Assembly: GCA_048213135.1 (NCBI GenBank) | Contig: PS015384.1 | Span: 1 to 61,848 of the forward strand | Direction: 5' to 3' | From: Reclinomonas americana ATCC 50394 | Taxonomy: Eukaryota | Length of the DNA: 61,848 nt | Shown here: in pieces, positions 1 to 61,848 of the stretch | How positions within the stretch are numbered: the stretch's first letter is position 1 | How the letters are laid out: each line of letters starts with the position of its first letter | The notes under the pieces: generated by a model | Databases searched by the model: none | The model's input: only the letters and a program-made list of their open reading frames with translations | Told to the model about the DNA's origin: nothing | Made by a program: the position numbers and the translations under genes

Positions 1-16
1 AGGCCGACTAGCTGTC

Positions 17-18
<2 letters not shown>

Positions 19-53
<35 letters not shown>

Positions 54-57
54 CTCT
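19..57. repeat. (CT)n microsatellite
   Basis: Run of tctctc... read directly, with one interruption near 51. Confidence 0.9.
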
Positions 58-1463
58 CGTCCTCTTTGCGGAGTAGAGAGCAAAGGCAAGCCGGGGAATA
101 TATGCAGTGCGAGAACGCGTTTGCTGCGTGCACGTGCATGTGTGTACATGTGGGTACATGCGGTCTCTGCGCGTGTCGTGTCATCAGTGTGAGGGAGGGA
201 GTGAGAGAGTGAGAGCGAGAACATTTATGCGGGATCTTTTGCCTCATTCGTTTTCCCTTGCGCATATGTCTCTCTTCTCCCCTCTTTCTTGCACTGTATG
301 TGGGGCTGTTGGTGTGCATGGGTGTGTATGCGTCACTTTATTCTTCTTGCGGCGGCGAGGAGACACCTTGTTGTGGCACAATGACGAGTACATCAATAGT
401 GTTGTTTTGGCGATGTGGCTCCGAGGCGGCATCTCACTCTCTCTCCTATCCCCGCTTGTCTCGTCTCCCCTGCTGTGTCTCGTTCAGCATGCAGCGTGAG
501 CGCTTCTTGATTCCGTGTGCGCGTGAGACGGGGAGGGAGTGCAAGAGAGTGAGAACTGTATGTTCGCGATGTTAAACTTTTGTTTTTCCTTTTGTGACGC
601 ACTCGGTGTTGTCTCGCGCTGTCTGTTTGTGAGCGAGTGTGGCGGCTGGTGTGAGGCGCAGAAGAATTGTTGCACGCGCGCACACGCAGGTGTCAGAGAA
701 GCGGCCTGTGGGGCAGCACGCGAGTGTTGCGGCCGCTGAAAACGCACTTCCTGCCATAGATGGAAGGCAGTGAGCGAAAGTCGGCATCCATTTTCTTCTC
801 CTCACTTGCCTTCGTTGTGCCGTGGCTGTGCATGTCTGCGCACACGTACATGCATGTGCCGTTACTCATCTGTGATGCACTCTTGCGCAGGCCATTGTGG
901 CATCTGGAGGAACCAGATGGAAATCATGGTTTGTTTGCTCATCATTTTGCCTCCTTCTGGCGCCCGCCCTCGTTGCTGTTTGTTCCTTTTCATATGTGTA
1001 TGTGTGCGTGTTGTCGCTTCGTGCATGTTGTTGGTGTGGTGGCTGTGCACGCTGCAGTGTCCTGCACGCTGCCTTGCAATTATTCGCTTCCTTTGTCGCC
1101 TCATGTATTCCCTTTCGTGCCGTATGTGTATGTTCTGCGCGTGATGTGGACCTATTGCACCCCCTTCTCCCCCGCTTCTCTCTCTCTCTATGTGTGTGTA
1201 CACTCCTCATGTGTCGTAACCCACCTCGCGGCGGCGGGGAGTGGAGGGTGGGCTTTACGCAAGCATTTCTGGCGCACGCTCCCGCCTTTCGCGGTTTTGC
1301 GCATGGCGAATGCACACGCATCCTTTTCGTTTTCTTGCATGACTCCGGTCTCTTTGTGTTTGTGTGTGTGGCACATCCTCTCTGCGGGCCGTGTCGTGCC
1401 GTCGGCTAATCCCCCTCGGTCCCTCTCTCTCCCCGCAGTGAGACGGATGGCAGTGGTGGAACA

Positions 1464-4192
1464 ATGGTGACGGTGACCAAGACACCGGGATCAGGAAATG
1501 GCAGTGGAACCGGATCGCCGCCCGGCCAGGAGTCGCCGCCAACCACGAAGATAGAAGGCGGCGGGAAGTTGACGCCGCGAAAGAACAGTGGAAGTGCGGC
1601 TTCGATCACCATCTCCATTACTGCCTCGCCAAATGGTACTGCTGCTGCGACAAACGCATCAGCAGCAGCCACTGGCTCAAGCGGCGAGACCATGGCGCAG
1701 CGGATGACCAGCGTGGGAGGCAGGCGAGAGAACTTTACTGCACACTTCCAGATCAGCGGCAACAGCACAAGTAGCACAGTTGAGTGGTGTTTTTTTTCCT
1801 TTTTCAGTCCTGTATCCGATGACGATTGGGCTTTTTTGTTTCTCACTTTTTGCGTGATGTGCAGCCCGGTGAACCGCCATCGAAGATGCGCAAGACTTCG
1901 CCGACATCCACTGCCGTTGACCCGGCCATTACTGGCGTGTCACCCGGGCAGTCGTTTATGGGGCGCATTCCGCAGGCGGTGCCGCACGCTGCCCCCAAAC
2001 AACAACAGCAGCAGCAGCAACACCACCAACAAGTACCTGTCGTCATACCGCCCTCCACGCGCACGCCATCCCCATTCATGGTGGCGGCCAACCTTGGTCT
2101 CACTCCGCCGGGCTCTCCGAGCCAGGCGCCCAGTGTCCATCGGCACAACATGCGTTCACGGCAGGTGGCACCCCTAATTGATCAATCGTCGCCGCTGGGA
2201 ACACCGTTGCCGGGCGTCGTGGGTGCCATTGGAGGCGGTGTGGGTGGTGCCAGTGGTGGTGTCAGTGGCATTGTCGGTGAGTGCATGTAGGCAGCGGTCT
2301 GTGGTGTTTGTCGACCACCCTCACAGTTGTCTGTGTGCAGGCTCGAGGCATGCGTTTGGTATGCCGCCGGTTTCCACACTCACTCCACCACCTTCACTGC
2401 TGCAACGATCTGCTCGAAGCGAGGTATGTGCTTGCGTTGTACTCTTGTTCCTCTCGCCGCGTGTGTGTGTGTTTACCGTGCACTCCAGCAGCAGCAGCAG
2501 CAGCTGCCGGCCTTGGCGCAACTGGCTGCATTTGCTGCGGCCGAGAACGCCACATCCACCTCCTCTTCAATGCCAGCTGCAACACTGGGCAATGGACCAG
2601 CAGCGGCGGCAGCGGCAGCTGTAGCGGGTATTAGTGTGGCTCCAACGCTGGCCAGCATTCCAAGTCTGGTGGCCGGTGCCGGTGTTGCCGGTGGCATTCT
2701 GCCTCCGTTGACATCGGCTGTGTCAGCTGGGTCGATCGACCCGAGCTCACTGTCGCTGCTGATGGATCAAAGAGCATTCCGCAGCAACGACAGCCTCTCA
2801 GCATTGTTCGTTCCACTTCGGTCGCGCGGCGGCAGCGGCGATCTGTCGTCGTACGCCATGTCGCGATCGCATCAGTCACGTGGCGGCTCCGGCGACCTGT
2901 CGGCATTTGCATTGTCGTCCACTGCTGTGCGTCCCGTGCACGGCAGCAGCGAGTTTGCTTTGTTTCCACGGTCGCGAGGCGAGAGTGGTGACTGGAGTCA
3001 GTTGATGCTTCGAACTGGGCGTGGTAACAGCGGCGATTTCACCGGCGTCTTCAATCCGACCACGCTCAGGCCGAGTCGCGGTGGCAGTGGAGATTTGTTG
3101 GGTGTGAGCGGCACGCTGGGTCGCACACCACGTGGTGGCAGTGGCGACCTCTTCCCCAGCAACTTCTCACCGGTGCTGCTGCCCAACTCGGGCAACTCCT
3201 CTCCACCACCGCCATTCTCGGCCGCCAACCCTCTCGATGCTCAACAACAGGCCGCGCTGCAACTGGCTCAGTCGCAGGCGGCCCTTGGTGCAAATGCGTC
3301 GATCGTGCCGGTGTCACAGGGCAAGGGTGCGCCTCCGCCCGTCGCCGCCGCCGCTATCGGTGGCGGTGTCGAGTTGAATGCCTGTGCTCGGTGTGCAAGA
3401 CGGTGGGGCTTGACTGTGACCGACGAGTTTGCCAAGAGCCCGTTGTGGGAGGCCTACGAGACGGAGAGAAGAGCACTCGACGAGCAGCCGCCGAGCCAGA
3501 CGTCGCAGTTCTACTTGGAGATTATCCGTGAGGCTGTGTTGCTGGCGTTGCGGGAGACGAGTTGCGTGCTGTGCAGGTCAATTGTCGCGCTCTCGCGAGC
3601 GAGTCCTCACGTGTGCACTGTCGCGCGCAGCCCTGGATCACAGCACGCAACAAGCAGTGAGTCAGTCACTGTACCTGCTGTCGGTGCACATCGAGTCGGA
3701 CGAGCAGCGCACGGTGGCCAATGTGGTGACATGTCGCTTCCGTCTGTACTCGCTGCACTCGCCCAACTCGGCCGACATTGAGTGGCACTTTGAGCAGCAG
3801 TCGGCCAAGCCGGCGCTGCAGAGACTCCGTGTTCTCTTGCGTGTCCCTGAGGATGAATCACCGGCGGCCGAGCCACAAATGCTGGAGTTTGTGAGCCTGC
3901 CGGACTCGTCCAAGCTGGCCGACATTCGCATGTTGGACCTCGTGGGCCAGCACGTGTTTGGCAGTCGAACGTCGTCGCCCACTTCACGCATGCCATACAT
4001 TGGTCTTGTCGGTCTGTTGGTGGCTGTCACTGGCACCGTCAATTGCGACGTGTATCCTGCAGAGGCGTGCTCGCACATGGCTCGTGAACTGGTGGTAAGT
4101 GTGCACGCCGATGATGATGATGTTAGTGTGTTGCTCACACTTCGTTGCGTGCCATGCAGTTGGCACAAACACAACTAAGAGCTGTGAACTAG
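1464..4192 (+). CDS. Hypothetical protein: low-complexity Q/A/S/P-rich N-terminal two thirds with RGxSGD repeats, globular C-terminal domain; 5' end uncertain
   Basis: Exons join in frame via GT-AG introns (1779-1864, 2277-2340, 2424-2477, 3561-3630, 4095-4159) and end LAQTQLRAVN*. An acceptor-like CAG at ~1438 suggests further upstream exons. Confidence 0.65.
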
Positions 4193-4501
4193 CCGTGACG
4201 GGATGGCCGTGGTGGGGTGGTGTGAAAAAATGTGTGTTCAGTGATGTGTTGTGTTGTTGTTGCAGAGAAAAACGGCGAGGATCCCAGCAAGTGGTGATTG
4301 ATAATTATTTGTCATCGAGGGTTTGCTGTCTCTTATTTTTTTCTTTCTTTCTCCCCTAATGTGAATGCGTATCCCGTGCCGATGGCGCAGCGTGTGTGTG
4401 TGTGTGTGTGTTTGTGTATTTGGAGACTGGCCGGGAGGGGATGATGAGAAAAGAGACGATAGGCATTTTCGTAAAAGAGTATCGCGAGTTGTTTACGTGT
4501 T

Positions 4502-5322
4502 CTACGACGGTGATGGATCGGGTGGCGAGTGACCGGCGGTGAGAATGATCTGCTTGAGGAACGGCATGCAGGCGTGGTGGCGCAACGCCGGCATATCATT
4601 GATCTGCTCCCAGTAATCCAACACACTACGCACAAGAGACAGAAGAATTGAGGCATCTTTCGTTGGTCTCCCCGACAGCTCTTGCCTGCACGCCTCACCA
4701 CTGCACTGTGAACATCATCTGTGTCGACGGGCACGCAAAGATGCGAATGAGGAGCCGATGACCCTGAAGATGGCGAAGAAGACAACTGCGACGCAACATG
4801 ATTCTCGAGTGTGACGAGCAAGTTGTGTGCCGATGTCTCACTGCACATGCGCAGTCGCGGCAGTTGCACAACGACCTCACGCAGTGCCTCGTCGGCCTCA
4901 AAGGGCTCCACGTCTGCGGTCCCTAGTGCTCTCTTGCGTGACGAAGTCGACGATGAGGATGAGGATGAGGATGATGATGATGATGACGATGATGATGATG
5001 ATGAGGATTGTGTGCGGGCAGCGGGCATCACTCGTGCCAGCCACACCGCAGTCACCAACAGCACGCATGCCAGAATGGTCACCCACGAGGCGGCCGAGAC
5101 ACGAGCACGGAAGAGTCGCACAGCGACCCACACACCAGTGGAGAGTGCGACAGCCTGCAGCAGTGCACGATGCGTGCTGACCAGGGCGACTGCACACACA
5201 GCCAACACAGGAATGGTGGCGGTCAGCGCCAGACCAATGGTGCCTCGAGCCGCAGCCGGTGACGCCACAGGCGACGACGACGACGACTGTTCCAACCGGC
5301 TGCCAAGTCGCCGACCGTGCAT
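4502..5322 (-). CDS. Hypothetical membrane protein (about 3 hydrophobic segments, poly-Ser linker, small C-terminal domain)
   Basis: ATG at 5322 (MHGRRLG); hydrophobic stretches GLALTATIPVLAVCAVALV, ALLQAVALSTGVWVAV, WVTILACVLLVTAVWLA; two GT-AG introns give ...VLDYWEQINDMPALRHHACMPFLKQII...PSPS*. No family recognised. Confidence 0.5.
4951..5007. repeat. (GAT/GAG/GAC)n triplet run encoding poly-Ser on the minus strand
   Basis: gatgaggatgaggatgaggatgatgatgatgacgatgat... read directly. Confidence 0.85.
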
Positions 5323-5635
5323 TTTGTGAAACCAATCAACAATCAACAATCGCAGGCAGGACAACTTGCGTCTCCTTTGTATTTCACGTCACCGCCTCAG
5401 CAGGTCCAGTGGTGTTGTCAGTGGGTGCTGCGTCGATCATCATGCACTGGCGCTGGCATGCAGACCGTCGCGAAGATATCACGACCGCAGCAAGTGCGAC
5501 AACCTCGACAACTGTTCAGCGGTTCTTTTTTGCGGCCGCGATGACACTCCCAACGCACTGGTCTCCGCTGCGATGCCCAACAAAGCGCACTCTGCACCTC
5601 GACTGGGCCTTCTTTCGATATCATCATTTCACTCC

Positions 5636-6767
5636 TCATTTCTTCGGTTTCGGCCCCTTGCCACCCGCTGCTGCTGCGGCAGGCTCCGCACCCGGTGGTG
5701 GTGCCATGGTCTGCGAGACAATACCACGTAATTGCACCTTGAACTGGTCGAATGGCGCGGCCACGGCTGGCACGCCGCCCTTGAAAGTGCACTGCAAACA
5801 CAGACGTGAAATGTGAGCTACTGGTGGGCGAGCACAGGTGATGCAGGGAATTATTCCACGCACATCAACAGTGACTTCACACGGCACGTCGACACCGGGA
5901 ATGGGCAACTTGGCGATTGAGGCCGCAGTGGGATTGAAGCGGAAGGTAACGGTTTTGGTGGCGCCGACCTCAAGTGTGACTGTGTCCACAGAAGAACACC
6001 GAGTGAGCACGGGGGGAAAAACAACAGAGTGCTGCTACGCGAGTGACACTCTCGCAACTCTTGGCTGGATCCACACTAAAGCCGTCGGCTGCCGCTGTCG
6101 GTGACACCTCCACCGCACACTCGCCATTGGCACCCTTGCGCTCCGTCTCGTCGCCCTGCAGTACGTTGCCTAGCAGCAGTGTCCGGGTCACCGGCATGCC
6201 GACTCCCGTCTGCTCGAAGGTGAGCATTCCTTTTTCTACATTGATTCGTGCGACATGCAGCCATCAACTCACCAGTGGGAAGTCGAGAGTGTACGTCGGC
6301 ACTCGTGCTTGCCGTGGACCACCGATATTGAGATCTTGGCCAATCTGCACGCGTAACATATGGTGAGTTACAGCCGTGAAGAACAGGCACTGTGACGGAG
6401 AACGCGCGCACCAACAGCGCTTCCTCCTCCGGGTACCGCACAAACAACGCCTGATTCCAGCACCGACCGCGCACATGAATGTCACAGGCGCCACTCATGC
6501 CAGCACCCGCGTCACCTGACGGCGCACACACGCAGAATGAGAACTCTAGACCGCGACGTATGCGACTGTGCTAGTAGACAGGCACACGCACCGGCTCCAC
6601 GATCACCGCCCCATCGCACACTCAAGTGACACGCGTACTCCCTGCGCGGTCGATCCGGGGCGAAGCGAAGCGAGAGTGCCTGACGGCCCTTGGCAGGCAC
6701 CACTGCACTGATGGGTGTCACTGAGAATGGCACAATGCCCGAGTCGTTCTGCAGCTTGAACTGTGCC

Positions 6768-6805
<38 letters not shown>

Positions 6806-9800
6806 CAAACAGTGAGCGAGAGAGTGTGTGTGTGCCACACGCCAATGTGAATCGCAGACGCGCACCTGGTCCACCTGCGCCACGAATGGCACATCAAAGT
6901 CGGAGTCGTTGATGACTTGCAGTGTCTTGGTGACCGCCTCGTTCTCCAAAACATCGCCCACGTCAAACACTTCCGCTCCCGGCTCCACACGCACCACTGG
7001 CGAAACGCCCTATTTCGATGCGTGCACAGTCAGCTGACATGAATCGCAGCGAGGAGACACTCGAGACGAGGAGACGCAACTCGGCCGCGCAGCTGCATAA
7101 TGACCTTGTTGGTCTCGGTGCTATCAATAACCAGGCGGAAGGTGTAGTTTACAGGTCGCAGAGGTCGGAAACGAATCGTGATTTCGCACTGCCCGCCGGC
7201 TGGCAACTCGGACACACCGCTCAGGAACGAGAATGGCCTGCCACAAACAACAATTATCAGCAGAGGCGAGAAGCACACATTCCGTTCGATGTACACACAC
7301 CCGAAAGGGTCAAGAGCGGGCACCGACAGCGTGGTGGTCCGTGGACCGCGGTTGAACAGTCGGAATGTCATCGTGTTTTCCTTGCCGGCAGCAATCTGGG
7401 AGACAACTGCGTTACCACCGATGGCCACTCCATAGGGGCAGGGCAAGGGGGGAAAACGCAACATCGCCAAACTCGAGCATCTGCGATTGTTGATTCTGTA
7501 CAAGCGAAACCAGAGCTGGCTGGATGGCCGTCGTAAACACTTCGAAATGCAGCGGTGAGCCGGCGAATCCTTGAATGAACCACGGAATCATCCACGTTTC
7601 GTGCACTCCCCACTGGTCGTCCAGAGGCGCCACCGACGCACGAGCAGAACCAGACGTCGTCTCTGTAAGCAGTCACACACAGTACGTGTCAGTGCTCGGC
7701 AGTGTCGATCACCGAGATGAAGTCGACTTACCACGACGAACAACCGTCTGTGCAGTGTCGTTCTTGGCGTACACCTCCGGGAGAGCGTTGAAGGACACCA
7801 CGACAAACTGCTTGCCCATTGGCGGTACTGTGGCTGTCGACGGTGTCACTCGCAGCAGCGGGAGGCCACTGCAGCGACGGTGGCATGGTGAGATTGAACA
7901 TTCGATACATACACACACCCTGCGTGTAGTGCAGCGCAACTTGTCACGCTGCAGTGGACCGCCAGCATTGGCCGCCGCCGAGGCCCCACCATCCGGCCGG
8001 AACACGGCGTTTGGTGGTACTGTAATGGTAAACGTGTGGCTCTGCGTCTTGGAGTTGTTCTGCATGCAGAGAGTGTAGGTGCTCTGGTCGCCAACGGCTG
8101 TCGCGCACATGTCGACTCGAGTGCAGCTCAGCTGCAGTGGCGCGTCAACACCCTCGCCCGTGCAGACAATCTTGGTCTGCACCCAGATACGCGTTGGTTG
8201 CACACACTCACACACATGGATGGATGAAAGGGCGCAATGCAAACCTGACGGCCCTCCGCGGTGGTGCACACGATCGGCAACTTGAAAACGGTGGCCGAAT
8301 ACGGCGCAAACGCCACATGAAGCACACGTGATTCGCCTGGCAGCAGAGCACCGAAACCTCGCGTATCGCTATCGGGCGACACGCTGATGCCGCGCGGCAG
8401 CTGCACAAATCCAAAGCGCTGCGGCAGAGCCGAGATGTTGCGTACCATGATTGGGTGTGCCACCGTCTCGCTCGTGGTGCAAGTGCCGAAATCGATTCGA
8501 GTGGGCGTCACCTGCAAGTTGTCCTCGGTGATCTCGCCTTGCAGTCGGAAGTACAACGGCATGGCCTGGTCGGGCACGCGGACGTGCACAGGCACATCAA
8601 ACATTGCCGAAACAAACTCGTCATTGACCTGGCATATGCGTGCGCGCACATGTCAGTGCATGTCAACGAGAGAAGGATCAATTACCACCACCACGTACCG
8701 AGCGGTACACATATCGCTTGCACTGCTCGATAAAGTCCGCAGTCGGAGTGAACTTCATGTGCACCTCCAACGCAGAGCCCGCTTGCACATACGCCATGCT
8801 CGGCACAAATTCGAGGAACGGCTGCAGTGGGCGTGGCACCTCGAGCTGTGAAAGGGGAGGACTCAGCACGCAATGTGTTGCAGGGGGACAGAAATCAGCA
8901 ACGCACCTCACAGCGCAGTGCAACCTTGCCGCGATTTCGCAGCACGATATTGTCGCGGTACATGGTGTTGTAGAGCATGCACTTCAGGTCAATGACCTCG
9001 CGCTCCACATACATCGGCACCTCGCCGCCGTATGCCACCAGGTCGAGATACACCGGCTCCACATCCTGCGGCACACGCACACACGTCAAACATCGGCATC
9101 GTGCACCTCCAACGCGCCACCACACACACACACCTTGGAGGGACGGAAGATAACCTCGAGCCGACTGGTGTAGTCGTGCACGTGGTACGGCGTAAACTTG
9201 ACAGCCACCTTGACGACCGAGTAGCCGTCAACATCGCCCATGGTCTGCGAAAACTCAAACACTGGATTCTTCTCGCTCCCGCCAGCACCTTGTTCCGCAG
9301 CAGCAGCAGCTGCTGCTGCTGCGCCACCATCGCCGGCACTGGCGGCAAGCGACTTGCTGGAGGAGCTGCGCCCGAGAGGTGGTGATGGCGATTTTGCGGG
9401 CGTAGCATCAGCACCACCACTGCCGCCCGTGCGAGGCGTCATGCCGGCCGACGTCTCGTATGCGTCGACAACCTCCAGTGCAGCACCACGCAGTTCAAAT
9501 CGACACGGCAGTGCGCCGTCGTTGCGAATCGTCAGAGTCTTGGTTGAGCTCTCGCCAAGAGTCACGCTGCCAAAGTGCAGCTGCGCACACGACACGAAAT
9601 ACGACATGAGTGCGCGAATCCTCTCCAGCCTACGTGCTGCAGACCTCCACGCACCTCCTCAAACGGAATCACCGAGGCGACAATCTTCTTCGTGTAGGCC
9701 ACCAGCGGAATGTGCAGCGGTCCGGTGGCAGTGAGCAACGGCAACACAGTCTCAATGTCGGCGTTGACCTTGGGCGAAAAGTGCACAACCAAGTCGCACG

Positions 9801-12394
9801 TCATGCCAGCCGACATGCTGCCCGGCAGCTTGTACTCGATGTCGAAAAAGTCCCTGCACAGCAGCCAAAGTGAGCGCGACTGCATTCTTGGTGAGACACA
9901 GAATGAAAGCGTGTGTGTGTACCGATAGGCATCCTCAATGTGCTGCAGCTTGAACGTGTTGAACGAGTACGAAATGTTGGTGAGGCGCACTCGCTTCTTG
10001 TAGGTCTGGCCGACCTCAAAGTCGGTAAAGACAATCTTGGTCGGATTCGGCTCGAACCCGGAGCCCGTAAACGTACGACCGCACACTACTTGCGGCTGGA
10101 CCAGCGAGCCCTTTTGCCGCTCGCGCGCCTTGCTCAAGTACTGCTGCTGCAGCTTGGAGATGTTGCCGGTGCGCCCGCGTCCATCCTCGTCCTCGTTGTC
10201 ACCAACTGAGTCCTCCGTCCACAGGCCGCGGAATGCGGGCTCGGCCAGCGCCTGAATGTCCTCCTGGTGTTCGTGCGGATCAAGTGTCGGCAACTGCAGT
10301 CGATTCTTGTTCAGAGTGCTCTCCGCCAGCGCCGATAGCTCGCCACCAAATCCAGCGGCACGACTGTGTTCCGCAAGATGATAAGCACGCACAAAACGAG
10401 AAATAACACAGGCGCATACAGACCTTCCCTGCTTGGTGCTCATGGCCTTGTCGGTGAGATGTCCGGGCAACATGGACTCGCTGAATGTGACCGTCGGGTG
10501 CTTCTGTTTGACACGCTCCAGCACCTCCGGCTGCTTCTCATGCGCCTCTCCCAGACCGAACTTCCAGTCGGCGGTGATGGTCACCTTTGAGCCGTGCAGC
10601 TCTCCCATTCGCCCCGTCGGATCAATGACCGACTCGCCGTTGGCACTCATCTTGGAAATGTACTCGGCGTTGCGCTGAGCGACGTACGCGCGTCCCAGTG
10701 ACTTGACGTACCGCGCGGCCGTGTCACTCTTCTCCTTCTCTCGGGCTTCGAGCACCGCCCTTCGTGCTTCCTCCTCCTGCAGTCGTTGCAGAATCTCCAG
10801 CTCTGCCTTCTTTTGCTTGCGCGCCATTTTGGCCAGGCCCTTCTCCAGAATCTGCTGGTGCTCTCTTCTCCGCAAAATCTGCGCACCAACCGCCACCGCG
10901 TCAGGCTCCCGAGTTGCAACACATTCATGTCATTCTTCTTCTCACCTCGTACGGATTGCCTCCGGCGGCCACAATCTCCTGCCGTTCAGCCTCAAGCGCA
11001 TCCAACTCCTCCTGGTGCGCTCGAGCCTTGCGATCGACTTGCGCCTTCATCTTGTCCTTGATTGTGTCGATGTTCTTCTTCAGCGACACCACTGGACGAG
11101 GGGCGGAGGATGCAGGGTGAGCAACGCACACCGCTGCCGCACAGAGCACACTGTGCACATGACGCACCTGCCGACACTTCACGCTCCACCAGCGCCTCCT
11201 TGGCTGCCTCAATCTCGGAGATGCGTGACTCGATCGCTCCACCAACCGCCTTCAAGCGCTCGGCGGCCGATCTGACACCGGCGTCGGCGACGGCCACAGC
11301 GCCTTTTTGTCGCTCCACCTGCTCCCTCTCAATGGTCTCCATCTGCTTCAGTCGCTGTCGCTGCTTCCGCTCCAACTTTCGTGCAGCATTCCGCTCCAGT
11401 TCAGCACGTGCATACGCCAGCACCATGTCTTCCCGTGCTGCTGCCGCATCCTCCTCCTGAATGTTCCTGGCAATGGCCTCGTTCTCCACCACCTGCAACT
11501 GCGACTTGGCCACCAATTGGATCGCATCGCCGAACCGCGTGTGGTGCTCCTTGACCAATGCTTCGGCCTCCTGCAACCGCTGTTGCAGCTGCACATCGAC
11601 TTGTGAGTCACACACGCACACACACACGGTGAGGCGACATCCTCACACATCCGTCACTGACCTGCTGACGATGTTCGCGCAGCTGTCGACGCTCTTGTCG
11701 ATCTTGCAAGGTGAGTTCGGGCCGAGAATGAGCCGTATCATGCAGCTGGCACACGCGCGCAAACTCGGTGCGGATGGCGTTGGCGACCTTGTGTGCCTCC
11801 TCCAGCTGCACGCAACGCACAAACATTGTCAGTGTGTAGTGCACCCTCTCACCTCCACGACAGATGGCGCGCCACGCACCGACTGCTTGATGCCCTGCGC
11901 AATGCGTTTCTTCTTCTCCAGATCCGCCAGGCACGCCGCAATGTCTGCACAGGCAGGTCGGTCAGCAGTCAACACGACAGCAAAGGACAACGATGGACCG
12001 CCTCACGTTTCTTGGCGCGTTCCCGATGCAATCGACTGTTCCTCTCACGCGCATCGTGGAACGACGTGAGCACTCCACTGGCCTCCAAGTGACGCGAGAT
12101 AATGGTCTCCTCCACCGACGCCGTCTGGTGGTGCGCCCCACGACCATCGTCGCCATCGTCGGGCAAGTAGTCGTCCACGACACCCACATCGCCGTACTCT
12201 TCCTCCTCGTCGGCTTCAGACAACCGCGGCGCCTGTGCTGCTGGTACCTCTGCGTGCAGAGCTTGAGCGAGAGAAGGCTGAGGCAACAAGCGCGAGAGCG
12301 AGAGACGACCGCAACTTCGCTGATGCTTTTGTGATGACTTGCGTGGCGGTGGCGGTGGTGCGGGCACTGGCGAGTGATCACCCCCGTCCATCAT
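5636..12394 (-). CDS. CFAP74: Cilia- and flagella-associated protein 74 (central apparatus; N-terminal coiled coil plus multiple ASH/Ig-like domains)
   Basis: Motifs AAGGNPYEV and FTDFEVGQTYKKRVRLTNISYSFNTFKL...DFFDIEYKLPGSMSAGMTCDLVVHFSPKVNADIETVLPLLTATGPLHIPLVAYTKK match the CFAP74 family; repeated IDFG/LHFG...L.IRN ASH-like modules; ends GGKGPKPKK*. Confidence 0.9.
6767..6804. repeat. (GA)n microsatellite inside a CFAP74 intron (pyrimidine tract on the minus strand)
   Basis: agagagagagaaagagagag... read directly, next to the acceptor. Confidence 0.85.
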
Positions 12395-12678
12395 GCCCTC
12401 CTCACCGGGATCTGACAGCTCATCGCGATCGCCATCGTCGTACGCCGGGCTGTTGTTTACGCCAACGAAGGAGTCAGTCAGTGTGAAATCAATTATCAGT
12501 CAGAGCAGGCTTCCTTCTTTCGTGCAGTGCGTGCTGTGTGCGTGTGCGTGTGTGTGAACGTGCAAGAGTGAGGAGCACACCGTGGCAGGTTGGCAAAGTC
12601 AGCCTCGTCGTCGGAAGCCATTTCGCACAGACGAGCGTTGATTTGCGAGCACTTCTGTGCGCGATTGTCCACGCAAAC

Positions 12679-15600
12679 ATGAGGTGAGTGATGCGACCTC
12701 CCTTGTCTTCTCTCATTCCCTCTGTCTCTCTCCCTCACACACAAACACTCACTCACTGTGCACGTTGACACGACCGCAGCGACCTGGTTGGACAGGTTCG
12801 TCATGAGTGATCTTTGCATTCTCTCACTCAATCTCCGCTCACTGTGTGACTCGGCGAACAGCTCATGGAGATGGGCTACGATCGCGAGCGCGCAGAGATT
12901 GCCGCCTCGTCATCGCGCGACATCAACGAGGCACTGAGCATGCTCAATGTTTCGTCGGAGTATTGACTATGCTCCGCATCATCCTTCCCTCACGTTGTCG
13001 CCAACAACAGGGCGAGACAGAGGCCCCCAAGCCGCCAACCCCGCCACCACCACCACCACCACCAGCTGCGTCAGAGAAGACTGCAGCGGCGCCTCCTGCG
13101 GTGCTTGATCGTGTGCTGGTCGATGATGACGCGGGAGAGTCGTACCACTCGGTGGCGAGCTCGGCACCGGAGGGGGTGCCAGTGGGCGCGGTGAGTGTGC
13201 CGGGAGTCATGGACCACGGCGAGCATGCAGTGTCGGCGGTGAATCTGCGACGCGCACACTTGCTGTCGCCGGCGCGGCTGCGTGAGTATGGGTTGCATGA
13301 GCAGGCGGCGGAAGTGGAGGCCAGAGCAGCAGCAGCTGCTGCTGCTGCTGCTGGTGACTGTGCGTGGCTCCTCCTTGTCTCTCTGATCGTGGTCAATGGT
13401 CGCTGATGTGTAGGTGTGCATCGGTGTAGCTGCTGGTACCACAATGTCGAGTGTGGCGAGTGAGGACGATGACTCGGCGCGATCGTTTGTGCCGCTGCGT
13501 GTGCGTCCGCACATGCCTGTGTCGGTGGTGATTGATGAAGTGGCGAATCGGGGCCTCTGGCCGGCCGCCTCGCAGAAAGTGGTCGTCGGTCAGCTGTCGG
13601 AGAATGTTGCGTTCGTTGTCATCAGGTGTTTGTGTTATTGTGGCTCGTCCTTTACTTACGAGCTCCGCGCAGTTTATCTTCACGGTGGAGGCGCTGTTGG
13701 CCGACTGGATGATGCTGCCGGCTTGTGCGTCTCGTGTGCCTCTTTGACGGTGTTTTTCTCTGCACGGTGAATGACGCTGATTTGCAGACGGCATCAAGCG
13801 ACCTGTGTTGCTGGCGATTCGAGACTATCTGTGCGCCACGCTTGACGCAGACACACTGCGCAAGGTGCATGCTTGTTCCGCGTCGTTACACACACAGCAC
13901 CAGTTGCTCGCTCACTGATACAAACTCATAGCACTCGCATCTCGCCGTGGCGGATCCCGATGCGACGGTGGCCGCCATCACTACCCTGCTGACCTCGCAG
14001 ACGACACTGCCGCCTGCCGCCCTTCTCATGGCAGCATCGGCGACGGTGGCTCACAGTGGCGTGACAGCGGCGCTGGCCAACCAGATGCAGGGCGCGTCGC
14101 GCACCACCCCTGCGGCTCCAGCATCCGTGCCGCCTGCGGGTGCCTCGCAAGTGTCACAGGATACGGTCTCGTTGACCTCCACCACTGCGGCAGAGGCTCG
14201 CTCGGCCGCTCGTCGTGCAGAGCCCGACACGACACTGGAGGATCTCGTGCAGATCATTGATGCGTGCTCCAGGGGGCTGGAGGTGCACTTGACAGGTGAG
14301 TGGTGGCATTCGCACATCCGCCCTGTGTTACTAGTCATTGAGTCGATGCCACGCGCTGCAGACAATGTGCTTGGTCGCGGGAGCTTTGGTGAAGTGGTGT
14401 TGGGATTCATCGAGACGGACCAGAATCCGGCCGGACATGTGGAGGTGGCAGTGAAGCGCATCCCGGTCGGTGGCGCGCGGTCGTCTGGTCAGCTGCGCGA
14501 CGTGGCGAATGAGATTGAGTTGTTGTCGAACCTCACCGGTCATCGTAATCTCGTGCAACTGTTTGGTGCGTTTTTTTGGGGGAGATCTGTGCGACCTCAG
14601 GAGAGCGTCGCAGCCTCATCCGTGGTTCGCTCCCTGCAGATGTGCAGTACGACGAGAAGCGTTCCGAGGTCCTCTTCGTGATGGAGCTGTGCACCGGAAA
14701 CGCACTCTCCGACTACATTCACGACTACTACGAGGAGCACGAGGGTGGTCAGATTCCGCTGGAGACCATTCGCGACTTTACCTCACAGCTGCTGTGGTAC
14801 GTCTGCGTCTGTTGTGGGAGTGATTCATTGTGCATACATGTTTTTCTGATTAGTGTTTTGCAGGGGCCTGTTTTGCCTGCACGACAACTTTGTCATTCAT
14901 CGCGATGTGCGTGTGTGTCCACTGCCAGTCGTAGGTTCGCCGAATGCTCACGCGTCTGAGTTGCTGTGCAGCTCAAACCGGCCAATGTGCTGCTCACTGA
15001 GGATGCCGACTCGGTGATTCTCAAGCTGGCAGACTTTGGGCAAAGCAAGATGATGGAGCAGACGACAGAGACGGCCACGGAGAATCGCGGCACGCCAGCG
15101 TACTGGGCACCGTTTCGTGCCCCCCGTACTCCCCCCCGATCTCACACGTCGCTCTCGTCTGACATTATGCACCAGGGAGATTTGCGTCGGCAAGCAGGGC
15201 AGCAAGAGTCACCGCTACGGCTTGCGTGCCGACGTGTGGAGTCTCGGTTGTGTGGTGCTGGAGATGGCCACCGGCAGCCGTCCGTATCCCTCGTACAACA
15301 AGGCAAGTGCTCCGCTTGTAGAATTGGCGCAAGTTCGCTCCCGTGTTCACGTCGTGCCTGCAGTTCCAAATCGTCACCGCTCACATGCGCGGTGAGCTGC
15401 CAGAGATTCCGGCGTCGTTGCCGGAGCAGCTGCAGTCGTTCCTGCGCGAGTGCCTGCAAGGGTGAGGTCGCGCAGTGCATGCGACAATCATGCCTCTTTG
15501 TTGACCACTCTGCAGTGATCCCAAGAAACGGCCGTCGGTGGCCGAGCTCATGACGCATCCGTTTGTGGTGGAGAGCTGGGAAGACATTGACGAGGTGCAG

Positions 15601-16488
15601 GATGCTGCTGACCGAGCCACCCACCTTAGACGCCGCTCCGAACCCGAGCCCGCTGAACCCGAGGCTGCTGCATCGCCCGTCGTAACATCGTCACTCGCGA
15701 CCGACAGTGCTTCCTCGGCTGCAGCTGACGCAGAGGTGTGTGTCGGTCCTCTCTCTCTCCCGACGCGTTGCAAGTTATTGTGAGCCTCATGTGCATTCGC
15801 GGGCACAGAGCTCGGTGCTGCGCACCGAGGTGCGTGTGCAAACGTCCAAGGAGCTGACGCAATTTATGAATCGACTGCGACTGGAGGAGACGCAGCGTCG
15901 ACAAGAGTACGAAGAGGTTCCGTGAAGCTGTCTGTCTCTTTCTTTCTCTTCCCTGCTATTGACACGGCCGTGTGGCAGGCGTTCCGCAAACTCGCTGCCG
16001 AGAGGCGTGAAGTGGAGATGCAGCAGTCACGTGTTGCTGCGCAGCTGGACCTGGTCAAGCGGGAGAGAGAGCTGCTGGAGGAGGAGCGCAAACTAGCGCG
16101 CGAGGAGCACGAGCGTTGCGTTGTCTCGTGGGCGACGAGTCCGTGATTCGAGGAAAAATGTTCCTGACGATGCCCTCCGTCGACAGAGTACATCGCAGAC
16201 ACGGAGCGTGCACGACGAGACTGGAATGCCGACGAGGAACGGCGACAGAGGCTCATTGCGTTTGAGTTGTGGAGCAAGGTGCGCCGACCTGTGCTTGCGT
16301 GCATGCGCCGACGACACGCAAATCAATGTTCGCTGATCCAAAACCTCGCACAGCAAAATCAAGCCATCCGCAATGCCGCGCCCGGGCAGACCATCATGTT
16401 CCAGGGCAGCAACCATTTCGTGCCACCAAAGGGTCCCTTCAATGTGCCCTTCCCCGCGAAGCCGCAGACGCGACCGACTCCCCGTTAG
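12679..16488 (+). CDS. Ser/Thr protein kinase, STE11/MEKK-like, with N-terminal UBA domain, SAM-like segment and C-terminal coiled coil
   Basis: Spliced product has LGRGSFG, VAVK, IHRDLKPANVLL, LADFG, GTPAYWAPE and ADVWSLGCVVLEMATG. The N-terminus MSDLVGQLMEMGYDRERAEIAASSSRDINEALSMLN is built from exons 12679-12683, 12780-12795 and 12862-12948. Ends QTRPTPR*. Confidence 0.85.
15303..15363 (+). other. GC-AG intron (AAG|GCAAGT...TGCAG)
   Basis: This donor keeps the kinase frame PYPSYNK|FQIVTAHMRGELPEIP; the GT at 15307 shifts the frame. Confidence 0.85.
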
Positions 16489-16673
16489 TAACACAACAAG
16501 CAAGTGTACAATGTGGGTGATGTCGTGATATAGCTACACAGCAACAATAACAACAGCAACAACACAAGGGAGAGAAAACAAACACAGTCCACACGATCTT
16601 GTTTTCGTGGCTGCAGGCAACAACATGAACAAGGAACAAACAACAACAACAACAACATTTTCCCACCAACACA

Positions 16674-17282
16674 TCACAAGACCACACAGTCCTTGTTGCG
16701 CCGGCTTTCCTCGTCCTTCTTTTTCGAGGCCCAGTGCGTATCCGCTTGGAACGCCTGTACTGCGCGCTCCAGCTGACCGTCATGCTCGTCCAGGTAGTAA
16801 CTGCACGCAGGGTGGATTCATGATCAGCACCGACAATAACAACAACGAGTCACGCTTTGCGGCACGAAACTTGGCCTCCTCGCGTGTCGCATTCGTCTCC
16901 TTCATAAACTGCCTGACGAGCGCCGCTCGTTGCATAGCAGCCACCACCTCTGGCGACTGCGGCGGCGGAGTGGGCACTGCCGACGCCAGCGCCGTGGGAA
17001 TGAGAATCACCGGACGCTGAAGCAGCACATCGAGATTGCCGACACACGAATTNNNNNNNNNNNNNNNNNNNNNNNNNNNNNNNNNNNNNNNNNNNNNNNN
17101 NNNNNNNNNNNNNNNNNNNNNNNNNNNNNNNNNNNNNNNNCAGTCATACTCCTTGTCTCTCTTTCTCACGAAACTTGCGCCGGCAGCTGTGAGCTCTTTG
17201 CGTCGCTGCCCTCGAGCAGGTTGCGCTCAAAGATGGTGGCCAGCTCCGTGTCTTGGCCGGTCGATAGTCGCCGACGCAACAT
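16674..17282 (-). CDS. Small protein with probable LysM domain (mostly in gap), UBA-like domain and C-terminal CAAX box
   Basis: MLRRRLSTGQDTELATIFE...[gap]...NSCVGNLDVLLQRPVILIP...LVRQFMKETNATREEANYYLDEHDGQLERAVQAFQADTHW...NKDCVVL*. Confidence 0.65.
17053..17140. other. Assembly gap (N run)
   Basis: N characters. Confidence 1.
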
Positions 17283-17337
17283 CTGTGGGAAAACGAAAAA
17301 CGCGGACAATGGACAAATGGACAGCCGGAAAAACGCA

Positions 17338-17345
17338 TGACGTCA
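17338..17345. promoter_or_regulatory. TGACGTCA palindrome (CRE/ATF-type bZIP site) in a 199-nt divergent intergenic region
   Basis: Exact 8-mer between ATGs at 17282 (-) and 17482 (+), with CCAAT about 20 nt downstream. Function is not demonstrable from sequence. Confidence 0.3.
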
Positions 17346-17481
17346 TTTGTGGGGCGTTGATCCAATCCGCATTTGGTGGAGAAGCAAAGTGCGTTGTGCA
17401 GAACGGCGCAGCAATTCACCTTCTTGTCTCACTTTCTCCGCGCACTCTCTCTCTCTTTACCTTTTCACACAGAGTGAGAAC

Positions 17482-20400
17482 ATGAGTGCGGCATCTCGCA
17501 AGACCAGTTCGGCGGGAGCAGTGGCGGGAGGCGTTTCATCGGCGTCGGCATCGGGATCGCCTGGAGTGTCGCCGAGTGCGGCCACGGTGAATGTGGCCAG
17601 TGGATCAGGCAGTGGCAGTGGCAGTGGCGGCGGAGGTGGCGGAGCGGGGGCAGAGGGGCTGGAGGACGGCGATGGCATGGTGTTGGACATTTTCGAGAGC
17701 CTGTGGAAGAAGAACTCGGATGTTGCGTGCGTGCTTGATGGCACTACAAGGAGGGGTAACAGAGAGAAAAGAGAGAGGCGTTGGGCGATGTTTCTGTTTC
17801 TGCTGGTGTCAGGGATCCGATCCTGTTTCCCGCGCTCTCTCTCTCCCTCGCTGCTGTCTCACACTGGTGATCGCGCGTGTGCAGTTGACGAGTTGCCCGG
17901 GTGTGCGGATTCCCGATACAGTGGTGGTGCGTCCCCTCGCCCTCTCTCGCTCCTTCTCACGCTTTGTATTCACGTCCGATTCATGCATGCGTTAACACTA
18001 TTTCCCCTCTTGTCGTGTCTCCAGTATGGCCACAACTATGCACGGTGAGCTTGTCTATTGCCTGCCACTCTCTCCCTCTCAATTCTTCTCTTGTTTCGCT
18101 GATGGCTTGTGTGCAGAAACTGGTACTTTTACGACTCTCGTGCGGGTATGTTGAACAAAAAGGTGAAGAAGGAGCTGGACGCGAAGGTCATCTTTGAATC
18201 GTTCCGCAAGTCCGGCTCGCGTGATTGCGAGGTTGTGGCGCAGTACCACTCGTTCAACGAGGGTGGTGGACCGATTTCCATTGATTTCCTCACCGAGGAG
18301 GGACTTGGTGCGTTGCTGTGTGGATGGATGCGCAGTCTCGGGATGCAGGGTGGCCGACAATGTGTTTTTGTGCGCGTGCAGAGGAGTTCCTCTTCCGGCG
18401 AGATGAGAAGCAGGCACAGGGCATGCTGCAGAAGTTTGTCATTCCGAAGGGCGAGCACAATGGTGCGTGCTCTGGATGTGAATGCCTTGGTGTGGTTCGC
18501 GGTGGGTTGCTGACTGCCAGTCACCGCAGCCGTCATCCAGGCAGTGTGGACGCCGCGCGTGTGCATGGTTGAGCGTCGTGTCAACATTAACAAGCTGAGC
18601 GACCGACGCACTCCCATCCAGGAGAAGATCCTCACTTTTGAGGGCAGCTGGAAGAACACGCAAGAGAGTGCGTGTGGCCGAGTGTGTTCCGACTCACGTC
18701 CTCCACTGACTCTGTACTCCATTCAACAGTCTTGTGTTCACCCGTGGTCACTGAGCGCGTCAAGTCGATTTGCCAGGCCGTCGTGCAGCACGTTGCCGAT
18801 GTTCGCCACAAGCACATTAGCCGCATGGTGCTGTCGTTCAAGATCGACTCGCACGACACGCTGTGGCTGCTCTCGTGCACGTGCATGCGGTTCTTCTCCA
18901 AGGTAGTTTGGCGTCACGAATGCTCCATCGTGTGTCGATGCATCATCTCACATGCGTGCCAGAGCGACCCCAACTCCGACAAGGTGCCCGTGAATCTCAC
19001 GCCTTCGTACCGCATCAATCCAATCAAGGGCTCTGCCACAACGGCCGCGGCGGCGGCAGCTTCTGGTGCGACCAACCCCGACATACCACCCGTGCTGTGC
19101 TCCTCGTGCTCCAAGCCCACCGATCCCATGATGTGCCGGGTGACCTTTGACAAGGTCCTCGGCCATTACCGCGCCCTCGGTGCATTCCTCGGTGCGTACC
19201 TGCGTCTGTCTCTCCATGTTCTACACAGCAGTCGCTGACTTGCAAACCCGCTCGCACAGTGCACACAGCGGCGACTGAAGAGTTGGATGTGCCCGACGTG
19301 CAGCTGGCGTCGCAGCCTCCGCCGCGTGGTGCGTTTTTTTCTCTCTCACTGTTGGTGTCACATTCCATCCACCTTGTGTGTCTCACTCCTCTCCGCCTCT
19401 CGCGCAGTGCGCAAGGGTGCACGGTCACCTCCTCCGGCGGGCGACGGCGCCTCCGCGCCTTCCACCCCCTCTGCCGACCCAACACCACCGACCGGCGGTC
19501 TGGTGGAGAGGGAACCAGTGAGCGAGTCGTCGTCGCAGGCCGCCGACAGCGAGGAGGAGGAAGAGGAGGAGGAGTCTCGGAGACCTACATTCCTGCGTCG
19601 CGGTGATGGTGGAGCGGAACCCGAGCTCTCGGATGCCGATCGCAAGATTCTGGACGCGGCGTTTGCGCAGCTGGTTTGTTACACCAGCGCAGAGTGGGGA
19701 AGAGGCATGAAGGCCTCACTGCCTTGTGTGTCCTCTACAGGACGACATTGTGTACAATGCGTACAGCCACTTTTTGCGATCGAACCAGGAGTTCGTCTTC
19801 CGCATGCCACAGCTGCCGTCGTCGGTGGAACCGCGCGCGCTCGAGTCCGTGTTTGGCAATGTCAACATGCGAGAGCTCTCGGACCGACCCGGCTTCTTCG
19901 CCATGGGCAAGGAGGGGCGCGTCAGCATTGGCATGCTGCAGGCTCGCGTGGATCGTTTGAAGAATGCGCTCCTGCACGGCGTCAGTGGCTCACGGGTAAG
20001 TCGCTGTCTCTACACACGCACGTGTGTCTCTCTCCTTCCATCATTGTGTCTGATCATGAGGTCGCGTGCAGCACAAGCATACCCGCAAAGTGGTGGAAAC
20101 CGTTGAAGAGGTACGCCTTTTCTCTTTCCTATTATATGCCGGCGACACCAGTGCGCTGATGGACTCTTCATTCCCCTGCAGGATTCGCTGGAGACCAGCC
20201 ACGAGGGTCAAGTGCCACAAATCGTCAAGTACTTCTTGCCGGGAATCACATACGAGGATTTTACTGCGTTGGACATGACGCAACCACTGGCGCTCGACCA
20301 GGTCGCCAATGTGTGCCTGCCGTGCTTCCTCCAATTCACCCAACACGATGCCGCCGGCTCGGGCTCCGCGGCCGATCGCCACAGCCGACGAGTGCGTTTT

Positions 20401-20652
20401 ACTAGACGTTTTTTTCGCTTCCTCTCGCCTTCTGCTTAACAACCGTGTCTATTGCAGATGTCGCCACACCGTTCCAGCGCTCCGCCACCCGTGGCCGTGC
20501 GCGTCAATCTGTCACATACAATGCCGGCGCGGCCCAAATCCGGCCCGTCCTCGCGCAGTCCGCTGCGTCGGCGGGCCAGCCCACTGGCCGCCGCTCACCG
20601 ACCCTCCTCGTCGCCCACGCTGGTGCCCGTGCGCTTGCAGAGCACCATGTGA
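17482..20652 (+). CDS. Conserved-looking uncharacterised protein with degenerate ATP-grasp-like N-terminal domain and CxxC pairs
   Basis: Spliced frame: IFESLWKKNSD|LTSCPGVRIPDTVV|YGHNYAR|NWYFY...GMLQKFVIPKGEHN|AVIQAVWTP...ERRVN...LTFEG...RMVLSFKIDSHDTLWLL; later CSSC and VCLPC; ends VRLQSTM*. Confidence 0.75.
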
Positions 20653-20699
20653 GGATGTTCACATGTGTACGCCCTCTCTTCTCACCGCGTAATGTAAAG

Positions 20700-21906
20700 T
20701 TACTTGCTGTCAGTGTCGGTGGTGGTAGTGGTCGTCGTCGTCGAGGAGGAAGGCGACGGAGGAGCGACTGCTGTCGCGTCCAGCAGTGGCCGTAAAATGC
20801 GTCGCCGTGCGTTGGTGAACCACGTACGAACTTGTGACGGCGTCATGTTGCTCAGTCGAATCAGCAGCTCACGCTCCGACGGCGTCGGGTACGGGTTCTC
20901 GTAGTGCGTAAACAGCCAGTTCTTCAGCACATCGGTGCGGCGTCCAGACGAGCCTCCACGTTGCGCACTCGCCGTCGGCGATGTCACCACCGGCATCACG
21001 TGCACGTGCACGGGGCCACCATCGCCAGCTGCTGTCTCCGCCGCCAGCAACGATGCCGCCAGTCGTGCCGTGCTAGCCGCACGCTCCGTGACACTGTCAT
21101 TCGCACTGCTACTCTCCCCAACAAACACAACATCATCGTCATCAGCATCAGCATCCGCATCCGCATCCGCATCCGCATCAGCATCGTCAACAGCGGCGGT
21201 AGCGGCATCGTCGACAGAATCCTTTCTCCACTGCACAGTCAGCCGTCGCCGCGAGCGAACGTTGACGAACCTATTACATACGCCACACATTAGCGACCAA
21301 TGTAGCGAGAAGAGCCGGAGAAAGATGGACATACCAATTATTCACGGTGGCCAGTGGCAGGCTGCACACCTCTGCCAGCTCCTTCTTCTCGCTGTCCGTA
21401 GGGTACGGATACTCATAGTTTACGCGCAACCACAGCTCCAGCACCTCCACCGCCGCCTCCGGGAGCGACGATCGACGGTGTCTGGGCGGACGTTTCTCGC
21501 CTGCACCAACTCCAGTCAACAAACACTCTCACCATCACACATCCTGCACATGATGCATCACACCTTCTTCAGCAACAACCCACGCCGGTGGTATTGGCGG
21601 CGGCACTAGTACAGGTGCCGACGTTGACGCCCGCGGCCGAAATCGCACATGGTGGAACCGCAGTGGATTGCTCTCACTGTGTGCTATCCGCATGTGCCGC
21701 ACCCACTCGATGGCGCCACTCACGGCGACGGCACACACGGGACACGCAGCGCACTCTAGCAGCTCCGGGTGCGCCTTGCCCACATGCACACCGACAACGC
21801 GTGAGTCAGTGGAGGGACGGAAGTTGCACAGTGAGTGGCCACCAGCAGGCCACAGGAAGTCGTTGACACTCCTCAGCGACAGCGGGCATTGATAGTGCGT
21901 GCTCAT
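20700..21906 (-). CDS. Transcription factor with C2H2 zinc finger(s) and two TALE-class homeodomains
   Basis: CPVCAVAVSGAIEWVRHMRIAH (Cx2Cx12Hx4H); HD1 LELWLRVNYEYPYPTDSEKKELAEVCSLPLATVNNW|FVNVRSRR; HD2 LKNWLFTHYENPYPTPSERELLIRLSNMTPSQVRTWFTNARRRIL. Both have the TALE PYP loop. Two GT-AG introns join these in frame. The start could lie further upstream in the gap. Confidence 0.88.
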
Positions 21907-22029
21907 ATGCGTCTGCCTCAACGTGGATGGGTGGAGGACAGATACCGACCGCTCGCCAACAGCAATCTGTCCCAGCAGCGTCTTTGTGTGAGAATGCTGT
22001 CGGCCTTCTCCCCGAGTGTGGCGCACTTT

Positions 22030-22770
22030 NNNNNNNNNNNNNNNNNNNNNNNNNNNNNNNNNNNNNNNNNNNNNNNNNNNNNNNNNNNNNNNNNNNNNNN
22101 NNNNNNNNNNNNNNNNNNNNNNNNNNNNNNNNNNNNNNNNNNNNNNNNNNNNNNNNNNNNNNNNNNNNNNNNNNNNNNNNNNNNNNNNNNNNNNNNNNNN
22201 NNNNNNNNNNNNNNNNNNNNNNNNNNNNNNNNNNNNNNNNNNNNNNNNNNNNNNNNNNNNNNNNNNNNNNNNNNNNNNNNNNNNNNNNNNNNNNNNNNNN
22301 NNNNNNNNNNNNNNNNNNNNNNNNNNNNNNNNNNNNNNNNNNNNNNNNNNNNNNNNNNNNNNNNNNNNNNNNNNNNNNNNNNNNNNNNNNNNNNNNNNNN
22401 NNNNNNNNNNNNNNNNNNNNNNNNNNNNNNNNNNNNNNNNNNNNNNNNNNNNNNNNNNNNNNNNNNNNNNNNNNNNNNNNNNNNNNNNNNNNNNNNNNNN
22501 NNNNNNNNNNNNNNNNNNNNNNNNNNNNNNNNNNNNNNNNNNNNNNNNNNNNNNNNNNNNNNNNNNNNNNNNNNNNNNNNNNNNNNNNNNNNNNNNNNNN
22601 NNNNNNNNNNNNNNNNNNNNNNNNNNNNNNNNNNNNNNNNNNNNNNNNNNNNNNNNNNNNNNNNNNNNNNNNNNNNNNNNNNNNNNNNNNNNNNNNNNNN
22701 NNNNNNNNNNNNNNNNNNNNNNNNNNNNNNNNNNNNNNNNNNNNNNNNNNNNNNNNNNNNNNNNNNNNNN
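22030..22770. other. Assembly gap (N run)
   Basis: N characters. Confidence 1.
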
Positions 22771-24878
22771 TGTGTCGGTCGATCGTCGTGTGTTGGAGTG
22801 GGATCTCATGTCCAAGGAGCTGCTGAGGTTGGTGTCACTCTGTGTGCATCTACGTGCATGTCTGCCGTGGCATCTGACGTGCGTTTTTTTGTAATATCGG
22901 CAGCTCATTCAAGGGCGGCAAGACTGCGCTGTCGGCCGTGTGCATTGATCCGAGTGGAAGCCACCTGCTGGTGGCCTCGTCGCGCATCAAGATGTGGGAC
23001 GTCACCTCCAAGTCCAAGCAGCAGAGGTGCGCTGCGTTGTCTACCCCCCTCTTTCCTCCCACTGGATTCTCACTCGGTCATGTGGGTGCATGCAGTTTTG
23101 CTGGACACCCGAGCAGCGTGCAGTTTATGAAGTTCCTGCAGTCGGGCGACAGCTTCGTGTCGGCGGCGCACGACCGTTTTGTGAGCATGTGGCGATGTGA
23201 GGATTCCTCCGAGTCTGCGGTTCCGCTGGTGGCCGATGCGAATCCTGTCGGCCTCGCCGTGTCGCCGCCAAGCGACTCGGTGAGTGCCGTCACCTATCAG
23301 TGGCCTGTGTAAGATGCGTGTGCGACTGACTGTCTCTGTGCAGAACGAGTGCCATGTCGCGTGCCCCACTGAGAGTGGCACCATTTGCGTATGGCGGGTG
23401 GTAGATGGAGCGGTGGATGGGCAGAAGCCGTCGGGTTCAGTGCTCACTGGTTCCCTGGAGAGCGCCACATCGGTGCGGCGCAGTCGTGGACTCGTCTTTT
23501 CTCGCTCCTCGCTGAAGCGCGCATGTGACTCGATGCAGATCCTGAACTGTGCCTTTGATGGATTCGGTCGTCTCTTGGTGGCACATGGACCGATCGTGAA
23601 GCCGGTCATCGAGGCAGTGGTGCGTGGAGAAATGATGTGCTGGCGATCGTCTTTGTCACTGCAGTCTCACACTGCGTGTACCGCTTTGCAGGCATACTTT
23701 GATGCGGAGACGGGCGAATTCAACGAGCACGTTGAGCTGGCGAGCGCAGCACCGGTACTGTCTCTTTTCATGTTCCCTAAGCGTTCCATTTCATGATCTC
23801 TGCTGACATTGCTGGTCTGTTGTGTGTTGCAGCAAACAACCACGGTTGTGCTCGGTGGCGTCACAATGCCCAAGATGAAACGTGGTGCTCCGGAGCAGGT
23901 GATTACGCAGGCTGAGATGGTTCTTCCCGACATGATGATGGCATTGGATGGCGGCGCATCGGCGGAGGCCGACAGCGCTGCCGCTTCGAGCAACCCAGCA
24001 CCCTCGAAACGCAAGAAGCAAGGTCAGCGCAGTGTGCGACAGGGAGAGAGAAGGGGTAAGAGTTTGTGCTCACTTTTTTNNNNNNNNNNNNNNNNNNNNN
24101 NNNNNNNNNNNNNNNNNNNNNNNNNNNNNNNNNNNNNNNNNNNNNNNNNNNNNNNNNNNNNNNNNNNNNNNNNNNNNNNNNNNNNNNNNNNNNNNNNNNN
24201 NNNNNNNNNNNNNNNNNNNNNNNNNNNNNNNNNNNNNNNNNNNNNNNNNNNNNNNNNNNNNNNNNNNNNNNNNNNNNNNNNNNNNNNNNNNNNNNNNNNN
24301 NNNNNNNNNNNNNNNNNNNNNNNNNNNNNNNNNNNNNNNNNNNNNNNNNNNNNNNNNNNNNNNNNNNNNNNNNNNNNNNNNNNNNNNNNNNNNNNNNNNN
24401 NNNNNNNNNNNNNNNNNNNNNNNNNNNNNNNNNNNNNNNNNNNNNNNNNNNNNNNNNNNNNNNNNNNNNNNNNNNNNNNNNNNNNNNNNNNNNNNNNNNN
24501 NNNNNNNNNNNNNNNNNNNNNNNNNNNNNNNNNNNNNNNNNNNNNNNNNNNNNNNNNNNNNNNNNNNNNNNNNNNNNNNNNNNNNNNNNNNNNNNNNNNN
24601 NNNNNNNNNNNNNNNNNNNNNNNNNNNNNNNNNNNNNNNNNNNNNNNNNNNNNNNNNNNNNNNNNNNNNNNNNNNNNNNNNNNNNNNNNNNNNNNNNNNN
24701 NNNNNNNNNNNNNNNNNNNNNNNNNNNNNNNNNNNNNNNNNNNNNNNNNNNNNNNNNNNNNNNNNNNNNNNNNNNNNNNNNNNNNNNNNNNNNNNNNNNN
24801 NNNNNNNNNNNNNNNNNNNNNNNNNNNNNNNNNNNNNNNNNNNNNNNNNNNNNNNNNNNNNNNTCGTACCACTCGTAC

Positions 24879-24932
<54 letters not shown>

Positions 24933-25892
24933 TTGTCGTTGCTCATGTACCGTGCAGTCTGAACCGCAAGCCATCACGTGCCGCACGCCTGCTGCCCTGG
25001 GTCAAGACCGTGTTCCAATTGCACACGTCGTATCTCATGACCGTACCCGATCTGGTCAAGTCACTTGGCACTCTCTACCAGTTGGTGGACAGTCGTCTCT
25101 CGGCGCACCAGAGGTTTGCACGCCTCTCGGGTCGACTGGACCTGCTCATGACACAGGTGAGCACGCAGAAGACTGAGAGTGTTTGCTCGAATGAGAGTGT
25201 GTTTCTCACTTGTTGTGCGTCCTGAACAGATCTCCGAGCGCACCAAGGAGCAGGCATCGGCGCTGGTCGGTGCCAAGAAGCGCAACATTCCGCGAGTGGT
25301 ACACGTAGAGGGTGAGTCGGACGATGATGACGACGAGGAGGAGCTTGCCGGCCGGAGTGCCCTGGCACGAATGATGGAGGACGACGCCAATGTCGACGAT
25401 ATGCTGAGGAAAATGGAGAAGAGGCTCGGCATTGACGACGACGACGAAGATGAGGACGACGAAGATGCCGAGGACAGGGCCAGGGCGGCCCGGCGGCGCA
25501 GGTCCTCGTCGGGAATGCATGTCGGTGCGTACTTCTCCTCGTCTTCAGGCGCATGAAGATGGTGCACCTGCGTCTGATTGCTTGGGTTTCCACCTTAAGC
25601 AGATGGTGACGACGATGACGAGGATGATGATGAAGAAGAGCTCGGCACGGCGGTGGACGACGAGGCGTCAACAGCATCCGAGGCCGAGAAGGAAACCGCG
25701 GAGAAGAGCGCGGATGCCGAAGATGAGGACGATGATGAAGAAGAGGACGAGGAGGAGGAGACGGAGATTGTGTTCAGAACAGCCAAGGCAAAACCGACGG
25801 CACGGTTCCGCCGCGAAGTGGATGACGACGACGAGGAGAGCACCGACGATGACGATGGTGACGACGATGATGATGATGATGATGACGAATGA
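22771..25892 (+). CDS. WDR43: WD-repeat SSU processome subunit WDR43/Utp5 (5' end and middle in gaps)
   Basis: WD repeats (IKMWDV, FAGHPSSV...VSMW), Utp12-type domain LLPWVKTVFQLHTSYLMTVPDLVKSLGTLYQLVDSRL...LSGRLDLLMTQ and a long acidic tail. Confidence 0.85.
24080..24863. other. Assembly gap (N run)
   Basis: N characters. Confidence 1.
24880..24928. repeat. (CT)n microsatellite in a WDR43 intron, next to the gap
   Basis: Read directly. Confidence 0.9.
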
Positions 25893-26053
25893 GGCGCGCA
25901 ATGAAATAGGTATTAATGTGACAACTGAGTTACACACACACTGCGGAGGTGGAAAAAGGAAAAACGGGGAGCGCGCTACATGCACAAACTGGCAACGAGG
26001 GGGGAAAGAAAGGATTGGGAGGAAAGCAAACGAAGGGAAACCCCGTTCGGCAA

Positions 26054-29000
26054 TCATCTCTGCATGTGGCCAGTGGTACGTGGTCGCTGGTAATCGTCGT
26101 CCCGATGATGCTGCACATACACACACGCAAGCACGCACGCACGGTGAGTGACCTGATTCCATGCAGTGGCACTCGCGCTCGACGTACCCCATTGAGATGG
26201 CCGAGCGCACTGCTGAGAATGGCCATGCTCTTCGGAGCGCCTGTGCCACAACGAGTTGAGCAGAGCTGCAAACTGATCACTGATATGATAGACACGACAC
26301 ACCGTCTGCACTGTTGGGCAGCCGTGCAGCACTGGCCGTGATCAGTGCGCGTATCTTGCGTTTGCGGCTCTTCAGCGGCACCTGTGTGACGAGGAAGAGC
26401 TCGTCCAGCTCCTCTGGCACCATGTTTTGAATCTCGGCTGCGCGACGACAGTCAGTGGCGGCAGAACAAGCAGCCGAATAGTTTGAATGCAATACACACG
26501 CAACTGATGGTGGTCTCCTCCTCGTCCTCCAGCCGCTGAATCGCCTCCGTGGTCTGCATTCGGGAGACCTGCAACTCGGAGATGTTGCGCTCGTACTCGG
26601 CCGCCATGGAGTCGGCCTCCTGCACAGCGAGCATCACATGGTTCAGTGACAACACGTGCAATCCGTGCGTTTGTGCACGAGCAACACACCTTGTACGATT
26701 CGAGATCACCAACGGCAAGCGATTCGGCGCGGTCCTCCAGTGCACACCGACGGCTCTCCTCCAGCGAGGAGATGCGAGCCGAGATGACGGCCAACTCGGA
26801 TCGTGCGCGCTCAATGCGTCGACGCAGCTCGCGGATAGACTGTGCTCAACGGTGTTGGATAACACATCCACTAAATCTCTCAACTGAGTACGCGCGAACC
26901 TCCAACTTGTGAATCGCAGTCTTGCGGTGCTCCACCGCCAACTTCCACTGTTCCAGATCCTTCACGTGCTGCTCACGTGCATGAGGACACAACAAGACAC
27001 AACGTGCCTGCGAGATGCACCACCCACTCACCCGTTGCATGTGCTCGCGCGTCTTCCAGATGCTGCCCTGCACTCGGTTTACCTCGGCAGCCATCTGCAG
27101 ACAAACCACACACTCAGTAATCACGACTGTGTGCGTGCATGCGAGTGTAACCCACGAACCGGCGTGTACAGCTGGTACAGCTGCATGGAGCGCGGGATGA
27201 GCACCTGCAGATCGTCATCCGACACCTGATCGACCACGATCTTGGCACGGAACACCTCCTCCTCCTGCGTTGCACATGAGCACGCTGCTGCTGTTTGTGT
27301 CTGCTTCTCAACATTGCACCGCTCCCACCTTCTCTTCCTCCCACATGGCCTCCCGGCTGAACAGCAGATCTGTGTATGCCTTTTCTTCCTCGCGCTCGGC
27401 CTCGCGAAGCGCATTCCGCGCCCTCTCCAACGCCACCACTTGCTGCTCAAACCAATCATACGTGGAGTGAGCAACACACTCCGAAATATTGATTGCACGA
27501 TGAGACGCGCCTTCTTCCACGACTGCTCGCTCCTGGAGACCTCCTCTCGCACACCGTGCAGCTGCTGCCGCATTTGCTGCAGACGCTCGAGATTAACAGC
27601 GGCCTGGCGGTAGGCCTCTGGCTTGTGCTCGGGGTTGGAGTAGCCCGTCTCGCCCACGTCCAACAGCGACTGCGCACAACAACACGTGAGGGCGTGAACC
27701 AACCCCATCTCCCACCACGGCAGGCCACGCACCAGCAATCGCATCTGTCGACGGTCCTTGTGCGAGGCAATGGCATCCAGTCGACGCAGGATGTCCGACA
27801 GCAATTCGCCAGCACGCGTGGCCAGCTTCACCTTCTCTTCGCTCCACTTCTTGATGTTGGACTCGACACCGCGGCGGCGTTCGCCAACCTGTTCGGCGCG
27901 AGACATCATGTCGGAGCTGGAGCTGCTCATGGTGTCCTTCAGAGTGAGTTCCAGCTCGCCCAGTTGCTGCAAGGCGGCCTGGATGTTCTGATCCACGCGA
28001 GCCTTGCCGCGCTTCACCTCCTCGAGATCCTGCAGCAGTTGCTGCACGTCGTTCTCCTGCTCCTCGAGACTCTGCTCAAACTTGATTCGCTGCTTGTCGT
28101 CGTCAACAACCTGCGCCACGACGGCGGTGTCGAGCGGTGGCACCGGCTGCAGGCTCTCCATGCCGCGACCGCCTGTCATCACAGACCCAAACATTCTGCT
28201 GGTGAGTGGAAGGAGTGGGGCAATATGAGCGGTAGTGGGTACGCAACTCCGTAGTGTCGACACAATGGCATCCTTTTCAAAGACACGTTTGCGCTGCAGC
28301 TCCGACTCCTGCGACGCTCGCAGACGCTCCATCAGCTCGATCTTGCGTGACTCCAGCTTTTGCATCTGCTGCAGGGTCGCGGAGATGTCGGTCTTGATGG
28401 ACTGCATCTCGTCAGCCGCGGCCTTGGCCCGCTCCGCTTCCGCCTTGGCTTGCGCCTCGTCAATGACCGGCGGTGCGCGATACGACTTGGGGGAGCCGCG
28501 CGTACCGCTCGACACCATGGTTGGCGAGCCGGAGGAGAGCTGACGCTGCACACGGGGCGCCGGCGACATGCCAATGTCGTCCTGTTGCAAAATCACAAAT
28601 GTGAGAAAAACAATGGTGACGTGCGACGGTTGTACAATCGAGTCCCACCTCGCGACGTGGTCGGTTGGGTGACGGTGGATCGTCTGCGCGGGGTGAGCCC
28701 ATGGCGGACGGGAAGGCATGCGACTCTGTGGCGGAGGAGAATGAGAGACGGATACGCAACTACCACAAGCAGCGAGACGTGGAACCGACCGAGAGCCTCC
28801 GGCGGCAGTTCGGAGGAGACCAACAGTGTGCGCAAACCAAACACTTCTTCGGTGCGCGGAGTGCTGCGCACAACGAGCACAGGTCAGCGACGGAAGAGAG
28901 ACGCCCCTCGTCTCTCACTCCCATCACGCAACTCGACAGAGGGGCCGGTGACTTGCAGCACACGCAGAGTCGGGTGCTGTGCGAGTGCAGACTGCATCGC

Positions 29001-32000
29001 GTCGCAGGTAGCAGGCGAGAAGGAGCATTCGCGAGCGCTCAAGCGCAGCAGCGTGCGGTTGTGATTTTGCAGCGTCAACAGCAACAGTCGACCTACAGCA
29101 ACAGCAGTCAGCACATCGGCTACCAGTTGACGATGATTCACACATACGCACCACCCTCATCTCCCAAGTCATTCTCATCAACCACCAGCGACTGCAGTGC
29201 GCCAGAAGCCTGGCAGGAGCAGCAGCAGCAGCAACAACAGATATCAGCAATAACGCGCGGATTCATATGTGTGTGGGTGCAAATGCAAGTACCTTGACGT
29301 AGTCCACAATCGGCAACACCGAGTCCGCCGTGGCGCCGACAGCACGAATGGCCAGGTGTCGCAGTGTTCGCGAGTATGTCAGCGCCGGCACCAGGCGCGA
29401 GACGCCAGTGTCGCCCAGGGGGTTGTGGCTCAGTCGGATCTCGACCATGGAGTGGTCGTGGCGCAGCACATTGTTGACAAACGACGAAATGCCCTTTTCT
29501 GTAATGTTGTTATCCGACACGTCGATGCGCGACAGGTTGCCGTTGAGTTGCAGAACGTGCACCAAGAAGTCGAATCCCGTGTCGGAAATGAAGTTGGACT
29601 GCGTGTGGGAAAGAGTGAGTGCGCAACACGGAAGCTGATTGGCATGAAGCGCCGCACCGCCACGTTGAGCGAGGTCAACGAGGTGTTCTCCCCACGGAGT
29701 GCGCGACACAAGTGCCCGAGTCCCTCGTCCGTGAGGTTGTTGTTGGCCAAATTGAGCGAGGTGATGCTGCGATTCGAGGCCAGCATGTATCCCGCATTCT
29801 GACCGCCATGCACACCCAACAAGTTGCCATCGGCGTGCAACACGCGCAACGTGCTGTACATGCGCATGAGGAGACTGGATTGAGATGGAGTCGCAGCTCC
29901 CACGTACTCACGTTTGGAAACCGAGCACGTTGGTGAGCGTGGCCCAGTCCTGGTCGCTCAGATCCTGATTGCCCACGTACAACTCGGTCGGTACCTCGTC
30001 CTGCTCGATCGTCGCGTGTAAGGAACGGATGAAAGGAAAACAAAGAGGTCACACGTACCTGGCCAATCGTATCCGTCTCGAGACTGCCGAGTTGCTTCAG
30101 TACGTCGACCAGCTTCTGATTCACAGGGGTGTGCGTGGCCTGGCAGCGGCTCTTGTACTGCGTCAGGATCTCCAACACATGATCGCGCATGTCGTCCTGC
30201 GGTGCATTGCTCAGCACTCGGCACAAAACAAGTAGTGTGGGTTGGAAACGCAACAAGGTCGCTGAAAAAGTCCTCTTCCTCTTGCAACGAGATCGGGTAC
30301 GACTCGCGTTCCTGCTGACTGCTAATGTCGATCTTGCCCTGCGGATTGTTGCAGTGATCCAGAATCTCAGCAATTTGCTCCTCACCCTCCACCGTGGTGT
30401 AGTTTTGGTCAATGGCAATCAACTCGATCACCGCATTCAGGTGGAAGACTTCCGCCAGTGCCGTGGCACCTGCACATCACAAACACACACAAACACACAG
30501 AAATCAGCTCTTGGCACAGAGCGGGCGTGCATGCTCGAGAGTACACACCCTGGTCGCGAATAATGTTGCGCCCCATGTGCAGCTTGGTCAGGTGACGATG
30601 AGTGCTGCAGCGACTGCGAGTGGAGGTCGGTGAGTGGTTGTTTGCAGACGGCGACAACAACAACAACGATGCGCAGGCACAACGTACCTGGCCAGCGCAA
30701 TGGCACCGGCGTCGCCAATCTTGTTGTCGATGAGCGACAGCTCTGACAACTTGGGCATTTTCGGGATGAGGTCGGCAAGCGCCGAGGCACCGCGCGAAGC
30801 CAGGCGATTGCCGTCCAACAGCAGGATCTCCACACCCAACGGCAGCATCACATCGATCAGCGCCTTGCGCAGGCTCTCGGCGCCGCGGACGCCAATGCGG
30901 CAGCGCGAAGCGTTCAGGTAGCGCAGTTTCGGGAGGATCAAACCCAGCTTCCCACTGAGCTCAGCAGGCGTGAGCAGCGACGAGAGCAGCGGTACGACAG
31001 GGTGTGTGTGAGAGAGAAGACGCAACGCATTGTCGTTGCGGAGGGGATTGCCGGCAATCGACACGTCCACGAGCTCTGGGTGCTCCTGAATGGCATCGAC
31101 AAGCTGACCCAAGCTGCGCGAGGTCATGCGATTGCCCGACACATCCAGTCGACGCAGAAACTGGTTCTTCTGCACTCCACACACACACACAGGGGTGGGG
31201 TTCAGAGGAGACAAAGCGATCCCATGTGGACACACATGAAACATCGCAACTCGAATCGCCATTGCCAGCTTCTCCATGCCCTCATCGCCGACACCGCACT
31301 GCGACACAATCAGCGTCTCCAGCGTATCCGAGCTGACTAGCACCGATGCCTACACGCACAACAGCGCGTCAACGAAAAACAACAACAACAACACGAGTGG
31401 TACCGATTTCAACACACGCAGCACCGCACATGGACGAACCAACAATCGCGCGCCCTCATCCAACACCGGGTTCTGCTGCAGCTCCAGCTCCACGAGAGTG
31501 CGACACATTTGCGCCACCGCCGGCGACACTGTGATGCTCGAGGAGATGAACGACGCACGTCGCACCGATGTCGACTGCACAGCGGGAGAGAATGAGTGAG
31601 AAACAGCAAGTGAGAGAAATCGCCCGAATGATTCGACCTGATTGATGGCCTCGGCCAACAATGCCGCCGCATCGTCGCCGAGTGGCACGCCATTGGTCTT
31701 CACCAGCGAGATGCTGCTGGAGAAGGCCAGCGTGTATGCAATCGCCTCAATGTCTTCAAAGGTGTATCCCGCACTGCACACGCACACACGCACACACAAA
31801 CCGAAATGAGAGAGCATGCGCGTGTGAGAGACAAAAGAGCCACGCAACGAGCCGGCCAGCTTGAGCGCCTTGCCCTGCTTGAACACGCGCAGCAGATCGC
31901 GCTTCGGCTCAATGTGCAGCTCCTGTGCGCGTGTGTGAGAGAGACGCGCGCGCACATAGAGACAGCGCGGAAACGGAAGACCAACGCAACTGCACACTTG

Positions 32001-32041
32001 GCCTCGTACACACTGGCCGCAGAGGTCGCCGCCGACGCCAT
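26054..32041 (-). CDS. Large RNI-like leucine-rich repeat protein (two LRR blocks) with long C-terminal coiled coil
   Basis: Repeats such as LRRLDVSGNRM, LSELSLIDNKIGDAGAIALA, ITSLNLANNNLTDEGLGHL, IRLSHNPLGDTGV; heptad-rich region ~26400-28480; spliced end GHLNG|HHRDDDYQRPRTTGHMQR*. A single-gene model is inferred. Confidence 0.7.
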
Positions 32042-32097
32042 GTTCTGTGTGTGGTAAGAAAGCGCCTGCAGCTGGCGAGCGCGATTGTCATTCACGA

Positions 32098-33570
32098 ATG
32101 TCAGATGGCGCTGGCACCCTCACCGGCGCCACTGGTGCAATGGGGAGCACTGGTGCTGCTGCTGCAGCAGCAGCTGCATCAGTGGCGGCGGCAGTGACAG
32201 CAACAGCACCGGCGACGACGATTGCTGCTGCGACAGGTGCAGCCGGAGTGGGCACTGCGGCGGCGGTTGTCGCGGCGGCGTCGAGTGAGAGTGGTGAGCG
32301 AGGCAAGGCGGCGAAGAAGTTTGTGCCAGAGGAGTACCTTGGTGAGTGTGATGAGTGAGCGTGTGTGCATTGTTGGTGCTCACGATGCGCTTCGCAGATC
32401 GACATGGTGTGAGCGCGTATTTGAAAGATGTCGTCACGTTGTTGCTGGAGGTTCGTGTATTGTCAACGATGATAACTATGAGCTGCGATGATGAGCGTGA
32501 TGTGGCGCAGAATCGACCTGCTGATCCGCTGGCGTTTGTCGCCGACTAGTTGCATTTGCATGCTTCCTCTCCTTCTCCCTCCCTCTCTCTCCCTCGCGCT
32601 GACTCTTCGTGCAGCTTCCGGAATGTGGTGCATGGCACGAGCAGTGTCATGCGCTCGTATCGGTATGTGCGGTTGACGCGACGATCGTGTGCCGCCTTCA
32701 TGGACAACTTGGTGGCGGCGTTTCGCACGCTTGACATGCGACGCACGCCTTCGTCGAGTGGTCTGCCTGTGCTGCTATCGTTGCCTTCGACTGTGCTCTG
32801 TGCTCCATGTCGTGTCGCTCACTGGCATTGTGTGTGCGTGTGCGGCAGAGGAGGGCAGTGGTGCTGGCGATCGTGCAGGTGGCAGCGGTAGTGAATCGGA
32901 GAGTGCGCTGGGGTTGCGCAGTGGCGACATGTCGCGGCTCTTGCGGGCGCTGTGCTCCGATTTCCCCGAGCACGTTGTGCGACGCATACAGCGTGTGTTT
33001 GCGGCCAGCGATACGTCGGTGATCCCGTTCTCGCAGTTCAGCGCCGCCGTGCATGCGTGTCTGTTGTATCAAGGTACGACGCCGCGTGTGGGGGCGAGAG
33101 AGAGGGCGGGGATGGCACTCACTCGCTTCGCCTGGTAGAGTTTGTCGACACTGTGGAGGAGATCTTTCGCTCGTGTGGTGTCGACGACAAGGGCCGCGTG
33201 CAGGCCTCGGTGCTGGAGATCGAATTGCTGCAGTGTGCGGCCACCTGGCCAGAGGATTATGGGTACGCATGCGCTTGTCGTTCGTCTCTCTCTTTCTTTT
33301 GCTCACATCGCGCTGCCCAGGCGGTGTCCTACGCAAGAGGAGATTGTGCGATGCGTGGAAAGCTGCACGCGCAGCTCCGGCAATGTGCGCTTTGAGGATT
33401 TTGCATGGGCCTTTTTCAACGCCTGTGGTCCACCTTCCGAGACCGAAACGGCGGCTGCCGCGAGGCGGATGGCGCGAAGACCGCCATCGGCCGGAGGCGG
33501 TGGTGGCGGTGGCAGTGGCAGTGGTAGTGGCAGTGCTGTCGATGTGACTCGACTGGGTCGCAACCGATGA
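32098..33570 (+). CDS. Tubulin polyglutamylase complex subunit 1-like protein (TPGS1/CSTPP1 family; RIIa/DPY30-like dimerisation motif)
   Basis: PEEYL|DRHGVSAYLKDVVTLLLE|NRPADPLAFVADYFRNVVHGT...AAFMDNLVAAF...LLRALCSDFP...IPFSQFSAAVHACLLYQ|EFV matches the family pattern; the paralogue cannot be assigned. Confidence 0.75.
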
Positions 33571-33609
33571 TGACGAATGTGGCATGTACTTGTACAAACT
33601 TTATGAGGC

Positions 33610-35531
33610 TCAATCGTCGAGGAGACGCAAAAAGTCGGGGTCGCCGGCGTCCAAGTTGACCATCTCCTGCTCGTACGGTCGATGCGTGGCGGGGGGTTTC
33701 GCGCGCGGCCGGCCCATCACGAGCGACCGGCGAGCCACACACCACACCACCAAGAACATGGGGACAACGACGACCAGCATCACCACATTGAACACAAAGT
33801 AGGAGCCGTTGAAGGCGTGTGTCACTGCAAAGCGAGTCAGCTGGGCGTGGAGGCACAGTGTGTTATTTGCGTACACACACGCACCAGCGTAGAACATGGG
33901 GAATTGTGAAAAGGACACCACGGCACCGATCGTGTACAGGCAGCCGATGATGCGACCCATGCTGCGCGCGTGTCAGTGCGCTATGGTGGCCAAGGGGACG
34001 CACTACCAATACGTACCTTCGTGCGCCAAACACGCGGACCACAAACACCGAGGCCACCGAGAACAGGAACGCGCGGACACAGGTGAAGAGCAGGGCGGTG
34101 ACCAGTTGCAGCTGGATGATGGGAACCTGAACGAGAACAATCGGTCAGATGGAGGGGCAAGCGGTCGGTGAGAGGGGAGGCGTGACGGAACCAGTGTGAA
34201 ACCGCTGTACACCAGCGACAGCACGTTGATGATGGTCATGGAGACGGTGAAACCCCATCTGCGAATCAACAAATGTGAGCCGGAGAAAGCACAAGGACAC
34301 GAAAGTCGATACTGGCGTCACCTCTCGATGCAAAACGAGACCAGTGGTGTAAACAGGAAGCCCAGCACGATAACCGTGCCGCCCAACGTCTCGTACAACT
34401 CCACCGTGGCCTTGTCCGACGACAGCGATTCCATGAACGGACCAAACATGCCGAGGCTGCCATCATCTGGTGAGCAACGGGAACATCGTGAACAAAATGT
34501 GCAATGCGGTGCACGACGCAACAAGGCCACGTTGCGCAGCACGTGCACACTAAAGAAGACGAGAATGCCGAAGAACTCGATCGAGCACAATTGCTGCACG
34601 AAGGGCGCCCGAGTCAAGTCTCGGTGACCATTGGCATACATGCGCTGCGCCGACGCGCGCGAAGGATGTGTGAGCAGCAGCGCGCGAGGGACAGCACAAA
34701 GCAAGGCAGACGGCGCTCACCGACGGACTGCCAGACAACTCGGCGGCGTCGTCGGTCACCACCGACGCGTCCTTCATGTTTTGCTGCAGACCGCGTCGGT
34801 TGAGCAGCCAGAGTGTGAAGAGCACCGTGTGTGTGACGATGGTGACGGCTCCAAAGCCGATAAACAGCTGCCTCAGCGAGAAGCTGCACGCACCGCGATT
34901 GAGCAAACGTGTGTGCGGAAACGATGAGAACAAAGAGAGAGAGTCGACGCACGAGTAGGCGTCTTGCAGCAAGCGGAAGATCAAAAAGACAACATAGCTG
35001 TCGACAGACAGCGACGGTGAGCAAGCAAAACGCACATGCATGCAGGGGGAGACAATGAAAGTACGCACGAGGCATCAAAGAGGCCATTGGAGGCCGACAA
35101 GATCAAGGTCTCGTATCGCGGCAGCAGGTAGGCGACACGGAAGCCGCAGACAAACACCAGCGTGCTGGCAAACCCAATGAGGCAGTAGCCGACCTCGACA
35201 GCGACAAGGAAGCCGAAGAGGTAGTAGCCAGCGAGACCACAAAGCAGGGCGACCAGCGTGACAAGTGCCGGACCAAAGCTGCGACTCGTGCGTCAGTCAC
35301 GGAGACAGAGAGGCACAAGGGAAGAGCGGGTCGTCGCACACCAGTCAAGCAGCAGGCCGACGACAATGCCCGACGCTGTTTGTGTGAGTGTCGCCAACGA
35401 GTAGACCAAGTTGAGGCGATCCTGGGGGGAACGGAAGCACACAGTCACTATCCATCCACAGACGAGAGTGCAACTCACTCTCTCTCATACACACACACAC
35501 CTCCTGCGGTGCACACATGCCCTCGGGTGTA
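33610..35531 (-). CDS. MFS transporter, SLC43/LAT3/Fmp42-like (5' end in gap)
   Basis: CAPQE|DRLNLVYSLA...VGLLLDW|FGP, ILSASNGLFDAS|SYVVFLIF, LQLVTALLF..VRAFLFS...VFG...MGRIIG; many transmembrane segments. Confidence 0.8.
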
Positions 35532-35687
35532 NNNNNNNNNNNNNNNNNNNNNNNNNNNNNNNNNNNNNNNNNNNNNNNNNNNNNNNNNNNNNNNNNNNNN
35601 NNNNNNNNNNNNNNNNNNNNNNNNNNNNNNNNNNNNNNNNNNNNNNNNNNNNNNNNNNNNNNNNNNNNNNNNNNNNNNNNNNNNNNN
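35532..35687. other. Assembly gap (N run)
   Basis: N characters. Confidence 1.
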
Positions 35688-36921
35688 GAGTACTGTACAG
35701 TGCGGTAGTGAGCCACACGATAAGAGGCCACTGACGGTGTGCACGATAGGACGAAACTGGGGGGAAGAGGAAGGCGTAGACGCCGCTGCCGACAAAGAAG
35801 GGGAAAAAGTACGAGGCCAACGTGAAGGGCATGCCAAAGCCCAAAAAGTACGCCCAGTTCTCCTCAAAGACGCGTACGCGGCGGCGCAGTGGCCACCCCT
35901 GCGTGTCCCACTTGCAATCAAAAGCGTAGAAACTGTACAGAAAGCAGGTCATGGGGAAGGCCAGCAGCCAGCCGACCACCGGCACCAACGAGGCGACAAA
36001 TAGCTGTGCCACACGAGTTTCTTGTCGTCAGACGACGAGGTGGGTGGAAAGGAGGCAGGTGACGGCGGACGTACTTGCAGAATGAAGAGGAACACAATGG
36101 CCAGGTTGCTGAGCTTCTCCGCAATGCGCTGGCCAAACGGAATGGTACACGTGACCTTTTCTCCCGTGATCCGATTGTGCGCCAACGAGAAGAACTCGCC
36201 GTACCTGTGCGAGTCGGTGAGCAGCGGGGAGAGAGAGAGAGAGAGAAGAGAGAAGTGCGACGGCGCACCAGATCATGTTGAAGATGGTGCTGAGGCCGTA
36301 AATGGGGAACAGCCACAGGAGCTGTGTGGAGGAGACATGAGAGTCCACGTCGACAGCAGCAGAGACAACTCTCTCGACTGCCACGCAACATAGTACGCCG
36401 GGTACAGCAGCCAGTCAAAGTAGGACGACTGTGTGTTGTTGTGCGGTGTCAGCGAGGGGGAAACGAGGAGAAAGAGAGGGAGAGACTCGCCTGCAAGGCG
36501 GGAAACGCCGCCTGCAAGAGCGGCACCAGAATGTACTCCAACACGACGACACTCCCGATAAAGATGCACAGGTTGAGCATCAGTGACCTGGACGGGAGGG
36601 AAGGAAGGGGTTACACACACACACACACAACGAGAGAGAGAACAGACACTCTCACTCGCACTCGCGCGCGCGCGCGCGCAACTTTGAATAGATGCGCCAC
36701 AACGACGCACTTCGCAGCAGCAAGCGCATCGGTGCTCGCCACCGACACGCGTGCATGAGGCCACGATAGAACTCTGACACAGTGTCAGAGCCTCCACTGA
36801 CAGCAGCTGCTCGTGAAGAAGAAGAAGAAGATGATGACGATGATGATCCAACTCCCCCAGAAGACGGCGACGAAGGCTCGCCAGCAGCACTGGCACCCTC
36901 TCGTGCCTGTGACGATGCCAT
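35688..36921 (-). CDS. EI24: Etoposide-induced protein 2.4 family membrane protein (3' end in gap)
   Basis: LMLNLCIFIGS, LWLFPIYGLSTIFNMIW|YGE, LYSFYAFDCKW...GWPLRRRVRVFEENWAYFLGFGMP...SGVYAFLFP are EI24 family motifs. Confidence 0.88.
36429..36490 (-). other. GC-AG intron (CAG|GCGAGT...CACAG)
   Basis: Keeps the frame AFPALQ|SSYFDWLLYPAYY; the GT 4 nt inside shifts the frame. Confidence 0.75.
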
Positions 36922-37175
36922 GCTCACGCACTTAGCACAACTCTCTCGGTGTGAGAGTGATCACACGTGAACCGTCGATCGATCAACTGTTGTTGTTGCA
37001 CAGGAGCGAGCGCCAGTTGCGTCCTCTTCTGCCTGTGCACTCTGCGTCACACACGCGCACACGCGCACAGTCGCCTCTGCGTGCGCGCGCGTGTGTGCGT
37101 GTGTGTGCTGCTTGCGCGTCATGACTGACACACACACTCGCGCAGAGAGACGCACTCGTATCACACAGCATCGAG

Positions 37176-38591
37176 ATGGTGGAGCGTGGCACAGTGAACA
37201 GCAGCAGCAACAACAACAACAATGCACAGAAGATGTCGTCATTAGATGCGGTGCAGGTGTCGAAGCGTGGAATCGTGCGCGCCACAGTCAGCGATCACGA
37301 GAAGAAGCTGTTTATGCGCTTCAACTACTTTATCATTCCGCTCTTCCAGGTCGCCAATGTGCTGCTCGGTGTGTGTGTGTGTGTAAGAGAGAGAGTGTGC
37401 GTGGAATGAGAGTGGCAGCAATGTGACACTTGATGTGATGCAGCTGGCATCCTCTTCTTCCGCTTGTGTGGATCGGCGGCTGACTATGCGCTGGCGGTGT
37501 TGGCCTTGTTTGGAGGAGTTGCGATGCCTTTGCCCTCCCGCTGCTCTCTGTCTCTCTGTCTTTGCGCCGACAATCGTGCGCGCGCGCGTAGATGTTGGTG
37601 ATTGATGCGTACTCGTATGCCGGCCATCACTTGATTGACAACTATGGAGCGGAGAACACGCCGTGTTGCGTTCACCACCGCTCTTCTCTTTCGTTGCTTT
37701 GGTGGCGCTCACCGACCTCTGTGTGTGTGTGCGCAGTGATGGGCAAGAAGGTCATTCTGCCGTTCCGTGTGCACCACGACGATCCCATGGAGCTGACCAC
37801 GCACGGCTTCTGGGAGGCCAATGGCAACACGTGCCTCGCCGGCATCCCTTTCTCCATCATTGGTATGTGCAGCAGCACACGCCGTTCCGTGAACCCTCCG
37901 TATAACTCCGTGCACGCAGCGTTGTACAATCTGTTCAAGTACGCTCCGACCGCCGGTGACGACTGGGCGATTGTGTTTGTGGGCTTTGTCATCGGTTTCT
38001 GGGGCCTCTTCTCGTTCAGCAACCAGATGCACATCTGGTCGCACATGTACCGCAAGGACGTGCCTGTGGTCATTCGTTTCTTGCAGAACGTGGGCATTCT
38101 TGTCAGCAAGGAGGTGTGTCGTGATCCACGCACTCCTCTTCCGTTCTCCTCCATTTCTCAAGAGCGCCGGGGGCACGCAGGGACACGCCACACATCACTC
38201 GGAGTTCGCACGTACGTCGTACGCGCTGGTCACTGGCTGGACCAACTGGGTGTTTGATCAGATCCGCTTTGGCGAGATGCTGGAAGCCGTGATTCGGTGA
38301 GCCGCAAGATGCACCACCGTCTTAAAATGTGCGCGTGCGTGTGTATATATGCCGTGCCCTGACTGTGCCACCCGCAGCTTCGTGTCGGGCGTGGAGCCGG
38401 TGACCAAGCTGGAGATGGAGTTGCCGGCGGAGGAGCTGAATGCGCGTAAGCCGACCCGGTGGGAGTCCGTCACCTTCCCTTGCATCCTCTTCCCCGTCAC
38501 CTACTTGTCTCTGTTTATTCCCTCCTCTATCTTGCTGTACTTGTTCCTTTCACGGTCACCAGCGGTGCTGGCGGCCAGTGGAATGGCTTAG
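37176..38591 (+). CDS. TMEM189/PEDS1/CarF/FAD4-family lipid desaturase
   Basis: His motifs AGHHLIDNYG..NTP, FRVHHDDP, SNQMHIWSH, GHATHH, followed by YALVTGWTNWVFDQIRF; no fused ubiquitin-conjugating domain. Confidence 0.88.
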
Positions 38592-38670
38592 AGAACTCCT
38601 CCTCCCTATTGTCTCCCTTTACCTTGGTGCGTGCAGCGCGACCGATTATTATTGTTGCTTTCGTTTCCTC

Positions 38671-39682
38671 TTAGTACACTGTGAATTTCATACACCTCGT
38701 CTCGTCGTGCGTCCCCTTGCATTTGACGCAGCAGAAGCGCTGGCCGCACCGCAGGCACTTGTAATCACCGTGTTGTCTGCCAAGCGCATGTCAGCACTCG
38801 ACGAACATTCCCCCTGCCCTCCCTCCAAGACACTCACCCGCAGATGGAGCACAGCAAGTGCGGCAGGCGCTGCGAGGGGCCAGCCTGAATGGAAAAGTAG
38901 TTGGGTGGATCCTTCGGGTGCTTCTCCCGCAGCTCTTGCGGATTGGGTGGGTCCTTCAACGTCAGTCCATACTGCACGCAGTGGCCAGCCATCCTCAGCA
39001 ACAAGCCACCTATACACACGCAACACACAGAAGCACACACGCAACATCCTTCCAGAACACGCGATCCAGCGTTCGCACCGGCAGCTGTCCATGTGCCGAT
39101 TGCCCGCGTTCTGCACCACAAAAAAAGCGTGAGCACCATGCACCTCGCCAAACCAATGCACTTGAGCAACGCAACTGCCGCCAGCCGACTGACCACGCGA
39201 GGAGCCCGCCGCACCTCCTGCACCCCCTGCAGCACTCTTCTTCTTTGGTCGCTTGCGCGTGGGTTGATACATTTCGCCTGCGTGGTGTCGACGACCAAGT
39301 GAGAACACACGCACACACGTACTCGGTGAGAGGAGACCAACTCAACTATCCGAGTCCACATAGTCCGAGTCACCATCGCCACCCAGCGCCATGCTGCCAA
39401 TCCTCCCAAAGTCGTCCACATTCTGTCGACCTGTGTGTGTCACATGCAAGACGTGAGTCTCCAGCTCTCTCTGTGTGAGAGAGTATGCACACGTGCCTAG
39501 TGTATAGTTGTCATTGTCAAGCGCCTCCAGACGCGAGCGCTGCACCTCGCGACGCGTCTCCTCGTCCACCACTTGCAGGCGTTCGCTGACCTGAGTTCGC
39601 GTGTGCGTGAGTGAAGCAGGGAAGGTAGTGTGCGTGGAAACACATGTCACACCTTGCGAGTGCGGCCTGATCGCTTCTCCAT
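38671..39682 (-). CDS. ZNHIT1: Zinc finger HIT protein 1 / SWC6 / Vps71 (SWR1 complex)
   Basis: MEKRSGRTRK|VSERL...SRLEALDNDN and C-terminal PPNYFSIQAGPS...CSICG|QHGDYKCLRCGQRFCCVKCKGTHDETRCMKFTVY*. Confidence 0.92.
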
Positions 39683-39854
39683 CTCACCAGTTGTGATTTG
39701 TGTGAGTCGTGTGACACGACGAACTTGTCACATCAAATCACTTCACATCGCGTCGTCGACAGTCGATTCGCAGTTTCTCTTTTTTTCTTCGCGTGGAGAG
39801 AAGACAACTCAACCTCACTGGTTCCTGCCTTTCTTTTTTTTCCTTATTGTTGCC

Positions 39855-40193
39855 ATGGAGACGCTGTTGGTGGAGATTTTGCGCACACAAAACGAAATGC
39901 TGGCCGAGGTGCCGCTGACGGCGCTGCGTACGGCGTCGCGCACCGAGCGAGAATCGATGCTGGCGGCCGTGTCCACGCTACGTACAGAGATCGAGGCATC
40001 GCTCCAGGCGATCCGAAACTCCCGCACCACGCCCACCCGGGCCCCGACCAGCAGCGTGGCGACGTCGACGGCGCTCGACGACCTGATTGACGAATTGCAG
40101 TTCCGGATGATGGCGGTGGAGGAGGTGGCCGGTGTGACGCGCCATCGCCACACGCACGTCTACGACTGCGACGACAGAGACGCCATGCAATAA
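39855..40193 (+). CDS. Small intronless helical/coiled-coil hypothetical protein (112 aa)
   Basis: gccATGG start after a T-rich leader, coding-like composition, fits between ZNHIT1 and PSME4. No family recognised. Confidence 0.55.
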   Translation: METLLVEILRTQNEMLAEVPLTALRTASRTERESMLAAVSTLRTEIEASLQAIRNSRTTPTRAPTSSVATSTALDDLIDELQFRMMAVEEVAGVTRHRHTHVYDCDDRDAMQ

Positions 40194-40235
40194 AACATAG
40201 TAACCATACTCTATGCACTCTCTCTCGATCGCCCG

Positions 40236-43200
40236 TCAACAATAGTACGACGGGGCAATCATCAGCTCGGTGAGAATATCTAGCTCTTCCTCCGTGAACT
40301 TGTTCTTGTGCTCCGCACTCCATCCGTTCTGGTGACTCGTCTGTGCAGGTGCTAGTCAGGGAGCAGCACGACACGCGTAGATAAAAACAAAACACGAACC
40401 CAGAACGACGAGAGCACGGTGCGCACGGCGGCCGACACCGGGAACGGGTCGTTGATGTGTTTCGCCACCTCCACCAACGCCATGCGCGCACTCGGCTGCA
40501 CGTCATGCGGGTAGCCACGGACAATGGCGCCAAGTCCGAGGACGCCGCTGTGTCGGCGCAGCGTCAACCCACGAGCTGCGTGCATTCACCCGAGTGAGGA
40601 AAGAGGGGAGAAAAGCACGCTGACGACGATGGTATGGTGCATCACGCACTGTCCGGGTGATCCAGGTCAAACTTGCGACCCTTCTTCGGCATGGGCGTGC
40701 GCACCCACTCGAGGAATGTGTCAATCAGTGGCTGCAGCTTGTCCTCCGCCTCCAGCAATGGTACGTAGCCCGAGAGCGCCACGGAAGCCAGATCACGGAC
40801 CTGTGGTCATTGTGTGGGGTTGTGTGCGTGGCTTTCCTCGAAGCACGCAGTCATACCTCCATCATCGAGTCACCGAGGGCACTCACGAGGACCTCGAAGA
40901 AGCCGTTCCATGTGACATCTGTGTGCAGCAGTGGTGAGTGGGCGGCAGCTGCATGAGGACAGCATAGTGACAAAAAACCGACCGTCGAGCAGGAAGCGAT
41001 TCTTAAACACCAGGGACCTGCGCATGCAGCAGCGGCTCGCACAGTGAGTGCACGCCATGAATTGCTCGCCTCCATCGCTTCACCACGCAACTGCAGCATC
41101 ACGAGAACGCCCATGCGATTCTGCCACGTGGTTCCCTCCTGGTCTCGCAACACCGTGTACAGGTAGTCAAAGAACTCGGAGGTGATATTGTCGGCCGCTG
41201 CGCAGCACCGAGAGTGTCGGCGCACAAAACAATGCAACAAAGATACAGCAACGCAACTGTGCTTGCGCCCGTAGACCAAATCCGGGTTGGGCGGGTTGCG
41301 CGGTCCAAAGAAGATGGGATGTGCCATGTTGACTAAAGTCATGTTGGCAATTCCGCGTACATCCTGTCACGCACGCCCCAGTGCTGTTGAGTCAACGCAG
41401 CATCACAGATGCGAACGCAACAACAAAGGAAAGCGCAACATCATCCGGTGCATTCTGCGCGCGCAGCACGACCGGCAGCAGCGGAATAACATACTGGTAG
41501 AACATGCGCCAGCGTGCAACATTCGTGCACTTGTAAATAAAGGTGACGGCCGTCTCGTAGACTGCGAGAGATGAACGCGCGCAGAAGTGAGAGACCAACT
41601 CCTCGCTCGCTGCATTCTGCACCTCCGCCAACTCACCACCGACGAGACACAGAGCATCGTCCGGGTTGCACTACAATGGGCGAGGGGTGGTCACTCATGT
41701 GAGATCTTCCATGTGATATGCACGTCAGCAACACTCACCTCGAATGTGGGGAACGGATTGCCGGAAAAGAATGCCGGCGATAGCAGATCGACACTCGGTG
41801 TGCTCGGCGTCTCTGGCGTGTAGCCCACGGTGACGCCCTGGTGGCCGCGCGCAGAGAACGTGAGAGCGGGCATGGCAGGTGGATTTGTCTGCTGACTCGA
41901 CAGCCGCTGTCCTGCCACCGTCACCACACCACCCGACACGGGCTGCGCCGGCATCGGCTCCTCAAAGTTCGGCATTGTCACACTGTGTGTCATGCCGGTG
42001 AGGTCGGGTGCGGCCGGAGTCGCTGGCTGCGGATGTGCCAGCTCCAGGGTGGTGGTGGGATCAAAGGCGATCATGGCCGCCGCCGTACTCGCATCCAGCT
42101 CGTCCCCGACATACTCGCCGGCGTGCACGATTGAATTCTCCAGTCGCGCAATGTCTTCGGCCACCTGGTTCAGATCGATCATCAGCAGCTCCTGGCACCA
42201 CGTCTTGACGAAATTCATCAGACTGCAGTTGCCAGAGTGAGCACCGCGGCAGACAGGCAGGCAGGGACACCAACGCAGTATGATTACCGCACCGACTGTT
42301 GACTTCGTTGCCCGAGTTGGCATACGAGGCACGGTGCGTATCCTTGGTGATGGCCGGACGCCACAGATTGTTGAAAATCTACAGTGGATGGACGAATGAG
42401 GACATTTGTTCAGTCCACGCAATGCACGCGGTGCTACACCCACCTGGAACAGCAGCGTGGAGATCTCGTAGCGCACAGCCTTGACTGGGTGGCTCAGATA
42501 GTGCTGCATGACCTCCAGTAGGCGGTAATTCATCTCCGGCAGCGTCCACATTGTCTCCACAGCAATCGGCTGCAGGTACTGCAGCTGCCGCAGGATGATT
42601 GACGAGGGTGTGTTGAGGCTGTCGAGCGTCACTTGAGAGAAGCAGAGCTCTGCGGTGGACAATGTGAGATGCGCAATCACAAACCACAACCACGACAACA
42701 AAGACACACAGACCGATGAACGGCCGACACCGACGCGGGTCACGATCGGAGACGCAAAAGACGGCAAACGAGTACCAGTAGCCGGTGCATTGCAACGACG
42801 ACATGTACATGCACACTTGCAGAAGCGGGAGCAGTTCCTCCCACTGTGTGTACGGCACACACAATTCAACATCTCACGCGTGGCAGAGAAAACTGAAGAG
42901 CACTCGACCATAAGACGCAACGAGCTGCTGTTGCTGAGCAAAGGGCCAGTTCTTCGAGCCGCGAACGAAACCGGCGCATAGAGTGGCGCACAAGAACATG
43001 GCCGGCAGCTCCTCGTGGCCCGTCTGACCAGCCATGCTGGCGCACTTGTCGAGCGTGGGCTTTACCATGTTCCAGAAGCGCACTCCGAGCAACCGAGCAA
43101 TGTCCTTGACGTTGCGCACGGCAGCACCTGCCAGCCAGACGTTCTGCAAACAAGGGACGAAAAGAAGTGTGAGCGCAAGCAGCTGCGATACACACGCCAA

Positions 43201-46200
43201 GAATGTGAAGGCGACAAAACATCGGGCGTGGCTTCGCTCTTCAGCTGCCGCATGATGCCCTCGAGAAGCGTCTCAGTTGGACCCGTGTCGCCCGGCGACT
43301 CCACACCAGCTGCACACTCGCAGAAGTGAGCACACCCCAAGAACGACACGAAGAATTCAACAGCACAAACTCAAGTACCGGCGGCGCCGGCCGCAGCCGC
43401 GGAGGAGCTGCTGCGAGTGGCACGTCGTGGCTGCTGCAACAGTTGTGCAATCATCTCTGCCAGACTCTCGGCATGGCGGGTCTGTTCGCGCGCCTCGGGA
43501 GTCGCAGTCCGTGCATGCTCCACCGTCTCCGGCGCATAGTTGTAGACGGTAAACTCCACCGGATCGGCATAGAATCCAAGAACTGCACACCGGCACCACT
43601 GCGTGTGAGGACTTCGCACAAGTCGGCGATAACTCGCACGCCCAGACAACACAACTCTTGTCATAAAAGTTGCACTTGAGCCACTGCTCTTCGTTCTCAG
43701 GCTGGTCGGCGTAGATGGCGACCTGTCGGTGGAAAGCGGGGCGATCAGAGGGCGGACTGCCAACAACAAAACAGCCGCAGATTAGTGCAAACAGTAAAGA
43801 CTATCCCATGCTGCACCTTCGCCATCAGCACGCAACGGCCGAATGTTGAGCTTGGGCGACGGCACTTTGAATTGCACCAGGGCTCGAGTCAAGGCCGACG
43901 CACTGCACCGCACAGAGATGATGAGTGCGCACACCGAGGTGAACCACTCCACCGACCCCCACTCAACGCCATCGATCGCACGCCGGCCACATCCGACGCC
44001 AGCTGCTTCAACAGGAACATCACCATGCGCGGCGGCGGCGGCTCCTCGGTGCGAATCTGGCTGCAGATGAGACCCGTGATGAGCGACTGGAACTTCCAGT
44101 GTCGCACCGGGAGACTGCATCGATGCCGGCGACTGATGAGTACCAGCAAATCAACCATATAGCGGACACTCGGACGCAACTTGGAGGTGAGCAGAGTCGT
44201 GTCCAGATCGGCCACAGCGTCGGCGGCAGTTCCGACAGCCTGCACGCCGCTCTCGCCGCACATGTCGCCGGCGTCGACAATGTTGAGCAGGAAATGGATC
44301 TGTGCGCATGTGCACATGTCAACACTCACTCGAACAAGACTCCTTGACACTTGACTGTGCATTGCAAACTCACAAATCCATTCCACCTGGCCAAAGCGAG
44401 TTCACCTGCGGACGCAGACAAACACAATTTATATGAGTACACGAGAGGGAGGAACTCGTGTCACGCCGGGAGACGCAACGATTCTCGGGCGTAATGGCGA
44501 CACCACCATGGAAGTGGGAGCGTGCGATGGTGATGAGCGGCAATTCCCATGTGGCCAGCAGCTCGTTGGAGATCAAGTTCAGCATCTCTTGCAGGGACAC
44601 CTGCAACAAGCCAGGCGCAGCAGTCAGTGATCGGCACCAAAGATATTTCGCGTGAAACACCCGCGCGTCCACCTTTTCCAGATGGGTCGTGGTCAGCATG
44701 GTCAGGCAGAGAGATGTGAACAGCTTCCAGCTGCCGAGGATCTTGGGCAGCACTGCGAATCGAAACACGATACTCAGTGAGACGGCCGCAATAAAACATG
44801 ATGTCGAAAATAGGGAGCAGCGAACCTTGGAAGCTGCCCAGCACCCACGCAGCGCCCTTGATCTCGTGCGCCTTGGCATCTGCACAGGAGAGGGTTGGTT
44901 TCGAGACGACAGGCGCCACACGCAAGCAGGCAGTTCTCTCACCGAGTTTCGTCAGCGAACGGAAGATGGTGGGTATCACACGACGGCAAATCTCTGCAGG
45001 GAACGCCTGCCAGAACAGCTCCAAAGCACCTTGTGCCGCTCTACGCAACATAATACCACAGTCAACGTATGTCACCGTAGGAATGCACGACGAGGACGCA
45101 ACTGTCGAACGTCGACAAATTCGTGGAGCGACAGCGACAGCATTATGTGGATGAGGTCATAGTACGGACGAGTGATCACCAGCGCGTTGCTCGACTGCTC
45201 CAACAATCTGGTCGCGTGACGGTCGACTGCATGCAGGGCTGTGTCGAGAGAGGAATGAATGAACAGGCACGCACACGTCGCAATCAAATAGCAGCAGCAA
45301 ACGAACCCAGGTGGTGGCGCAAGTATCGGCCGTCCGGCTCGAACACGTCGTACACGTCGCTCTTGAGCAGACTCCAGAATGAACGCAAAGCATTGGTGGC
45401 CGCAGCGCTGCCGCCTCGTGGTGCCATGAGAGCGATGGTTAGCTGCTCAACGCCATACAATCAGCCAAGAGACCATAGATCATGCGCGTGGTTATCTCGC
45501 GAACCTTGCAGACATTCTTCCAGAACTTGGGCACATCGACCAGTGGCTGGCCAAGCTTGACGTACATCTTCTCGATGAGACGCACGATGCGCACGCGCAC
45601 CGTCAGCAGCTCGCCTGCACAAAAGGCAAGTGTGAGACGGGAAACAGGGCAGAACGGGGGCGACAGCGTGGACGCAACGGTACGCCTCAGAGTCGTCGGG
45701 AGCATACGCCGTTCCATCGTCAACCGGAAGCGTAATAAGCGGCACCTCAATGATCGTGGAGTCGACGCTGTAGGAATCCAATGTGAGTCGGAGCGATACT
45801 GCGCACATGGTGGTGAACAGCGGCACCTCAAGTCATCCGTCGGGATCTCGGGAATGGCAAGCGAAGCGCCAATGATCACCGTCTGCAGCATGGCAATGGC
45901 GTCGAGAGCTACACTCACGTCCATGCGAGTCGACCCTCTGCACACAGAGAGAGAGGTCAGCAGAAAACACAGCCTGGACGAGCATCAACATCGATCACGA
46001 AACTCGACTGGGGGTGCTCCATCCGCACTCCACTCAGCAATAAACTGCTCCAGCGTAGCAAAGCACTCCTTGATGTGCGTCCACGCCAATTCACGCACGC
46101 GCGACACTTGCGCGGCTTTCTGCACCGGTACAAGCGGTGAGATGACAACACTGTTGAGCGGTACCGTCGATTTGCAGGGAAGTGACAAACCGGCTTGTCC

Positions 46201-49200
46201 CACTGGAACTCGGCCGTCTCGGCCGTGTACGTGCGAGCCCAGTACTTCCAGCTGGCCTCCTGGAACTCTTGCGATTCCCACTCGGTCGGCGACACGCAGC
46301 GAGCCTCGCTCAACGCCGTGCCCAGCAATTGGTCAAAGAGCTGTTCAGCGTGCAGTGAGCGCACCAGGAAAGACGCGATCACGACCATGCAGGACGCCTA
46401 ACCTTGCCAACAATCTCGGACCCAGCACGACGGCACTTGCGCAGTTTGCTCGTCATTGCCGCACCGGCGATTTCCATCAGTGTCGGACTGAGTGGTCATA
46501 CAAGTGAGAAGCGCAACACGGGGGGGCTGGGCGAACATGAAAGTCGTGGTAACGCAACAGCTGCTCCTCCACAATGCACAACTCGGCTCCGTCAATGGCT
46601 TCCGCAAGGAAACCGAGATTCCACAACAGCTCGCTCTCGGTCAGCGATCGCAGCTTCATACCTATCACGAAGACACACGTGAGCGACGAATCCTCTCCAC
46701 ACAACAACAGCAGCAGCAGGAATGAGATTTGCAGACCCTGCGCCGTCTTCTCCAGCAACAGTCCGTGGATGTGTCGCACAAAGTGCTCCAAACTGTTCGT
46801 GGCCCGGACCACCATGCCAGCCTGTCACACAGGTCAGCGACAGAATGGTTGTGCACAAACAACTATACGAGCACACGCACTGTAGCCACGCCCATGTCCT
46901 CCAGCGCCGACGACAGGCCGTCGTACACACATCGCTTCAGTCGACTGCGCATGTCTGGCGAGGTCTGGTGCACCAGCAGACTCAGCGTGAACAGCAACTC
47001 CATCGACAGGCCGGCGTCGTGTTTGTTTTGAGGGATGATGGTGCGGACCTGCGACATCCCACGTTGACAACAGCAGCATTGCAGCAATTCGCAAGGCGCA
47101 GCAAGACGCAACGAATGAGAGGCATCGCTGCAGAGTCAAGAACAACCACGAATCCCAGTTTGCGCCAATCGACGCCAACGCCTCACTGTGCGCAACTCCC
47201 GGTCAGCAACACATCATCACTGTGTGTCGACGAGCTGAGACAGTACCGATCCGCTTCGGGGAGAGCAAGGAAATCCGCGCGCTGTGTGTTGTACGGAAGG
47301 GCGGCTACGCACGACAACACGTCTGTTGTGCACACAATGTCGCCAGTGAGACACTGGCGTGCGCGACCGATAGTGGAAAATTAAAACACACGACGAAACT
47401 CGAAACCACACTGCATGCCAACACCGAGTTGGTGTTGTTTCCGGGGTCAATGGCCAGCGGCAGGTGCGGAAGGATTTGCAGCAGACGGCTGGGAGCACCG
47501 GGACCTGTAAGCAGGGCGCGAAACGAGTACCTCCACGCCAGGAGCGCCGACGTCGACCGGTGAATCTCGTGCACGGCATCAAAGGCACCACTGATGGCCT
47601 CGGTGAACCGCGGCAACGTGTAGGTCGGGGAGATGACTGGCAACGCATTGCAGTGAGCAATCGTTCGACCACAGCAGCAAGCGTGAAACGAGGGGACGCA
47701 ACAAGAAAGGTACTTGATGCCCAGCACCGCAATGCCCTGCAACGCGGGATTCTCCGCATACATGGCCTTTAGCAGCATCGGTAGCACCAGAGACGAGAAA
47801 CGCTGCGCGTGTTCGGGCTTGAGCATCCATTCGTCGCTGTAACGGTGCTCGCGGTTCAGCTCTGCGGGGGCACGGGGATGAGTGAGACTTGAGGAGAAAA
47901 GTCTGCTCTCAATGCATCCAAGTCGGCCGACCTTGCGAGAGACGCCGGGAAAAGTTGAAGCAGAGACCGTCGAGGAAGGAGCCGAGCACCGATACATCGG
48001 CCTGCTGCGACGGATGGTAGAAGCTGCGCGACGGCATGAACAGAGAGAGCGTGCTGGGAAAAAACAACATGTCAACCCCGCAACATCTCAATGGACTCGA
48101 TGAGGCGTCCGAGGTAATTGAACGCCATATCCGACGTCGGACTGAGCATGTACACCAGCAGGCCGGCGCAGGCACGAGCCGAATTCGCCGTGTTGTACGC
48201 CGGGAACAGACTCTGCTCAATCTCGCTGTTCATCGACGGCATTGTGGAGTTGGCCATTGCACCGACAGTCAAGTCTGTGGCACGATTCAGAAGTGCAGTT
48301 CAGCGACACCTGCACACAAGCGACGACGCACCGAGGGTGTCGAGGAGCTTGCTGTAGATGAGATCGATAAACTTGGACCAATCGATCCGGTCTGCCAGAC
48401 GCACGGCGGTGTTGAGCAGGTAGAAGAACATGGCGCTGTCGAACATAAAGTCGGTGCCTGCGAGTCGGAGTGCGTGAGTACAAACTCCCGCCAGGCCCCC
48501 GCAGAGAACACCAATCACTGCGCACCACGCCACGTCCACAGCTCCATCAGCTCGTCGAGCACCTCGTCAATGTTGCTCGGGCACGGAGTGAGGAAGATCA
48601 TCATCACTTGGTACCACAGCTTGCTGACATCGGTGGGATACGAGATGCGAGCACGGCACATGTCCATGACCTCGGCGGCGCTGGAGGGTGGGAAGTAGTG
48701 GCGCGCCGTCAGGGCCAGCGTCACCAGATCGTCAACCAAGTGCTTGGTTCCCGGAGTGAGAAGCAGCAACAGCAGCAGTCAAGGAGAGCACAGGATCAAA
48801 AAAAACAAGCAAGCGAAGAGGAGTTAAAGACATCAAGGATATGCATTGACCCGGTGCATAAGCTGCTGGGAGCGGAAGAGCAGCTTGCGAAGCTTCTCAA
48901 AGAGCGGTCGCCACTCCAGCTGGAAATCATCCGGCAGCCACAACGGCTTCCTGCACACACACACACAGATCATCATCAGCATTGCACCCGAAAGAAGAAG
49001 GAGGGAGAGGAAGCCACGCACTTGAGCAGCGCAATGACGGCATTGACAAAGAAGCCTTGCGTACGCTCATCCATCTGCGGTGCGAACGTGGCGCGCCACA
49101 GGAAGCGCGTCAGCTCCGCATGATCGGGCTTGCTGAGCTTGTACTTGAATGTGCGCATCGATCTGTGTGCGGCGAACTCCATGAGATGCACCACCACAAG

Positions 49201-49737
49201 GAAAGAATGGATGGGAGACAATCGCACCGGAAGAGCAAGCGAACGGCAATCACATAGCTGCGAAAGTCAATGCCACCGGCGTCGTCTATTCGCAGACAGA
49301 GAGTGGTGAGCGGAAAATAAAAAAATGCGATCACCACTCAAAACACGGACACACAGCGCATTCGTCTCACCAGGAGGCGCCGAGCGAACGGCACGCATGA
49401 GTTCCTACGCATCACAGCAAGTGAGCACACACACCGGAAGAGAGAGGGAGAAACAAACAAGAAAACAACAACAACAAAATACCTGGTAGAATGCTCCGAG
49501 CTCGCTCTCTCGAATGCGCGACCAGTACGGCAGCGCGCGTGTGATGCACGAGGCGCGGAAACCTGTCTCGCCTCCATCGCTGACTCCACCAGCGACACCA
49601 CTGCCACTTGCATTGGCAGCAGAGGAAGAAGAGGACGACGATTCTCCGCTGCCCTTTGCTGCTGCTTGTTCTTGCTGCTGCTGCTCGCTCAGGTGAAAGT
49701 ACTCATCCCAGTGACGAGGCGCCGCCTCGCCGCTCAT
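40236..49737 (-). CDS. PSME4: Proteasome activator complex subunit 4 (PA200/Blm10)
   Basis: ALPY, ARHYFP, ILPHLPLAIDPGN, ELLWNL, and C-terminal RRHSGVLGLGAIVRGYP...FW|TSHQNGW..HKNKFTEEELDILTELMIAPSYYC* with terminal HbYX motif. Confidence 0.92.
48756..48842 (-). other. U12-type AT-AC intron in PSME4
   Basis: Donor ATATCCTT (48842-48835), branch-site TCCTTGAC (48785-48778), acceptor CAC; removal restores HRVNA-PGTKHLVDDL in frame. Confidence 0.8.
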
Positions 49738-49806
49738 TCGCAAAGTTTTTATATTTTTCACGGTCCGGCTTCGTTGATCCGCACACGCAATTCGTTTCTT
49801 GTGAGA

Positions 49807-50942
49807 ATGAGCGACAAGAAGGTCCTCAAGCTTCCTCTGTTGCTGTTGTCGACAGTGTGCTGACGTGGTGTGCGTTTGCGCAGAGTGTTGGATGCCGTCG
49901 GTGCTGGTACGATGTGTGGTTTGTCATCTGGTTCGCAGTGTACCCCGTGACGGTGCTCATCAGGTGCGTGCTTGTTATGCGGGTGTGAGGCGTAGGCGTG
50001 GAGTGAGTGAGTGAAAGAGTGAGAGAGTGAGTGAGTGAGATTTGAGGAAGAATTGTGCATGATTTCGCGCGCGTTGTGTTCATGTGTGCATATGTCGAGC
50101 TCTCATTGTCTTTCTGCGCCACACATGCGCATATGCTGCCGACAGTGACTACTTCAACTTCCAAGGCGCCATGCACCGTTGCGTCTGCGTCTGTGCGTGG
50201 TTGGCGCCATGCGCAATTTGGTTCACTCACACGCGCACACACCGCGCCCCCTCCACAGAGGTTGACGTGCACGAGCTCGGCAGCTACGAGATGTGGCCGT
50301 GGAACCCGCCGAAGCAGCTGCTGCAGCTGTACCTGCAGTGGTGCGATGCCGCCGATCCGCTTCTGTGCGCCAACCCGCCCTACTTCCAGACCATGGAGGC
50401 CATCAACATCCTCTTCCTGCTGTGGTTCTCTGTCGTGCAGCTCTTTGGCTTCATTGGCGGTGCGTGTGTGTGTGTTAACCAACACGCAAAGCAAACATGC
50501 GCACCCCCACGTGTGATTGATTGGTGGTGATACAGGCTGGAACTCGATCCGCAAGCTCGGCCTTGTGTGGGCCGCCTGCTGCTTCTACTCGGTGGTCGTC
50601 TGCTGCGGCGAGGTGTGTGTAATACGCGCGATAGGTCGATTCCTCGACGTTACCGAATTGTGTTGTCTGCAGACCTTCCTCGGTGCGTCGACGTCGCGCT
50701 CGCCGCACCCGCAGTGGTACCTCGCCATGTACATCCCGTACGCGGTGTTCCCGGTGCTGCTGTTCTGGCGTCTGTGGAGCGAGAAGCCGTTCTCGGCCTC
50801 GGGACTGCCGTCGACGTTTGGTGCCCTCATCATGTCGCTGACTGGCATGGCCACGCTCGCGCAGTTCGGCTTCTTCATGTACCAGTTCATCGCCAAGCAC
50901 GGTGTCATTGTGTTCCCGGAGCTGGCGCAGTACATCTTCTGA
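49807..50942 (+). CDS. EXPERA-domain membrane protein (TMEM97/EBP-like)
   Basis: YDVWFVIWF...SD, YLQWCDAADPLLCANPPYF...E, GWNSIRKLGLVWA, YIPYAVFPVLLFWRLW match the EXPERA pattern. Confidence 0.8.
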
Positions 50943-51056
50943 GGACGCCCTTCGCCCACCCCAGCTGCGACAATGATGTCAAGTGTCCTATGTCGCGGCA
51001 CACACACATAGATTAGTAAAAACCCTCGGAGAGAAAGGAAGCTGTGGGGGACGACG

Positions 51057-53121
51057 ATGGGAACGTGTGCGTGCAAGGGCTCCGCGGTGATGGAGCGGGG
51101 CATTCACACACAGCAGATTGTTGCGCCCGCACACCAGGAAAGATCACCAGAACTATCTCATGTTCTCACACACACACGCAGCTCACTGCCAGAGTGACAA
51201 CAAACGGGCATGTGGCAGAGGTTGGCGACAACGACCTGGGCTCCGAGGCCTCACTGTCGCACATTGAGGTTTGCACGCCCATCATGACACACGCGAGATG
51301 AAATCGCTCATCCTTCTTTCGTCCAGGTCGAAGAGGTTCCCGAGGCCATGTGGATCTCACTCATGTCGTTCATGGACTTGAACGATGTTACGCGACTGTG
51401 GCGTGTCTCTCGCGACTTTTGTCGATGGCTCGAACGGTGGGTGATTGTAGGGTCCTCGCGTCGTTCTTCTGTGCATCTCATTGCCACAGCGCAGGCATGC
51501 GACGATCGAGGTTGGACGGGAGCAGCTGGCCAAGGCCTCCTCCTTGCCCACTGAGGCCCTCATCGGTGGCATGTTTGCGTCGTTTGGTGGACTTTGCGCG
51601 TTGCATTTGGACGGAGGTGGGACACATGCTGCTGTTGCTGCTGCTGCACGTGCATGCATTTACTTGTGCATTTCGTCGGGGTGCAGTCGCACTTGGGCCA
51701 CGGGAGACGCGGGAGATCGCCGAAGGCATCCGATCCAACTCTGGCTCGCTGCGCACGCTCACGCTGACTCGCAACAGCATTGGCGAGGACGATTTGCGAT
51801 TGTTGGCCAAGCCGCTGCAGGAGAACCGATCCATCGTCACGCTGCGATTCAACAGTTGCGCCCCGCCCTACCACCCGCGCTGTCTGTCTGTTTGTCTGAC
51901 TGACTGTGCGCACAGCCAATACGGTGGGCGAACGGGGTGCCGATATGTTTGCGGCCGTGTTGCGCAGCAATGATGCGTTGCGGACGCTGACCATTGGATG
52001 TGCGTCTCTCTCACCATGCCGTCTTGCGCCGGTGACGTGCCTCTCCTCACCAAACCTACTTGTCACCTGCGTAGTTGCTGGGATTGGTGACACGGGTGCC
52101 GAGCAGCTGGCGGCCGCGCTGCATGTGAATCAGTCGCTCACGGTGTTGGAGCTGCACGGTGAGGAGACGTCCTTATCCCTTATCAGCAACGTGGAACTGA
52201 AGCGCAGGATTGCTGCAGGAAACAAACTGGAAGACGCCGGCGCGACTGCGCTGGCTCGCATCGTGGCCACACACGAGTCACTGCGTGCACTCAAGCTGTC
52301 GGGTGAGTCGTCCGTGAATGTCATGCACGTGCGTGCTCGACGATTGCCGACCACTGCATGCAGGCAATATGCTGGAGGAGGCCAGTGGGCAAGCACTTGC
52401 GGATGCTCTTTCCGCTAATCGTGTGCTGGAGAAACTCGATGTGGGAGGTGAGAGAAGGAGGGAAGCAAGGATGCAGTGTCGTGCACATTCCCACCGCCCC
52501 ATGTGCGCACAGTCAATGACTTTGGTGATGTGGCGGTCGGTTTCTTTGCCGATGCACTACGGTGCGACAACAACACGCTGCGCAGCCTGAGTTTGAACAA
52601 GAGCCGCATTGGCGAAAAGGGAGCGCGACAGCTGGCCGAGATGCTGCGGGGGAACAAGTCGCTGACGTTCCTCGATGTGTCGGGTGTGTGTCATGGTGGC
52701 GACGGTCTATGTGCACCACTATGAATTGCTCACCGCCGTCTTTTGTGTGTGCAGAGAACCAGTTCGGCCTGGAGGGTGTGCGCGACTTTGCCGCGGCCGT
52801 GGCAGAGAGCATCACACTTAAGGTGCTGGTGTTCAACGGTGCGGCGCAGTTCTTTCCTCTGCCATCTTCGTCACTGGTGCGACTTATATGCTGTATGCGT
52901 GCAGGAATGAAGTGCCGTGAGGAGGGGGCGGAGCTTGTCGGCGACATGCTGTGTATCAACGAATCGCTGGACAGTGTGGAACTGTGCCAGAACGAGTTTG
53001 GCGAGCGCGGCATGGTGCACATTGCGCGCGGTGTCACCGAGAACGACACACTCGTCTCCTTGTCGCTGTCATGTACGTCTCTGCCTTGCCACTCTCTCCT
53101 TCACCACTTTCATCAATGTGG
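51057..53121 (+). CDS. F-box + RNI-like LRR protein with N-terminal MGTCACK acylation-type motif (3' end in gap)
   Basis: F-box-like EVPEAMWISLMSFMDLNDVTRLWRVSRDFCRW; more than 10 LRRs of type LRTLTLTRNSIGEDD / LRSLSLNKSRIGEKGARQLAEML. Confidence 0.75.
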
Positions 53122-53579
53122 NNNNNNNNNNNNNNNNNNNNNNNNNNNNNNNNNNNNNNNNNNNNNNNNNNNNNNNNNNNNNNNNNNNNNNNNNNNNNNN
53201 NNNNNNNNNNNNNNNNNNNNNNNNNNNNNNNNNNNNNNNNNNNNNNNNNNNNNNNNNNNNNNNNNNNNNNNNNNNNNNNNNNNNNNNNNNNNNNNNNNNN
53301 NNNNNNNNNNNNNNNNNNNNNNNNNNNNNNNNNNNNNNNNNNNNNNNNNNNNNNNNNNNNNNNNNNNNNNNNNNNNNNNNNNNNNNNNNNNNNNNNNNNN
53401 NNNNNNNNNNNNNNNNNNNNNNNNNNNNNNNNNNNNNNNNNNNNNNNNNNNNNNNNNNNNNNNNNNNNNNNNNNNNNNNNNNNNNNNNNNNNNNNNNNNN
53501 NNNNNNNNNNNNNNNNNNNNNNNNNNNNNNNNNNNNNNNNNNNNNNNNNNNNNNNNNNNNNNNNNNNNNNNNNNNNNNN
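53122..53579. other. Assembly gap (N run)
   Basis: N characters. Confidence 1.
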
Positions 53580-54060
53580 TTCGCTGCCGAGTTCTGCCAG
53601 CAGCCTCTGCGCCTCTCTGTGAAAGCGAATGGATGAATGAGCGAGTTGAACGAGGAACGCAACCGCGCATCACTCAACTGCTTCTTTTCGCGAATGGCCT
53701 CAATGGTGCTGTGCAGGGCACGGATCGACGACGCATTCTCGTCGGCGTAGGTCTGCCGCTGAAGCACCGTCGTCTTCTCCTCGACTTCGTGCTCACGCGC
53801 ATCCACTCGTCTTCTCATCTCTGTGTGCGTGAGCGGGGGCTCGTAGTGAGAAGGGAGGAGGGAAGGGGAGGGAGGTGAGGAAGAGGGGAGCACCCACCAT
53901 CCACCACATTGTCGACATCGGCGGCCTGGCGGTCGAGGTGCCGGCGCACTTCATCACGCAAGTGCTGGATGTTCTGCGCCGTGCGCACATCTTCTGGGCC
54001 CTCATCGGCCAACAGATCGCGAAAGTCGTCAAGACCAGCAGCCAGATCCAGGTCGTCCAT
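53580..54060 (-). CDS. Coiled-coil protein, 5' part only (3' end in gap)
   Basis: MDDLDLAAGLDDFRDLL...VDNVVD|EMRRRVDAREHEVEEK...IEAIREKKQ|EAQRLLAELGSE joined by two GT-AG introns. Confidence 0.65.
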
Positions 54061-54741
54061 TCTCTCTTTTCTCAACAAGTCTGTAACGGTCAGAATTGCC
54101 GACCGACGGACACCGATTGTGGAAATAAAACATCGGGAAGAACACAGCGACCGTCTGCATGCAGCGAGGTGAAGAGGAGGGTGATAGTGAAAAGAAGAAA
54201 GTGCACGCTCGGTCACTGCCGTTCAAACGCTGGTGACGAAAGATGGTCGGAAAAACAAAGATATCGCGATCGAGCGCGAATGCACACCACTCCCCGAATT
54301 CGAACACAAGGCCGCCACCGCCATCCCGGCAACGGAGGCACGATGTAGTCCCTCACCAGCAAGCCAATCTCCTTTCTTTCCGGGGGCACGATGTGCAGTC
54401 ACTGCACCGACAGCAACTACAAACCATCGCGATATATCGATATCGATCGAACAACGCGGAGCTCTCTCCGACCACACCACCCTTGACACACCTGTTGTGG
54501 CATCCGTCGTACCTTCCTGTGCATCCCTCCAAACAACAAGTTGTGGTAACGCCTCTTGCCACACTTGCGGCCTGCCACTGCCACAATTGGCAGGTGCAGT
54601 TGAGCAGCGTACACCATTCATGCTCCAGTATCTCTGTCGGGGGACACTTTTTATGTTCTTTGGATTATTCTGCGTCGCCGAGCACTCGCCGTGTACCTGC
54701 TATCTTCCCTCCTTTCTTCACCCATCTGCATCTTGCAGAAG

Positions 54742-56672
54742 ATGCAGCAGCAACAGGCCGAGGCCATTGGCACGGTGTCGCGATCGGGCCCGCACCATGC
54801 TAGCGCTGACGCTGGCATGCTGCTGCCTCCGCTGCTGCTGCCGCCCCCTTCGCTGCCACTTCCTGCAAGCACCGTACACATGGCGGTACCGGTAGCCATC
54901 GAGGAGAGGCAGGTCGACAATGCAAGCGGCCGCCGTTTCTCACTCACCTTGCCCGATGTGGCCATGACACTGGAAGACGCCTCCCGACTGCACGCCGAGG
55001 ACAGTGACGACGACGAAGAGGACTACGAGCTCGACGAGGATAACGACGACGACGGTGACGAGGGGGCAGGCAGGCAACGTGACGGCCTTCGCAGCGGCGG
55101 CGGAATCGCCACGGCTGCCACCACCGCAGCAACTCCGGCCGGCGCGGCTGCAAGAAGCCGCTCCACAGCTGCAGGAAAGCGCAAGATCGAGATGATGTTT
55201 CTGGAGGCCAAGAACCGCCGCCATATTACATTCAGCAAACGCAAGGGCGGACTGATGAAGAAGGTGAGGAGAGCCGATTTACGCGCTGCGACACAGCTGT
55301 CTGCAAATTGTAGTTGACACTCACCGCTGCGCTGCGTACAGGCGTACGAGTTGAGTGTGCTGGCGGCTGCACAAGTGCTGGTGCTGGTCGCCTCCGACAA
55401 GTGCCACGTGTACACGTTTGCCACGAGCAAGTTGCAGCCAGTGGTCACACGTCCGGAGGGCAAAGGACTCGTGCAGATGTGCCTCAACATGCTTGCAATT
55501 GACTCGGACGAAGAAGACGACGAGGATGGAGTCGACAACGTCAAGGAGGAGGCTGGTGGGCGCCGCCGAGGGAAGCAGCCAGCCGGACGACAGCAGCGAC
55601 GAAATACAAAAGACCGAGTTCGACAACAACTCCAGTTGCCACAGCTGCCGCCGGCTCCACCACCACTTCTTCTTGATCTTCCTCCGCTGCCACTGCCGCC
55701 ACCACCACCGCCACCACCAGTGCTGATGGCAGTACCAGCGGAGTCTCGCGGGGACCACCCACCGCTGCCTATCTCTGAATCAGGCAACATCAGTTGGGTT
55801 TTTGCTGCTGTATTTCCTGTTATTCGCACAAAGAAGTTTGCGCTCACCACCATATTTGGCAATCACATAGATATCCAGACAAACACAGGAGTGAGCCCCT
55901 GGCGACGTGCGCTGCCGTCGGCGTCATACAGCGCACCAGATCCGGGGCCACATTATCTGTATGCAGAGGCGCCCCCGTCACCTGCTGGGCGCTCCGCGTA
56001 CAGTTCTGGTACCATCTCGTATCACCAGTTGCTGCCTCCCCCGCCTCTGACGACGCTTCCTCTCCCTCCACCACCACCACCGCCACCACCACCACCAACT
56101 TCCTTGTACCCACCCAGCCGATCGTACGTACCAATTGCTCCCGAGCTGTCCCTGGTCGAGGCTTCATCGTTCGTCGGCCACGGTGGTTCATCTCTCGGCT
56201 TGTCGCCACACACTCACAGCCGTCTGCGATCCGATGGCATCAGCCAGCCGGTGAGTGGACGCAACTTGGCGGAGAAAGTCGCGACCGGAAAATCGATATC
56301 TCACGTGTGCCTACAATACAGCACGGACTGTCGAGCCCGACTGGCAGCTCCACGCCACGCCGCCTGTCGAATCCGTTCCTCACCGACTTGCTGGCCTCGC
56401 CTTCGTCGTCGTTCATGCAACGCACATCTTCTGGCGCTTCGCTCACGCAGTATGCATGCCAGCTGCCGAGCCATCCGCCGGATTCGCCGCGCATCCCGCT
56501 GCAACAGCTGATCAACAGGAAGCCGTCCATGCCGCCGACTCCGTCGAGCACCACAGCCTCAACGACGACGACGACGACCACCACCACCACAACAGCAACT
56601 TCTCACGGAACTCCGCTACGTCGTGCTCCCTCCGCGCGGTCACTCAGCTTCTCCAACTCGGGCGGCTTATGA
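54742..56672 (+). CDS. SRF: SRF/MCM1-type (type I) MADS-box transcription factor with Pro/Ser/Thr-rich C-terminus
   Basis: GKRKIEMMFLEAKNRRHITFSKRKGGLMKK|AYELSVL...VLVLVASDKCHVYTFATSKLQPVVTRPEGKGLVQMCLN includes the SRF-specific extension after the MADS core. Confidence 0.88.
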
Positions 56673-56835
56673 ACTCAGCCGCCGCACGCTCTCGACGACC
56701 ATGTATCATCACACCGTTTGCATCATGTACTGCACAACACACACACACACACATACAAAATACACAAAAGCATTTTCCAATGTGCCCTCCTCCTTCTCAC
56801 TCACTCTCACTCTCTCTGTCGCCTTCGCGTGCTGT

Positions 56836-58665
56836 CTAGCGACGAGGGGCTGATCGTGATGGGCCAGCCGAGGGCGGTGAGCTGCCACTGCCCAACTCGT
56901 TGATAAAGTAGTCGCGGAGATCTGGCGGCAGGGCATCGAGGTCGCGCGCATCGCGGAACACGCCCTTCGGCAGGAACTTGAGCAGCTTGGAAGCATGCTC
57001 CCGAATCATGCGCTGTCGCTCCTGCTCGATAATGGCACGACGAGCAGCCTGTCGTGACTCCTCGTCCTCCATCTCCTGGCGCTCACGCTGCCGCTGCTCC
57101 TCCACCATGCGCCGACGTTCCTCAATGAGTCGGTCAACCTGAATCACACGAGTGAGTTGTCGTCGTCAGTGATTTGCATGCGCATGGCCAAGACAAACTC
57201 TCCCACTCACCTCCTTGCGGTGGTCCATTTGCTTGCGACGACGCTTCTCTTGGCTGAGTTGCTCCAGGCGATCGTCTTCTGCGAACTTTTCCAGCATCTG
57301 GCGACGGAACTCGTCCTCCTCCAGGCGCTCGGCTTCCGCACGCTCGGCCTTGACACGCATCTGGAACTCGTTGGCCTGAATCATCTCCAGACGAGAGCGG
57401 ATGCGCTTCTCGTTCTCCTCACGCTCCTTCTCGCGCTGCTTCTTGGCCTCCTCCTCCAAGTGCAGCTCCACTAGCAAGTTCTCGAACTCCTCCTGCTTGG
57501 CGCGCTCCTGCAGAATGCGCTCCGATTGCTGCACACGCACACAGAAAACAGACACCGTCAGTCACCAGTTTCGAGAGAGGAGATGAAGAGCGTGTGCAAA
57601 GACGCAACAATGGCAAGCAAACGGTCCTTCTCGGCCTGCACACCCGCACGCTTGGCCTCGCTGACTGCTGCTCGTGACTCTTGCTCCTCCAGGTATCGGC
57701 GAATCTACACGAGAAAAAGGTACTCACATGAGTTAAAGGGACCGGACATGCCACACAAAATCCACGTGACAAACCTGCTCGTTCTCCTCCTGCTGTCTCC
57801 GTCTCTCGTTCTCANNNNNNNNNNNNNNNNNNNNNNNNNNNNNNNNNNNNNNNNNNNNNNNNNNNNNNNNNNNNNNNNNNNNNNNNNNNNNNNNNNNNNN
57901 NNNNNNNNNNNNNNNNNNNNNNNNNNNNNNNNNNNNNNNNNNNNNNNNNNNNNNNNNNNNNNNNNNNNNNNNNNNNNNNNNNNNNNNNNNNNNNNNNNNN
58001 NNNNNNNNNNNNNNNNNNNNNNNNNNNNNNNNNNNNNNNNNNNNNNNNNNNNNNNNNNNNNNNNNNNNNNNNNNNNNNNNNNNNNNNNNNNNNNNNNNNN
58101 NNNNNNNNNNNNNNNNNNNNNTCATTGTTCATCATCATTACCATCATCATGATCAGAGGAGAGCACACTGCCAGAGTCTCTCTCACCTGCACAACCTTCT
58201 CTTGTCGCAGTTGCTCTGTGCGACGGCGACTGATCTCATTGGCAATGCGCTCCTCCTCCTCCACCAGGCGCTGCTGTTGCACACGCGCGCGCTCCGACTA
58301 CATCACACACACACACAGGCGACATGACATGAGTGACACACTCACACGTGCTGTCTCTCTTCAGAGTGCGCGCGCGCAACTTCCTCCATGGCCTGCTCAA
58401 GTGCCAGCTCCCGCTCGTACTCATCCAACTCCTTCTGGCGACGAAGGCGCGTCACCTTTCCGTCAGAGTACTGCGCGCCCGCAGTCAGACTGTGTGTGGT
58501 CAGCATGCCCTTGAGATCCTGCTGAAAGTGGTCGCGTTGCCGCTCCTTTTGCATGCGCATCTCATAGAGTCTGCGAGTCGCCTGTTTGTGTACACACACA
58601 CAGGTAGAGTAAGTCACGCAGACGAGTGTGTGTGTGAGAGAGAGAGCGTGGTGCTGGCGGACCAT
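56836..58665 (-). CDS. MNS1: Meiosis-specific nuclear structural protein 1 (axonemal microtubule inner protein)
   Basis: Trichohyalin-like E/R/Q coiled coil, MLEKFAEDDRLEQLSQEKRRRK and C-terminal IIEQERQRMIREHASKLLKFLPKGVF; the first coding exon is the ATG alone. Confidence 0.92.
57815..58121. other. Assembly gap (N run)
   Basis: N characters. Confidence 1.
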
Positions 58666-58716
58666 TTTCGTGTGAGCAAACGGTTGTGGGTGTGAGTCAT
58701 CGATTTACAGTCTACA

Positions 58717-61700
58717 TTAATGCGTTTTTGGCTGTTCGCGCAAACATGTTTCCACGAGGCGCGTCACTCGCTGGCCGAGATCGTCCACCTGCGGGTGAAT
58801 GCTGAGCAGAGTGAAGAACAGTGAACGAGAAGGCAACATGGTGTGCCGGACCTGATGATTCCACGAGACCACGAGTCGTGAGCTTCGGCAGGCCACCGAC
58901 ACGCCGCCGACGTTGATAAAGTCAGGCGCCGACGAGGAGATGGGCACGGAGTCGGACACGGCTCTGTTATGTACGACGTGAGGTGTGCGAATGGGGACAA
59001 AGGGGAGAGCGCGACGAACTGAGAGAGGGAGCACAGAATGCCCTCGAGGGTCGCCAGGCCTTCGGCGTCCGAGGCCACGCGGTGCACCACGGTGTGTTTT
59101 AGGCGGGTGACCGACACGCCGAGTGTTTGTTCCGCCTCTGTTGGCGACACAAGCACCGGGACCTGCGGGAGGAGGTCAGTCACCAAAGAGCGAGAAAAAC
59201 ATCGCGCTCTTCAAACACCACCACCAACCTCGCGATCTCGCAGGAGCAGCACGCCACGCACGGGGACCGAGTCACCGGGACAGCCGCCATCGGCTCCCGT
59301 CACTGCCAGACATCATCACACTACTGTCAGAGTGCTGTTCAGAACTGAAGCGGGGTGATTGTGGACGCAACTGGCGGCAAGTCGGCCGCGGCTTTCCGCT
59401 TGCAGCGACGCCGAAATGTCGACACTCATGGCGGGCCCGGGTGGCACCGACAGCTGTGTATGATAGGAACTTGCAATGATAAGTGGCACTTAGGTCAGCA
59501 CTCTCATGTGCAAGGTGGAGCACGCAACCGAGGCCGCTCCATCTTCCTCCATCTCGAGAAATCGCGCATCATCCGGTGTGCCCTGGATGCTCACCGAGGT
59601 CCCATTCGGCGGCGTCTCCACCGGCACTCCGATTTCACGCTCGATGCGTCGCTTCAAGTGCGCCCTGCCGCGGCAACGAGAGTGAGACGGAGAGAAGACA
59701 ACAATTTTCGCTCCAGACAGCGCGCACATTTTGGCCTTCTCGCCATGCACCAGCATGACGTTGCGCGGCTGCACCTGACGAATGAGCTGGAAAATGCCCT
59801 TGGCATCGGTGTGCGCACTGAAAGACATGTTCTCCACGCGCATTTGCACTCGCACTCGTGTCTTGCGGTCAATGTCGACTTCGGGAGCGCCCGACAGGAT
59901 CTTGGCGCCGACCGTGCCCGGCACGCAGTACCTACACTCGCCCCCCGCCCAACGAATCAGTAACCCAGTGGACGGCGCCTTCGTAAGCAAGACTGACGCA
60001 CCCTGGAATGACCACCATGTTCTTCTCGTCTTCACACCAGGCGCGGAACACCTCCAGCGACAAACCCGCGTGCAGCATGCCAGGCGTGGCAAACAGGACG
60101 CACGGTCCCGGTGCGCGCATGAGCGACCGGTCAAAGGCCTTGATGTGCCGAAAGTCGAACATGTTGCTACCAAGCACGGGAGAACGTGAGCGTGCACTCG
60201 GTCGCCACTCCCTCACTCATTCAGAAACTCACCGATCAGTGAACGTGGTCCGGATCTTCTCGTTCGTCCACTGAATGTACAACTGATAGTACAAGTTGGC
60301 CTTCTCGACCAGTCCTGTGCGGAGGCGCAGACCATCATCAGCTTCTGTTGCCACCCTTGTCGGCGAGAAGATGTATCGTACCTGCTGAAAAGTACACTGG
60401 CACCGTCAAACCCATGCGCTCCCAGTACGTCTCGATGAGAATGCACAGCTCTTGCGCTCGACCGAGTGCAAACACCGGAATCAACACCTGCGCCCCGCCA
60501 CGTGAGCCACGCCACTCCAACGCACACACACACACACATTGAAGAGACACAAAGACCTTGCCACCACGCTGCACCACTTGATGCACGTTGGCCAGGAAGG
60601 TGCTCTCGCGAGTGCGTTTCGAGTCACGCACAGTGGTGGCGTAGCTGAGTTAGAAAGGTGAGCGTGTGGGTGAATAATAGGGAAAGGGATCACGCGTCAC
60701 GCACGTGGACTCGGTAATGAGGAGATCCGGTCGCAAGAGGTCGGCGCTGGCCGCTCCCAAGTGTCGATCCGGAGTCATGTTGTAGTCGCCCGTGTAGAGC
60801 ACACTCTCGCCGCCGCATCGCACGTGGAACATGGCGGCGCCGAGCACCTGCAGAATGCTCGCGTGAGAAGGAGACGGAGAGAGTGCCAAAGAGAGGGTCG
60901 ACCACGCAACATGGCCGGCGTAGTACGCCGTGATCTCCATGTCATCGTCGACCACCACAGTCTCGCGCAGCTTGACGCAAATCACTGCGCGCCCACATGT
61001 GAGAGGGAAAATCACCATCACAAGACTGGCGCAACGATACAGCAGCGCCTCACCCTTCTTCATGCACGCCGCAATGTCGTCGGCCGTGAAAAAGTCAGTC
61101 TCGCCTCGCCGATCCACCGCAATGCGTCGAAAGTCTTCCAGCAGAATCGGGCAAATGGCGCGCGTGGGACCCTGCCAACGCGCAACAAGTAAGCGAAAGC
61201 TGTCTCCTCACAGCTCAGCGCTCCCTTCCACGCAACTGTCATATACACTGGTCCACTGTAGCCGCACTGCTCGGTAAAGTACGGCAGCGATCCGCAGTGA
61301 TCCAAGTGACTGCTCACAATCGATGATTCTTGAGACAACACACTCTCACTCACTCCGCCTGCCTGCATGCAAAAGTGTACGCAACAAGTGCGAGATGATC
61401 ACACAGTCGATGATCTGACTGTAGTCGCCAGTGCCGGCGCCTCGCAGGAACGCAAAGTCGGGGAAGCGTCGAGCATCGTTGAATCCCATGTGCATTCCAC
61501 AGTCAAACATGATGTTGCGCCCACTGTGTGCATGCGTGTGTGTGTGTGTGAGACAGGCAGGCAGAGAGGGAACAAGGTGAGTGCTTCTGCACGCGATGCA
61601 CGCACCCCAGTGTGACGACAACACACGAGCGACCGACATCTTGCCTGTGAGTGTGCATGCATGCATGTGCGATGAGTGAGTGAGTGGACGTACGTGTGTG

Positions 61701-61762
61701 TGCGTCAGTCACACGCAAGCTGTGTGAATGACCAACCCTGCACCGAGACACACGACTCGCAT
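58717..61762 (-). CDS. INTS11: Integrator complex subunit 11 (CPSF3L/CPSF73-II; metallo-beta-lactamase/beta-CASP endonuclease)
   Basis: [100 protein letters not shown] distinguishes it from CPSF73. A short upstream exon is possible. Confidence 0.95.
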
Positions 61763-61848
61763 GCTGCGTGCTATGCGTGCAATCGTGTGTAGGACGACGA
61801 AGACGGACCAAACATTGCATTGTCGCTTACACTCCCGCTCCCCTGTCC

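Follow-up and report, generated by a model that had tools for sequence, protein, structure and literature searches.

A class of 5' splice sites displaced by one base in predicted introns of Reclinomonas americana

The 61,848-nt window examined here, i.e. the whole stretch of contig PS015384.1 of Reclinomonas americana ATCC 50394 that was analysed, is rich in introns and carries among its predicted genes INTS11, CFAP74 and a kinase. All counts below refer to this one 62-kb window. The initial annotation had listed 28 donors of the pattern GTT-N-N-GT, in which the second GT stands at +6/+7 instead of +5/+6; all 28 heptamers are in place on the strands assigned. Counting the two strands together, there are 50 copies of the heptamer GTTGCGT compared with 7.2 expected from a uniform model and 13.4 from a second-order Markov model, a 3.7-fold excess. 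GTAGCGT, GTCGCGT and GTGGCGT were not enriched over the second-order Markov expectation (1, 9 and 15 copies vs 2.8, 14.3 and 16.9), U being the sole base enriched at +3 of GT-N-GCGT. Inside predicted genes 45 of 48 GTTGCGT copies were on the sense strand. Of 49 GTTGCGT copies, 16 had a branch/acceptor signature, CT[CG]AC..YAG, at 30-85 nt downstream, compared to 10/27 for GGTGCGT, 814/7965 for any GT and 7/50 for the reverse complement of GTTGCGT.

Usage as donors was examined with an exon-chaining gene finder which relies on coding potential and bare GT..AG and has no donor model. Among the 144 introns of this signal-free model GTTGCGT was the top donor heptamer (16 introns; the next heptamers had 4 each; hypergeometric P = 1.4e-16, given 50 copies in 8044 GT sites). 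Of 21 signal-free donors within 12 nt of a GTTGCGT, 16 were placed at its first G, four at the second GT (+5) and one at -12; at the other 29 of the 50 copies the model had no nearby donor.

Protein homology fixed five junctions closely (61385, 61236, 60910, 7080, 15112) and 7462 weakly; homology support is limited to these six, of which three belong to INTS11, one or two to CFAP74 and one to the kinase. For INTS11, a profile from 56 homologs was used to score each junction against frame-keeping GT/GC-AG alternatives. It ranked the three GTTGCGT junctions first, as the initial annotation had deduced from invariant motifs, and a homolog of 63% identity (P0005) aligned across all three without gaps. 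CFAP74 homologs continue as RGR/GVSP over site 7080 (the slash marks the junction), and at 7462 the CFAP74 profile preferred the modelled junction by just 1 bit. The WAP/E junction proposed for the kinase was corroborated: homology breaks off at WAP and picks up again in the following exon.

In the final, i.e. best, model 51 of 217 introns had GTT-N-N-GT donors (Table 1), a class size which is an estimate only, since three gene models gave 23/144, 41/195 and 51/217. At about one predicted intron in five, the class is a major one in this window, as had been suggested. Of the 28 donors listed initially the final model recovered 26 and missed GTTGGGT at +55793 and GTTGAGT at -53678. The gene models contain errors: in the first INTS11 model three of the first ten junctions were wrong, among them a false GTTGCGC donor; the true donor, AGG/GTGAGGC, is 18 nt upstream. 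Lengths of 50-100 nt were predicted for 47/51 introns of the shifted class vs 67/69 with ordinary donors, and 48/51 vs 60/69 ended in CAG. The GTT-N-N-GT introns are probably genuine short GT-AG introns of the U2 type.

Table 1. GTT-N-N-GT donors of the 51 predicted introns in the final model. S, donor also used in the signal-free model; I, donor listed in the initial annotation.
Donor	Positions	Strand	Exon -1	Intron (nt)	Remarks
GTTGAGT	1779..1785	+	A	86	I
GTTGCGT	3561..3567	+	A	70	S, I
GTTGCGT	7074..7080	-	A	~71	S, I; CFAP74 RGR/GVSP; true acceptor 27 nt upstream of modelled one
GTTGCGT	7456..7462	-	T	67	S, I; CFAP74 profile rank 1 of 7, margin 1 bit
GTTTCGT	12949..12955	+	T	62	S, I
GTTGCGT	13606..13612	+	T	67	S, I
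GTTTCGT	15112..15118	+	C	64	S, I; kinase WAP homology
GTTCCGT	15917..15923	+	G	62	S, I; exception at -1
GTTGCGT	16115..16121	+	C	72	I
GTTTCGT	16864..16870	-	A	70	I
GTTTCGT	17168..17174	-	A	158	S, I; across N run
GTTGCGT	17722..17728	+	T	303	S, I; acceptor uncertain
GTTGCGT	26498..26504	-	A	67	S, I
GTTGCGT	28241..28247	-	A	75	S
GTTGCGT	28926..28932	-	A	69	I
GTTGCGT	30248..30254	-	T	58	
GTTGCGT	31020..31026	-	C	72	
GTTGCGT	31842..31848	-	C	75	S
GTTGCGT	31984..31990	-	A	68	S, I
GTTCCGT	34185..34191	-	G	65	exception at -1
GTTGCGT	34516..34522	-	T	66	
GTTTCGT	35751..35757	-	A	336	I; across N run
GTTGCGT	36383..36389	-	T	68	I
GTTGCGT	37016..37022	+	A	153	
GTTGCGT	37665..37671	+	T	72	I
GTTGCGT	39039..39045	-	T	74	I
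GTTGCGT	39169..39175	-	A	65	I
GTTGAGT	39340..39346	-	A	69	S, I
GTTGCGT	41085..41091	-	A	74	
GTTGCGT	41251..41257	-	A	60	S, I
GTTGCGT	42915..42921	-	C	78	
GTTTTGT	43214..43220	-	T	77	S
GTTGTGT	43649..43655	-	A	73	
GTTGCGT	43830..43836	-	C	80	
GTTGAGT	43961..43967	-	C	65	S
GTTGCGT	44174..44180	-	A	66	
GTTGCGT	44473..44479	-	C	74	
GTTGCGT	45096..45102	-	A	62	
GTTGCGT	45672..45678	-	C	64	S
GTTTCGT	45997..46003	-	A	66	
GTTGCGT	46552..46558	-	T	71	I
GTTGCGT	47106..47112	-	C	64	
GTTTCGT	47393..47399	-	A	95	
GTTGCGT	47696..47702	-	T	66	S
GTTGCGT	50178..50184	+	C	81	
GTTGCGT	57602..57608	-	T	80	S
GTTGCGT	59365..59371	-	A	69	S; unconserved INTS11 part, beyond reach of homology
GTTGCGT	59522..59528	-	G	75	S; exception at -1; unconserved INTS11 part, beyond reach of homology
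GTTGCGT	60904..60910	-	T	63	I; INTS11 AGH/VLG, best of 7 by 5.5 bits; gap-free vs P0005
GTTGCGT	61230..61236	-	A	65	I; INTS11 YMT/GPT, best of 4 by 5.2 bits; gap-free vs P0005
GTTGCGT	61379..61385	-	T	76	S, I; INTS11 ISHF/HLDH, best of 9 by 6.5 bits; gap-free vs P0005

The exon side distinguished the two classes. The claim that exons before GTT-N-N-GT hardly ever end in G held: G was at -1 in 3 of 51 such donors (sites 15917, 34191 and 59528) vs 51 of 69 GTR-N-GT donors in the final set (P = 8e-15), and in 2/23 vs 18/26 in the signal-free set (Fisher P = 2.4e-5). A T at +3 with GT at +5/+6 went along with G at -1 in 5/6, 8/10 and 9/10 donors of the three model sets; the respective numbers with GT at +6/+7 were 2/23 (signal-free) and 3/51 (final). 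Compared with raw DNA the depletion of G was mild, as G directly precedes GTT at 214 of 1462 places in the window (14.6%) and GTTGCGT in 3 of its 50 copies. Compared with the coding expectation and with ordinary donors it was strong. In the shifted class position -1 comprised 22 A, 11 C, 3 G and 15 T (expected from coding sequence 9.5, 14.9, 16.6 and 10.0); position -2 of the ordinary class comprised 24 A, 15 C, 9 G and 21 T (expected 13.1, 20.3, 21.3 and 14.3). Base composition was flat at -2 of the shifted class and likewise at -3 of the ordinary one. Exon positions -1/-2 of the shifted class thus look like -2/-3 of ordinary donors. The scarcity of G at -1, its preservation in donors with GT at +5/+6 and the match on the exon side indicate that the whole motif, W-G-[G/T]-T-G-C-G-T, is displaced by one base from the cut. 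For the predicted introns, these data show that the sites exist, that they serve as donors at the exact base and that all informative positions, including those in the exon, are shifted by one base.

We propose that a single 5' splice-site motif, roughly W-G-[G/U]-U-G-C-G-U, is read in a register shifted by +1 at about one intron in five, and assign this a probability of roughly 60%. Cleavage would occur just 5' of whichever GU stands at motif position two or one, i.e. a variable base G would yield G/GUGCGU and U would yield /GUUGCGU. In the latter, intron G+1 would occupy the slot of exon G-1, U+3 that of U+2, and the last exon base that of -2. Pairing of +3 in place of +2 requires U at +3, the only base enriched there. 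The motif would be read by the 5' arm of U1, probably altered to match the GCGU core, and the catalytic step may then use the nearest GU. A substitution of intron G+1 for exon G-1 in U1 pairing had been suggested from the outset; every sequence-level prediction of this idea was borne out. Pairing with the universal U1 arm is predicted to be very poor in any register. In nearest-neighbour modelling this arm bound shifted sites at a mean of -1.4 kcal/mol vs -6.9 kcal/mol at ordinary donors, and 5 of 51 sites folded in the shifted register. With a hypothetical arm matching the GCGU core, the shifted register was the one adopted by minimum-energy duplexes at 35 of the 51 sites. No snRNA genes were found within the 61,848-nt window.

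Possibly, though this is unlikely, nothing is shifted for the actual reader. This could be a second U1, or a sole U1 with an altered arm, fully complementary to GUUGCGU, or else a U6, U5, U1C or LUC7-type reader. The poor predicted binding of the universal arm is in line with such a retuned component, and a hypothetical arm with A at position 8 would form a continuous helix at 50 of 51 sites (-10.3 kcal/mol). However, the same arm would weaken ordinary donors to -6.7 kcal/mol, and few eukaryotic RNA sequences are as conserved as the 5' arm of U1. Further, all other intron features were common to both classes, contrary to what two separate machineries would suggest. As an idea this has a precedent: Irimia and Roy (2008; PMC2483917) raised altered snRNAs as an explanation for the atypical GTGCGTG donors in Ostreococcus.

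Rather improbable in our estimation is U1 pairing in the ordinary register, G+1/U+2 opposite C8/A7, with one U of +2/+3 bulged and GCGU paired normally. GU-U-GCGU indeed equals GUGCGU with one extra U, and human cells have been proven to use registers bulged at +3 (or +2) (PMC4856993). Where -1 is not G, such a duplex should have as many pairs as the shifted one for any U1 arm. Yet -1 would face C9 and G would be expected there as in ordinary donors; instead -1 mirrored the ordinary -2. Other bases at the bulge were without excess. Duplexes with the core-matching arm took the mismatched, i.e. shifted, form, and the bulged form was absent among the top registers listed. Overall, the shifted register fits better than the bulged one.

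That the heptamer reflects base composition or repeats in TG-rich introns, with junctions misplaced by the initial annotation and the gene finder, is very improbable. Introns are GT/TG rich, gene models are imperfect and 21 of 50 GTTGCGT copies were non-donors in a first PWM model; but this reading is already largely refuted by the excess over the Markov model, the sense-strand bias, the signal-free cuts at the first G, the junctions fixed by homology and a downstream branch/acceptor signature equal to that of GGTGCGT. Least probable are young introns from a mobile element which brings its own GTTGCGT end and inserts irrespective of the last exon base: uniform donor ends, narrow lengths (58-80 nt) and a lack of G at -1 that could stem from insertion sites would agree, but an all-against-all BLAST of 195 introns yielded microsatellite matches only and zero families, target-site duplications were found in 0/51 (0.015 expected) and terminal inverted repeats in 1/51 vs 1/69 ordinary introns, and length, branch and acceptor are alike in ordinary introns.

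In mammals, the +1 shifted register has been demonstrated at rare GU[U/C]AAGU sites and, to our knowledge, one-base-shifted donors are known only as such rare exceptions there. In this protist window, in contrast, they make up about a fifth of the predicted introns. In view of the almost nil predicted pairing with the universal arm, U1 pairing as known would be insufficient by itself for shifted sites; changes in the U1 arm, a variant snRNA or help by proteins may even be needed.

The window is intron-rich eukaryotic DNA with a GC content of about 58% and contains gaps. The evidence was drawn from these 61.8 kb and from homologous proteins, and the donors were predicted from the sequence. The heptamer GTTGCGT was found in 50 copies on both strands, compared with 7.2 expected from a uniform model and 13.4 from a second-order Markov model. 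The related heptamers GT[A/C/G]GCGT were not enriched in the window (1, 9 and 15 copies; expected 2.8, 14.3 and 16.9). In the first trained gene model 45 of 48 genic GTTGCGT copies were located on the sense strand; 29 of the 50 copies were used as donors, 12 were in introns and 4 in exons of the same strand, 3 were antisense and 2 intergenic. In a model-free test, CT[CG]AC plus YAG was located 30-85 nt downstream in 16/49 cases for GTTGCGT, 10/27 for GGTGCGT, 814/7965 for any GT and 7/50 for the reverse complement of GTTGCGT. As a pattern among predicted splice sites, the GTTGCGT-type donor is real.

Genes were predicted by exon chaining with a three-periodic second-order Markov coding score and bare GT/AG borders; conflicts between strands were settled by exon score. 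Because this signal-free gene finder had no donor or acceptor matrix, no heptamer could be favoured. It proposed 144 introns in which GTTGCGT was the most frequent donor heptamer (16 introns; the runners-up reached 4 each). Given that GTTGCGT accounted for 50 of 8044 GT sites, 16 picks correspond to a hypergeometric P of 1.4e-16. Signal-free donors within 12 nt of a GTTGCGT used its first G in 16 cases, its second GT in 4 and position -12 in 1; 29 of the 50 copies had no signal-free donor nearby. Learned matrices increased the number of introns to 195, and a first-order donor model with a length prior to 217. In this final model 51 of 217 donors had GT at +6/+7 and not at +5/+6 (GTT-N-N-GT, shifted class; the ordinary class is GTR-N-GT). 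Their heptamers were GTTGCGT (37), GTTTCGT (7), GTTGAGT (3), GTTCCGT (2) and others (2). The shifted class comprised 16, 21 and 24% of the predicted introns across the three models, sizes which depend on imperfect models. The initial annotation had listed 28 donors of this kind, all 28 with correct coordinates and strands. The final model reproduced 26 and missed +55793 and -53678; as had been stated, the list was not exhaustive and 28 was an underestimate.

The exact position of the cut was anchored by homology at six junctions, at one of them (7462) weakly. For INTS11, whose best protein match was 75% identical over one exon, a profile of 56 homologs was used to score 86 frame-keeping GT/GC-AG alternatives, each within 21 nt of a junction. 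At 61385, 61236 and 60910 (all -) the GTTGCGT junction ranked first, by 6.5, 5.2 and 5.5 bits, respectively. The invariant motifs by which these cuts had been placed initially, ISHF|HLDH, YMT|GPT and AGH|VLG (residues on either side of the junction), stood up: P0005, an INTS11 homolog with 63% identity, aligned without gaps over all three. The same tests revealed errors in the models, as one internal and an N-terminal exon were absent at first. Further, the GTTGCGC donor predicted for INTS11 intron 4 (61036-61060, -) was rejected as a decoy within the intron; AGG|GTGAGGC, 18 nt upstream, is the true donor and scored 14 bits better. Therefore, the near variants GTTGCG[A/C/G], which made up 7-11 further predicted donors (G at -1 in 0/11), should be counted as donors only with support. 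In CFAP74 (-), where the best match was 30% identical, homologs ran on as RGR|GVSPVV over donor 7080; here the predicted acceptor was wrong, not the donor. Donor 7462 ranked first with a margin of just 1 bit in a weak profile of four homologs at 30% identity, in which an alternative equalled or exceeded the modelled junction in 11 of 25 introns. For the kinase junction WAP|E (15112, +), also proposed initially, the in-frame homology to solved kinases ended at ...GTPAYWAP and restarted in the next exon, in agreement with this cut. A metagenome scan with P0005 retrieved 80 INTS11 loci, the best 25 of which were at most 66% identical to the INTS11 of the window; six loci were inspected and had no donor pattern in common with the window.

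According to the initial annotation, the shifted donors are used almost exclusively when the exon does not end in G. This was borne out in each set. Among the signal-free predictions G was at -1 in 2/23 GTT-N-N-GT donors versus 18/26 GT-R-N-GT donors (Fisher P = 2.4e-5); in the trained sets the figures were 3/41 versus 39/54 and 3/51 versus 51/69. The single PWM of the second model favours G at -1 at every donor, hence its bias runs against this result. The depletion was strong relative to the count predicted by codon position and intron phase (3 observed, 16.6 expected) and mild relative to raw DNA because only 14.6% of the GTT in the window are preceded by G; the 50 GTTGCGT copies together had A16 C11 G3 T20 at -1. 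Is the T at +3 responsible? Donors with T at +3 and GT at +5/+6 (GTTCGT, GTTTGT, GTTGGT) had G at -1 in 5/6, 8/10 and 9/10 cases in the three sets, against the 2/23, 3/41 and 3/51 of those with GT at +6/+7. Since G at -1 was retained only with GT at +5/+6, the last exon base tracks the downstream block and not the T at +3. Just three shifted donors had G at -1, i.e. 15917 (+), 34191 (-) and 59528 (-). Two of them are GTTCCGT and may be weak sites in the ordinary register rather than members of the class.

The exon side was compared between both classes with an offset of one base. Position -1 of the shifted class (A22 C11 G3 T15; expected 9.5/14.9/16.6/10.0) resembled position -2 of the ordinary class (A24 C15 G9 T21; expected 13.1/20.3/21.3/14.3), and the preference for G at -1 was gone. 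Likewise, shifted -2 resembled ordinary -3, both profiles being flat (chi-square P = 0.3-0.56 and 0.77-0.86 for the offset comparisons, with low power at these sample sizes). For the predicted donors it is well supported that the whole motif, including its exon side, is displaced by one base relative to the cut. The main rival is a bulged U, as known from human sites with a bulge at +3 or +2 (Roca et al., 2012, cited in PMC4856993). It would equally account for one additional nucleotide between the GU and the downstream pairing block. In a bulge the -1 base stays opposite C9 of U1 and G at -1 is predicted, yet the window class had next to none. A bulge should also tolerate other bulged bases, whereas only U was enriched at +3. 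Ordinary pairing of -1, +1 and +2 with a single unpaired nucleotide at +2/+3 was not what the donor sequences indicated. A shifted register is the best explanation of the GTT-N-N-GT class as predicted here. A single motif, W-G-[G/U]-U-G-C-G-U, would always be recognised in the same register, with cleavage just before the GU that it contains. We infer that the motif is read by the U1 arm or by another factor.

Nearest-neighbour duplexes were calculated for the U1 5' arm. With the universal arm the shifted class reached a mean of -1.4 kcal/mol and no consistent register, the ordinary class -6.9 kcal/mol; 5 of 51 shifted-class sites folded into the shifted register. With a hypothetical arm matching the GCGU core, 35/51 did so at a mean of -6.7 kcal/mol. 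One more change in this hypothetical arm would yield -10.3 kcal/mol for the shifted and -6.7 kcal/mol for the ordinary class. In these calculations the data predict something unusual in the U1 of R. americana or in its helper. LUC7-family proteins discriminate between donors according to whether pairing lies on the exon or the intron side. An Rfam scan of the window detected no family at the gathering threshold and, at E values up to 1, four chance-level matches and no snRNA. Possibly, the lineage re-tuned its 5' splice-site reader, i.e. either one U1 arm or two U1 variants fitting the UGCGU core, and uncoupled the recognition register from the cleavage site genome-wide. Between one fifth and one quarter of all introns would then be defined with an offset of one base, and the catalytic core would simply take the adjacent GU. 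We consider this reading tentative and put its probability at roughly one in three.

The predicted introns across the window were highly uniform, with lengths sharply peaked at 58-80 nt, and numbered 217 over 36.7 kb of coding sequence, i.e. about 6 per kb. The acceptor was Y-G-C-A-G with C at -3 in 90% and G at -4 in 66%. In the PWM set 96 of 158 short introns contained CTCAC or CTGAC, with a median distance to the 3' end of about 19 nt. Length, branch motif and acceptor were alike in the 51 shifted and 69 ordinary introns; CT[CG]AC was located 8-40 nt from the 3' end in 27/51 and 32/69, respectively, and 48/51 shifted introns ended in CAG. These are U2-type GT-AG introns by their frame-consistent chains of bare GT..AG, the six junctions that fit homologs and the branch motif near the 3' splice site. 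U12-type introns have a long conserved donor of the TATCCTT type and a matching branch. The likeness is that of a second donor class, distinct in sequence, inside one genome; however, the donor heptamers were unlike TATCCTT, a distinct branch was absent and other intron features were those of the ordinary class, and a U12 type was rejected. An origin from introners or transposons was dismissed because intron families beyond microsatellites were absent and target-site duplications and terminal inverted repeats were found in 0/51 and 1/51 introns. An artefact of composition or misplacement is contradicted by the enrichment, the strand bias, the signal-free model and homology.

In mammals, a rare group of 5' splice sites uses the shifted register (Tan et al., 2016, PMC4856993, citing Roca and Krainer, 2009). 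The validated noncanonical registers in human together amount to 3119 of 201,541 sites (1.5%), and the test oligonucleotide for the shifted register is ACA|GUCAAGUAUA (Tan et al., 2016). As in those mammalian sites, the GU is kept at +1/+2 in the window class, all pairing positions would move by one, G+1 would be in the -1 slot and an exon G is not needed. Unlike there, 16-24% of the predicted introns belong to the class, no donor heptamer is commoner than its main one, the core reads GCGU in place of AAGU, and a role of U1 is putative. In Ostreococcus lucimarinus atypical GTGCGTG donors are accompanied by an ACTGAC branch; changes in snRNAs were proposed and, by that account, none were found (Irimia and Roy, 2008, PMC2483917). 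Similarly, GTGCGT forms the core of the ordinary donors in the window, and CT[CG]AC serves as the branch some 19 nt before the 3' end of the intron. In contrast to the window, Ostreococcus has few introns except on chromosome 2, and a shifted class is not described in the text consulted (PMC2483917). The likeness is one of donor and branch motifs, and no relatedness is claimed. Nothing in the literature searched, on the heptamer as a splice signal and on unusual donor consensus sequences of protists, described a shifted class that serves as a major mode.

Besides a MADS-box (SRF-type) exon and a TALE/KN homeobox exon, the window carries genes for CFAP74, a flagellar protein, INTS11, WDR3/UTP12, EI24 and a PEDS1/FAD4-type lipid desaturase. 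Taken together, they point to a flagellated, intron-rich eukaryote. Its INTS11 is nearest to environmental transcripts and chytrid fungi; the nearest named matches are those of chytrids (67-69% over one exon). A gene of about 46 exons with weak matches to the HEAT repeats of PSME4 (PA200/Blm10) has 16 shifted donors. Its mid-region had one match among 1.84 billion representative proteins, a fragment of 76 amino acids which was useless for junction tests; the protein is thus very divergent. Over a run of N the model joins INTS11 to a Glu/Arg/Lys-rich, coiled-coil-like coding region downstream of the assembly gap; most likely this is either an independent gene or an artefact of the model. A weak Rfam match to mir-3149 scored 34.8 and 33 bits on the two strands against a gathering score of 100; it looks like a chance hit to a palindromic or repeat stretch within the lipid desaturase gene, in the region of its first intron.

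Positions of further features in the window
Feature	Position	Strand
TALE/KN homeobox exon	20703-21341	-
Weak mir-3149 match (looks like chance)	37047-37106	both
PSME4-like gene	40235-49737	-
MADS-box (SRF-type) exon	54604-55314	+
Model joining INTS11 to Glu/Arg/Lys-rich region	56836-58581	-
Run of N within this model	57815-58121	

Gene predictors trained on a single donor matrix will place junctions off by a few bases or lose exons at such sites, as was seen in the first models of this window, too. A shifted class would provide a clear prediction for the sequences of the U1 and U6 RNAs. The coupling of early 5' splice site recognition by U1 to the exact choice of the bond by U5/U6 has been studied mostly on a few rare human sites. 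An organism which separates recognition and cut by one base in one fifth of its introns would offer natural test cases by the hundreds or thousands. If the genome-wide reading is true, R. americana would be the first case of an organism that uses recognition in a shifted register as a mainstream mode and not as a rare exception.
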